DNA of 64,000 bases from Mobula hypostoma (Eukaryota): positions 17,856,001 through 17,920,000 of the forward strand of contig NC_086108.1 in the NCBI RefSeq assembly GCF_963921235.1, in the 5' to 3' direction. The notes under the pieces were generated by a model, which saw only the letters and a program-made list of their open reading frames with translations, did no database searches and was not told the origin of the DNA. The position numbers and the translations under genes were made by a program. Positions within the stretch are counted from its first letter, which is position 1. Each line of letters begins with the position of its first letter. Shown here in pieces: positions 1 through 64,000 of this stretch.

Positions 1-3000
1 TTAGGTTAACTTCCCACATGATTCTGAGATGTCTGAAAGTTGTTTCATGCCACTGCAGTGTAAGACAAAAAAGTTGTTTTCTCAGTGCATACAAAGCTTT
101 GACAATACAAATAGTATACATTTCAATTTTACACCAAAGTACTTACAGCAAACCTAATGGAAACACCTTAGGTTAACTTCCCACATGATTCTGAGATGTC
201 TGAAAGTTGTTTCATGCCACTGCAGTGTAAGACAAAAAAGTTGTTTTCTCAGTGCATACAATGCTTTGACAATACAAATAGTATACATTTCAATTTTACA
301 CCAAAGTACTTACTGCAAACCTAATGGAAACACCTTAGGTTAACTTCCCACATGATTCTGAGATGTCTGAAAGTTGTTTCATGCCACTGCAGTGTAAGAC
401 AAAAAAGTTGTTTTCTCAGTGCATACAATGCTTTGACAATACAAATAGTATACATTTCAATTTTACACCAAAGTACTTACAGCAAACCTAATGGAAACAC
501 CTTAGGTTAACTTCCCACATGATTCTGAGATGTCTGAAAGTTGTTTCATGCCACTGCAGTGTAAGACAAAAAAGTTGTTTTCTCAGTGCATACAATGCTT
601 TGACAATACAAATAGTATACATTTCAATTTTACACCAAAGTACTTACTACAAACCTAATGGAAACACCTTAGGTTAACTTCCCACATGATTCTGAGATGT
701 CTGAAAGTTGTTTCATGCCACTGCAGTGTAAGACAAAAAAGTTGTTTTCTCAGTGCATACAATGCTTTGACAATACAACTAGTATACATATCAATTTTAC
801 ACCAAAGAACTTACAGCAAACCTAATGGAAACACCTTAGGTTAACTTCCCACATGATTCTGAGATGTCTGAAAGTTGTTTCATGCCACTGCAGTGTAAGA
901 CAAAAAAGTTGTTTTCTCAGTGCATACAATGCTTTGACAATACAAATAGTATACATTTCAATTTTACCCCAAAGTACTTACAGCAAACCTAATGGAAACA
1001 CCTTAGGTTAACTTCCCACATGATTCTGAGATGTCTGAAAGTTGTTTCATGCCACTGCAGTGTAAGACAAAAAAGTTGTTTTCTCAGTGCATACAATGCT
1101 TTGACAATACAACTAGTATACATTTCAATTTTACACCAAAGTACTTACTGCAAACCTAATGGAAACACCTTAGGTTAACTTCCCACATGATTCTGAGATG
1201 TCTGAAAGTTGTTTCATGCCACTGCAGTGTAAGACAAAAAAGTTGTTTTCTCAGTGCATACAAAACTTTGACAATACAACTAGTATACATTTCAATTTTA
1301 CCCCAAAGTACTTACAGCAAACCTAATGGAAACACCTTAGGTTAACTTCCCACATGATTCTGAGATGTCTGAAAGTTGTTTCATGCCACTGCAGTGTAAG
1401 ACAAAAAAGTTGTTTTCTCAGTGCATACAATGCTTTGAAAATACAACTAGTATACATTTCAATTTTACACCAAAGTATTTACCGCAAATCTGATGGAAAC
1501 ACCTTAGGTTAACTTCCCACATGATTCTGAGATGCCTGAAAGTTGTTTCATGCCACTGCAGTGTAAGACAAAAAAGTTGTTTTCTCAGTGCATACAATGC
1601 TTTGACAATACAAATAGTATACATTTCAATTTTACACCAAAGTACTTAGAGCAAACCTAATGGAAACACCTTAGGTTAACTTCCCACATGATTCTGAGAT
1701 GTCTGAAAGTTGTTTCATGGCAGTGCAGTGTAAGACAAAAAAGTTGTTTTCTCAGTGCATACAATGCTTTGACAATACAAATACTATGCATTTCAATTTT
1801 ACCCCAAAGTAGTTAAAGCAAACCTAATGGAAACACCTTAGGTTAACTTCCCACATGATTCTGAGATGTCTGAAAGTTGTTTCATGCCACTGCAGTGTAA
1901 GACAAAAAAGTTGTTTTCTCAGTGCATACAATGCTTTGACAATACAAATAGTATACATTTCAATTTTACACCAAAGTACTTACGCAAACCTAATGGAAAC
2001 ACCTTAGGTTAACTTCCCACATGATTCTGAGATGTCTGAAAGTTGTTTCATGCCACTGCAGTGTAAGACAAAAAAGTTGTTTTCTCAGTGCATACAATGC
2101 TTTGACAATACAAATAGTATACATTTCAATTTTACACCAAAGTACTTACAGCAAACCTAATGGAAACACCTTAGGTTAACTTCCCACATGATTCTGAGAT
2201 GTCTGAAAGTTGTTTCATGCCACTGCAGTGTAAGACAAAAAAGTTGTTTTCTCAGTGCATACAATGCTTTGACAATACAAATAGTATACATTTCAATTTT
2301 ACCCCAAAGTACTTACAGCAAACCTAATGGAAACACCTTAGGTTAACTTCCCACATGATTCTGAGATGTCTGAAAGTTGTTTCATGCCACTGCAGTGTAA
2401 GACAAAAAAGTTGTTTTCTCAGTGCATACAATGCTTTGACAATACAAATAGTATACATTTCAATTTTACACCAAAGTACTTACAGCAAACCTAATGGAAA
2501 CACCTTAGGTTAACTTCCCACATGATTCTGAGATGTCTGAAAGTTGTTTCATGCCAATACAGTGTAAGACAAAAAAGTTGTTTTCTCAGTGCATACAATG
2601 CTTTGACAATACAAATAGTATATATTTCAATTTTTCCCCAAAGTACTTACAGCAAACCTAATGGAAACACCTTAGATTAACTTCCCACATGATTCTGAGA
2701 TGTCTGAAAGTTGTTTCATGCCACTGCAGTGTAAGACAAAAAAGTTGTTTTCTCAGTGCATACAATGCTTTGACAATACAAATAGTATACATTTCAATTT
2801 TACACCAAAGTACTTACAGCAAACCTAATGGAAACACCTTAGGTTAACTTCCCACATGATTCTGAGATGTCTGAAAGTTGTTTCATGCCACTGCAGTGTA
2901 AGACAAAAAAGTTGTTTTCTCAGTGCATACAATGCTTTGACAATACAAATAGTATACATTTCAATTTTACACCAAAGTACTTACAGCAAACCTAATGGAA

Positions 3001-6000
3001 ACACCTTAGGTTAACTTCCCACATGATTCTGAGATGTCTGAAAGTTGTTTCATGCCACTGCAGTGTAAGACAAAAAAGTTGTTTTCTCAGTGCATACAAT
3101 GCTTTGACAATACAAATAGTATACATTTCAATTTTACACCAAAGTACTTACTGCAAACCTAATGGAAACACCTTAGGTTAACTTCCCACATGATTCTGAG
3201 ATGTCTGAAAGTTGTTTCATGCCACTGCAGTGTAAGACAAAAAAGTTGTTTTCTCAGTGCATAGAAAGCTTTGACAATACAAATAGTATACATTTCAATT
3301 TTACACCAAAGTACTTACAGCAAACCTAATGGAAACACCTTAGGTTAACTTCCCACATGATTCTGAGATGTCTGAAAGTTGTTTCATGCCACTGCAGTGT
3401 AAGACAAAAAAGTTGTTTTCTCAGTGCATACAATGCTTTGACAATACAAATAGTATACATTTCAATTTTGCCCCAAAGTACTTACTGCAAACCTAATGGA
3501 AACATCTTAGGTTAACTTCCCACATGCTTCTGAGATGTCTGAAAGTTGTTTCATGCCACTGCAGTGTAAGACAAAAAAGTTGTTTTCTCAGTGCATACAA
3601 TGCTTTGACAATACAAATAGTATACATTTCAATTTTACACCAAAGTACTTACAGCAAACCTAATGGAAACACCTTAGGTTAACTTCCCACATGATTCTGA
3701 GATGTCTGAAAGTTGTTTCATGCCACTGCAGTGTAAGACAAAAAAGTTGTTTTCTCAGTGCATACAATGCTTTGACAATACAAATAGTATACATTTCAAT
3801 TTTACACCAAAGTACTTACTGCAAACCTAATGGAAACACCTTAGGTTAACTTCCCACATGATTCTGAGATGTCTGAAAGTTGTTTCATGCCACTGCAGTG
3901 TAAGACAAAAAAGTTGTTTTCTCAGTGCATACAATGCTTTGACAATACAAATAGTATACATTTCAATTTTACACCAAAGTACTTACTGCAAACCTAATGG
4001 AAACACCTTAGGTTAACTTCCCACATGATTCTGAGATGTCTGAAAGTTGTTTCATGGCAGTGCAGTGTAAGACAAAAAAGTTTGTTTTCTCAGTGCATAC
4101 AATGCTTTGACAATACAAATAGTATATATTTCAATTTTACCCCAAAGTACTTACAGCAAACCTAATGGAAACACCTTAGGTTAACTTCCCACATGATTCT
4201 GAGATGTCTGAAAGTTGTTTCATGCCACTGCAGTGTAAGACAAAAAAGGTTGTTTTCTCAGTGCATACAATGCTTTGACAATACAACTAGTATACATTTC
4301 AATTTTACACCAAAGTACTTACTGCAAACCTAATGGAAACACCTTAGGTTAACTTCCCACATGATTCTGAGATGTCTGAAAGTTGTTTCATGCCACTGCA
4401 GTGTAAGACAAAAAAGTTGTTTTCTCAGTGCATAGAAAGCTTTGACAATACAAATAGTATACATTTCAATTTTACACCAAAGTACTTACAGCAAACCTAA
4501 TGGAAACACCTTAGGTTAACTTCCCACATGATTCTGAGATGTCTGAAAGTTGTTTCATGCCACTGCAGTGTAAGACAAAAAAGTTGTTTTCTCAGTGCAT
4601 ACAATGCTTTGACAATACAAATAGTATACATTTCAATTTTACCCCAAAGTACTTACAGCAAACCTAATGGAAACACCTTAGGTTAACTTCCCACATGATT
4701 CTGAGATGTCTGAAAGTTGTTTCATGCCACTGCAGTGTAAGACAAAAAAGTTGTTTTCTCAGTGCATACAATGCTTTGACAATACAAATAGTATACATTT
4801 CAATTTTACACCAAAGTACTTACAGCAAACCTAATGGAAACACCTTAGGTTAACTTCCCACATGATTCTGAGATGTCTGAAAGTTGTTTCATGCCACTGC
4901 AGTGTAAGACAAAAAAGTTGTTTTCTCAGTGCATACAAAGCTTTGACAATACAAATAGTATAATTTCAATTTTTCCCCAAAGTACTTTCAGCAAACCTAA
5001 TGGAAACACCTTATGTTAACTTCCCAGATGATTCTGAGTTGTCTGAAAGTTGTTTCATGCCACTGCAGTGTAAGACAAAAAAGTTGTTTTCTCAGTGCAT
5101 ACAATGCTTTGACAATACAAATAGTATACATTTCAATTTTACACCAAAGTACTTACAGCAAACCTAATGGAAACACCTTAGGTTAACTTCCCACATGATT
5201 CTGAGATGTCTGAAAGTTGTTTCATGCCACTGCAGTGTAAGACAAAAAAGTTGTTTTCTCAGTGCATACAATGCTTTGACAATACAAATAGTATACATTT
5301 CAATTTTACACCAAAGTACTTACAGCAAACCTAATGGAAACACCTTAGGTTAACTTCCCACATGATTCTGAGATGTCTGAAAGTTGTTTCATGCCACTGC
5401 AGTGTAAGACAAAAAAGTTGTTTTCTCAGTGCATACAATGCTTTGACAATACAAATAGTATACATTTCAATTTTACCCCAAAGTACTTACAGCAAACCTA
5501 ATGGAAACACCTTAGGTTAACTTCCCACATGATTCTGAGATGTCTGAAAGTTGTTTCATGCCACTGCAGTGTAAGACAAAAAAGTTGTTTTCTCAGTGCA
5601 TACAATGCTTTGACAATACAAATAGTATACATTTCAATTTTACACCAAAGTACTTACAGCAAACCTAATGGAAACACCTTAGGTTAACTTCCCACATGAT
5701 TCTGAGATGTCTGAAAGTTGTTTCATGCCACTGCAGTGTAAGACAAAAAAGTTGTTTTCTCAGTGCATACAATGCTTTGACAATACAAATAGTATACATT
5801 TCAATTTTACACCAAAGTACTTACAGCAAACCTAATGGAAACACCTTAGGTTAACTTCCCACATGATTCTGAGATGTCTGAAAGTTGTTTCATGCCACTG
5901 CAGTGTAAGACAAAAAAGTTGTTTTCTCAGTGCATACAATGCTTTGACAATACAAATAGTATACATTTCAATTTTACACCAAAGTACTTACAGCAAACCT

Positions 6001-9000
6001 AATGGAAACACCTTAGGTTAACTTCCCACATGATTCTGAGATGTCTGAAAGTTGTTTCATGCCACTGCAGTGTAAGACAAAAAAGTTGTTTTCTCAGTGC
6101 ATACAATGCTTTGACAATACAAATAGTATACATTTCAATTTTACACCAAAGTACTTACAGCAAACCTAATGGAAACACCTTAGGTTAACTTCCCACATGA
6201 TTCTGAGATGTCTGAAAGTTGTTTCATGCCACTGCAGTGTAAGACAAAAAAGTTGTTTTCTCAGTGCATACAATGCTTTGACAATACAAATAGTATACAT
6301 TTCAATTTTACACCAAAGTACTTACTACTAACCTAATGGAAACACCTTAGGTTAACTTCCCACATGGTTCTGAGATGACTGAAAGTTGTTTCATGCCACT
6401 GCAGTGTAAGACAAAAAAGTTGTTTTCTCAGTGCATACAATGCTTTGACAATACAAATAGTATACATTTCAATTTTACACCAAAGTACTTACAGCAAACC
6501 TAATGGAAACACCTTAGGTTAACTTCCCACATGATTCTGAGATGTCTGAAAGTTGTTTCATGCCACTGCAGTGTAAGACAAAAAAGTTGTTTTCTCAGTG
6601 CATACAATGCTTTGACAATACAAATAGTATACATTTCAATTTTACACCAAAGTACTTACTGCAAACCTAATGGAAACACCTTAGGTTAACTTCCCACATG
6701 ATTCTGAGATGTCTGAAAGTTGTTTCATGCCACTGCAGTGTAAGACAAAAAAGTTGTTTTCTCAGTGCATACAATGCTTTGACAATACAAATAGTATACA
6801 TTTCAATTTTACACCAAAGTACTTACAGCAAACCTAATGGAAACACCTTAGGTTAACTTCCCACATGATTCTGAGATGTCTGAAAGTTGTTTCATGCCAC
6901 TGCAGTGTAAGACAAAAAAGTTGTTTTCTCAGTGCATACAATGCTTTGACAATACAATAGTATACATTTCATTTTTACAGCAAAGTACTTACTGCAAACC
7001 TAATGAAAACACCTTAGGTTAACTTCCCACATGATTCTGAGATGTCTGAAAGTTGTTTCATGCCACTGCAGTGTAAGACAAAAAAGTTGTTTTCTCAGTG
7101 CATACAATGCTTTGACAATACAAATAGTATACATTTCAATTTTACACCAAAGTACTTACTACAAACCTAATGGAAACAGCTTAGGTTAACTTCCCACATG
7201 GTTCTGAGATGTCTGAAAGTTGTTTCATGCCACTGCAGTGTAAGACAAAAAAGTTGTTTTCTCAGTGCATACAATGCTTTGACAATACAAATAGTATACA
7301 TTTCAATTTTACCCCAAAGTACTTACAGCAAACCTAATGGAAACACCTTAGGTTAACTTCCCACATGATTCTGAGATGTCTGAAAGTTGTTTCATGCCAC
7401 TGCAGTGTAAGACAAAAAAGTTGTTTTCTCAGTGCATACAATGCTTTGACAATACAATAGTATACATTTCAATTTTACACCAAAGTACTTACTGCAAACC
7501 TAATGGAAACACCTTAGGTTAACTTCCCACATGATTCTGAGATGTCTGAAAGTTGTTTCATGCCACTGCAGTGTAAGACAAAAAAGTTGTTTTCTCAGTG
7601 CATACAAAGCTTTGACAATACAAATAGTATACATTTCAATTTTACCCCAAAGTACTTACAGCAAACCTAATGGAAACACCTTAGGTTAACTTCCCACATG
7701 ATTCTGAGATGTCTGAAAGTTGTTTCATGCCACTGCAGTGTAAGACAAAAAAGTTGTTTTCTCAGTGCATACAATGCTTTGACAATACAAATAGTATACA
7801 TTTCAATTTTACACCAAAGTACTTACAGCAAACCTAATGGAAACACCTTAGGTTAACTTCCCACATGATTCTGAGATGTCTGAAAGTTGTTTCATGCCAC
7901 TGCAGTGTAAGACAAAAAAGTTGTTTTCTCAGTGCATACAATGCTTTGACAATACAATAGTATACATTTCAATTTTACACCAAAGTACTTACTGCAAACC
8001 TAATGGAAACACCTTAGGTTAACTTCCCACATGATTCTGAGATGTCTGAAAGTTGTTTCATGCCACTGCAGTGTAAGACAAAAAAGTTGTTTTCTCAGTG
8101 CATACAATGCTTTGACAATACAAATAGTATACATTTCAATTTTGCCCCAAAGTACTTACAGTAAACCTAATGGAAACAACTTCGATTAACTTCCAACATG
8201 ATTCTGAGATGTCTGAAAGTTGTTTCATGCCACTGCAGTGTAAGACAAAACAGTTGTTTTCTCAGTGCATAGAAAGCTTTGACAATACAAATAGTATACA
8301 TTTCAATTTTACAGCGAAATACTTACTGCAAACCTAACGGAAACACCTGAGGTTAACTTCCCACATGATTCTGAGAGGTCTGAAAGTTGTTTCATGCCAC
8401 TGCAGTGTAAGACAAAAAAGTTGTTTTCTCAGTGCATACAATGCTTTGACAATACAAATAGTATACATTTCAATTTTACACCAAAGTACTTACAGCAAAC
8501 CTAATGGAAACACCTTAGGTTAACTTCCCACATGATTCTGAGATGTCTGAATGTTGTTTCATGCCACTGCAGTGTAAGACAAAAAAGTTGTTTTCTCAGT
8601 GCATACAATGCTTTAACAATACAAATAGTATATATTTCAATTTTGCCCCAAAGTACTTACAGTAAACCTAATGGAAACACCTTAGATTAACTTCCCACAT
8701 GATTCTGAGATGTCTGAAAGTTGTTTCATGCCACTGCAGTGTAAGACAAAAAAGTTGTTTTCTCAGTGCATACAATGCTTTAACAATACAAATAGCATAC
8801 ATTTCAATTTTACACCAAAGTACTTACAGCAAACCTAATGGAAACACCTTAGGTTAACTTCCCACATGATTCTGAGATGTCTGAAAGTTGTTTCATGACA
8901 CTGCAGTGTAAGACAAAAAAGTTGTTTTCTCAGTGCATACAATGCTTTGACAATACAAATAGTATACATTTCAATTTTACCCCAAAGTACTTACAGCAAA

Positions 9001-12000
9001 CCTAATGGAAACACCTTAGGTTAACTTCCCACATGATTCTGAGATGTCTGAAAGTTGTTTCATGCCACTGCAGTGTAAGACAAAAAAGTTGTTTTCTCAG
9101 TGCATACAATGCTTTGACAATACAAATAGTATACATTTCAATTTTACCCCAAAGTACTTACTGCAAACCTAATGGAAACACCTTAGGTTAACTTCCCACA
9201 TGCTTCTGAGATGTCTGAAAGTTGTTTCATGCCACTGCAGTGTAAGACAAAAAAGTTGTTTTCTCAGTGCATAGAAAGCTTTGACAATACAAATAGTATA
9301 CATTTCAATTTTACAGCAAAGTACTTACAGCAAACCTAATGGAAACACCTTAGGTTAACTTCCCACATGATTCTGAGATGTCTGAAAGTTGTTTCATGCC
9401 TGTGCAGTGTAAGACAAAAAAGTTGTTTTCTCAGTGCATACAATGCTTTGACAATACAAATAGTATACATTTCAATTTTACACCAAAGTACTTACTGCAA
9501 ACCTAATGGAAACACCTTAGGTTAACTTCCCACATGATTCTGAGATGTCTGAAAGTTGTTACATGCCACTGCAGTGTAAGACAAAAAAGTTGTTTTCTCA
9601 GTGCATAGAAAGCTTTGACAATACAAATGGTATACATTTCAATTTTACACCAAAGTACTTACCGCAAATCTAATGGAAACACCTTAGGTTAACTTCCCAC
9701 ATGATTCTGAGATGCCTGAAAGTTGTTTCATGGCAGTGCAGTGTAAGACAAAAAAGTTTGTTTTCTCAGTGCATACAATGCTTTGACAATACAAATACTA
9801 TGCATTTGAATTTTACACCAAAGTACTTACTGCAAACCTAATGGAAACACCTTAGGTTAACTTCCCACATGATTCTGAGATGTCTGAAAGTTGTTTCATG
9901 CCACTGCAGTGTAAGACAAAAAAGTTGTTTTCTCAGTGCATACAATGCTTTGACAATACAAATAGTATACATTTCAATTTTACACCAAAGTACTTACAGC
10001 AAACCTAATGGAAACACCTTAGGTTAACTTCCCACATGATTCTGAGATGTCTGAAAGTTGTTTCATGCCACTGCAGTGTAAGACAAAAAAGTTGTTTTCT
10101 CAGTGCATACAATGCTTTGACAATACAAATAGTATACATTTCAATTTTACACCAAAGTACTTACTACAAACCTAATGGAAACACCTTAGGTTAACTTCCC
10201 ACATGGTTCTGAGATGACTGAAAGCTGGTTCATGCCACTGCAGTGTAAGACAAAAAGGTTGTTTTCTCAGTGCATACAATGCTTTGAAAATACAACTAGT
10301 ATACATTTCAATTTTACACCAAAGTACTTACCGCAAATCTAATGGAAACACCTTAGGTTAACTTCCCACATGATTCTGAGATGCCTGAAAGTTGTTTCAT
10401 GCCACTGCAGTGTAAGACAAAAAAGTTGTTTTCTCAGTGCATACAATGCTTTGACAATACAAATAGTATACATTTCAATTTTACCCCAAAGTACTTACAG
10501 CAAACTTAATGGAAACACCTTAGGTTAACTTCCCACATGATTCTGAGATGTCTGAAAGTTGTTTCATGCCACTGCAGTGTAAGACAAAAAAGTTGTTTTC
10601 TCAGTGCATACAATGCTTTGACAATACAAATAGTATACATTTCAATTTTACACCAAAGTACTTACTGCAAACCTAATGGAAACACCTTAGGTTAACTTCC
10701 CACATGATTCTGAGATGTCTGAAAGTTGTTTCATGCCACTGCAGTGTAAGACAAAAAAGTTGTTTTCTCAGTGCATACAAAGCTTTGACAATACAAGTGG
10801 TATACATTTCAATTTTACACCAAAGTACTTACAGCAAACCTAATGGAAACACCTTAGGTTAACTTCCCACATGATTCTGAGATGTCTGAAAGTTGTTTCA
10901 TGCCACTGCAGTGTAAGACAAAAAAGTTGTTTTCTCAGTGCATACAATGCTTTGACAATACAAATAGTATACATTTCAAGTTTACCCCAAAGTACTTACA
11001 GCAAACTTAATGGAAACACCTTAGGTTAACTTCCCACATGATTCTGAGATGTCTGAAAGTTGTTTCATGCCACTGCAGTGTAAGATAAAACAGTTGTTTT
11101 CTCAGTGCATACAATGCTTTGACAATACAAATAGTATACATTTCAATTTTACACCAAAGTACTTACAGCAAACCTAATGGAAACACCTTAGGTTAACTTC
11201 CCACATGATTCTGAGATGTCTGAAAGTTGTTTCATGCCACTGCAGTGTAAGACAAAAAAGTTGTTTTCTCAGTGCATACAATGCTTTGACAATACAAATA
11301 GTATACATTTCAATTTTACCCCAAAGTACTTACAGCAAACTTAATGGAAACACCTTAGGTTAACTTCCCACATGATTCTGAGATGTCTGAAAGTTGTTTC
11401 ATGCCACTGCAGTGTAAGACAAAAAAGTTGTTTTCTCAGTGCATACAATGCTTTGACAATACAATAGTATACATTTCAATTTTACACCAAAGTACTTACA
11501 GCAAACCTAATGGAAACACCTTAGGTTAACTTCCCACATGATTCTGAGATGTCTGAAAGTTGTTTCATGCCACTGCAGTGTAAGACAAAAAAGTTGTTTT
11601 CTCAGTGCATACAATGCTTTGACAATACAAATAGTATACATTTCAATTTTACCCCAAAGTACTTACAGCAAACCTAATGGAAACACCTTAGGTTAACTTC
11701 CCACATGATTCTGAGATGTCTAAAGTTGTTTCATGCCACTGCAGTGTAAGACAAAAAAGTTGTTTTCTCAGTGCATACAATGCTTTGACAATACAAATAG
11801 TATACATTTCAATTTTACACCAAAGTACTTACAGCAAACCTAATGGAAACACCTTAGGTTAACTTCCCACATGATTCTGAGATGTCTGAAAGTTGTTTCA
11901 TGCCACTGCAGTGTAAGACAAAAAAGTTGTTTTCTCAGTGCATACAATGCTTTGACAATACAAATAGTATACATTTCAATTTTACACCAAAGTACTTACA

Positions 12001-15000
12001 GCAAACCTAATGGAAACACCTTAGGTTAACTTCCCACATGATTCTGAGATGTCTGAAAGTTGTTTCATGCCACTGCAGTGTAAGACAAAAAAGTTGTTTT
12101 CTCAGTGCATACAATGCTTTGACAATACAAATAGTATACATTTCAATTTTACCCCACAGTACTTAAAGCAAACCTAATGGAAACACCTTAGATTAACTTC
12201 CCACATGATTCTGAGATGTCTGAAAGTTGTTTCATGCCACTGCAGTGTAAGACAAAAAAGTTGTTTTCTCAGTGCATACAAAGCTTTGACAATACAAATA
12301 GTATACATTTCAATTTTACACCAAAGTACTTACAGCAAACCTAATGGAAACACCTTAGGTTAACTTCCCACATGATTCTGAGATGTCTGAAAGTTGTTTC
12401 ATGCCACTGCAGTGTAAGACAAAAAAGTTGTTTTCTCAGTGCATACAATGCTTTGACAATACAAATAGTATACATTTCAATTTTACACCAAAGTACTTAC
12501 AGCAAACCTAATGGAAACACCTTAGGTTAACTTCCCACATGATTCTGAGATGTCTGAAAGTTGTTTCATGCCACTGCAGTGTAAGACAAAAAAGTTGTTT
12601 TCTCAGTGCATACAATGCTTTGACAATACAAATAGTATACATTTCAATTTTACACCAAAGTACTTACTGCAAACCTAATGGAAACACCTTAGGTTAACTT
12701 CCCACATGATTCTGAGATGTCTGAAAGTTGTTTCATGCCACTGCAGTGTAAGACAAAAAAGTTGTTTTCTCAGTGCATACAATGCTTTGACAATACAAAT
12801 AGTATACATTTCAATTTTACACCAAAGTACTTACAGCAAACCTAATGGAAACACCTTAGGTTAACTTCCCACATGATTCTGAGATGTCTGAAAGTTGTTT
12901 CATGCCATGCAGTGTAAGACAAAAAAGTTGTTTTCTCAGTGCATACAATGCTTTGACAATACAATAGTATACATTTCAATTTTACACCAAAGTACTTACT
13001 GCAAACCTAATGGAAACACCTTAGGTTAACTTCCCACATGATTCTGAGATGTCTGAAAGTTGTTTCATGCCACTGCAGTGTAAGACAAAAAAGTTGTTTT
13101 CTCAGTGCATAGAAAGCTTTGACAATACAAATAGTATACATTTCAATTTTACACCAAAGTACTTACAGCAAACCTAATGGAAACACCTTAGGTTAACTTC
13201 CCACATGATTCTGAGATGTCTGAAAGTTGTTTCATGCCACTGCAGTGTAAGACAAAAAAGTTGTTTTCTCAGTGCATACAATGCTTTGACAATACAAATA
13301 GTATACATTTCAATTTTGCCCCAAAGTACTTACTGCAAACCTAATGGAAACATCTTAGGTTAACTTCCCACATGCTTCTGAGATGTCTGAAAGTTGTTTC
13401 ATGCCACTGCAGTGTAAGACAAAAAAGTTGTTTTTTTCAGTGCATACAATGCTTTGGAAATACAAATAGTATACATATCAATTTTACACCAAAGAACTTA
13501 CAGCAAACCTAATGGAAACACCTTAAGTTAACTTCCCACATGATTCTCACCTGTCTGAAAGTTGTTTCATGCCACTGCAGTGTAAGACAAAAAAGTTGTT
13601 TTCTCAGTGCATACAATGCTTTGACAATACAAATAGTATACATTTCAATTTTACACCAAAGTACTTACTGCAAACCTAATGGAAACACCTTAGGTTAACT
13701 TCCCACATGATTCTGAGATGTCTGAAAGTTGTTTCATGCCACTGCAGTGTAAGACAAAAAAGTTGTTTTCTCAGTGCATACAATGCTTTGACAATACAAA
13801 TAGTATACATTTCAATTTTACACCAAAGTACTTACTGCAAACCTAATGGAAACACCTTAGGTTAACTTCCCACATGATTCTGAGATGTCTGAAAGTTGTT
13901 TCATGCCACTGCAGTGTAAGACAAAAAAGTTGTTTTCTCAGTGCATACAATGCTTTGACAATACAAATAGTATACATTTCAATTTTACCCCAAAGTACTT
14001 AAAGCAAACCTAATGGAAACACCTTAGATTAACTTCCCACATGATTCTGAGATGTCTGAAAGTTGTTTCATGCCACTGCAGTGTAAGACAAAAAAGTTGT
14101 TTTCTCAGTGCATACAATGCTTTGAAAATACAAATAGTATAACATTTCAATTTTACACCAAAGTACTTACTGCAAACCTAATGGAAACACCTTAGGTTAA
14201 CTTCCCACATGATTCCGAGATGTCTGAAAGTTGTTTCATGCCACTGCAGTGTAAGACAAAAAAGTTGTTTTCTCAGTGCATACAAAGCTTTGACAATACA
14301 AATAGTATACATTTCAATTTTACCCCAAAGTACTTACAGCAAACCTAATGGAAACACCTTAGGTTAACTTCCCACATGATTCTGAGATGTCTGAAAGTTG
14401 TTTCATGCCACTGCAGTGTAAGACAAAAAAGTTGTTTTCTCAGTGCATACAATGCTTTGACAATACAAATAGTATACATTTCAATTTTACACCAAAGTAC
14501 TTACAGCAAACCTAATGGAAACACCTTAGGTTAACTTCCCACATGATTCTGAGATGTCTGAAAGTTGTTTCATGCCACTGCAGTGTAAGACAAAAAAGTT
14601 GTTTTCTCAGTGCATACAATGCTTTGACAATACAATAGTATACATTTCAATTTTACACCAAAGTACTTACTGCAAACCTAATGGAAACACCTTAGGTTAA
14701 CTTCCCACATGATTCTGAGATGTCTGAAAGTTGTTTCATGCCACTGCAGTGTAAGACAAAAAAGTTGTTTTCTCAGTGCATACAATGCTTTGACAATACA
14801 AATAGTATACATTTCAATTTTACACCAAAGTACTTACAGCAAACCTAATGGAAACACCTTAGGTTAACTTCCCACATGATTCTGAGATGTCTAAAGTTGT
14901 TTCATGCCACTGCAGTGTAAGACAAAAAAGTTGTTTTCTCAGTGCATACAATGCTTTGACAATACAAATAGTATACATTTCAATTTTACACCAAAGTACT

Positions 15001-18000
15001 TACAGCAAACCTAATGGAAACACCTTAGGTTAACTTCCCACATGATTCTGAGATGTCTGAAAGTTGTTTCATGCCACTGCAGTGTAAGACAAAAAAGTTG
15101 TTTTCTCAGTGCATACAATGCTTTGACAATACAAATAGTATACATTTCAATTTTACACCAAAGTACTTACAGCAAACCTAATGGAAACACCTTAGGTTAA
15201 CTTCCCACATGATTCTGAGATGTCTGAAAGTTGTTTCATGCCACTGCAGTGTAAGACAAAAAAGTTGTTTTCTCAGTGCATACAATGCTTTGACAATACA
15301 AATAGTATACATTTCAATTTTACCCCAAAGTACTTAAAGCAAACCTAATGGAAACACCTTAGATTAACTTCCCACATGATTCTGAGATGTCTGAAAGTTG
15401 TTTCATGCCTGTGCAGTGTAAGACAAAAAAGTTGTTTTCTCAGTGCATACAAAGCTTTGACAATACAAATAGTATACATTTCAATTTTACACCAAAGTAC
15501 TTACAGCAAACCTAATGGAAACACCTTAGGTTAACTTCCCACATGATTCTGAGATGTCTGAAAGTTGTTTCATGCCACTGCAGTGTAAGACAAAAAAGTT
15601 GTTTTCTCAGTGCATACAATGCTTTGACAATACAAATAGTATACATTTCAATTTTACACCAAAGTACTTACAGCAAACCTAATGGAAACACCTTAGGTTA
15701 ACTTCCCACATGATTCTGAGATGTCTGAAAGTTGTTTCATGCCACTGCAGTGTAAGACAAAAAAGTTGTTTTCTCAGTGCATACAATGCTTTGACAATAC
15801 AAATAGTATACATTTCAATTTTACCCCAAAGTACTTACTGCAAACCTAATGGAAACACCTTAGGTTAACTTCCCACATGATTCTGAGATGTCTGAAAGTT
15901 GTTTCATGCCACTGCAGTGTAAGACAAAAAAGTTGTTTTCTCAGTGCATAGAAAGCTTTGACAATACAAATGGTATACATTTCAATTTTACAGCGAAGTA
16001 CTTACAGCAAACCTAATGGAAACACCTGAGGTTAACTTCCCACATGATTCTGAGAGGTCTGAAAGTTGTTTCATGCCTGTGCAGTGTAAGACAAAAAAGT
16101 TGTTTTCTCAGTGCATACAATGCTTTGACAATACAAATAGTATACATTTCAATTTTACACCAAAGTACTTACTGCAAACCTAATGGAAACACCTTAGGTT
16201 AACTTCCCACATGATTCTGAGATGTCTGAAAGTTGTTTCATGCCACTGCAGTGTAAGACAAAAAAGTTGTTTTCTCAGTGCATACAAAGCTTTGACAATA
16301 CAAATAGTATACATTTCAATTTTACACCAAAGTACTTACAGCAAACCTAATGGAAACACCTTAGGTTAACTTCCCACATGATTCTGAGATGTCTGAAAGT
16401 TGTTTCATGCCACTGCAGGGTAAGACAAAAAAGTTGTTTTCTTCAGTGCATACAATGCTTTGACAATACAAATAGTATACATTTCAATTTTACACCAAAG
16501 TACTTACTGCAAACCTAATGGAAACACCTTAGGTTAACTTCCCACATGATTCTGAGATGTCTGAAAGTTGTTTCATGCCACTGCAGTGTAAGACAAAAAA
16601 GTTGTTTTCTCAGTGCATACAATGCTTTGACAATACAAATAGTATACATTTCAATTTTACACCAAAGTACTTACAGCAAACCTAATGGAAACACCTTAGG
16701 TTAACTTCCCACATGATTCTGAGATGTCTGAAAGTTGTTTCATGCCACTGCAGTGTAAGACAAAAAAGTTGTTTTCTCAGTGCATACAATGCTTTGACAA
16801 TACAAATAGTATATATTTCAATTTTACCCCAAAGTACTTACTGCAAACCTAATGGAAACACCTTAGGTTAACTTCCCACATGATTCTGAGATGTCTGAAA
16901 GTTGTTTCATGCCACTGCAGTGTAAGACAAAAAAGTTGTTTTCTCAGTGCATACAAAGCTTTGACAATACAAATAGTATACATTTCAATTTTATAGCAAA
17001 GTACTTACTGCAAACCTAATGGAAACACCTTAGGTTAACTTCCCACATGATTCTGAGATGTCTGAAAGTTGTTTCATGCCACTGCAGTGTAAGACAAAAA
17101 AGTTGTTTTCTCAGTGCATACAATGCTTTGACAATACAAATAGTATACATTTCAATTTTACCCCAAAGTACTTACAGCAAACCTAATGGAAACACCTTAG
17201 GTTAACTTCCCACATGATTCTGAGATGTCTGAAAGTTGTTTCATGCCTGTGCAGTGTAAGACAAAAAAGTTGTTTTCTCAGTGCATACAATGCTTTGACA
17301 ATACAAATAGTATACATTTCAATTTTACACCAAAGTACTTACTGCAAACCTAATGGAAACACCTTAGGTTAACTTCCCACATGATTCTGAGATGTCTGAA
17401 AGTTGTTTCATGCCACTGCAGTGTAAGACAAAAAAGTTGTTTTCTCAGTGCATACAATGCTTTGACAATACAAATAGTATACATTTCAATTTTACCCCAA
17501 AGTACTTACAGCAAACCTAATGGAAACACCTTAGGTTAACTTCCCACATGATTCTGAGATGTCTGAAAGTTGTTTCATGCCACTGCAGTGTAAGACAAAA
17601 AAGTTGTTTTCTCAGTGCATACAAAGCTTTGACAATACAAATAGTATACATTTCAATTTTACCCCAAAGTACTTACAGTAAACCTAATGGAAACAGCTCA
17701 GGTTAACTTCCCACATGATTCTGAGATGTCTGAAAGTTGTTTCATGCCAGTGCAGTGTAAGACAAAAAAGTTGTTTTCTCAGTGCATACAATGCTTTGAC
17801 AATACAAATAGTATACATTTCAATTTTACACCAAAGTACTTACTACTAACCTAATGGAAACACCTTAGGTTAACTTCCCACATGGTTCTGAGATGTCTGA
17901 AAGTTGTTTCATGCCAGTGCAGTGTAAGACAAAAAAGTTGTTTTCTCAGTGCATACAATGCTTTGACAATACAACTAGTATGCATTTCAATTTTACACCA

Positions 18001-21000
18001 AAGTACTTACTGCAAACCTAATGGAAACACCTTAGGTTAACTTCCCACATGATTCTGAGATGTCTGAAAGTTGTTTCATGCCAGTGCAGTGTAAGACAAA
18101 AAAGTTGTTTTCTCAGTGCATACAATGCTTTGACAATACAACTAGTATACTTTTCAATTTTACACCAAAGCACTTACAGCAAACCTAATGGAAACACCTT
18201 AGGTTAACTTCCCACATGATTCTGAGATGTCTGAAAGTTGTTTCATGCCACTGCAGTGTAAGACAAAAAAGTTGTTTTCTCAGTGCATACAATGCTTTGA
18301 CAATACAAGTAGTATACATTTCAATTTTACACCAAAGTACTTACAGCAAACCTAATGGAAACACCTTAGGTTAACTTCCCACATGATTCTGAGATGTCTG
18401 AAAGTTGTTTCATGCCACTGCAGTGTAAGACAAAAAAGTTGTTTTCTCAGTGCATACAATGCTTTGACAATACAAATAGTATACATTTCAATTTTACCCC
18501 AAAGTACTTACAGCAAACCTAATGGAAACACCTTAGGTTAACTTCCCACATGATTCTGAGATGTCTGAAAGTTGTTTCATGCCACTGCAGTGTAAGACAA
18601 AAAAGTTGTTTTCTCAGTGCATACAATGCTTTGACAATACAAATAGTATACATTTCAATTTTACACCAAAGTACTTACAGCAAACCTAATGGAAACACCT
18701 TAGGTTAACTTCCCACATGATTCTGAGATGTCTGAAAGTTGTTTCATGCCACTGCAGTGTAAGACAAAAAAGTTGTTTTCTCAGTGCATACAATGCTTTG
18801 ACAATACAAATAGTATACATTTCAATTTTACACAAAGTACTTACAGCAAACCTAATGGAAACACCTTAGGTTAACTTCCCACATGATTCTGAGATGTCTG
18901 AAAGTTGTTTCATGCCACTGCAGTGTAAGACAAAAAAGTTGTTTTCTCAGTGCATACAATGCTTTGACAATACAAATAGTATACATTTCAATTTTACACC
19001 AAAGTACTTACTGCAAACCTAATGGAAACACCTTAGGTTAACTTCCCACATGATTCTGAGATGTCTGAAAGTTGTTTCATGCCACTGCAGTGTAAGACAA
19101 AAAAGTTGTTTTCTCAGTGCATACAATGCTTTGACAATACAAATAGTATACATTTCAATTTTACCCCAAAGTACTTACAGCAAACCTAATGGAAACACCT
19201 TAGGTTAACTTCCCACATGATTCTGAGATGTCTGAAAGTTGTTTCATGCCACTGCAGTGTAAGACAAAAAAGTTGTTTTCTCAGTGCATACAATGCTTTG
19301 ACAATACAACTAGTATACATATCAATTTTACACCAAAGTACTTACAGCAAACCTAATGGAAACACCTTAGGTTAACTTCCCACATGATTCTGAGATGTCT
19401 GAAAGTTGTTTCATGCCACTGCAGTGTAAGACAAAAAAGTTGTTTTCTCAGTGCATACAATGCTTTGACAATACAAGTAGTATACATTTCAATTTTACAC
19501 CAAAGTACTTACTGCAAACCTAATGGAAACACCTTAGGTTAACTTCCCACATGATTCTGAGATGTCTGAAAGTTGTTTCATGCCACTGCAGTGTAAGACA
19601 AAAAAGTTGTTTTCTCAGTGCATACAAAGCTTTGACAATACAAATAGTATACATTTCAATTTTACCCAAAGTACTTACAGCAAACCTAATGGAAACACCT
19701 TAGGTTAACTTCCCACATGATTCTGAGATGTCTGAAAGTTGTTTCATGCCACTGCAGTGTAAGACAAAAAAGTTGTTTTCTCAGTGCATACAATGCTTTG
19801 ACAATACAAATAGTATACATTTCAATTTTACCCCAAAGTACTTACTGCAAACCTAATGGAAACACCTTAGGTTAACTTCCCACATGATTCTGAGATGTCT
19901 GAAAGTTGTTTCATGCCACTGCAGTGTAAGACAAAAAAGTTGTTTTCTCAGTGCATACAATGCTTTGACAATACAAATAGTATACATTTCAATTTTACAC
20001 CAAAGTACTTACTGCAAACCTAATGGAAACACCTTAGGTTAACTTCCCACATGATTCTGAGATGTCTGAAAGTTGTTTCATGCCACTGCAGTGTAAGACA
20101 AAAAAGTTGTTTTCTCAGTGCATACAATGCTTTGACAATACAAATAGTATACATATCAATTTTACACCAAAGAACTTACAGCAAACCTAATGGAAACACC
20201 TTAGGTTAACTTCCCACATGATTCTGAGATGTCTGAAAGTTGTTTCATGCCACTGCAGTGTAAGACAAAAAAGTTGTTTTCTCAGTGCATACAATGCTTT
20301 GACAATACAAATAGTATACATTTCAATTTTACAGCAAAGTACTTACTGCAAACCTAATGGAAACACCTTAGGTTAACTTCCCACATGATTCTGAGATGTC
20401 TGAAAGTTGTTTCATGCCACTGCAGTGTAAGACAAAAAAGTTGTTTTCTCAGTGCATACAATGCTTTGACAATACAAATAGTATATATTTCAATTTTGCC
20501 CCAAAGTACTTACTGCAAACCTAATGGAAACACCTTAGGTTAACTTCCCACATGATTCTGAGATGTCTGAAAGTTGTTTCATGACACTGCAGTGTAAGAC
20601 AAAAAAAGGTTGTTTTCTCAGTGCATACAATGCTTTGACAATACAAATAGTATACATTTCAATTTCACCGCAAAGTACTTACAGCAAACCTAATGGAAAC
20701 ACCTCAGGTTAACTTCCCACATGATTCTGAGTTGTCTGAAAGTTGTTTCATGCCACTGCAGGGTAAGACAAAAAAGTTGTTTTTTTCAGTGCATACAATG
20801 CTTTGGAAATACAAATAGTATACATTTCAATTTTACAGCAAAGTACTTACTGCAAACCTAATGGAAACACCTTAGGTTAACTTCCCACATGATTCTGAGA
20901 TGTCTGAAAGTTGTTTCATGCCTGTGCAGTGTAAGACAAAAAAGTTGTTTTCTCAGTGCATACAATGCTTTGACAATACAAATAGTATACATTTCAATTT

Positions 21001-24000
21001 TACCCCAAAGTACTTACAGCAAACCTAATGGAAACACCTTAGGTTAACTTCCCACATGATTCTGAGATGTCTGAAAGTTGTTTCATGCCACTGCAGTGTA
21101 AGACAAAAAAGTTGTTTTCTCAGTGCATAGAAAGCTTTGACAATACAAATGGTATACATTTCAATTTTACACCAAAGTACTTACAGCAAACCTAATGGAA
21201 ACACCTTAGGTTAACTTCCCACATGATTCTGAGATGTCTGAAAGTTGTTTCATGCCACTGCAGTGTAAGACAAAAAAGTTGTTTTCTCAGTGCATACAAA
21301 GCTTTGACAATACAAATAGTATACATTTCAATTTTACACCAAAGTACTTACTGCAAACCTAATGGAAACACCTTAGGTTAACTTCCCACATGATTCTGAG
21401 ATGTCTGAAAGTTGTTTCATGCCACTGCAGTGTAAGACAAAAAAGTTGTTTTCTCAGTGCATACAATGCTTTGACAATACAAATAGTATACATTTCAATT
21501 TTACCCCAAAGTACTTACAGCAAACCTAATGGAAACACCTTAGGTTAACTTCCCACATGATTCTGAGATGTCTGAAAGTTGTTTCATGCCTGTGCAGTGT
21601 AAGACAAAAAAGTTGTTTTCTCAGTGCATACAATGCTTTGACAATACAAATAGTATACATTTCAATTTTACACCAAAGTACTTACTGCAAACCTAATGGA
21701 AACACCTTAGGTTAACTTCCCACATGATTCTGAGATGTCTGAAAGTTGTTTCATGCCTGTGCAGTGTAAGACAAAAAAGTTGTTTTCTCAGTGCATACAA
21801 TGCTTTGACAATACAAATAGTATACATTTCAATTTTACACCAAAGTACTTACAGCAAACCTAATGGAAACACCTTAGGTTAACTTCCCACATGATTCTGA
21901 GATGTCTGAAAGTTGTTTCATGCCACTGCAGTGTAAGACAAAAAAGTTGTTTTCTCAGTGCATACAATGCTTTGACAATACAAGTAGTATACATTTCAAT
22001 TTTACACCAAAGTACTTACTGCAAACCTAATGGAAACACCTTAGGTTAACTTCCCACATGATTCTGAGATGTCTGAAAGTTGTTTCATGCCACTGCAGTG
22101 TAAGACAAAAAAGTTGTTTTCTCAGTGCATAGAATGCTTTGACAATACAAATAGTATACATTTCAATTTTACACCAAAGTACTTACAGCAAACCTAATGG
22201 AAACACCTTAGGTTAACTTCCCACATGATTCTGAGATGTCTGAAAGTTGTTTCATGCCTGTGCAGTGTAAGACAAAAAAGTTGTTTTCTCAGTGCATACA
22301 ATGCTTTGACAATACAAGTAGTATACATTTCAATTTTACACCAAAGTACTTACTGCAAACCTAATGGAAACACCTTAGGTTAACTTCCCACATGATTCTG
22401 AGATGTCTGAAAGTTGTTTCATGCCACTGCAGTGTAAGACAAAAAAGTTGTTTTCTCAGTGCATACAATGCTTTGACAATACAAATAGTATATATTTCAA
22501 TTTTACCCCAAAGTACTTACAGCAAACCTAATGGAAACACCTTAGGTTAACTTCCCACATGATTCTGAGATGTCTGAAAGTTGTTTCATGCCACTGCAGT
22601 GTAAGACAAAAAAGTTGTTTTCTCAGTGCATACAATGCTTTGACAATACAAATAGTATACATTTCAATTTTACACCAAAGTACTTACTGCAAACCTAATG
22701 GAAACACCTTAGGTTAACTTCCCACATGATTCTGAGATGTCTGAAAGTTGTTTCATGCCACTGCAGTGTAAGACAAAAAAGTTGTTTTCTCAGTGCATAC
22801 AATGCTTTGACAATACAAATGGTATACATTTCAATTTTACAGCGAAGTACTTACAGCAAACCTAATGGAAACACCTGAGGTTAACTTCCCACATGATTCT
22901 GAGATGTCTGAAAGTTGTTTCATGCCTGTGCAGTGTAAGACAAAAAAGTTGTTTTCTCAGTGCATACAATGCTTTGACAATACAAATAGTATACATTTCA
23001 ATTTTACACCAAAGTACTTACAGCAAACCTAATGGAAACACCTTAGGTTAACTTCCCACATGATTCTGAGATGTCTGAAAGTTGTTTCATGCCACTGCAG
23101 TGTAAGACAAAAAAGTTGTTTTCTCAGTGCATACAATGCTTTGACAATACAAATAGTATACATTTCAATTTTACCCCAAAGTACTTACTGCAAACCTAAT
23201 GGAAACACCTTAGGTTAACTTCCCACATGATTCTGAGATGTCTGAATGTTGTTTCATGCCACTGCAGTGTAAGACAAAAAAGTTGTTTTCTCAGTGCATA
23301 CAATGCTTTAACAATACAAATAGAATACATTTCAATTTTACACCAAAGTACTTACAGCAAACCTAATGGAAACACCTTAGGTTAACTTCCCACATGATTC
23401 TGAGATGTCTGAAAGTTGTTTCATGCCTGTGCAGTGTAAGACAAAAAAGTTGTTTTCTCAGTGCATACAATGCTTTGACAATACAAGTAGTATACATTTC
23501 AATTTTACACCAAAGTACTTACTGCAAACCTAATGGAAACACCTTAGGTTAACTTCCCACATGATTCTGAGATGTCTGAAAGTTGTTTCATGCCACTGCA
23601 GTGTAAGACAAAAAAGTTGTTTTCTCAGTGCATACAATGCTTTGACAATACAAATAGTATATATTTCAATTTTACCCCAAAGTACTTACAGCAAACCTAA
23701 TGGAAACACCTTATGTTAACTTCCCACATGATTCTGAGATGTCTGAAAGTTGTTTCATGCCACTGCAGTGTAAGACAAAAAAGTTGTTTTCTCAGTGCAT
23801 ACAATGCTTTGACAATACAAATAGTATACATTTCAATTTTACACCAAAGTACTTACTGCAAACCTAATGGAAACACCTTAGGTTAACTTCCCACATGATT
23901 CTGAGATGTCTGAAAGTTGTTTCATGCCACTGCAGTGTAAGACAAAAAAGTTGTTTTCTCAGTGCATACAATGCTTTGACAATACAAGTGGTATACATTT

Positions 24001-25436
24001 CAATTTTACACCAAAGTACTTACAGCAAACCTAATGGAAACACCTTAGGTTAACTTCCCACATGATTCTGAGATGTCTGAAAGTTGTTTCATGCCACTGC
24101 AGTGTAAGACAAAAAAGTTGTTTTCTCAGTGCATACAATGCTTTGACAATACAAATAGTATATATTTCAATTTTACACCAAAGTACTTACTGCAAACCTA
24201 ATGGAAACACCTTAGGTTAACTTCCCACATGATTCTGAGATGTCTGAAAGTTGTTTCATGCCACTGCAGTGTAAGACAAAAAAGTTGTTTTCTCAGTGCA
24301 TACAAAGCTTTGACAATACAAATAGTATACATTTCAATTTTACCCCAAAGTACTTACAGCAAACCTAATGGAAACACCTTAGGTTAACTTCCCACATGAT
24401 TCTGAGATGTCTGAAAGTTGTTTCATGCCACTGCAGTGTAAGACAAAAAAGTTGTTTTCTCAGTGCATACAATGCTTTGACAATACAAGTAGTATACATT
24501 TCAATTTTACACCAAAGTACTTACTGCAAACCTAATGGAAACACCTTAGGTTAACTTCCCACATGATTCTGAGATGTCTGAAAGTTGTTTCATGCCTGTG
24601 CAGTGTAAGACAAAAAAGTTGTTTTCTCAGTGCATACAATGCTTTGACAATACAAATAGTATACATTTCAATTTTACACCAAAGTACTTACAGCAAACCT
24701 AATGGAAACACCTTAGGTTAACTTCCCACATGATTCTGAGATGTCTGAAAGTTGTTTCATGCCTGTGCAGTGGAAGACAAAAAAGTTGTTTTCTCAGTGC
24801 ATACAGTGCTTTGACAATAGAAGTAGTATACATTTCAATTTTACACCAAAGTACTTACTGCAAACCTAATGGAAACACCTTAGGTTAACTTCCCACATGA
24901 TTCTGAGATGTCTGAAAGTTGTTTCATGCCACTGCAGTGTAAGACAAAAAAGTTGTTTTCTCAGTGCATACAATGCTTTGACAATACAAATAGTATATAT
25001 TTCAATTTTACCCCAAAGTACTTACAGTAAACCTAATGGAAACAGCTCAGGTTAACTTCCCACATGATTCTGAGATGTCTGAAAGTTGTTTCATGATTGT
25101 GCAGTGTAAGACAAAAATGTTGTTTTCTCACTGCATACAATGCTTTGAAAATACAACTAGTATACATTTCAATTTTACACCAAAGTACTTACTGCAAACC
25201 TAATGGAAACACCTTAGGTTAACTTCCCACATGATTCTGAGATGTCTGAAAGTTGTTTCATGCCACTGCAGTGTAAGACAAAAAAGTTGTTTTCTCAGTG
25301 CATACAAAACTTTGACAATACAACTAGTATACATTTCAATTTTACCCCAAAGTACTTTCAGCAAACGTAATGGAAACACCTTATGTTAACTTCCCAGATG
25401 ATTCTGAGTTGTCTGAAAGTTGTTTCATGCCACTGC
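1..25436. repeat. Homogeneous 167-bp tandem satellite array, ~152 monomers in window, continuing beyond the left edge; putative centromeric satellite
   Basis: TTAGGTTAACTTCCCACATG at 1 recurs at 168 and at 1671 (10 x 167). Monomers differ by only a few SNPs or 1-bp indels. AT-rich, no CpG in the consensus, one HpaI/PstI/ScaI site per typical unit. The last unit switches to the divergent type at CACTGC|TCATCAAG (~25436). Centromeric role is inferred. Confidence 0.97.
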
Positions 25437-28400
25437 TCATCAAGAGAAAAAAATTGATTTGTCAGTGCATACAGTGCAGTGGCATTGAAAGAAGTTTACA
25501 TTTCAATTTTACTCAAAGGTACTGACTGCAAAGCTGATGGAAACATTTTAAGATTACTCCCCACATCATTCTGAGTTGTTCAGGACCTGTTACATCACTC
25601 AGCTCCTCAAGATAAAAAAGTTGATTTCTCAGTGCATTCAGTGCTTTGGCTTTGAAAGAAGTATGTATTTCAATTTTACTCAATAGTACTGAATGCAAAC
25701 CTCATGGAAACATCTTAACATAACTCCCCACATGAGTCTGAGTTGTTCAGAACCTGTTACATCACTCATCTCCTGAAGATAAAGAAGTTCTTTTCTCAGT
25801 GCATACAGTGCTTTGGCATTAAAAGATGTATGTATATCAAGTTTACTCAAAGGTACTGACTGAAACCCTTATGGAAACATATTGATGTAAATCCCCACAT
25901 GATTCTGAGTTGTCTGGGAGCTATTATATCACTTTGCTATTCAAGATAAAAAAGTTGATTTCTCAGTGCATACTGTGCTTTGGCATTGAAAGAACTATGT
26001 ATTTCAATTTTACTCACTAGTACTGAATGCAAACCTCATGGAAACATCTTAATATAACTCCCCACATGATTCTGAGATGTTCAGGACCTGTAACATCACT
26101 CAGCTCCTCAATATAAAAAAGTAGATTTCTCAGTGCCTACAGTGTAGTGGCATTGAAAGAAGTATACATTTCGATTTTACTCAAAAGTATTGAGTGCAAA
26201 GCTGATGGAAACATCTTAACATAACTCCCCACATGATTCAGAGTTGGTCAGGACCAGTTACATCATTCAGCTCCTCAAGGTAAACAAGTTGTTTTCTCAG
26301 TGCATGCAGTGCTTTGGCATTAAAAGAAATAGGTATTACAATTTTACTCAAAGGTTCTGACTGAAAACCTTATGGAAACATCTTAATATAATTCTGCACA
26401 TGATTCTGAGTTGTCTGGGAGCTGTTATATCACTTTGCTATTCAGGATAAAAAAAGTTGATTTCGCAGTGCATACAGTGCTTTGTCAATAAGTAGTATAC
26501 ATTTCAAATTTACACTAAAGTACTTACGGCAAACCTAATGGAAACACCTGAGACTAACTTCCCACATGAATATGAATAGTTTGAAAGTTGTTTTATGCCT
26601 CTGCTCATCAAGAGAGAAAAGTTGATTTCTCAGTGCATACAGGGCAGTGGCATTGAAAGAAGTATACATTTCAATTTTACTCAAAGGTACTGGCTGAAAA
26701 CCTGATGGAAATATCTTAACATAACTCCCCACATGATTCTGAGTTGTTCAGCACCTGTTACATCAGTCAGCTCCTCAAGATAAAAAAGTTGATTTGTCAG
26801 TGCATACAGTGCTTTGGAATTAAAAGAAGTATGTATATCAAGTTTACTCAAAGGTACTGACTGAAACCCTTATGGAAACATCTTAACATAACTCCCCACA
26901 TGATTCTGAGTTGTCTGGGAGCTATTATATCACTTTGCTATTCAAGATAAAAAAAGTTGATTTCTCAGTGCATACAGTGCTTTGGCATTGAAATAACTAT
27001 GTACTTCAATTTTACTCACCAGTACTGAATGCAAACCTGATGGAAACATCTTAATATAACTCCCCACATGATTCTGAGATGATCAGGACCTGTAACATCA
27101 CTCAGCTCCTCAATATAAAAAAGTTGATTTCTCAGTGCATACAGTGTAGTGGCATTGAAAGAAGTATACATTTCAATTTTACTCAAAAGTACTGACTGCA
27201 AAGCTGATGGAAACATCTTAACATAACTCCCCACATGATTCAGAGTTGTTCAGGACCAGTTACATCATTCAGCTCCTCAAGGTAAACAAGCTGATTTCTC
27301 AGTGCATGCAGTGCTTTGGCATTAAAAGAAGTAGGTATTACAATTTTACTCAAAGGTACTGACTGAAAACCTTATGGAAACATCTTAATATAAATCTGCA
27401 CATGATTCTGAGTTGACTGGGAGCTGTTATATGACTTTGCTATTCAGGATAAAAAAGTTTATTTCTCAGTGCATTCCGTGCTTTGTCAATAAGTTTTATA
27501 CATTTCAATTTTACACTGAAGTATTTATGGCAAACCTAATGGAAACACCTTAGTTTAACGTCCCACATGATTATGAGTAGTTTGAAAGTTGTTTCATGAC
27601 TCTGCTCATGAAGAGAAAAAAGTTGATTTCTCAGTGCATACAGTGCATTGGCATTAAAAGAACTATGTATTTCAATTTTACTCGAAGGTACTGACTGCAA
27701 CCCTTATGGAAACATCTTAATATAAATCCCCACATGATTTTGAGTTGTCTGGGAGCTGTTATATCACTTTGCAATTCAGGATAAAAAAGGTTGATTTCTC
27801 AGTGCATACAGTGCTTTGCCATTGAAAGAACTATGTATTTCATTTTTACTCACTAGTACTGAATGCAAACCTCATGGAAACATCTTAATATAACTAGCCA
27901 CATGATTCTGAGATGTTCAGGACCTGTAACATCACTCAGCTCCTCAAGATAAAAAAGTTGATTTCTCAGTGCATACAGTGCTTTGGCATTAAAAGAAGTA
28001 TCTATTTCAATTGTACTCAATAGTACTGAATGCAAACCTCATGGAAACATCTTAATATAACTCCCCACATGATACTGAGATTTTCAGGACCTGTTACTTC
28101 ACTCAGCTCCTCAAGATAAAAAAGTTGATTTCTCAGTACATACAGTGCAGTGGCATTGAACGAAGTATACGTTTCAATTTTACTCAAAGGTACTGACTGC
28201 AAACCTTATGGAAACATCTTAACATAACTCCCCACATGTTTCTGAGTTGTTCAGGACCTGTTACATCACTCAGCTCCTCAAGGTAAAAAAGTTGATTTCT
28301 CAGTGCATAAAGTGCATTGGCATTAAAAGAAGTATGTATTTCAATTTTACTCAAAGGTACTGACTGCAAACCTTATGGAAACATCTTAATATAAATCCCC

Positions 28401-30190
28401 ACATGATTCAGAGTTGTCTGGGAGCTGTTATATCACTTTGCTATTCAGGATAAAAAAGTTGTTTTCTCAGTGCATACAGTGCTTTTTCAATAAGTAGTCT
28501 ACATTTCAATTTTACACTAAAGTACTTAAGGCAAACCTAATGGAAACACCTTAGGTTAACGTCCCACATGATTATGAGTGGTTTGAAGGTTGTTTCATGC
28601 CTCTGCTCATAAAGAGAAAAAAGTTGATTTCTCAGTGCGTACAGTGCAGTAGTATTGAAAGAAGTATACATTTCAATTTTACTCCAAGGTACTGACTGAA
28701 AACCTGATGGAAACATCTTAACATAACTCCCCACATGATTCTGAGATGTTCAGGACCTGTTACATCACTCAGCTTCTCAAGATAAAAAAGTTGATTTCTC
28801 AGTGCATACAGTGCAGTGGAATTGAAAGAAGTATACATTTCAATTTTACTCCAAGGTACTGACTGCAAAACTGATGGAAACATCTTAACATAACTCCCCA
28901 CATGATTGTGAGATGTTCAAGACCTGTTACATCACTCAGCTCCTCAAGATAAAAAAGTTGATTTCTCAGTGCATACAGTGCAGTGGAATTGAAAGAAGTA
29001 AGTGCATTGGCATTAATAGAAGTATGTATTTCAATTTTACTCAAAGGTACTGACTGCAAACCTTATGGAAACATCTTAATATAAATCCCCACATGATTCT
29101 GAGTTGTCTAGGAGCTGTTATATCACTTTGTTATTTAAGATGAAAATGTTGATTTCTCAGTGCATACTGTGCATTGGCATTGAAAGAAGTATGTATTTCA
29201 ATTTTTCTCAATACTACTGAATGCAAACCTGATGGACAAATCTTAATATTACTCCCCACATGATTCTGAGATGTTCAGGACCTGTTACATCACTCAGCTC
29301 CTCAAGATAAAAAAGTTGATTTCTCAGTGCATACAGTGCTTTGGCATTAAAAGAAGTAGGTATATCAAGTTTACTCAAAGGTACTGACTGAAAACCTTAT
29401 GGAAACATCTTAATATAACTCCCCACATGATTCTGAGTTGTCTGGGAGCTGTTATATCACTTTGCTATTCAAGATGAAAAAGTTGATTTCTCACTGCATA
29501 CAGTGCTTTGGCTTTAATAGAAGTATGTATTTCAATTTTACTCAGTAGTACTGACTGCAAACCTCATGGAAACATCTTAATATAACTCCCCACATGATTC
29601 TGAGATGTTCAGGACCTGTAACATCACTCAGCTCCTCAAGATAAAAATGTTGATTTCTCAGTGCATACAGTGCAGTGGCATTGAAAGAAGTATACATTTC
29701 AATTTTACTCAAAGGTACTGACTGCAAAGCTGATGGAAACATTTTAACATAACTCCCCACATCATTCTGAGTTGGTCAGGACCTGTTACATCACTCAGCT
29801 CCTCAAGATAAAAAAGTTGATTTCTCAGTGCATAAAGTGCATTGGCATTAAAAGAAGTATGTATTTCAATTTTACTCAAAGGTACTGACTGCAAACCTTA
29901 TGGAAACATCTTAATATAAATCCCCACATGATTTTGAGTTGTCTGGGAGCTGTTATATCACTTTGCTATTCAGGATAAAAAAGTTAATTTCTCAGTGCAT
30001 ACAGTGCATTGGCATTGAAAGAAGTATGTATTTCAATTTTACTCAACAGTACTGAATGCAAACCTCATGGAAACATCTTAATATAACTCACCACATGATT
30101 CTGAGATGTTCAGGACCTGTTACATCACTCAGCTCCTCAAGAGAAAAAAGTTGATTTCTCAGTACATACAGTGCAGTGGCATTGAAAGAA
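25437..30190. repeat. Diverged layer 2 of the same 167-bp satellite, with three monomer subtypes and a partial ~1002-bp (6-mer) higher-order period
   Basis: Same register and shared motifs (TGGAAACA, CCCACATGATTCTGAG, TTTCTCAGTGCATACA). Subtype A has CAGGACCTGTTACATCACTCAGCTCC, B has GTCTGGGAGCTGTTATATCACTTTGC, and C resembles the young monomer (~26550, ~27550, ~28551). Confidence 0.93.
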
Positions 30191-33100
30191 GTATAAGAAG
30201 CATAGATTTCAATTTTGCTCAAAAGTACTGAGCGGAAACCTCATAGAAACATCTGAACTTAACTCCCCAAGTGACTCTGAGCTGTTTGGGACCTGTTTTA
30301 TCACTGAGGTATTCAAGATAATAAAGTTGATTTCTCAGTGCATACAGTACTTTGACATTAAAAGAAGTATTCATTGCAATTTTACTCACAAGTTTTTTCT
30401 GCAAATTTTATGGAAACATCTGAACTTAACTCACCATATGATTCTGAGCTGTTTGAGACCTGTTTTATCACTGAGCTGTTCAAGATAAAAAAGTTGATTT
30501 CTCAGGGCAAACATTGCTTTGAAATTAAAAGAAGTATACATTGCAATCTTACTCACAGTTACTTGCTGCAAACCCAATGGAAACGTCTGAACTTAAACCC
30601 CTGCATGATTCTGAGTTGTTCGAGTCCTGTTTTATCACTGAGCTGTTAAACATAAAAAAAGTTGATTTCTCAGTGCATACAGTGCTTTGACATTAAAAAA
30701 AAAGTATACATTGCAATTTTACTCACTGCTACTTGCTGCAAACCTGATGGAAACATCTGAACTGAACTCCCCATATTATTCTGAATTGTTTTTGACCTGT
30801 TATATCACTGAGCTCTTCAAGACAAAAAAGTTGATTTTTCAGGCCATACAGTGCTTTGACATTAAAAGAAGTATACATTTCATCTTTACTCAAAAGTACT
30901 GACTGCAAACCTCATAGAAACATCTGAACTTAACTCCTGAAATGATTCTGAGCTTATTGAGGTCTGCTTTATCACTGAGGTATTCAAGATAAAAAAGTTG
31001 ATTTATCAGGGCAAACAGTGCTTTGGAATTAAAGGGAGTATACATTGCAATTTTACTCACAGCTACTTGCTGCAAACCCAATGGAAACATCTGAACTTAA
31101 CTCCCTGCATGATTCTGAGTTGTTCGAGTCCTGTTTTATCACTGAGCTCTTCAAGATAAAAAAATTGGTCTCTCAGTGCATACAACTGCTCTGACATTAT
31201 AAGAAGCATAGATTTCAATTTTGCTCAAAAGTACTCAGTGGAAACCTCATGGAAACATCTGAACTTAACTCCAAAAATGATTCTGAGCTGTTTGGGACCT
31301 GTTTTATCACTTAGGTATTCAAGGTAATAAAGTTGTTTTTGACCTGTTATATCACTGAGCTCTTCAAGATAGAAAAGTTGATTTCTCAGTGCATGCAGTG
31401 CTTTGACATTAAAAGAAGTATTCATTGCAATTTTACTCATAAGTTCTTTCTGCAAATCTGATGGAAACATCTGAACTTAACTCCCCATATGATTCTGAGC
31501 TGTTTAAGACCTGTTTTATCACTGAGGTCTTGAAGATAAAGAAGTTGATTTCTCAGTGCATACAGTGCTTTGACATTATAAGAAGTATAGATTTCAATTT
31601 TTCTCAAAAGTACTGAGTGCAAACCTGATGGAAAGATCTGAAGGTAACTCCCCATATGATTCTGAGTTGTTTTTGACCTGTTTTATCCTGAGCTCTTCAA
31701 GATAAAAACGTTGATCTCTCAGGGCATACAGTGCTTTGACGTTAAAAGAAGTATACATTTCAACTTTCTCAAAAGTACTGAGTGCAAACCTGATGGAAAC
31801 ATCTGAACTTTACTCCCCATATGATTCTGAGTTGTTTTTGACCTGTTTTATCACTGAGCTCTTCAAGACAAAAAAGTTTATTTTTCAGGCCATACAGTGC
31901 TTAGTCATTAAAAGAAGTATACATTTCAACTTTACTCAAAAGTACTGACTGCAAACCTCAGAGAAACATCTGAACTTAACTCCCCAAGTGACTCTGAGCT
32001 GTTTGAGGCCTGCTTTATCACTGAGGTATTCAAGATAAAAAAGTTGATTTCTCAGGGCAAACAGTGCTTTGACATTAAAAGAAGTATTCATTGCAATTTT
32101 ACTCACAAGTTTTTTCTGCAAATCTGATGGAAACATCTGAACTTAACTCCCCATATGATTCTGAGCTGTTTGAGACCTGTTTTATCACTGAGGTCTTGAA
32201 GATAAAGAAGTTGATTTCTCAGTGCATACAGTGCTTTGACATTAAAAGAAGTATACTTTTCAACTTTACTCAAAAGTACTGACTGTAAACCTCATGAAAA
32301 CATCTGAACATAACTCCCCAAATGATTCTGAGTTGTTTGAGACCTGTTTTATCACTGATTCTTCAGAATAAAAAAAGTTGATTTCTCTGTGCATACAGTG
32401 CCTTGACAATAAAAGAAGTATACACTTCAATTCTACTCAAAAGTACTAACTACAAACCTCATGGAAACATCTAAACTTAACTCCCTGCATGATTCTGATT
32501 TGTTCGAGTCCTGTTTCATCACTGAGCTGTTCAAGATAAAAAAGTTTATTTCTCAGTGCATACTCTGCTTTTACATTATAAGAAGTATAGATTTCAATTT
32601 TGCTCAACAGTACTGACTGCAAACCTCATGGAAACATCTGAACTTATCTCCCCAAATGATTCTGATTTGTTTGAGATCTGTTTTATCACTGAGCTCTTCA
32701 AGATAAGAAAGTTGATATCTCGGGGCATTCAGTGGTTTGACACTAAAAGAAGTATACATTGCAATTTTACTCACAGCTGCTTGCTGCAAACCTGATGGAA
32801 ACATTTGAACTGAACCCCCCCCCCATATAATTCTGAGTTGTTTTTGACCTGTTATATCACTGAGCTGTTCAAGATAGAAAAGTTGATTTCGCAGTGCATG
32901 CAGTGCTTTGACATTAAAAGAAGTATACATTTCAACTTTACTCAAATGTACTGACCGTAAACCTCATGGAAACATCTGAACTTATTTCCCTACATGATTC
33001 TGAGTTGTTTGAGTCCTGTTTTATCACTGAGTTCTTCAAGATAAAAAAAAGTTGGTTTCTCGGTGCATACACTGCTTTGACATTATAAGAAGTATAGATT

Positions 33101-33330
33101 TCAATTTTACTCAAAAGTACTGAGTGCAAACCTGATGGAAACATCTGAACTTAACTCCCCATGTGATTCTGAGTTGTTTTTTTTACCTGTTTTATTACCG
33201 AGCCGCTCAAGATAAAAAAGTTGATTTCTCAGTGCATACAGTATATAGTCATTATAAGAAGTATATATTTCAATTTTACTCTAAACTACTGAGTGCAATC
33301 TGATGGAAACATCGGAACTTAACTCTCCAT
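30191..33330. repeat. Diverged layer 3 of the 167-bp satellite, the outermost ~19 monomers
   Basis: Diagnostic GAAACATCTGAACTTAACTCC and CCTGTTTTATCACTGAG replace the layer-2 motifs from ~30200. The array ends mid-monomer at ~33330 against an L1 fragment. Confidence 0.92.
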
Positions 33331-33710
33331 AATTAAAATGGATATTACTAGAAGGAACAAAATTATTTAAGTCAAAAAATCTATGAATGTGAAAGCAAAT
33401 TCTTAATTTATGTTTAATAATAGGATTAATATCTTGTCTACGAATCTTAGCAAACAAAAAGAGAAGAGGAACTCCCAGTAAAGAGGCCAAAGAGAACCCC
33501 TTAACTGAGTTTTCCTCCAAATCCAACCAATGAGGACATTCATGTGTGTCTGAGTAATGAATGCAAAAAGTAATATATCGAATTTTAATTTCCCAATAAT
33601 ACATTCTAAAATTTGGCAAAGCCATACCACCACCCTTTTTTAATTTCTGTAATAAAGGTTTACTTAATCTATGATTTTTGTTATTGCAAATATAAGATAT
33701 GATTATAGAA
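33331..33710 (-). mobile_element. L1/Tx1-clade LINE ORF2 internal fragment (post-RT region)
   Basis: Translates as LQKLKKGGGMALPNFRMYYW..., homologous to LQKAKKNGGLALSNFRFYYW in the L1 at 41230-41760. Confidence 0.85.
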
Positions 33711-35596
33711 TCTTTCTTGAATAAGGGAACAACATCAGCAACCCTCCAATCCTCTGGAACCTCTCCTGTTCCTATTGATGATGCAAAGATCATGCCAGAG
33801 GCTCAGCAATCTCCTCCCTCACTTCCCACAGTAGCCTGGGGTATTTCTCGTCTGATCCCGGTGACTTATCCAACTTGAAGCTTCAGCACATCCTCTTTTT
33901 AACGTCTATATGTTCAAGCTTTTCAGTCCACTGTATGTCATCCCTACAATTGCTAAGATCCTTTTCCACAGTGAATACTGAAGCAAAGTATTCATTAAGT
34001 ATCTCTCCTATCTTCTCCAGTTCCATACACACTTTTCCACTGTCATACTTGATTGGTCCTATTTTCTTATGGCTTATCATCTTGGTCTTCACATACTTGT
34101 AGAATGCCTTGGGGCTTTCCTTAATCCTGCTCGCCAAGTCCTTCTCATGGCCTATTCTGGCTCTGCTAACTTCATGCTTAAACTCCTTCCTGCTAGCCTT
34201 CTTATTTTCTAGATCTCTATCATTACCTACTTTTTTGAACCTTTCATAAGCTTTTCTGTTCTTGACTAGTTTTTCAACAGCTTTTGTCCACCATGGTTCC
34301 TGTACCCTACCATCCTTTTCCTGTCTCATTGGAACCTACCTATGCAGAACGCCATTCATATATCCCTGAACATCTGCCAAATTCATGCTGTATATGTCCT
34401 TGGGAACATCTGCTCCCAATTTATACCTCCAAGTCCCTGCCTGATAGCTTCATATTTCCCCTTACTCCAATTAAACATTTTCTTAACTTGTCTGTGTCAT
34501 GGTCCGGTCTGTAAAGTCCACATTCCGGTTCACGGTCCGGTCCATCGACCCTTGCTCCAGGTTTTCCTGTCTACCCTGTTTCTGTTCTTGTTGAACACTA
34601 ATTGAGGCAGCTGATTCTCGTTGGGGCTGGCTGCATAAATACCTCCAGAGACCAGGGCACGGCTGCTGGATTGTTCTTGTCCTTACTCCTTGTATCCCTT
34701 CCCCGGCTTTCTGTTTCCTCACCTGAAGTTCTTGTCTCACCTTGCATTGCCTGAAGCCTTGCCTTGTCTTGCCGGTAACTCTCGCCTCGCCTGAAGTCTT
34801 GTCTTGGAGCCACCCTGTACCTAGCTCCCTTCCTGTTCCTTGCCTCTGTCAGGTAAGCCAGGCCGTCTTGCCATTACTTATGGTTGGTTCTGTCCCTTCC
34901 TGTCCCTTGCCTCCGTTGGGTAAGTCAGGCCGTATTGCCGTTACCCTGCAGTTGGTTCTGTCCCTTCCTGTCCCTTGCCTCCATCAGGTGGAGATCTGTG
35001 CCCTGCCCAGGTGATCCGCGCCCTGCCCAGGAGTACCACGCCCTGCCCAGGAGGAGTTTCAAGACCCCAAGCCTCGAGCTTCGCCCCAAGCCAAGCTTCA
35101 AGATCCCAAGCCTCAAACCTCTAGTCTCAAGCCTCGCCTCAAGTTTGAAGACTCCTGCCTCATCCTGCCTGCCAGCCAAGTCACGTCCTTGCCTAGTTCT
35201 GGTGGTCCGAGCCAGAGGCAAGACCCAGGTCTCTGGCTCAGAGTCCAAGCCCGGGCTCCTAGCTCTCTTGTCCAGTCCTGTTCTGGGTTCCCAGTTTTTC
35301 TGTCCATATCCTTGCCCTCGCCCTGTATCCTAGTCCTGCCCCTAGTACTTCAGTGTCTGTGTCTTGCACTTGGGTCCATTCCCAGCCACCCCTGTCTGAC
35401 AGTCTGCTCCTATCCCTTTCCAATGCTATGGTAAAGGAGAGGGAATTGTGATCACTATCTCCAAAATGCTCTCCCACTGAGAGACCTGACGCCTGACTAG
35501 GTTCATCTCCCAATACCAGATCAAGTACAACCTCTTCTCTTATAGGCTTAGCTACATATTGTGTCAGGAAACTTTCCTGAACACATCTAACAAATT
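33711..35596 (-). mobile_element. CR1-clade LINE fragment (endonuclease end to RT start), interrupted by a solo LTR
   Basis: Peptides GEHFGDSDHNSLSF, PKAFYKYVK...KIGPIK and GEVPEDWRVADVVPLFKK match the CR1 at 54-56 kb. The reading IALERDRSR|QVKK is continuous across the LTR insertion. Confidence 0.9.
34495..35401 (+). mobile_element. Solo LTR, 907 bp, probably Gypsy-type
   Basis: Termini TGTCA...TGACA; 5-bp TSD GTCTG at 34490-34494 and 35402-35406; TATA-like GCATAAAT near 34633; terminal TGCACTTGGGTCC motif; internal ~68-bp tandem repeats at ~34825-34990. Confidence 0.88.
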
Positions 35597-38360
35597 ACTC
35601 TGACCGTATCTCGCTCTCACTGCAACCAGCTCACTGTGGCTCTAACCCTCTCTCACTGTAAGCAAATCATTGAACAGCAACCAATTCATACTCTCTGAAC
35701 CCAACTCACTCCACTGTAAACAACACACTCTGACTTTAACCAACCCACTCTAACTCAAAACAACTTTGTGTAGCAGTTATTGTTAGAGTGAGCTCATGCA
35801 ATCAGAGCAAGTTGGTTTGTTAGAATGAGTTCATTACAACAGTGTGAGTTAGTTACAGTGAGAGGAGGCTGATTATTTTCAGCGTGAGCTGGTTATTGTC
35901 ATATGAGCGGTTTACAATCTGAGTGATTTGATTACAGTCAGAGTTAGTTGCTTGGAGTAGAATCAGTTGGTTCCAGTTAGATTGTGTTGGTTCCCTTTGG
36001 TGTGAAGTGACTGTAGTCCAGTGATGTTGCTGCATTTAGAGTGAATTGGTTAGAGAAGAGAGAGTTGGATATAGAAGAATATATTGGTTACAGTAGAATG
36101 AGCTGGTTACAGTCAGAGTGAATTGATTAGAGTTAGAATGATCTGTTTACCTTTGGAGTCAGCTACGTGAGTTGCTTACAATTAGAGTGATTTGTTTTCA
36201 GTCAGAGTGTGTTGGTTAAAATCAGATTGAGTGTTTTCTGTGGAGTGAGTTGGTTACAGTAGAGTAAGTTAGTCAGAGTCAAATTACAGTCAGACTGATT
36301 TGGTTCCAGTTAAAGTGAGTTGGATCCCATTGGAGTGAGCTGGTTAGCATGGAATGACTTGGTTAACCTCAAGTTAGACGTTTACAGTCTGAGTGAGTTG
36401 TTTAGAATAGAATTACTTGGTTCAAGTTAGTTGCTGTTAAAGTAAGTTGATACAATTAGAGCAAATTGATTTGTTAGAGTGAGTTTGTTACAACAGTGTT
36501 ACAGTGAGAGTGAGTTGATTAGTTTCAGAGTGAGTTGGATACTGTCATGTGAGCTGTTTACAGTCGAAAGAGTTGGTTACAGTAGAGTGAGTTGATCACA
36601 GGCAAATTATAGTCAGGCTGATTTGATTCTAGTTAAAGTGAGTTGGATTCTGTTACTGTGAGTTTGTTACACTGAAGTGAGTTGGTTGCCATCAGAGTCA
36701 GTGGCTAATGTTACAGTCAGTTGGATACAGTTGGAGTAAGTTTTTTTGAGTTAGAGTGGGTTGGTGAAAGTCAGAATGAGATTTTCACAGTGGAGTGAGT
36801 TAGTGTTAAGGATCTGGCCTGAACACTGGGTCGAAGGGCCTCTGCTGGTAGCTCTGGATCACGCAGTCTTTAATTTCTGTTTTCTTTCACCTGACCATGG
36901 AGGTTCTGGCCCAGCCCCTTTCCTTTTTGGACTTCCTCCAATTACCTACTTGTCTCCTCATTTGCTAATTTTCTAATTTTCACTCATTACCCTGTCCATT
37001 TAAACCCTGCCTTGACTAGCATTCTCTGCCAGTTCTGACCTGTGTCATTCTAGCCTGTCATTGCGACTCCTGCCAACCGAATTTGCCTGATTCTGTGTTT
37101 TGGATTTTGCCCGTTTGTGGACCTGATTTTTGCCTGTGCACTCTGGATTGTCTGCCCTCGCCTGACTGCCTTTCCTGGTAAGACCTCTGCCTGCCATTTC
37201 GGATTCGTGCCTGCCTTCTGTTTTTGAAAGACTGTTGCCTTTGCGCTCCCTAATAAATCCTGGTGAAAAAGTATTCAGTGGTCTGCACTTGAGTCCCATC
37301 GAAACCAGACAGTTAGTTACAATGAGTGTGAGTTAGTTACAGTGAGAGAGAGTTGATTATTTTCAGAGTGAGCTGGTTACTGTCATGTGTGCTGTTTACA
37401 GTCTGAGTGAATTGGTTCCAGTCAGAGTGAGTTTCTTAGAGTAGAATCAGTTGGTTCCAGTTAGAGTGAGTTGTTTCGAGTTGGAGCGATTTGGTTTCAG
37501 TTCAGCGAATTCATTGCAGTTAGGGTGAGTAGAGAGGATTGTTCCTGCAGACTATGTTCATTACAGTAGAATGAGTTAGTTGCAGTCAGAGTGAGCTGGG
37601 TATAGTTAGAGTGAGTTGTTTGTTTCAGAGTAAACTGAGTGAATTGCTTATAATTAAAGAGATTTGTTTTGAGTCAGAGTGTGTTGGTTAAAGTCAGAGT
37701 GAGTTGTTTACAGTGGAGTGAGTTGGTTACAGTAGAGTGAGTTGTTCACACTCAAATTAAAGTCAGACTGATTTGTTTCTAGTTAAAGTGAGTTGGATTC
37801 CATGGGTGAGTTGGTTACAGTCAAAGTCAGCTGATTATTGTCAGAGTCAGTGGCTACTGTTACAGTGAGTTGGTTACAGTTCAAGTGAGTTGTTTTGAGT
37901 CTGAGTGGTTTGGTTAAAGTCAGAGTGAGGTATTTGCAATGGAGTGAGTTGGTTACAGTGAGTGTCTGTTGGTTATTCTGCAATGATTTGCTTATAGTGA
38001 GAGGGAGATTTAGATTCGGAGTGAGTTGCTTACAGTGAGAGTGTGTTACAGTCAGAGTAATTTGTTTACATGAGACAGAGTTGGTTACAACTGAATGAGT
38101 GAGTTGCAGTCAGAGTGAGTTTTTATAGTAGTGTGTTGTTGCAATTAGAGTGAATTTACTGTCAGAGTTATTTGGTTACATTTGAGTGAGTTGTTTAGAG
38201 CTAGTGTGAGTTGTTTTGAGTCAGAGTGGGCTAGGTAAAGTCACAGTGAGTTGTTTATGGTCAGGTGAGATGGTTACAGTCAGAGTGGGATGGTAACTGA
38301 GGTGAGTGAGGTGATTCCGGTCAGTCAGTTGGTTACAGTGAGAGTGAATTATGGTCAGAA
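35597..38360. repeat. Degenerate ~20-bp minisatellite (consensus approx. TTACAGTCAGAGTGAGTTGG) with larger repeated blocks; first ~170 bp inverted
   Basis: Recurring GAGTGAGTTGGTTACAGT motifs. Block 35851-35980 resembles 37331-37465 and partly 36497-36570. C-rich orientation at 35597-35765. Confidence 0.85.
36804..37311 (+). mobile_element. Solo LTR, 508 bp, probably Gypsy-type, inserted in the minisatellite
   Basis: TGT...ACA termini; 5-bp TSD GTTAG at 36799-36803 and 37312-37316; TTTAAA TATA-like box near 37000; AATAAA at 37252; terminal TCTGCACTTGAGTCC motif like the first LTR. Confidence 0.87.
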
Positions 38361-40003
38361 TTGCTGTTGTTTCGTATGGAAGGTGTTTTTCTCTTCACAC
38401 TTCTAATTGGGTTTTGTCAAGCCACCACTCCTTCATTTATTGGCTGCATTGATGGACCACAGCAAAGCCCATCCAATCTTAGTAAGAGGACATGTTTGTA
38501 CCAGGTGGAGGATATTCTGGGTTGGGGCACCACAGGGGCAAGCTAGGGTTTGTCAGGCGGCCCATTAGTGTAGTGTTTGCACAGATTTGTGTTGTCAAGT
38601 ATTTTCTGATAGCTGTAGGAAAGCCTGGGAGGAAGGAGGTGGCATCGTTGATCAGATCTCCGCCGGGGGCGTGTTGGTGTGCTTGCATTAGCACTATTCG
38701 GTGCAATTGTCTTCGGAGTCAAGGTTTTTCAAGTTGTAGAAAGGTTTTACTGATTTAATTTGGGAGCATGTAGGAGCATTTTTGATTAGTTTATGAACTG
38801 GAACTTTGTTTGGCATATTTTGGATACGCTGGTAGAATTTTGCTGAAGCTGCTCTTCTGCAGATCTCCGGAGTGCTATTCCACTTATTGTTGGGAGCCAT
38901 TGGACAAGTGTACATTTTAGGGCTATTGAGATTATTGTATGGAGCTGTGTATTGATGATGCTTGTGTGAGCACTTCCCTCCCAGGTGGGGATGCAATACT
39001 TGGTGAATGAGCAACACATTGTTCAGACGACTGACTGGTTAGCACCTCATTTGGTTCCTGCTGTCATCTTGATCATAGCCATTCTGGATTTTAGTTTCTT
39101 TGCAAAATTTTGAAAGTGGATCTTGTATAAGAGGGTTCAATCTCATGTGACTTCTAAGTACTTTGGGTGTGGATCATTGGGAAGCTGTTTGGCTTCTAGT
39201 TTGATAATAAGTTTAGGTTTGGTCGGTCAGTTGTCCAGATGAAATATGGAAGTTACTGGTTTGCTGAGATCCATATTTAGGTACCATTTTGAGAAGTCGT
39301 TGGATAGAGAGTTGATATCTTTGGTAAGGATTTGTTTTACTGAATTTTATATTGTTCAGTTGGAAGGCTATGGCCAAGTCATCAATGAATCTAAATTTAA
39401 AAGATTTGGTTTCTGGGAAGTCACTGAGGTACAGATTGAACAAAATTGGAGCCAGAATTGACAGTTGGGGGATGCCACTGCAGAATTTCAAAATGTGACT
39501 GGTGTCACTTCCTAGTCAAGTGAAGAAAGAACGGGTGCCTGTCATTCTGTGGAGGAGACGTACTGCAGGATCTTTTCACATGGGGTGATTCAACTAGTTT
39601 TAACATTAAGCCTTGGTTCTAAATGCTGTGGTATGCATCAGATAAATTGATAAATATTGCTCCAGGTTTTTCTTGAGTTTAAAGCCTGATTCAATGTACG
39701 ATGTGAGTGCGAGAACTTGGTTTCTGGTATTCTGGCATTCTGGTATCCTTGAGCCAATAGGCTGGTCCTGGACTTGTTTCTTGGCATAATTTACATATTA
39801 CTATTTAACTATTTATGGTTTTATTACTATTAAATTATTTATGGTGCAACTGTAACGAAAACCGATTTCCCCCGGGATCAATAAAGTATGACTATGACTA
39901 TGACTATTATGATTTTGTGTGAAGCCAGCTTGTTTGATTTGTACACAAGGATCTATCAGAGGTAGTATTCTGGATAAAATAATATGCTCAAGAAGTTCAA
40001 TAT
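38361..40003 (-). mobile_element. Ingi/Vingi-like LINE, decayed RT and 3' half
   Basis: Minus-strand peptides LLEHIILSRI..QAGF, QVLALTSYIESGF, GIPQLSILAPILFNLYLSD, HPKYL.VT and YCIPTW..SAH..WLPTISGI. The 3' end reads CCATACGAAACAACAGCAA. Clade assigned from recalled Ingi/Vingi motifs. Confidence 0.72.
39722..39908 (+). mobile_element. Short LINE 3'-end fragment with (ATGACT)n tail, nested in the Ingi/Vingi RT
   Basis: Interrupts the RT reading between QAGF and QVLAL. Ends TTTCCCCCGGGATCAATAAAGT(ATGACT)3. Confidence 0.7.
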
Positions 40004-40387
40004 ATTCTGGCTCAGTCGTCATGTGGAATGAAAAGATCTGCATTTACACTGCCCAGAGTCCATCGTGTTTGAAAAGTATACCAGACTGTACAAACTCAAC
40101 ACCCAAAAGTAACTTTTCTTTTTTCTTTTTCAATATTTTTATTAATTTTCTACATAGGAGAATACAGAGTTCAAGAAAAAAGAAATATATCAAATACATT
40201 ATACTGAATCACACATTCAAACTCTTTACTCTATATTCATACAAATTGATTAATTCATAATATTGAAATATAGCAAATTTATTGTACGGAAAAATCCAAC
40301 CCACTACCAAGACCGAAGCTGATTAGTAAAGAAGAAAAAAGAAAAAAAAAGTATATTATTAGCTATTTTCTGTGCTTTAGCAGCAAA

Positions 40388-43300
40388 TCAAAGGTTTTGA
40401 AAATAGTTCAAAAAAGGTCCCCACAATGTTTGAAAGCCTTGATTAGATTCAGAAATTGAACACTGAATCTTCTCTAAATTTAAACATGGCATCACATCAT
40501 GCAGCCATTGAACGTGAGTGGGTGGGACCACATTTTTCCATTTAAGCAAGAGCACCCTGCTAGCCATAAGAGAAATAAAAGCCAAAATGTGCAAATCAAA
40601 TTCTCCAAAATAATATCCTTTCCTCCAATAATATCAAAAAAAGTGGTCAAAGGATTAGGCTTAAAATTTACTTTAAAAAGTACCAAGAGGGTTTGAAATA
40701 CTTCTTTCCAATATTTTTTCAAGACTCGGACATGTCCAAAACATATGAATGAGTGAAGCTTCTCCATTATTACATTTATCACAATAAGGATATATATCCA
40801 AATAAAAGTGAGACAACTTATCCTTGATCATGTGGGCCCTATGGACCACTTTAAATTGTAGGAGACAGTGGTGAGCGCATAACGATGAAGTGTTAACCAA
40901 CTTAAAAATTTCATTCCAAGTTTTCTCAGAAATTGAATTCTGTAAGTCTTGTTCCCAAAGAATTTTAATTTTACCTAAAGGAAAACTTCTCATTCCCAGC
41001 AACATATTATAAATATTAGATATAGATCCATTATAAAAGGTTTCAAATTAATAATGACAGAGTAGATTCTTATCAGGACTTTTAGGAAATGTACATATTT
41101 GAGACCGTAAAAAATCTCTTATTCGTAGGTATCGAGAAAAGTGAGTTTTGAGTAAGCTATATTTAGCTGACATTTGCTCAAATGAAAGGAGACTTCCCTC
41201 CACAAAGAAGTCCTGGAAGCATTTAATACCTAATCTATCCCATTCTTTAAATCCACATTTATCATCGAAGATTTTAAAAAATAATTAGAAAAAATGGGAC
41301 TTGAAAGAGAAAATCTCAATAAGCCAAAGTATTTTCGGAATTGTACCCAAATTCTCATAATATGTTTAACTACCAAATTGTCAGTTAAATTACTCAGGGA
41401 TAAAGGAAGTGAGGATCCAAGAAGAGAAATAATAGAGAATTTATTAACGAAGTTAGCTTCTAAAGAAACGCACATCAGACAATCCTCATGATTAATGTAA
41501 TATAACCAAAATGTAAGATTACGTATATTAACTGCCCAATAATAAAACCTAAAATTTGATAAAGCCAGCCCTCCATTCTTCTTAGCTTTCTGAAGATGAA
41601 TTTTGTTTAGTCTAGAATGCTTATTTTTCCATATATAGGATGATATAATAGAATCAAGAGAATCAAAAAAATATATAGGGATAAAAACAGGTAATGCCTG
41701 AAAAAGATATATAAATTTAAGTAAAATATTAATTTTAATAGAATTAATTTGACTAATCAATGATTACAAAAGAGGTGACCAATTTGATAGTGTCCTTTTT
41801 ACATAATTCAATAGGGTAAGAAAATTTTCTTTAAATAAGCACTTATAATTTTTAGTAATTGTTATACCTAAGTAAGTAAATTGGTTTCTTGCAATTTTAA
41901 AAGGACGGTTAGAATTAGTTGATATCCAATTATTCAAAGGAAAAGGTTCACTCTTATGTAAATTCAGTTTGTAACCTGAGAACTGGCTAAAACAGGAGAG
42001 TAAAGAAAGCGCATGGGATAATGAAGTCTCGACATTAGAAATAAAGAGCAATAGATTATCAGCACAAAATGAAACTTTGTGGATAGTGCCTCTCCTTAAA
42101 ATGCCAGTGGTATCATTAGATTCTTGAAAAGCTATGGCTAAGGGCTCTAAAGCCAGATCAAAAACCTCAAAGGACTCAACGGATAGCCTTGTCTGGTGCC
42201 ACATTGAAGCTTAAAATGGTTTGGAGTTCTGAGAATTAGTAATAAGCCTAGCGGAGGGAGCTAAATAAAGTAATTCAATCCATTGAATGAAATCAGGTCC
42301 AAAATTGAATTTTTCTAAAATTTTAAATAAATAATTCCACTCAACTCTGTCAAAAGCCTTCTCAGTGTCTAGGGATACCACACATTCTGATATCTCCTTA
42401 GAAGGAGAATAGATAACATTTAATAAATGATGAATATTAAAATAAGAATATCGATTTTTGATAAATCCAGCCTGTTCATCAGAAATGACAGATGGTAAAA
42501 TATTTTCAATCCTACAGGCCAAAACTTTAGATAGAATCTTAGTATTAACATTAAGTAAAGAAATTGGTCTATAGGAAGAGCATTCAACTGGATCTTTATT
42601 CTTTTTGTGGATAAGTGGAATGGAAGCCTCATAAAAATATTGAGGCAGCCTGCCCAACTTAAATGAATCCGAAAAAAACTGAACATAAATGAGGTATAAA
42701 CAGTGAGGAAGAGGTCTTATAAAACTCTCCAGAAAATCCATCTGGACCCAGAGCTTTCTTCAAGTGTAATGAGCGCACAGCCTCGACAATTTCCTCAAAA
42801 GAAATAGGTTGTTCCAACTGCTTTCTGTTGTCAACAGAGATTGTGGGAACGTTTAATTGGTCTAAAAAATTGTTCATTACAGTGTTATCCTTAGGAAAGT
42901 CAGAGCTATAGATTCTAGAATAAAATTCTCTATAAGTATCATTTATTTCTAAATGATTAATTGCCCTACCACCATTAGCTTTACGTATTTCTTTAATCTG
43001 ATGTTTAGCTATAAAGGTTTTAATTTGATTCACCAATAATTTACCTGTTTTGTCTTCATGAATATAAAATTGACTTTTATCTTTTAGGAGTTGAGTTTCA
43101 ATTGGATACGTTAAAAGGAGATCATATTTAGTTTTAATTTCAACACGCCTTTTATATAAAGCAGGATCTGGAACCAAGGCATACTGTTGGTCTAATTGTT
43201 TCAGCTGGTTAGCTAAATCACTTCTCTCTTTATTAGCTTTTTTCTTAATACTTGCAGTATAAGAAATAATTTGTCCTCCAGTATACGCCCTAAAGGCATC

Positions 43301-43934
43301 CCATCTGATAAAACTAGAAGTCTCCTCTAACATATTCTCTTTAAAAAGTGTAATTTGTCTCTCTATAAACTTTAAAAGATCTTTATCAGATAACAAGGTT
43401 AGATTAAAATGCCAAAACCTGTTTGTTTGAAGAAGGCCAGGGAGATTTAAAGATAAGAGCACAGGAGCATGATCTGAGACAACAATCTCTTTATATTTAC
43501 AGGATCGAGCTAATTGAATCATTTGGCTATCAATAAAAAAGTAACCAATCCTGAAATATATATGATGAACATGAGAGAAAAACAAATACTCCCTGTCTAC
43601 TGGATGAGAAAATGCACCGAACATCAATAATACCACATTTCATTAGAGAAGATTTAATAAACACAGCTGATTTATTTCGTATCACTAGCTTAGAAGATGA
43701 ACAATCTAAAGCTGGATCTAAACAACAATTAAAATCTCCTCCCATCACCAATGTGTACAAATTCAGATCTGGCAAAAATGAAAAAAAAATGCTCAAAGAA
43801 GCCTGGGTCATCTATATTCAGAGCATACACATTGGCATATACCATTAATTTGTTATCTAGCTTTCTTGATACTTTAACAAAATGCCCATTAGTACCAGAA
43901 ATTACTTTATGTTGAACAAAGGAAACTTTATTAT
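40388..43934 (-). pseudogene. L1 ORF2p remnant (partial APE endonuclease, RT, C-terminal Cys-rich region)
   Basis: Motifs GGDFNC, SDHAPV, GPDGFSGEFY, YRPISLLN, QAGFIKNR, SLDTEKAFDRVEW, FCADNLL, FTYLGI and CDKC..EASLIHMFWTCP across several frames. Confidence 0.9.
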
Positions 43935-44701
43935 CTATAAGGATCGAAACTTCTCTGGCTTTGGCCTGAAACGAAGAATGGAAATGAGATTCTCTCCATT
44001 GATTAAAAAGGTGTGAATTGTCACATTTACATACATGAGTTTCTTGAAGAAAATCTTAGCACGTTCTTCCATAACTTCCGATGAGAAATCTTCAACAATA
44101 TGAATCATCTGACCCTTGTACTCAATCATACCTTTCGAACGGGATTCACGAACCAAAAGGTCCTTTATTTGAAATTCATGAAAGCATATAATGACCGATC
44201 TTGGTCTTGATTCTGACGTCGATCTATAACTAGGTGATCTGTGAACACGATTAATCAAAGGTAAGTACTGTATAATATCAGGGAATAATTCCATCAGAAG
44301 GTTTGCAAAGAATTCCTTAGGATTACTCCTTCCTTTAACTCTTTAAGTCCCAAGAGTTGCAAGTTGTTTCTCCTACTTCTATTTTCCAAATCAATAATCT
44401 TCTGTCTCAGTTTTCCGTTGGACTTGGACTGTTTTTCATACAGCTTTTGCAGATCATCAGTTTTCTTATCCAGTATCGTTATAATCCCTTCATGCTCTTT
44501 TATCCTCTTATCGTGCTCAATTAAAGTTTCTTGAATAACATCCAGTTTTATACCTATTTTTTTACCTTCAAAGCTGATTTGTTGTGAATCGGCCGACGCT
44601 TCTTTTCTGAACTGATGAAACTCCTCGGTAAGCTTTTGCGAATCTGTAGAAAGCTTTTGAAGCAAGCCCATAATAGATTCCAAAGCTGCTTTGGTAGCCA
44701 T
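43935..44701 (-). pseudogene. L1 ORF1p remnant (coiled coil plus RRM), frameshifted
   Basis: MATKAALESI...IDLENRSRRNNL.LLG, followed in another frame by INRVHRS...RPRSVIICFH...IHIVEDFSSEV. Confidence 0.85.
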
Positions 44702-44825
44702 AATAAGATAATAACACGTGTAACAGTAATATTTCAAAAGGTTGGAAACAAAAAAGGAAATAAACTAGGAGCACCGGGAAAGACCTATTACTCCATCAGC
44801 GACCAGAAAGCAAGTCAGTAACTTT

Positions 44826-46321
44826 CCTGACAACAAACCAGTACCATGATCACTGGAAACTCAAATCAGAATATTATCACTCAATGTTGAAGGCACGTCA
44901 GTGGCCAAATGCGAAAACCTCTCTAAAATTCTGACAGATAATAACATTCACAAAGTTGCCCACCAAGAAACCTACATTACCAAGACCTCAGCTCCATCTA
45001 GGGATAGGATATGAGCATATAATAGAGTGACAGCTGTATTCCACAAAAAATACAGGATAGCCATTTATGCTAAAAACATATTCACTTACATTTCAGTTAC
45101 TAGCTCTAACAGAATCGGAATCAGAATCAGAATCAGGTTTATTATCACCAGCAGGTGACGAGAAATTTGTTAACTTAGCGGCAGCAGCTCAATGCATTAC
45201 ATAGTCTAGCAGAGAGAGAGAGAGAGAAAAAATAATAAATAAAATAAAACATAATAATAAATAAACAGTAAATCAATTATGTATATTGAATAGATTTAAA
45301 TCATTGTGCAAAAACAGAAATATTAAAAAAGTGAGGTAGTGTCCAAAGCTTCAATGTCCATTTAGGAATCAGATGGCAGAGGGGAAGAAGCTGCTCCTGA
45401 TTCACTGAGTGTGTGCCTTCAGGCTTCTGTATCTCCTAGGTGATGGTAACAGTGAGAAAAGGGCATACCCTAGGTGCTGGAAGTCCTTAATAATGGACAC
45501 TGCCTTTCTAAGACAACGCTCCCTAAAGATGTCCAGGGAATTTTGTAAGCTAGTACCTAAGATGGAACTGACTAGATTTACAACCTTCTGCGACTTCTTT
45601 CGGTCCTGTGAGGTAGACCCGCCATACCAGACAGTGATGCAGCCTATCAGAATGCTTTCCACGGAACAACTATAGACATTTTTGAGTGTCTTTGTTGACA
45701 TGCCAAATCTCTTCAAACTTCGAAGTATAGCCACTGTCTTGCCTTCTTTATAACTACATCAATATGTTGAGACCAGGGTTAGATCATCAGAGATCTTGAC
45801 ACCGAGGAACCTGAAGCTGCTCACTCTCTCCACTTCTGATCCCTCCATGAGGATTGGTATGTGCTCCTTCGTCTTACCCTTCCTGAAGTCCACAAACAGC
45901 TCTGTTGTCTTACTGATGTTGAGTGCCAGGTTGTTGCTGCGGTACCACTCCACTAGTAGGCATATCTCACTCCTGCACACCCACCATATAACAATATCCA
46001 AAACACTACTGTTGAAATAGGTGAGAATGTAACTCTAGTAAATATCTATAAACCTCCAAATGAGGAATTGCAAATCCACCATTACAAAAAATTAAACACG
46101 TAGCAATATCTGAGACTTCAACAGTCAACATACAGATTGGGGATGCTCAGAAAACAACACAGCCGGCGAAGTGATCAGTTGTTGGGCATTTAATAATGAC
46201 CTTCAACTACTATAAAATCCTAAAGATAAAGGGACATTCTTCTCAGCTAAATGGCAACAGAATTACACACCAGATTCCTGTTTTATAACAACAAATAGTC
46301 AACTTGAACCCCTACCAACTA
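44826..46321 (+). mobile_element. Ingi/Vingi-like LINE 5' part (APE endonuclease), interrupted by Rex1 at 45111-45978
   Basis: Plus-strand peptides RILSLNVEG..VAKCE..HQETY (44870-44980) and NIYKPPN...DFNSQHTDWG..NN.AGE...W...GTFFSAKWQQNYTPDSCF (46040-46290). Confidence 0.7.
45111..45978 (-). mobile_element. Rex1/Babar-clade LINE, 5'-truncated 3' portion
   Basis: NNLALNISKTTELFVDFRK, VERVSSFRFLGV, ESILIGCITVWYG and LFSLLPS; (ATTCTG)n tail seen as AGAATC repeats at 45111-45136. Confidence 0.85.
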
Positions 46322-47395
46322 CCTGAGAAATATATTCTCCACTACACATCTATAGAGGTTTGTCAAAGTTCTAGATGTCATACCGAATCTTCTCATATTC
46401 CTAAGGATGTAGAGGCACTGCCATGCTTTCTTTGTAATTGCACTTATGTGCTGGGCCCAGGACAGGTCCTCCGAAATAATAACACCAAGAAATTTAAAGT
46501 TGCTAACCCTGTCCACCTCTGATTGATCCTGTGATGAGGACTGGCTCATGAACCTTTGGTTTTCCTCTCCTGCAGTTAATAGTCAATAGCAAGTTAATAG
46601 CAAGACTCTCCTTTGTCTTGCTGACATTGAGTAAGAGGTTGTTGTTATGGTATCACTCAGCCAGATTTTCAGTCTCCCTTCTATATGATGATGCATCACC
46701 AACTTTGATTTGGCCTGTGACAGTGGTGTCATCAGTAAACTTGTATATGGTATTGGAGCTCTGCTTAGCCACACAGTTATAAGTATAAAGTGTGTAGAGC
46801 AGGAGTCAAAGCACACAGCCTTGTGATGCACCTGCACTGTTGGAAATTGTGGAGGAGATGCTGCTGCTAATCCGAATTGACTGGGGTCTGCAAGTGAGGA
46901 AATCAAGGTCCCAATTGCACACCAAGATACTGAGACCAATGTCTTGGAGCTTAATGATTAGTTTTGAGGGGGTCATTGCACTAATGCTGAGTTGTAGTTG
47001 ATAAAGAGTATGCTGATATATGCATCTTTGCTGTCCAGATGTTCCAGGGTTGAGTGAAGAGCCAATGAGATGGCACCTGTTGTGGACCTGTTGCTCTGGT
47101 AGGCAAATAGGAGTGGATCTAAATTGCTTCTCAGGCAAGAGTGGATATGTTTTACAACCTCTCAAAGCAATTCGTCACTATGGATGTAAGTGCTACTGGA
47201 TGATAGTCATTAAGGTAGGTTATCATGTTTTTCATGGGCACCAGTATAATCGAAGCCTGCTTGAAGTAGCTGGATGCCTCAGACTGTCAAAGCAAGAGGT
47301 TAAAGATCTCAGTGAACACTCCAGTCAGTTGATCAGCACAGGTCTTCCATACGTGGCCATGTACCCATCTGGGTCAGATGTTTTTACTGAGTTCA
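46322..47395 (-). mobile_element. Rex1/Babar-clade LINE RT fragment, decayed
   Basis: PSKLIIKLQDIG..CNWDLDFLTCRPQSIRI..GASQGCVL and VDRVSNFKFLGVIISEDLSW. Confidence 0.82.
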
Positions 47396-48655
47396 CCTTC
47401 CTAATGCTGTTTATCGATTACAGCTCAGCATTTAACACCACCATCCCCTCAAAACTAATCAGTAAACTCAGTAAGTCCTGGGCCTCAATATCTCCTTGTG
47501 CAATTGAATCCTGGATTTGATCACTTGTAGACCCCAATCAGTTCAGATTGGCAAAACCACCTCTTCCACAATCTCCATCAGCACAGGAGCACTGAGGGGT
47601 ATGTACTTAGCTCCCTGATCTACTCGCTTTACACCTATGACTGTGTGGCTAAGTACAGCTCGAACACCATATACAAGTTTGCTGATGATACCACGGTTAT
47701 GGGCTGTATCAAAGGTGGTGATAAATCAGCATACAGGAGGGAGACTGAAATGTTGGTTGAGTGGTGTAATAACAAAAACCTCTCACTCAATGTCAACAAG
47801 ACTAAGGAACTGATTGTAGATTTCAGGAGAGGGAAACTAGAGGTCTATGAGCCAGTAATCATCAGAGGATCAGAGATGGAGAGGGTCAGTAACTTTAAAT
47901 TCATGGCTGTCGCTATCTCAAAGGACCTGTCCTGGAACATCTGTACTTCTTGTTGCGACAGCCATCATAATCAAAAACCCCACCACCCTGGACATTCTCT
48001 CTTCTTCCCTTAGGAAAAAGATAAAAAGGCCTGAAAACAGGTTCAAAGACAGCTTCTACTCATTGTTATAGGCATCCGTTAGTCTCGTGAGACCATGGAT
48101 TTGTGCCTTGGAAGGTTTCCTTGTGCCTTGCAGGCCTGGGCAAGGTTGTATGGAAGACCAGCAGTTGTCCATGCTGCAAGTCTCCCCTCTCCATGCCACT
48201 GATGTTGTCCAAGGGAAGGGCATTAGGACCAATACAGCTTGGCACCGGTGTCGTCACAGATCAATGTGTGGTTAAGTGCCTTGCTCAAGGACACAACACC
48301 TGCCTCAGCCAAGGCTTAAACTAGCAACCTTCAGATCACTAAACGAATGCCTTAACCACTTGGCCAAGCGCCAACACCATTGTTAACTCATTGTTATAAG
48401 GCCACTCAATAGTTTCCATACAATAAATTGGACACTTGACCTCACAATCTGCCTCGTTATAATCTTGTGCCTTAATATTTGCCCCCACTGCACTTTCTCT
48501 ATAGCTGTGGCTATATTCTCTATAACCTGTGTTGTTATTCTTTTACCTTGTTCTACCTCAATGTGCTGTGTAATGAACTGATCAGTATGAACAGTATGCA
48601 AGACAAGTTTTTCACAGTATCTCAGTACACGCAACAATAATAAATTCGAATTCCA
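47396..48655 (+). mobile_element. Rex1/Babar-clade LINE RT-to-3' fragment, internally deleted and interrupted by a SINE
   Basis: MLFIDYSSAFNT, YKFADDTTV, NLSLNVNKTKELIVDFRR and HHPGHSLF; 3' UTR ends near AACAATAATAAA at ~48635-48645. Confidence 0.82.
48071..48377 (-). mobile_element. tRNA-derived SINE
   Basis: Minus strand begins TGGCGCTTGGCCAAGTGGTTAAGGC (A box), then a degenerate B box (AGTTTAAGCC) and the core GTGTCCTTGAGCAAGGCACTT. Flanked by duplicated CTCATTGTTATA at 48059-48070 and 48387-48398. Confidence 0.82.
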
Positions 48656-48664
48656 AAGAAGCTG

Positions 48665-49065
48665 TTTTAAAACCATTGAATGTGGGTCTTCCTCTTCCCC
48701 AATGGTAGTAACGTGAAGAGGGCATGTGACAGAATGTGAGGGTATTTAACGATGAATGCTACCTTCTTGGGACACCATCTCTTGAAGACGTACATGATAG
48801 CGAGGAGGGTTGTGCCTGCGATGTAACTTGCAGATGAAATGAGGTTGCTGGTATACATTTTTTGTCTGACAGGAGAGAGAAGAAAAGAGAATGACTGGGA
48901 TTTGTAGATCCATATGTCGGTTGCTATACTGGGCAGGGAGAAGTGTAGACAAAGCTTATGGAGGAGAGGCTGGTTCAAATGATGGTCTAGACTCAGCCCA
49001 CAACTCTGCAGTTTCTTGTAGTCACAGGCAAAGCAGTTGACATACCAAGCTGTGATGCATCCAAA
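48665..49065 (-). mobile_element. Old Rex1/Babar-like 3' fragment
   Basis: Minus-strand KRWCPKKVAFIVKYPHILSHALFTLLPLG resembles RERCLRKAVSIIKDFQHLGYALFSLLPS of the 45.4-kb copy. Confidence 0.65.
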
Positions 49066-49139
49066 TTGTGCATCTCCCCACCCCCCCCCCGCATTAATGA
49101 ATGTAAACTTGGGAACGACTCATTCATTTTGAAATGATG

Positions 49140-49300
49140 CTATATGACATCATCGTCTGGATTTTTTTCTTTTTTTCTCCTGTCGTCATAGCGCAGCTGA
49201 GTGGGCGTGGCCTGATCCTCCCGGGCTGTCAATCAAGGGGCGGGGAGTAGGAGGAGCTCGGGCTGCTGACAGTTTCCAAGAGCACCAAAAAAAAACACAA
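49140..49300 (+). promoter_or_regulatory. Probable GC-box promoter of the PBX gene, with a PBX-MEIS/PREP composite site
   Basis: GGGCGTGGCC (49203-49212), CTGTCAATCA, i.e. TGATTGACAG on the minus strand (49226-49235), GGGGCGGGG (49237-49245) and TGACAG (49267-49272). First non-repeat, CpG-richer sequence upstream of the ATG. TSS not determined. Confidence 0.65.
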
Positions 49301-49855
49301 AGCAAAGCCCTAACGCGGGCAGCTGGAGCCAGGAGAGGGCTGGCAGAGAGAAGGCGAGCACTCCAAGTCACACCAGCACAGCTCTGTAAGCCCCAGACAG
49401 GCATCTACTTGTGTCTAACTGTTGAAACCTCGCTTTTTATCTCTCTCTCTGCAGCCAGGATCAGAAGCGTGGCACCTTCAGCTACAAAAAAAAACAGAAA
49501 AAGAGAAAAAAAGATCTTTAATTACACAGGAATCAATAGTAACTGCTAAAGGAAGCATCTTCCTGGGCTTGCACTGCAGAATAAGAGAGCGAGGCAGAAA
49601 AAGAGACAAGGAAGTCTGGGAGAGTGTGGGCAAAGGTAGAGCGGAAATCGGGGGCTTTCTCCTGCACTGTTACCCCAACTGGTGTGGCTTTCTGCAGAGG
49701 TTAAAGGGGGAAAGGCGGAAGGGTGGGGGAGGAGGAGAGAGCTGGCTGATTTTTCCGTCTTGGCTCTAGCCGACTGGTGGTCTCGGTTGTGTCCGAGAGA
49801 GCCTTTTGTATCTCGGCGGTCAGAGAGAAAGGCAGCGTAAAGGCTGTGAATGAAG

Positions 49856-50028
49856 ATGGAAGATCAGTCCCGTCTGCGACACCCCCTCGCCGGGGTCAGT
49901 ATCTCAGGGCTGCCCCAGCACCTTCAAGAGACCGGGGGAGAGGCGGAGGGCAGGAAGCAGGACATTGGAGACATCTTACAACAAATAATGACCATCACGG
50001 ACCAGAGCTTGGACGAAGCACAGGCGCG
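49856..50028 (+). CDS. pbx1: PBX-family TALE homeobox gene, coding exon 1 (start of PBC-A domain); most similar to PBX1, paralog uncertain
   Basis: [14 protein letters not shown]...QHLQ...[26 protein letters not shown](R). ATG in strong context AAGATGG, with an in-frame alternative ATG at 49850. Phase-2 donor CG|GTGAGT at 50029. Confidence 0.9.
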
Positions 50029-50038
50029 GTGAGTTTGC

Positions 50039-50041
<3 letters not shown>

Positions 50042-50095
<54 letters not shown>

Positions 50096-50100
50096 GGAGA
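50042..50100. repeat. (TG)~21 followed by a short (AG)n microsatellite in the 165-bp intron 1
   Basis: Directly visible. Confidence 0.95.
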
Positions 50101-50193
50101 AGGGGTAGAATAACTGCCCCCACTTCTTCCAACAAACTCCAGTTTAAACGTGCGGCAAACTGACAATCTGATCACTGACGATTTACATTGCAG

Positions 50194-50267
50194 GAAACAC
50201 GCGTTGAATTGCCACAGAATGAAGCCGGCGCTCTTCAACGTGCTGTGTGAGATCAAAGAGAAAACAG
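50194..50267 (+). CDS. pbx1: PBX-family gene, coding exon 2 (74 bp)
   Basis: Branch-like CACTGAC at 50173-50179 and acceptor TTGCAG|G. Reads (R)KHALNCHRMKPALFNVLCEIKEKT and ends with phase-1 donor AG|GTCAGG. Phase matches exon 1 (CG+G = Arg). Confidence 0.93.
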
Positions 50268-51452
50268 GTCAGGGAAAACTGTTTATGCTTTCGCCACGCC
50301 TGCTGTCTGCTGGGTCTGTTTGTGTGCTTGATGGTTGTGGAGGGAGCTAGGGGAGTGAGAGGTGCACAATCGGTCAGTTTAGCTGGCTCGAGGTGGGGTG
50401 ATCTCGGTACTGCCGGAGTATTTGGAAAAGAAACTTCAACTGGCTTTTTAGGGGAAGAGTTTGTTGACAAGTAGAGGACGTCCTTACAGATGCTGCTTCT
50501 TGCCTTTTGTTATTTTATTCTAAAGCCAACTTTACATTAACACCCTACCTGAAACCAATTCTTATATAAACTTCGTAATTTAGACATGCTTTAACGTTCA
50601 TGAGCGTCTGCTGTGGGCCGTGTTGTTCAAAGGGTTTTCTGGGGCTTATCAGTTCTCGGTAAGGAGAGGGTTAAGTAGAAAAGTGCGCGTTCCCTCCCAT
50701 TGATATTATTGTTCTGAAATAATAACGAGGGCGTACTGACTTTCGAAAGATGGGTTTGCTCTGGAGTTTGATTAGGAACATTCTGTGGTAGGGTTGCTCT
50801 TTAAGGATATATGGATTTTAGTTCAGGGACTGAGAATTAAAAAAAAGATAGAGATGTTGCCAGACAAGTGTTGGCGAAGAAAGTTGCCCTTTGAAGTGTT
50901 TCATAGAAAAGTATGCCGGCTATACTGTCATATTTACACATAGTATGTTGTTACCATCTGTATATGTAGTGACTGTGTATGCAGAGTGTATACTCGTGAT
51001 GGAATATGAAATGACGTGGAGAGCGAACGCTATCAAGTAGTTTCTGACATCTATGCAATGCTAGTGTGTTGAATCATTTATACTTGTGCTTTATTCTGTA
51101 TAATTGCCCAGACATAGTGGACTTGGTACATGTTGTTGTGATGGGATGTTTGCAGATGGAATGTTTCCTCTTGCAAGAGAATCTAAAACTAGGGGTCACT
51201 GTTTATATACTTTTTAAAAATCGCCCATTTAAGAAATTAGGAGATTTGTATTTCTTTCAGTGTGTTATCTTTGGGAATCTTCTCCTCAAGGGCATTCTGA
51301 ATATTCTTAAGGCAGAGATATTCAGATACTTGATATATAGAGGAGTGAAAGGCTGCCAGAGAGTAGCTGGGAATACAGAATAAATGTTGCAAACAAGTTA
51401 AATAATAAAGCAGGCTGGTGGGACAGAGAGGCCTGCTGCCCATCCTAATTAG

Positions 51453-52551
51453 CAGCGGTCCCCAACCACTGGGCCCTGTCACGCCCACTGTTGAGCCATT
51501 CGCACGCGAGGTCATTACTTGCGTGTCATCCATGTCAGCACGGGAAGGAGATCAACTCCTCCAGCCTTGAAATGATGGCGGGCTGAAAAGTATGTTTATC
51601 ATAACATCTCTGCTGGCATTCCGGATCAAAGTCAAGGCTAAATATCCTGAGATAGCCACAGAAACACTGAAAACGTTGCTTCCATTTCCAACATATCTCT
51701 GCAATGAATGCAACGAAAACTAAATTGCGGAATAGACTGGACATAAGGAACCCATTCGAGTATCAGTGTCTCCCATCACCCCTCGATAGGACCGTCTTGT
51801 TGCAGGAAAACGAAGTATTCAGCCCAGGGCTCCCACTGATTCAGCGATATTGGTGCATTGCAATGATTTTATATGTTCATACAAGGAAAATATGCGCTGT
51901 GTGCTTAATATCCAAACATTACTTAAAATGTTATGATGCTATTGATTATAAGTGAATTCTATAACCATATGACAATTACAGCACGGAAATAGGCGATCTC
52001 TCCCTTTCTAGTCCATGCTGAACGCTACTCTCACCTCGTCCCACCGACCTGAACTCAGCCCATAACCCTCCATTCCTTTCCTGTCCATATAGCTGTCCAA
52101 TTTAACTTTAAATGATAATATCGAACCTACCTCTACCACTTCTACTGGAAGTTCGATCAACACTTACTTCAAGCTCCTCTGTCCTCCCGGTATTGCTATA
52201 TTCATGCGAGGAAAATATGGTGTGTTTAATATTAAATTCGTTAGATAAACCTTTTTAGAAATGAAATTGTGTATTAGCCACTTATCACCTATATTCCGGT
52301 CATGATTAACACTGTTCCCCCGCCCCCGAACAGAATCGCCAAAAACGATTTGCGGAAAGAAAATCTGCACGTGCAGGCATGTGCAAATCACGCATGCACG
52401 CTGGTGCCCGCGCAAGGCTTCATGGTCATTGTAGTCTTTTCTGGGTAAACACAACGTATGTGACTGCTATTCTTGTCCGTTGGCAACCGTAACCCGCCCC
52501 CCACCCCCCGGGTCAGCCGGTCCGCAGTGCAAAAAAGGTTGGGGACCCCTG
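51453..52551 (+). mobile_element. Non-autonomous hAT (Charlie-type) DNA transposon with a transposase C-terminal remnant
   Basis: TIRs CAGCGGTCCCCAACC / GGTTGGGGACCCCTG (14 of 15 match); perfect 8-bp TSD CTAATTAG at 51445-51452 and 52552-52559; IKVKAKYPEIAT..LKTLLPFPT.YLC and ATKTKLRNRLDI match the hAT dimerisation domain. Confidence 0.93.
51960..52155 (-). mobile_element. CR1 3'-end fragment nested in the hAT element
   Basis: Reverse complement of the CR1 3' UTR at ~56480-56675 (AAAGTTAAATTGGA..TATATGGACAGGAA..CCGTGCTGTAATTG..ATATGGTTAT). Confidence 0.85.
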
Positions 52552-53016
52552 CTAATTAGTATGCTTCCAATTTCTGTAAAATGTTATCCACTTACCTAGT
52601 TTTGACTCTGTATTTCCAAGTAACCAAATAACTAACAACTTAAAGTTTGCTTCTCATGATATCTATACCTGTCTCTGCTTACACCTCAGGGTGCTCTTTA
52701 ATAACAGCAGCTCAAAGCGGAAAATGTAGGCAACACAAAACTGGCCTCACTGTTTTCTGTAAGAGCTCCTTGGGCCTGCTTTCTAATCAGAGGGTCTGAT
52801 TTGTTATATCTGAATTATTTACATTTATCACATGGAGGTTTTGGGATTCTTAACTCATTTATTTGGCAGACCAAGATGCAGTTTTTCTGCTTTCCAAGTA
52901 AACAACAGAAGAAGCAAAAAACACTCAGTGGGTCAGGCAGCATCTGTGAAGAGTGGTGAGTAAATTCAATTTAACTGTCCTAGCTGTATAGTGGCTGGTT
53001 TGTTTTCCTTGTTGGA

Positions 53017-53125
53017 AATCAGAATCAGAATCAGATTCATTGTTATAATGTGAAATTTATTTTGCAGCAGCAGTACAATATAAAGACATAAATATCTAGA
53101 AATTACAAAAGTAAATAGTGCAGAA
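53017..53125 (-). mobile_element. Rex1-like 3' tail fragment
   Basis: AATCAGAATCAGAATCAG followed by sequence resembling 45120-45200 (GAAATTT...GCAGCAG). Confidence 0.55.
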
Positions 53126-53231
53126 TTATTATCGTTATGTAACAGACCAAACGGCCCATCATTGCGGTAGATTTAATAGTGCTGGATTATTAGATAAATT
53201 GTATCAAATAAAATGAATGTCTGATAATGCT

Positions 53232-53316
53232 AACACGAGGAATTTTGCAGATGCTGGAAATTCAAGCAACACACATCAAAGTTGCTGGTGAACGAGCCAG
53301 CAACTTTGGTGTGTGT
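53232..53316 (-). mobile_element. 85-bp Penelope-like terminal fragment with an inverted segment
   Basis: Reverse complement of the element end at 61472-61533; 14-bp TSD TGTCTGATAATGCT at 53218-53231 and 53317-53330. Confidence 0.85.
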
Positions 53317-54024
53317 TGTCTGATAATGCTCAGTGGTTTGTACAATTAACATTACTGCTGGAGGTTTGAGATGTAACCTCCCGGAAGAATTTAACTGTCA
53401 AATTCGAGACAGCAAACACACCATCAGTGGTGGAGTTGGAGAAGGCTGGGCTGAGTTTTGCAGCTTTTTGCATTCTAGCATTACCCCTCATTAAAAATCA
53501 GCCAGTTCTGCACCTGAGGGGCAGAATGGCCTACTCTACCACCACATATGTTCATCCTCACCCCCTCCTCTACAAAACAGACAGTGAACCATATTGAGCC
53601 GTGGTTGAATAGCTGACAGGCAGGCAGGAAGGACAAGTGCTTGGTGGCTTGCTGGTGCCTGGGTAAATGTGAACTCAGTGCCAAGGAGGAAGAGGGTGTG
53701 GGCAGGTAGGATGGGAGAACTGAGAAGGAAAGGAGTGATACCAATTTGATTGCTTGTCAATGCTGGCTGCTGTGCAATAAAATGAAGAGGCACTCTGACC
53801 CAAAGACCTGTGAAACTACAGCTCTTCCTAGGCTTCACGCCATTTGCACTTATTTACCTGCTGCATTGATTCGAGCCAACCATTCAAATTCTAATGTGTC
53901 TGCCATTTAAAATAAATGTACTTTGACCTTTCTATGGCTTCTTGTCATGTAGTCCTATCTAACTTTACAGTTTGAAAGCACCCTGGCTCTAGTTCATATC
54001 AGCTCAAGTTTAAAAGCTAAACCT

Positions 54025-56675
54025 GGGATAGAATAGGAGGGGCAAGAGGGGGAGGTGTTGCATTGCTTGTCAGAGAAAATATAACAGCGGTCCTCTGGCA
54101 AGATAGATTAGTGGACTCATCCAGGGAGGCTATTTGGGTGGAATTGAGGAATAGGAAAGGTGTAGTGACGCTTATAGGGGTGTTTTATAGACCACCTAAT
54201 GGGGACTGAGAACTGGAGGAGCAAATTTGTAAGGATATAACAGGTATTTGTAGTAAGCACAAAGTTGTGATTGTGGGAGATTTTAATTTTCCACACATAG
54301 ACTGGGAAGCCCATTCTGTAAAAGGGTTGGATGGTTTGGAGTTTGTCAAATGTATGCAAGATAGTTTTTTGCAGCAATACATAGAGGTACCAACGAGAGA
54401 AGGGGCGATGTTGGATCTCCTGTTAGGGAATGAGATAGGGCAGGTGACGGAGGTATGTGTTGGGGAGCACTTCGGGTCCAGTGATCACAATACCATTAGT
54501 TTCAATATAATTATGGAGAAGGATAGGACTGGACCCAGGGTTGAGATTTTTGATTGGAGAAAGGCTAACTTTGAGGAGATGTGAAAGGATTTAGAAGGAG
54601 TGGATTGGGACAATTTGTTTTACGGGAAAGATGTAACAGAGAAATGGAGGTCATTTAAAGGTGAAATTTTGAGGGTACAGGATCTTTATGTTCCTGTTAG
54701 GTTGAAAGGAAAGGTTAAAAGTTTGAGAGAGCCATGGTTTTCAAGGGATATAGGAAACTTGTTCAGAAAAAGAGAGGGATTTACAATAAATATAGGCAGC
54801 TTGGAGTTAATAAGGTGCTCGAGGAATATAAAGAATGTAAAAAGAATCTTAAGACAGAAATTAGAAAAACTAAAAGAGGATATGAGGCTGCTTTAGCAAG
54901 TAAGGTGAAAATAAATCTAAAGGGTTTCTACAGTTATATTAATAGCAAAAGGATAGTGAGGGATAAAATTGGTCCCTTAGAGAATCAGAGTGGATGGCTA
55001 TGTGCGGAGCCAAAAGAGATAGGGGAGATTTTGAACAATTTCTTTTCTTCGGTATTCACTAAAGAGAAGGATATTGAATTGTGTAAGGTAAAGGAAACAA
55101 GAAGGGTAGTTATGGAAAGTATGACGATTAAAGAAGAGGAAGTACTGACGCTTTTAAGGAATATAAAAGTGGATAAGTCTCCGGGTCCGGACAAGATATT
55201 CCCTAGGACCTTGAGGGAAGTTAATGTGGAAATAGCAGGGGCTCTGACAGAAATATTTCAGATGTCATCAGAAACAGGGATAGTGCTGGAGGATTGGCGT
55301 ATTTATCATGTGGTTCCATTGTTTAAAAAGGGTTCTAAGAGTAAACCTAGCAATTATCAGCCTGTGAGTTTGACGTCAGTAGTGGGTAAATTGATGGAAA
55401 GTATTCTTAGAGATGGTATATATAATTATCTGGATGGACAGGGTCTGATTAGGAACAGTCAACATAGATTTGTGCGTGGAAGGTCTTCTTTGACAAATAA
55501 TATTGAATGTTTTGATGAGGTTACTAGGAAAGTTGATGAGGGTAAAGCGGTGGATGTTGTCTATATGGACTTCAGTAAGGCCTTTGACAAGGTTCCACAC
55601 GGAAGGCTAGTTAGGAAGGTTCAATTGCTAGGAATTAATATCGAAGTAGTAAAATGTATTCAGCAGTGGCTGGATGGGAGGCGCCAGAGAGTAGTGGTGA
55701 ATAACTGTGTGTCACATTGGAGGACAGTGTGTAGCGGTGTGCCTCAGGGATCTGTACTGGGTTTAATGTTGTTTGTCATATATATTAATGATCTGGATGA
55801 TGGGGTGGTAAATTGGATTAGTAAGTATGCAGATGATACTAAGGTAGCTGGCGTTGTGGATAATGAAGTAGGTTTTCAAAGCTTGCAGAGAGATTTAGGC
55901 CAGTTAGAAGAGTGGGCTGAAAGATGGTAGATGGAGTTTAATGCTGAAAAATGTGAGGTGCTACATTTTGGGAGGGCTAATCAAAATAGGACATACATGG
56001 TAAATGGTAGGGCATTGAAGAATGCTGTAGAACAGAGGGATCTAGGAATAATGGTGCATAGTTCCCTGAAGGTGGAATCTCATGTGGATAGGATGGTGAA
56101 GAAAGCTTTTGGTTTGCTGGCCTTTATTAATCAGAGCATTGTTCTGGTCACCAAATTATAGGAAAGATGTCAATAAAATTGAGAGAGTACAGAGGAGGTT
56201 TACTAAAATGTTGCCTGGGTTTCATCTCCTAAGTTACAGAGGAAGATTGAACAAGTTAGGTCTTTATTCTTTGGAGTGTAGAAAGTTGAGAGGGGACTTG
56301 ATAGAAGTATTTAAAATTATGAGGGTGATTGATAGAGTTGATGTGGATAGGCTTTTTCCATTGAGAGTGGGGGAGATTCAAACAAGAGGACATGGGTTGA
56401 GAGTTAAAGGACAAACGTTTAGTGGTAACATGAGAGGGAACTTCTTTACTCAGAGTGGTGGCTGTGTGGAAGGAGCTTCCAGCAGAAGTTATTGAGGCAG
56501 GTTCGATGTTGTTGTTTAAAGTTAAATTGGATAGATATATGGACAGGAAGGGTATGGAAGGTTATGGACCGAGTGCAGGTCGGTGGGATTAGGTGAGAGT
56601 AAGAGTTCAGCACAGACTAGAAGGGCCGAGATGGCCTGCTTCCGTGCTGTAATTGTTATATGGTTATATGGTTAT
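54025..56675 (+). mobile_element. CR1-clade LINE, 5'-truncated within the endonuclease; ORF2 disrupted
   Basis: RGGGVALLV, VGDFNFPHIDW, SDHNTI, KSPGPDKI, YQPVSLTS, YMDFSKAFDKVPH, GVPQGSVLG and KYADDTK; stops at 54582 and 55928, one frameshift, a deletion near 56140; TATGGTTA-repeat tail. Confidence 0.95.
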
Positions 56676-56925
56676 TAAGCCCCTGTCCTCCTGCTAGGGT
56701 GGGATAGATCTTCCAGCCAACACTCACACACCTGCTCCAGCAAAAATGCATTAACTACCCATTCCTGTCAATGGCTGCTTTTGTGGAATCCTACCGTTCA
56801 CAAAATAAAAAATGGTTGCTATGCCTGTCTGCATCTGCTTATTGTATTCATGCACTGATAAAGCATGTCACCTTTTTTTCTGCATATGTATCACTATGAT
56901 TACTATTCTTTGAACATGTTGTGTA

Positions 56926-58499
56926 CAGGTTTCCCCCGCCATCCGAAGGTAGAGTGTTCCTATGAAATGGTTCGTAAGCCGAAATGTCGTAAAGCGAGGA
57001 AACAATTACCATTTATTTATATGGGAAAATTTTGTGAGCGTTTGCAGACCCAAAAATAACCTACCAAATCATGCCAAATAACACATAAAACCTAAAATAA
57101 CAGTAACATATAGTAAAAGCAGGAATGATATGATAAATACACAGCCTATATAAAGTAGAAATACTTTTCCACAATCATTGCCGGCACTGTTCTCCGAAGC
57201 GAAAATCTCACGCAAGCGCTCTTGGCAGAAAATCTCACGCAAGCGCTCTCGGCAAAAACACTCTTTCCAGTAACCTTTAAGCTATGAAGATGCCAAATCA
57301 TACCAAATAACACATAAAAATACACAGCCGATATAAAGTAGAAATAATATATGCACAGTGTAGTATCACTTACTGGAATTGGGAAGACAGCGCAGAGCAC
57401 ACTGATGATGGTGTGTTAGACTGAGTCGTCGCAGGCTGGGGTGGTGCAGTGGCCCCCACCCTCCAGGCCGCTGACTGATACATTGCGGCGAAGCATGCAG
57501 CGGTGACCGGGAGGCGCACAGCACATCTTTAAGAAAAAAGCCGAAATAAACATGCTAATTAATTAGGTGCTGCCTGGCACGTAATTGTTGACCCAGATCA
57601 GTGCCGATTGCCGATTGCATTGCCTCTGACCTGGGCCGACATTTACGTGTCGAGCAGCACCTAATTAATTAGCTTGATAATTTGGGCTTTTTTCTTAAAG
57701 ATGTGCTGGGTGCGTCCCAGCTACAGCTGCATTCTCCGCGAATCGGTATCTGTCCACGGCCTGGGTGTTGGGATGGTGGGACGCCAGGGTGTCATCTCAT
57801 CGTTGTCTGTTTCCATTAGAGCAGGCGGCTCATCTTCTCCTGTGAGTGCCCGCCTCAATGTCAAAGGTCGAGGTTTGTTGTCTGCTGTGGCTGATGTGGA
57901 AGGCTTGCTGAGCTTAGCGCATTTTTCTATCATACAGTTCTTTGTAAGCACTCAAACCATCCTGCAAATATGTCCTAAACCTACATACCCTTTCAAAATT
58001 AAAGTTGTACTTTATCATTGCAGTGAAAATCTCACGCAGTTGTTTCACGTTCATTTCGTTACTGCAATCAGTTTAGATTGTTATCCTTTCCTCTTCCAAT
58101 TGCATCAGCTCTTCATCTATCAGTGCTTGGTCATGGGATGCCAAAACCTCTTCAACATCATCTTCGTCAACTTCCACAAGCCAGACTCATGTTGTCCTTA
58201 CTTCATTCACCACGATCAAAACGCTTAATTATGTCTAGTTTTACTCTAAGTTTAACACCCTTACGAGCTCTTTCAGGTTTTTCCAATACCTCAGAACTCA
58301 TCTTGCAAGCGGCTGCTCACAGGCACGTGTTAAAGCAATGCCGTTCCGAATCCGGGGGAGAGTGGCTGCCTTTTATCGCGTGCTGATTTTTTTCGTAACA
58401 GTGAAAACACCTTCTGTTAGCGAAAACAGGGTAGTAATGTAGGTCTTTCGTAACAGTGAGGTTTCGTAAAGCGAACGTTCGAGAAGTGGGGGACACCTG
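56926..58499 (-). mobile_element. Internally deleted Tigger/pogo-like (Tc1/mariner) DNA transposon
   Basis: TA TSDs at 56924-56925 and 58500-58501; imperfect TIRs CAGGTTTCCCCCG / TGGGGGACACCTG. Minus-strand remnants RARKGVKLRVKLDIIKRFDRGE (N-terminal HTH) lie next to DVEEVLASHDQALIDEELMQLEEE (C-terminal). Confidence 0.85.
57448..57775. mobile_element. ~325-bp foldback (MITE-like palindrome) nested in the Tigger-like element
   Basis: Arms CAGCACATCTTTAAGAAAAAAGCC / GGCTTTTTTCTTAAAGATGTGCTG and GCTAATTAATTAGGTGCTGC / GCAGCACCTAATTAATTAGC are perfect inverted matches. Confidence 0.8.
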
Positions 58500-58574
58500 T
58501 ATGTATATGTTGAGGTTTAAGCTGTTTTTAATTTTCTATGAATTTCTAGAACAAGGAAATGAAAGAACCTGAAT

Positions 58575-58945
58575 TAGTAGAATGCCTCCCATGATCTTAG
58601 GATGTCCCAGAAAATTTTACAACAAATGGAAGGCTTTTTTATTTGTGTTTATTATGGGAGTGTAGGGAACCTATTAACATCTGAACTATGCACAGGGTTT
58701 TCCCACGAGAAGCAAGGCGATCACAACTATCTATTACGACAAGGTGGATAGAGGGAAATGTACTGGCAACACTTCTCCCCTTGTTTAAAACAATGCCATA
58801 CTGAAGATGCAAACACGAGGAAATCTGCAGACAGGATTGTATTTTCATGTCTCATCTGAAAGATGCCTCATTTGTCAAAGCAAAGCTCCCTCAATATGGC
58901 ACTAGTATGTTAGATTGTTGGTTCAAGTCTCTGAATTTAAAGCAA
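58575..58945 (-). mobile_element. Old DeuSINE-like (SacSINE1/AmnSINE-type) SINE remnant containing a 21-bp Penelope stub at 58811-58831
   Basis: Minus strand reads CAGAGACTTGA..TGAGGGAG..GCATCTTTCAGATGAGACAT..ATGGCATTGTTTT..TGGGACATCCT, resembling the recalled Deu domain. AAACACGAGGAAATCTGCAG matches the Penelope end at 61515-61534. Confidence 0.55.
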
Positions 58946-59693
58946 GGTCACCTAAAATGTAGATGGAGAATGGAATGTGCTACATATTAGGTGACTTTAT
59001 CCTCTCCCTGTAGTGGGCTGGTGGAGAGCTATTGCAAGTGAGTTAATTGCAGGGGATGAGTTAGGCAGCAGAGGTGGCATCTCCCTCCCTGCACAATTAG
59101 CTCAATCTCTTGCAATGAAGTCAGAGATCACTGACGTGGATTTCAGATGGTTTGCCAGGAGTGGGTTTGGGTGGAGGAAGGGGGCTTTCTGGGTGAGAAA
59201 TTGGTCAGCGTGTTGCTCTGAGGATGAGAAATATGTGTCTATAATACCTTCCCATCATTTACCTTTCCCCTAATCTGTGTTTGGATGCAGCATTAAGGTA
59301 AATTAGAATCAAACACAACTTCAGAGTCTTCCACTCTCATTCTTTGCTTTCCTCTTTACCTACCCACCCCCTTTCACATACCTCTATTATTTCTAACCTT
59401 ACTTCTGTATTTATGCCTCAATCTTTCTTTACCTCCTTTCATTTCATTGTTTCCCTTTCTCTATCCCACTTTACTTTTTAGTTTTCTCTTCACTCAACTG
59501 TGAGTTTTCCTCTTTTCTTCCATCCACTACCTTAACTGCCCTTGCCACCCCAAACTCCTCTCTGAGAATTTGATTGCACCTAATGCACCTCATCTCTATA
59601 AAGACTTGAAGTAAATCATCAGATCAGACAGCATTCTATTTTATCATTAAGAAAATAAAGTCTACTTTTGTGAAAACCTGCGACCATATGTTT

Positions 59694-61537
59694 TGACACT
59701 TCTCACGCCCTGAAACTTTTTGATGATTTTAAGTTCCCTGGTCCCCACCGCTTTATTTTCACTATGGATGTCCAGTCCCTATATACTTCCATCCCCCATC
59801 AGGAAGGTTTCAAAGCTCTCCACTTCTTTTTGGAATCCAGACCTAACCAGTTCCCCTCTACCACTACTTTGCTCCGTCTAGCGAAATTAGTCCTTACTCT
59901 TAATAATTTCTCTTTTCACTCCTCCCACTTCCTCCAAACTAAAGGTGTAGCCATGGGCACCCATATGGGTCCCAGCTATGCCTGCCTTTTTGTTGGCTTT
60001 GTGGAACAATCTATGTTCCAAACCTATTCTGGTATCTGTCCCCCACTTTTCTTTTGCTACATCAACGACTGCATTGGTGCTGCTTCCTGCATGTATGCTG
60101 AGCTCATTGACTTCATTAACCTTGCCTCCATCTTTCACCCTGCCCTCAAGTTTACCTGGTCAATTTCCGACACATCCCTCCCCTTTCTAGATCTTTCTGT
60201 CTCTATCTCTGGAGTCAGCTTATCTACTGATGTCTACTATAAGCCTACTGACTCTCACAGCTATCTGGACTATTCCTCTTCTCACCCTGTCTCTTTCAAA
60301 AATGCCATCCCCTTCTCGCAATTCCTCCGTCTCCACCGCATCTGCTCTCAGGATGAGGCTTTTCATTCCAGGATGAAGGAGATATCCTCCTTTTTTAAAG
60401 AAAGGGGCTTCCCTTCCTCCACCATCAACTCTGCTCTCAAACGCACCTCCCCTGTTTCACGCACATCTGCTCTCACTCCATCCTCCCGCCACCCCACCAG
60501 CCTCCGGGTCCAACATATAATTCTCCGTAACTTCTGCCACCTCCAACGGGATCCCACCACTGAGCACATCTTTCCTTCCCCCCCCCAGCTTTCCGCAGGG
60601 ATTACTCCCTACGCAACTCCCTTGTCTGTTCGTTCCCCCCCACCCCTCCCCACTGATCTCCCTCCTGGCACTTATCCTTGTAAACGGAACAAGTGCTACA
60701 CATGCCGTTACACTTCCTCCCTCACTACCATTCAGGGCCCCAGACAGTCCTTCCAGGTGAGGCGACACTTCACCTGTGAGTCGGCTGGGGTGATATAATG
60801 CATTCGGTGCTCCCGATGTGGCCTTCTATATATTGGCGAGACCCGACACAGACTGGGAGATCATTTTGCTGAACACCTACGCTCTGTCCGCCAGAGAAAG
60901 CAGGATCTCCCAGTGGCCACAAATTTCAATTCCACGTCCCATTCGCATTCTGATATGTTTGTCCACGGCCTCCTCCACTGTCAAGGTGAAGCCACACTCA
61001 GGTTGGAGGAACAACACCTTATCTGGTAGCAACAACATCTGGGTAGCCTCCAACCTGATGGCATGAACATTGACTTCTCAAACTTCCGCTAATGCCCTAC
61101 CTCCCCTTCGTACCCCATCTGTTATTTTTTTATTTATATACACACATTCTTTCTCTCTCTCTCTCTCTCCTTTTTCTCCCTCTGTCCCTATCACTATACC
61201 CCTTGCCCATCCTCTGGATTTCTCCCCCTCCGCCTTTTCTTTCTCCCTAGGCCTCCTGTCCCATGATCCTCTCATATCCCTTTTGCCAATCAACTGTCCA
61301 GCTCTTGGCTCCATCCCTTCCCCTCCTGTCTTCTCCTATCATTTTGGATCTCCCCCTCCCCCTGCCACTTTCAAATCTCTTACTAGTTCTTCTTTCAGTT
61401 AGTCCTGACGAAGGGTCTCGGCCTGAAATGTCGACTGTACCTCTTCCTAGAGATGCTGCCTGGCCTGCTGTGTTCACCAGCAACTTTTATGTGTGTTGCT
61501 TGAAATTCCAGCATCTGCAGATTTCCTCGTGTTTACG
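59694..61537 (+). mobile_element. Penelope-like retroelement, 5'-truncated (RT plus GIY-YIG endonuclease), disrupted
   Basis: MDVQSLYTSIPH, GVAMGTHMGPSYA, YINDCIG and LPFLDL; after a stop at 60796, CIRCSRCGLLYIGET...HFAEH...GMNIDF. Candidate 8-bp TSD ATATGTTT at 59686-59693 and 61538-61545. Confidence 0.93.
61400..61437 (+). ncRNA. Minimal type I hammerhead ribozyme motif in the Penelope terminal repeat, degenerate copy
   Basis: AGTC (stem I), CTGACGA core, AGG..CCT (stem II), GAAA, TGTC cleavage region, GACT (stem I'). Penelope-like elements are known to carry such motifs. Confidence 0.72.
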
Positions 61538-61654
61538 ATATGTTTACTGTATACAAGGTTTTTATTACACCTTATAGTCCTGATCTTCTTTTTCAAATAT
61601 TCCTCTCTGCTTTTCATTCATTGGAACAAATTTCATTGCAATAGGGGATGGGGA

Positions 61655-61664
61655 TGCGCATGCG

Positions 61665-61722
<58 letters not shown>

Positions 61723-61800
61723 TGCATACATGCATCATGCACGCACACATACACACAGGCATGCACACAAACACGCACACACACATGAACAACACACACA
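61655..61800. repeat. (CG)n-(CA)n compound microsatellite with a degenerate CA-rich tail
   Basis: GCGCATGCGCGCGCGCGC(AC)~22 directly visible. Confidence 0.95.
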
Positions 61801-63171
61801 ACAGCTGGGTGGGAATAATTGGACCCCTGTGTCTTTAAGGAACAGTTCTATTTGCTCAGTTCTTTGACAAATGACAGCTAGTATGCACAGAGGTTTTAAA
61901 TGAGATCACAATGCAATGTTTGGAAGTCACAGAAACGATGTGACACCAGATAACAGCTGAACATCTGCATGGGATGAGATTGCAAGTAAAAGCGATGGGT
62001 GATTGTGTCAGGACTTTTGCTGGAGTTCTGTCCATGGCTCTGAGAGAAATCCTCAGCAATAGAAATAAATAGTTACACAAATTCCTCAGTACTGTGCAAT
62101 ACAACTGCTGTAACAACTGGGGCATTAGTTAATGTATGTATATGCCTGCTGAGTCATTCACTGTGTCTTCTGTAGAGGACGATGTAGGATATATGTATTG
62201 ATTAATAATGTACATATAGGGGAAGCACACACAGGCAGGGATGATATGACAACAGCAGGTTCAGCGTCTTGGCTGTCTGTATTTATTACTTCTGTTACTG
62301 TCCACATGTGACCTGTGCTCACGTAGGCTGTAGTCTCTGCTCAGTCTATACATAGACTGCGTCTGGATAAAGCGTGTAAGTTTGATATCTTGTCACATGT
62401 TTATTATTGTCACATGTGGTTCGAAACTTTGTTTTGGATGCCATCCATGCAGATAATTTCAAACCGCAAGTACATCGGGGTGGTATCAATTGAAAATCAA
62501 CAACAGAATGCAGAGATACAGTTGCAGAGAAAGTGCAGTGTAGATGGGCAATAATGTGCAAGAGTCATGGTGACATAGAACCACACATGGGCTGCTGATT
62601 ATTTGAAAACTATGTCTGTGGGGTCAATGAAGCCACATGCCCATTTGTCAACAGTGTTCTCTAGATCAGAACTCAGTTGTGATGTGAATTCAGAACGTCA
62701 GTAAGTTTCACAACAGTGACCTCATGTGAAAACTGGAACAGTAATGTGTTCGCAAGTGAGCTGGACTCGCAGTGGGCTGGAACTCTGCACAGGTCACACC
62801 GGAGATGGAGCTCAGTACCAATCTCGATCATTCACTGATGAACTGAAAGAGAAGCCCAGTGGCTGTCTTTGCTTCCTGTAGACTAACATTACTCACAGGC
62901 TCCTGAACTGATTCGGTTTGTCCTCACTCTGTAAACTGGCATCACGGCTAGTGCTTTGGAAGGAGTTATTTTACAGTAAGTGATCCAGTATTTCTGATAG
63001 TTTTAAAGCATGCATAATATTACAGTAATCACACATTAATAATGTAGGGTACTATAAAAGCTGACCCATATTACTAATGTATAGTATATTGTTGATGTAT
63101 TCGATTGCGATGTCTGACTCAGTATGATCAGGATGTTTCATGCTTAAATATCTCACCTAATATAATTAATA

Positions 63172-63505
63172 CACCATAGGACATAAGGCAATAAGACATA
63201 GGAGCAGAATGAGGATATTCAGCCCAATGAATCTACCCCATTATTTAATTAAGGCTGATGTTTTTCAAACCCCATTTTCATGTCTTCTCCCTGTAACACG
63301 CTTTACCAATCAAGTACCGGTCAATCTGCCTTAAATACACCCAATAACTTGGCCTCCACAACCATCTGTGCTAACGCATTCCACAGATTCACCAACCTTT
63401 GGCTGAAGAAATTCCTCTTCATCTCTGTACTAAAGGGATGTCCCTCTATTCTGAGGCTATGCCCTTGGATCTTAGACTCTCCCTCTAATGGAAATGTTCT
63501 CTGCA
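63172..63505 (-). mobile_element. CR1 3'-end fragment
   Basis: FPLEGESKIQGHSLRIEGHPFSTEMKRNFFSQRLVNLWNAL, followed by a CCTATGTCTTATT-type tail. Confidence 0.85.
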
Positions 63506-63740
63506 TGACTTTTTGCATATCACTGATACAGCCTATGAAAGGTGTGTTACTTTATAGTAACTGGTCCAATGTTGCTGTGTTGTTAAAATAATTTAATGAA
63601 TAAATAGTTAGCAATTAAGTGGCTCATACTATTACTATTGTGTATTTGAGAATTGCATTTACTTGCCCACTGTTAATAGCAACTAGTATAATAAAAATGG
63701 TAGCAATGACATACCTCATGTTACTTGGAACTTCTCCACA

Positions 63741-64000
63741 GCAGGGTAGCAGTTAGTGTGAGGCTATTACAGCTCAAGGCGTTTTGGACTTCAGAGTTCA
63801 ATTCTGGCACCATTCTGTAAAGAGTCTCTTTAGGTTCTCCCCGTGAAAAGTGTGGGCTTTCCCTTGGTACTCCAGTTTCCTCCCACAGTCCAAAGACAGA
63901 CTAGGTAGGTTAATTGGTCATTGTAAATTGTCCCATGATTGGATTAGGGTAAAATCAGGGTTCTGGGGTTGCTCAGATGATATAGCTTGAAGGGCATACT
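63741..64000 (+). mobile_element. tRNA-derived V-SINE, running off the window edge
   Basis: B-box-like GAGTTCAATTCT and the V-domain-like GTGGGCTTTCCCTTGGTACTCCAGTTTCCTCCCACAGTCCAAAGAC. Confidence 0.75.

Follow-up and report, generated by a model that had tools for sequence, protein, structure and literature searches.

The window, the whole stretch of 64,000 nucleotides analysed here, opens with a tandem array of 167-bp monomers whose composition changes twice before the array stops. The question is whether this array is the edge of a centromere, and whether its layers record the expansion of a young repeat among older ones. The original prediction held that it is the centromere flank of a cartilaginous fish with layered expansion. 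The host is as supposed. Its RAG1 shows 95% identity to a cluster named Hemitrygon akajei, 82–84% to Narcine and Amblyraja and 78–80% to sharks, which places the genome as that of a myliobatiform ray. A LINE ORF tried as a taxon marker gave 13 matches, none of them named, and was uninformative. As for the array, we consider it quite probable that it is a centromere flank shaped by layered expansion and inter-chromosomal seeding.

The layered array in the window

According to TRF, a period of 167 extends over positions 1–33,331 of the window, which is free of N. From positions 157–33,303, 198 whole monomers were cut, every one on the + strand. The optimal three-way split of these monomers falls at monomers 151 and 180. 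The mean pairwise identity is 97.5% in layer A (monomers 0–150), and the pairwise identity is 84.1% in layer B (monomers 152–178) and 83.6% in layer C (monomers 180–197). The consensus identities are 76% for A–B, 80% for A–C and 90% for B–C. The main features are as follows.

1..25436, + strand: layer A, young homogeneous 167-bp monomers (TRF, 97.5% pairwise identity)
218..227, no strand: first whole copy of the perfect 10-bp palindrome CACTGCAGTG, monomer positions 62–71, which marks type A
25370..25536, + strand: junction monomer 151, A-type to 63–67, D-type at 68–77 and then B-type (site painting)
25437..30194, + strand: layer B, e-type monomers, of which the first 20 form a decayed 6-monomer (~1 kb) higher-order repeat
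26484..26614, + strand: D-type piece in layer B, ~130 bp, approximate limits
27486..27615, + strand: D-type piece in layer B, approximate limits
28487..28616, + strand: D-type piece in layer B, approximate limits
30195..33330, + strand: layer C, c-type monomers, starting with a 9-bp register slip and stopping at LINE fragments

The near-identical monomers had been noted to end at 25,436, and this is indeed the final base compatible with A. The monomers also cluster by layer as anticipated. The nearest neighbour lies within the own layer for 198 of 198 monomers, the B/C split is better than 2000 of 2000 shufflings, and in a tree of 58 monomers A is a single group at 100/100 and C at 97/97. Only hybrids with D split layer B: the decayed 6-monomer repeat of B carries D-type pieces, and as a result monomers 151, 158, 164 and 170 group with A at 100/99. 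Thus, of the claim of three sharp layers in one orientation and register, the layers and the + strand stand; B is not one group, and the register slips at three points: near 29,000 (about +24 bp, monomer length 191), at the B/C junction at ~30,195 (+9 bp, length 176) and near 31,330 (+45 bp, length 212).

Layer A reaches 27 kb to the left of the window, as far as a 200-N scaffold gap at position 17,828,448 of the contig, and contains 315 whole monomers in total. Its CpG observed/expected ratio is 0.016. No higher-order period is present in A, where the identity is flat (0.972–0.976) over lags 1–59. In layer B, the lag-6 identity is 0.888 versus 0.80–0.82 at the other lags (p 0.0002). The junction monomer 151 is an in-register crossover, and the A/B junction sits within one of the four D-type pieces of the decayed 6-mer.

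On C50, the chromosome of the window (118 Mb), just 76 kb of the array is assembled. Layer A runs into the gap, and old monomers are found on its far side. Joined across the gap, this left flank contains the e-type and lacks a c-type layer, so the symmetry is partial. The old layers of the left flank also carry inserts, two 0.8-kb copies that are 96% alike; none was seen in A on C50.

The palindrome CACTGCAGTG occurs 0.85 times per monomer in layer A and 0 times in layers B and C. Over all loci sampled, it is present in 74% of A monomers versus 0.1% of non-A monomers. By chance, a 10-bp palindrome is expected in about one of six monomers. Two origins of the A patch were considered: either a template switch perfected the palindrome, or a similar patch in a C2 subtype was the donor in a conversion. 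The fold energy of A is not unusual (z 0.06 versus shuffles). Its dyad cover has z 1.43 versus shuffles, with B and C at about 0 or below (for the dyad-rich class of non-B-forming repeats, see PMC5889037). A 10-bp WW periodicity was not seen, and peaks lie at 5.2–5.8 bp. The 17-bp CENP-B box is absent from all type consensuses, the best having 5–6 of 9 core positions. Rfam gave no match at gathering score in 24,500–64,000. A search for a transposon origin with nhmmer, using a c/g-type profile against 0.88 Mb of non-satellite DNA, found none; the best E was 0.025, near arrays.

Distribution, abundance and relatives

The 167-bp family is present on 29 of the 33 chromosome-scale contigs, and no array was found on C67, C76, C78 and C91. 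In five complete pattern lists, 207 of 208 matches lie in one cluster per contig, with a span of at most 1.6 Mb except on C9 (5.4 Mb). The array lies at a short-arm fraction of 0.37–0.49 on the seven largest chromosomes and 0.15 on C50. Arrays are terminal on nine contigs and interstitial on 20 of the 29, and the other chromosome ends carry unrelated 14-, 28-, 48- and 61-bp repeats; the family is thus not found at chromosome ends generally, as a subtelomeric satellite would be. Type A spans 22 chromosomes and also forms arrays on the small scaffolds C51, C79 and C167. No A was found in the samples from seven chromosomes, of which C36 and C73 have the f-type and C45, C59, C71, C80 and C82 the e-type. 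C51 was tried as the missing core of C50 and rejected, as 0% of its A variants have the C50-typical base at position 122.

The family has a very high copy number and is collapsed in the assembly. The summed contig depth on A is about 3.5e7 versus 8.06 on unique DNA. Depth is not copy number; the 1.4e5 copies of A (24 Mb) obtained from it are a rough floor, which halves if the unique contig represents one haplotype. The assembled monomers are estimated at 12,800–19,700. With the cores collapsed, the expectation of one large array per chromosome is borne out only roughly. Two arrays 0.3–5.4 Mb apart are present on several chromosomes, those of C1, C9, C36, C55 and C58 being oppositely oriented, and C1 has an additional A piece at 42.77 Mb next to a gap. 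The paired or opposed arrays and the extra C1 piece may be scaffolding errors, which is how we read them.

The single cluster per chromosome, its position, the association with gaps and the read abundance indirectly support the centromere flank. The same features could belong to pericentromeric heterochromatin like the mouse major satellite, with the kinetochore on a different repeat, or on retroelements, concealed by the gaps or by the stretches that separate paired arrays. The pairing of arrays on several chromosomes, the GC-rich minisatellites (15, 26 and 32 bp) between some pairs and the unassembled cores are in line with this explanation. On C50 and C62, however, the family flanks the gap on either side in a single orientation, the type next to the gaps is the youngest, and ten samples taken between paired arrays contain no repeat common to chromosomes. 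In addition, the monomer length and abundance match those of the usual centromeric repeat as outlined in PMC4053949. We therefore regard a purely pericentromeric family as unlikely, and retain the candidate centromere flank.

The relatives were compared by contigs only. For the A patch, organism A shows a depth of 13.5 million, and two runs of organism B show 2,928 and 12,881. A-like copies, present in organism B in traces, carry a T at position 63 that disrupts the palindrome. Contigs resembling layer C are present in organism B, and loose ends in both relatives, organisms B and C, read D-type. Organism B differs from the studied genome at 5 of 414 bases in one unique stretch. On the contigs of these two relatives, the older layers are common to related species and the youngest, A, is lineage-specific. 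As type A is nearly absent from close relatives, its spread over the chromosomes is likely recent and resembles that seen in primates.

Order and descent of the monomer types

Layers B and C are about equally diverged; thus, a greater age of C than of B cannot be read from the window by itself, and the order rests on other chromosomes. Type A is found on 14 of 24 gap or contig-end sides versus 5 of 27 outer edges (Fisher p 0.004), and the c-type on 0 of 24 versus 11 of 27 (Fisher p 0.0003); the edges were picked near known matches and are not independent, so these p values are indicative only. The c-type, that of layer C, is the commonest outermost type on other chromosomes. On the 5 outer edges, A stops directly at unique DNA. 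The divergence from the type consensus is 3% for A, 8% for f, 10% for D, 11% for d and e, and 14% for c. Two-sided layouts are c-D-A...A-c on C12, c-e-gap-A...A-e on C62, c...A-f on C58 and f-A...f on C90. Older types thus flank both sides of A on these four chromosomes and, across the gap, on C50, which agrees with layered expansion, although the types often differ between the sides and gaps intervene. The layers are not the simple local series of parent and daughter that layered expansion might imply. In the tree, A is nested within D, which forms layers on other chromosomes and none on C50. Depending on the chromosome, A adjoins d/D, f, e or c types in register, and its identity is higher within than between chromosomes on 17 of 19 contigs.

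The layers might instead be neighbouring subfamilies joined by rearrangement or edge invasion, with no succession of centromeres and with A as a selfish or neutral spreader. The equal divergence of B and C in the window, the four types and occasional unique DNA next to A, and inversions inside arrays on C1, C9, C21, C36 and C63 would fit such joining. We nevertheless consider it highly improbable, since the inside-out order is consistent on many chromosomes, the divergence climbs from A to c, and D-like monomers dominate in the relatives, yet D is a flank in the studied genome. An assembler chimera of similar monomers from different loci can hardly be credited as the cause of the sharp A/B boundary: the junction does lie in the most A-like piece of B, where a misjoin is easiest, but there is no N, chromosome-specific variants of the A block reach right to the junction, C62 repeats the layout of A against e, and direct A–e or A–c joints are found on C2, C55, C64, C1 and C12.

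Returning to layered expansion with seeding, we propose the following course. An ancestral c-type array would have split into two lines, e/B and d/D/f, and A would have arisen once, from D. It may have moved between non-homologous chromosomes via homologous recombination between monomers. As A derives from D and D is not a layer on C50, A was likely seeded there from another chromosome. Its probable point of entry is a D-type piece within the B repeat, the site of greatest homology (A–D identity 90%, A–B 76%). Once there, A would have been expanded and homogenised locally through the established mechanisms of unequal exchange or break-induced replication, which would have produced the chromosome-specific variants. 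Next to the young A array at the scaffold gap stand older layers, which probably represent earlier centromeric arrays displaced towards the outside, and the putative kinetochore would lie on A, mostly inside the unassembled gap.

A wider reading, to which taken as a whole we give somewhat less than even weight, is that a centromeric satellite is described for the first time in a cartilaginous fish, and that it records genome-wide centromere turnover in progress. After divergence from a relative that differs by about 1% in unique DNA, the new type, which gained the 10-bp palindrome, would have entered 22 or more of the 33 chromosomes. It would have done so by exchange in register, with ancestral-type pieces of the older arrays as docking sites, and C36 and C71 may still run on older types.

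Significance and comparison with known systems

In the literature searched, no description of the 167-bp family was found; Dfam, Repbase, GenBank nucleotide, older cytogenetics papers and bioRxiv supplements may hold one. Nor was a shark or ray centromeric repeat found there, the centromeres of these animals being placed only by Hi-C and methylation. The family marks candidate centromere positions on 29 chromosomes, points out contigs that are probably misoriented and provides targets for FISH and CENP-A. The layering, together with the difference from the relatives, opens rapid centromere turnover to testing and illustrates how a new monomer can pass from one chromosome to another. The cartilaginous fish lineage is generally held to evolve slowly. 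If the wider reading is true, primate-style layered expansion extends to chondrichthyans, which would offer a natural test of centromere drive.

The putative centromere of red stingray chromosome 4 (10.1101/2025.06.08.657570) is central on a metacentric myliobatiform chromosome and has a low 5mC frequency. It is defined by Hi-C and methylation; the main text does not contain the word 'satellite', and no description of a monomer or of layers was found. The account of medaka centromeric satellites (PMC13431155) presents, as in the ray, fish satellite subfamilies that differ by chromosome, with evidence of exchange between chromosomes. Near-identical monomers are reported there only among acrocentrics, whereas A of the ray is found on metacentric and acrocentric chromosomes. 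In the ray, the older e-type flanks appear to be commonest on acro-/subtelocentric chromosomes and d/D on large metacentrics. Haplochromine cichlids, as summarised in PMC13652916, have centromeric satellite blocks, some of opposite orientation; the inverted 15-kb elements of the cichlids were not seen in the ray, where opposite orientations mostly coincide with scaffold gaps.

The closest comparison is primate alpha satellite, for which layered expansion, suprachromosomal families and inter-array seeding are set out by Altemose et al. (10.1101/2021.07.12.452052). Unlike alpha satellite, layer A of the ray is monomeric without a higher-order period, has no CENP-B box and almost no CpG, and one type spans 22 chromosomes; no homology is claimed from the likeness. 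As in the features of alpha satellite described there, the monomer is of nucleosome scale, a young homogeneous core is separated from older flanks by a steep divergence step, monomer families are common to chromosomes, seeding from another chromosome is likely, and decayed higher-order repeats are present in the flank.

Layers of the satellite in the window and the C50 locus

Contig C50, which carries the window, accounts for 118.1 Mb of an assembly that totals 3.48 Gb and has 200 contigs. At window positions 1–33,331, a tandem repeat of period 167 was detected by TRF, and 198 whole monomers were excised. Layers A (monomers 0–150), B (152–178) and C (180–197) show mean pairwise identities of 97.5, 84.1 and 83.6%, respectively, and their consensus sequences are 76% (A–B), 80% (A–C) and 90% (B–C) identical. 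The optimal split of the monomers is at 151 and 180, the nearest neighbour lies within the own layer for 198/198 monomers, and the B/C split is better than 2000/2000 shufflings. Thus, the sharply bounded layers described in the original prediction are borne out. An IQ-TREE tree was built from 58 monomers (11 of the 151 of layer A and all 47 of B and C). The monomers cluster by layer as had been expected, A and C with supports of 100/100 and 97/97, except that layer B takes two changes because monomers 151, 158, 164 and 170 group with A.

The first 20 monomers of layer B form a decayed 6-mer (lag-6 identity 0.888 versus 0.80–0.82, p 0.0002); a higher-order period was looked for in layer A, and none was found. 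The CpG observed/expected ratio is 0.016 in layer A versus 0.40 in the flank. Each B 6-mer unit contains one piece of ~130 bp with the states of another monomer type, D, at the diagnostic sites that distinguish the types. Type D shares 90% identity with A and 85% with B. Monomer 151, located at the A/B junction, is A-type up to position 63–67, D-type at 68–77 and B-type thereafter, and the junction falls inside a D-type piece of the B 6-mer. Type A would have seeded the C50 array at such a piece. No more than one chromosome can have given rise to A. C50 is an unlikely source, as the D pieces on it belong to the d kind and the nearest relatives of A lie elsewhere.

Type A extends leftward to a 200-N gap (C50 17,828,448–17,828,647) and comprises 315 whole monomers (52.6 kb) on C50. 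Beyond the gap, 78 e-type monomers interrupted by inserts continue in the same orientation as far as 17,813,223. Two 0.8-kb inserts in this left old layer (17,817,869–17,818,661 and 17,822,205–17,823,002) are 96% alike, and are likely to be a single insertion duplicated along with a monomer block. The 167-bp family is absent from 20 samples over 15.0–17.806 Mb and five samples over 17.92–18.1 Mb of C50; therefore the assembled array is 76 kb, in the order e, gap, A, B (mostly e), c.

To the right of the satellite, the following features are located (window positions):
33,331–35,500, minus strand, LINE fragments
35,700–38,350, 20-bp minisatellite, degenerate and strongly G-skewed
40,670–44,770, minus strand, decayed non-LTR retrotransposon
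47,500–48,000; 54,200–56,500; 59,670–60,800, decayed non-LTR retrotransposons

The LINE fragments are split at ~34,495–35,405 by a GC-rich repetitive element that itself contains repeats of 67 and 20 bp, and joints skipping this element are seen in reads. Reverse transcriptase matches were found in four of the eight window stretches tested, and by eye the decayed retrotransposons resemble L1/Tx1, CR1 and Penelope-like types.

Monomer types and their order across chromosomes

The chromosome-scale set mapped consists of at least 33 contigs of at least 9.6 Mb (3,405 Mb altogether). The family was detected on 29/33, with no match on C67, C76, C78 and C91; the expectation of one large array per chromosome holds in outline. 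A single cluster per contig accounts for 207/208 matches in five pattern searches with full lists, and three further searches gave at least 100 matches each. On the seven largest chromosomes the cluster is median, with a short-arm fraction of 0.37–0.49; it is subterminal on several middle chromosomes (C50: 0.15) and terminal on nine. Unrelated GC-rich repeats are present at other chromosome ends; a GC-rich 14/28-bp subtelomeric satellite family is common to starts or ends of C67, C75, C76, C78, C80 and C91. The last 10 kb of C80 contain e-type monomers in blocks of 15 spaced by ~135 bp, so that this contig terminates in a higher-order repeat with a unit of 2.6 kb. The 167-bp array is real, and very probably centromeric. 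A transposon origin was tested with an nhmmer profile of c- and g-type monomers against 0.88 Mb of non-satellite DNA, and the result was negative.

Monomers cluster into A, a d/D/f group, an e group (with most of B), c (with C) and g. In a FastTree tree of 163 monomers across types, A is nested within d/D, beside D monomers of C5 and C1; A is descended from D. The four hybrids 151, 158, 164 and 170 cluster with d. Layer C clusters with C40 c monomers and the c monomers of C22, C9 and C21 are basal on the d/D side, so that c is not a single clade. Identities to the closest type consensus (5,556 monomers) are 0.967 for A, 0.917 for f, 0.904 for D, 0.888 for d, 0.887 for e and 0.856 for c.

Type A occupies 14/24 gap or contig-end sides versus 5/27 outer edges, and type c 0/24 versus 11/27, in a sample drawn close to known matches, with 10 of the 24 sides entered by hand and a few outer edges being inserts within arrays. 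The centromere function, the temporal order of the types and the means of their expansion are inferred. Layers mirrored about the core had also been predicted. Older types flank A on both sides on C12, C62, C58 and C90. The two sides of the C50 gap are connected by scaffolding only. Sharp, in-register direct joints are A–e on C50 and C2, A–c on C1 and A–f on C40 and C90; C9, C12 and C21 show A–d/D joints in their type strings. Type A is present on 22 chromosome-scale contigs and on the small scaffolds C51, C79 and C167. Its copies on different chromosomes are 93–96% alike, and the majority variants are chromosome-specific. One A clade on 22 chromosomes beside four different neighbours implies that A moved between chromosomes.

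Three features count against a tidy layered picture: A directly adjoins unique DNA at five edges, seven chromosomes lack A in the samples taken, and paired arrays are oppositely oriented on five chromosomes, next to a gap where checked (C1 and C9). None of ten samples from between paired arrays contains the family. At C9 92.615–97.991 Mb and C1 104.572–105.819 Mb, the gap comes first, then the A array, with older layers inward. Flipping either stretch would bring A beside the partner array in one orientation, and both are probable scaffolding inversions. A 5-kb A array next to a gap at C1 42,764,000–42,769,500, 62 Mb away from the main C1 cluster, is either ectopic or the result of contig misplacement. 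Homogeneous arrays of f-type (C36 82.8–84.0 Mb, 93–96%) and e-type (C71 61.05–61.12 Mb, 95%) show no A in samples; A may not have reached these two chromosomes so far, or the assembly may lack their A cores. At C2 159,595,001–159,605,000, a distinct subtype beside A has a patch at positions 63–72 like the A-diagnostic patch, and is a possible donor of it.

Abundance of type A in reads

RAG1 on C45 is 95% identical to the Hemitrygon akajei cluster, 82–84% to Narcine and Amblyraja, 78–80% to sharks and at most 73% to bony vertebrates; by these identities the host is a myliobatiform ray. The A stretch, whole or partial, was found in 20 runs of eight studies (four organism codes and one metagenome), the best of which may be the source sample. 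Over a unique stretch, organism A, taken as the species itself, is identical at 434/434 bases (depth 8.06), and organism B, a relative, differs at 5/414. In run X2 (organism A), the summed depth over three A monomers is ~3.5 × 10^7 per monomer position. Dividing this first by 8.06 and then by 31, which is the maximum overcount due to overlapping 31-mers, yields ~1.4 × 10^5 copies or 24 Mb, half of this if the unique contig represents one haplotype; as depth is not equal to copy number, only the order of magnitude is meaningful. Assembled monomers number ~12,800–19,700 by four scalings, and 6,000–7,700 from two patterns biased to the window.

The depth at the A patch, the stretch marking type A, is 13.5 million in X2 versus 2,928 in X5 and 12,881 in X6, two runs of organism B. 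In organism B and a second relative, C, the depth collapses over this patch, the remaining monomer in B still being in the millions, and the loose contig ends are D-type. Therefore, among the three organisms compared, A is abundant only in Mobula hypostoma reads, with a trace in B.

Comparison with known satellites

No description of the family was found in the literature searched, which comprised freely readable papers and the main texts of preprints. The red stingray preprint locates a centromere by Hi-C and methylation, the word "satellite" being absent from its main text (10.1101/2025.06.08.657570), "centromer" appears nowhere in the text of the mobulid preprint, and no centromeric repeat is mentioned in the relevant passages on the whale shark and the grey reef shark. 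A CENP-B box was not found in the family; its assignment to alpha satellite was set aside, and no homology is claimed. The dyad excess, as presented in PMC5889037, is weak here. Similarity gradients have been reported elsewhere among animals and plants, PMC13431155 describes exchange among medaka acrocentrics, and haplochromine cichlid centromeres have inverted centroids (PMC13652916). What gives the 167-bp array its value is the taxon, together with a spread of type A that is recent and species-specific. The family would work in the manner of primate alpha satellite under the layered-expansion model, inter-array seeding included (10.1101/2021.07.12.452052).

Follow-up and report, generated by a model that had tools for sequence, protein, structure and literature searches.

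Three units related to a young 167-bp satellite array lie within the older irregular multimer beside it in Mobula hypostoma

Satellite arrays evolve by unequal exchange and conversion of their units. The closest described systems include the dead layers of primate alpha satellite, in which a dimeric olive-green layer (H1H2 / OaNa) is followed by monomeric layers (PMC2729386, PMC9549924). Shepelev et al. 2009 explain the monomeric-dimeric-monomeric succession of layers by interchromosomal transfer (PMC2729386), and Miga and Alexandrov 2021 name the green monomer of the dimeric layer as the sole source of all later layers (PMC9549924). There are also reports of 'runaway' monomers that have strayed into a layer other than their own. 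For satellite 1a of Meloidogyne chitwoodi and M. fallax, an identity of 81% is given in PMC3694981 between the variant 1aH, found inside higher-order repeats (HORs), and the variant 1aM of monomeric arrays; junctions are placed at conserved boxes, and both directions are proposed there, with monomers entering HORs and HORs serving as templates of monomer arrays. The T2T-CHM13 centromere study describes new repeats that expand and displace older ones, with the seed coming from inside or outside the array (10.1101/2021.07.12.452052). The satellite DNA library hypothesis is used here in the wording of PMC8822648.

The window analysed here is a stretch of 64,000 nucleotides from Mobula hypostoma, and a 167-bp satellite makes up its whole left 33.3 kb. 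For the comparison of units, 198 full units between 79 and 33225 were cut in one phase and aligned; all features given below lie on the forward strand, and column numbers refer to this alignment. The young layer (Y, family II; 1-25291, with 151 full units from 79) is a homogeneous monomeric array that continues past the left end of the window. Its units have a mean pairwise identity of 97.4%, include 85 distinct sequences and differ from their consensus at 2.5 positions on average. No higher-order period was detected in Y, the mean identity staying at 0.9725-0.9767 at lags 1-44, and its rare variants showed no shared run of at least three units at lags 1-99. Layer 2 (25459-30155) holds 28 units, which were assigned by identity matrix and tree to the subtypes A1 (8 units), A2 (8), B (9) and C (3); the mean pairwise identity of A1, A2 and B is 86.2%, and layer-2 units show about 8 differences from their own consensus on average. 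Layer 3 (30156-33329) is the oldest and most divergent and contains no C; its 18 full units (to 33225) have a mean pairwise identity of 83.5% and 12-24 differences from their consensus. Divergence from the own consensus climbs away from Y (from 2.5 to about 8 and on to 12-24), in the order expected of layered expansion. The old layers, which cover only about 8 kb, contain no transposon insertions, all units between 79 and 33225 being contiguous and the longest measuring 213 bp; the reading frames past the array resemble those of broken LINEs. There were no Rfam matches at the gathering threshold in 24000-34000 and no matches to the CENP-B box pattern on either strand of 1-33330. Judged by unit length and layering, a centromeric role of the array is plausible.

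With the alpha-satellite layers the locus shares the divergence rising from the homogeneous array, the monomeric-multimeric-monomeric order and the presence of stray monomers. The repeat itself appears to be an unrelated one of 167 bp (about 171 bp in alpha satellite) and lacks the CENP-B box pattern. Moreover, the layers measure a few kb here and hundreds of kb in alpha satellite, the unit related to the younger array is 3 of 28 here and every second unit there, and the succession is explained there by interchromosomal transfer and amplification. The layered expansion is also that of the CHM13 study, for which symmetry, CENP-A position and chromosome spread are shown, and the choice between an inside and an outside seed is the question at this locus too. 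A preliminary description of the stretch had presented the passage from multimer to monomer as running against the usual direction; this is no novelty, the succession from dimer to monomer being in print for alpha satellite (PMC9549924, PMC2729386). The process itself is already known. As to the 167-bp family, no description of it was found in the literature searched, in which few subscription journals and no bioRxiv supplements are included.

The multimer of layer 2 is irregular and does not form a regular HOR, and recurrence within it is limited to the block A2-A1-B-C. According to lag identity, this block is present in three copies (25960-26626, 26962-27627 and 27963-28628) with two variable units between them. 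The A2-A1-B part has an identity of 0.95-0.96 at lag 1002 in the first pair, and the second pair of whole blocks has one of 0.91-0.92 at lag 1001; the identity of the first and second C units is 0.885. The spacer units differ in subtype and, from the second repeat to the third, by 32-35 changes. The starts of the C units lie 1001 bp apart because the block recurs with two variable units between its copies; counted from the junction with Y, the spacing of C is 7, 6 and 6 units. C is missing from the final 9 units of layer 2 and from all 18 of layer 3. The three C units depart from the C consensus at 9, 10 and 7 positions, and their neighbours from their own at 7.9 on average (p 0.41); C, being as diverged as its neighbours, was therefore already in place at the last duplication of layer 2. 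Between the first and second C units 19 of 165 sites differ, against 23 of 501 in the three units upstream of each (Fisher p 0.003); the second and third differ at 14, and the neighbours at 13-15. Nearness of C to the interface with Y was not significant, with p 0.30 among the 28 layer-2 units and p 0.064 among the 46 old units.

All three C units are 165 bp long. C unit 1 (26462-26626) carries the Y state at 11 of 23 Y-diagnostic sites and differs from the Y consensus at 28 positions, from A1, A2 and B at 40-41 and from layer 3 at 32. For C unit 2 (27463-27627) the figures are 10 of 23 sites and 29, 40-42 and 36 differences, and for C unit 3 (28464-28628) 12 of 23 sites and 24, 38-41 and 34 differences, respectively. 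Each of the remaining 43 old units has the Y state at only 0-2 of the 23 sites. The mean identity to Y units is 83.0% for C, as compared with 73.3% in the 25 layer-2 units that are not C and 73.7% in layer 3. Three Y-like units in layer 2 are therefore real and far beyond chance, as the preliminary description had recognised from Y diagnostics missing in the neighbours; the segments that it had placed at about 26476-26610, 27478-27610 and 28478-28615 are the Y-like part of the C units. From this it had proposed that the young array was amplified from one unit of a multimeric ancestor. Of the four motifs that it had quoted as Y diagnostics, the third (matched with at most one mismatch in 143 of 151 Y units, in all 3 C units and in none of the 43 remaining old units) and the fourth (one mismatch allowed: 150 of 151, 3 of 3 and 0 of 43) are diagnostic, and the first and second are spellings specific to C. 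The first has no match in Y even with 2 mismatches because it spans a 2-bp deletion found only in C; the second, with its T, has no exact match in Y, and 94 Y units have C at that position.

States fixed in C and absent from Y are 24T, the 2-bp deletion (columns 29-30), 57T, 69G, 113A, 148A and 155G, all common to the three copies. At columns 24, 29, 113 and 148, Y has the state of layer 3. Because of these fixed states of C and the layer-3 states in Y, Y is not simply an amplified present-day C. The consensuses of Y and C differ at 21 columns. The C consensus is 34-36 changes away from those of A1, A2 and B, which are 11-20 apart from one another and 17-19 from layer 3, which does not support C as a home-grown subtype of layer 2. 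Divergence among the three C copies is 8.5-11.5%. Conversely, at 8 sites where Y is derived C has retained the old state, which indicates early branching of C, an outcome that an origin of family II within the multimer predicts likewise. C also has the old-type states 16G and 166A in or near the block conserved in all subtypes (columns 156-165 and 167-15), as junctions there would give, but early branching explains them as well. The 12 derived sites shared by Y and C all lie within columns 24-143, and 6 of the 8 Y-only sites lie outside. Raw distance puts Y only modestly ahead of the layer-3 consensus in closeness to C (75-96% of column bootstraps).

Sliding windows of identity, which the preliminary description had proposed for locating a crossover, gave an identity of 0.72 to Y and of 0.92 to A1, A2 and layer 3 in columns 145-169, suggesting a host-like flank in C; a boundary-free run test gave p 0.096. 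A mosaic of C with host-derived flanks is suggested by the sliding windows and by a Fisher test of the clustering of shared derived sites (p 7e-4, with boundaries chosen post hoc), and the run test and a class of loose contig ends in organism B, described below, speak against it.

Maximum-likelihood trees were calculated with 15 of the 151 Y units sampled; unit 197 was excluded from the tree of Y and C, and the junction unit from the tests of nested placements. Monomer phylogeny in several phasings, the check put forward in the preliminary description, groups Y with the three C segments, with support of 100/100 in phase 0 and of 100/99 in the rotated phases 100 and 145. The segments are not equidistant from Y and the older subtypes: C and Y are each other's closest relatives (100/100). 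In the best trees C forms its own clade with Y as its sister (97/84 to 99/86), and a clade of A and B without C is supported at 95/97 on columns 24-143 and at 90/81 on all columns. A grouping of C with A and B was rejected (p-AU 4.6e-6). AU tests rejected neither the nesting of family II with B (p 0.33) nor with A1 and A2 (p 0.25), nested placements overall reaching p-AU values of 0.10-0.34. Placing Y inside C gave p 0.09-0.13 on all columns and 0.049-0.082 on columns 24-143, with gaps, including the deletion, treated as missing data. Relative-rate tests were run on consensuses and presume that layer 3 is the outgroup. The C lineage has 21 changes relative to layer 3, against 9, 10 and 11 for A1, A2 and B (p 0.028, 0.048 and 0.077, one of the three tests not being significant), and Y has 24-28 against 10-12 (p 0.011-0.016). 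The lineage of Y and C carries about twice the changes of its neighbours, and units of one multimer would be expected to drift at a single rate.

Between Y and layer 2 lies a hybrid unit (m151; 25292-25458), which in site painting has Y states to column 141 and a C-type tail from column 146. The tail carries the C-specific states 148A and 155G and old-type states at 146-150 and 166; one further old-type state is found at column 118. Since C-specific states begin at column 146, the boundary between Y and the old layer lies inside a fourth C unit, and the crossover is most simply placed at 25433-25436. This C-type tail had been missed in the preliminary description. A template-switch origin was considered for a 10-bp palindrome of Y (columns 140-149) and was not supported, because the 141T-142G haplotype carries the same tail.

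In order to look for family II elsewhere, the stretch 25292-30155 was used as the query of a search that listed 16 runs, 13 of which contained part of the stretch, from four organisms (A-D). Contigs of one run per organism (4 of the 16 listed runs) were aligned to 28425-28670 at 80% likeness; the resulting percentages are summed depth among the rows listed, with 47 more not included, are not copy number and are biased toward the reference. The core of C was covered by contigs of all four organisms. In organism A, the loose ends are Y-like. In organisms B and D the abundant variant is Y-like in its 5' half, with 24A (94% and 79%, respectively) and 57C (88% and 78%) as well as Y-like states at 16 and 69, and C-like at columns 113-122, with 119A at 91% and 92% and the Y alleles 113C and 122C at only 6% and 15% and 1% and 2%, respectively; 155C is again Y-like (78% and 92%). 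A variant of high depth in other organisms therefore carries some of the states fixed in C. In organism C nearly all of the depth reads 113C, with 119A at 56% and 122C at 52%. The state 69G does not exceed 1-3% in any of the four runs and is therefore private to C. Taken together, the contig patterns indicate that family II is shared and diversified among the organisms. This resembles the library hypothesis in that one family seems to be common to the organisms while the amplified variants differ between them, here on the summed contig depth of one run per organism. One class of loose ends in organism B (40 records) carries the states 147C, 148A, 149T and 150C of C. Contigs crossing the site of the deletion reach 0.8-6.6% of the neighbouring depth, a figure not readable as copy number. 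No tandem array of C-type units was seen; candidate rows for tandem C-C joints in the contigs, of 1-2 contigs each and inside the conserved block, were set aside.

The reading that we favour, at a probability of roughly 0.55, is that C is what remains of an older variant of the Y family, one unit of which was taken up at the interface and multiplied together with the units beside it. The capture, its route and the order of events, as we infer them, would be as follows. Y and C would form one lineage, family II, abundant in several organisms and evolving in concert apart from the lineages of A/B and layer 3. One earlier family-II unit may have recombined into layer 2 while that layer was being duplicated, probably entering through the block common to all subtypes (columns 156-15). 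Unequal exchange would then have copied the captured unit three or more times, together with A2-A1-B ahead of it. Family II would have kept changing afterwards before it expanded as Y, and the edge between Y and the old layer would have been set by a crossover within C, the partner that matched Y best. Capture is supported by the sister relation of C and Y, the distance of C from A1, A2 and B, the doubled rate, the A/B clade without C and the variants in the contigs. The unrejected nested placements, the 8 old states, the lack of significance of interface nearness and the missing tandem C array count against it. Meloidogyne satellite 1a offers a likeness in its multimer-only variant opposed to a monomeric array, at 81% identity in PMC3694981 and at 83% here; the HORs described there are regular and abundant and join satellites down to 32% identity, whereas the present locus has one family (at least about 73%) and a short irregular multimer.

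Alternatively, the ancestor of C may have been one unit of an A/B/C multimer that was freed as a monomer by unequal crossover and amplified to family II before the four organisms split, the C copies changing later. We regard this as possible but rather doubtful. The residence of C in layer 2 at its last copying, the old states retained in C at the 8 Y-derived sites, the position of the junction in a C unit and the AU tests, which reject no nested placement, all agree with it, as does the alpha-satellite precedent in PMC9549924. Furthermore, of 7 alleles tested in Y, the old-type 33G (p 3.5e-4) and 141T (p 7e-5) are enriched on the side of the old edge, but 141T in Y always occurs with 142G (13 of 13), which C lacks. 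Such an origin would also demand an about doubled rate in one unit of a multimer, and layer 2 is irregular, with no C in its last 9 units or in all 18 of layer 3. Moreover, 119A and apparently also 113A are common to C and the variant of organisms B and D, in contrast to 119T and 113C in Y and the old layers, so that reversion in Y would be needed. The claim of the preliminary description that Y was amplified from one unit of a multimer is supported as far as Y and C are closest relatives and C is resident in layer 2; the present C as parent, C as a home-grown subtype and a regular HOR as ancestor are not supported.

Several separate insertions of C from a heterogeneous old pool of family II would account for the excess of differences between the first and second C units, which later conversion among the many A/B units may explain equally. 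The deletion and 69G, rare in the runs, are found in all three copies, all of which follow A2-A1-B, and the second and third copies differ no more than their neighbours do; separate insertions are thus improbable. Recent gene conversion from the present Y array would fit the distance of less than 3.4 kb between the C units and Y and the post hoc clustering of the shared derived sites in columns 24-143. This clustering is weakened by the boundary-free run test and by columns 146-150, which may represent one event, and conversion is very unlikely, being largely refuted by divergence: C is 24-29 changes away from the Y consensus and Y units average 2.5, the C copies are 8.5-11.5% apart, and none of the common derived variants of Y (14G, 17A, 33C, 41T, 55C, 56G and 142G) is found in them, although derived variants had been expected by the preliminary description in the case of recent conversion. 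An artefact of assembly or consensus, with young reads mixed into the old layer, would be compatible with the fact that no listed contig spans the whole stretch 28425-28670. Mixing of reads would give Y alleles, and each C unit instead has 7-10 differences from the C consensus along with shared non-Y states, so that an artefact has almost no credibility.

It may be added tentatively, and at low odds, that the C units mark, still in place, the site at which family II arose, in which case a unit of a short-lived A/B/C multimer would have become the dominant satellite in at least four related organisms, each amplifying a different variant. If this were true, the takeover by the green monomer in alpha satellite would have a counterpart in a vertebrate outside the primates, and the parent multimer and the junction would still be present. 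The array is a compact and well-resolved record of satellite turnover, combining three layers with units that we read as remnants of a former state of the family that won out, and with a junction that falls within a unit of this type. Long reads from the organism and its relatives could make the site a direct test of inside against outside seeding of new arrays beyond primates.

In the consensus of the young homogeneous satellite array (Y; 151 full 167-bp units, 79-25291), columns 140-149 of the aligned unit form a perfect 10-bp palindrome, which is completed by four of the clustered tail changes in Y and is absent both from the three Y-related C units of layer 2 and from the old layers. The palindrome is disrupted by a minor Y haplotype, 141T-142G, carried by 13 of the 151 units. 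The 33G and 141T-142G alleles are enriched in the Y units close to the old edge (16774-25291), and this clustering hints at a sub-layer within Y.

Within the old layers, internal duplications of 24 bp and ~45 bp were found in two lengthened units of 191 bp (28963-29153) and 213 bp (31170-31382), respectively, and are signs of out-of-register exchange. The C units C1 (26462-26626) and C2 (27463-27627) differ at 19 of 165 sites and their co-duplicated neighbours, the three upstream units A2-A1-B, at 23 of 501, which makes the divergence of the C pair ~2.5 times that of the neighbours; possibly, conversion that homogenises common units misses rare ones such as these.

Beyond the satellite, a 907-bp element (34495-35401) is probably a solo LTR, as judged from its TG and CA ends and 5-bp target-site duplication, and was inserted into what looks like a LINE fragment. 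It is followed by a degenerate minisatellite with a 19-20-bp repeat and ~60% matches (35600-38350), whose start (to ~35770) appears to be in the opposite strand orientation to the remainder. Broken reading frames are located at 40673-44764 (minus strand), 54210-56495 (plus strand) and 59674-60798 (plus strand); the first appears to resemble an element of the L1/Tx1 type, the second one of the CR1 type and the third a reverse transcriptase of the Penelope type.
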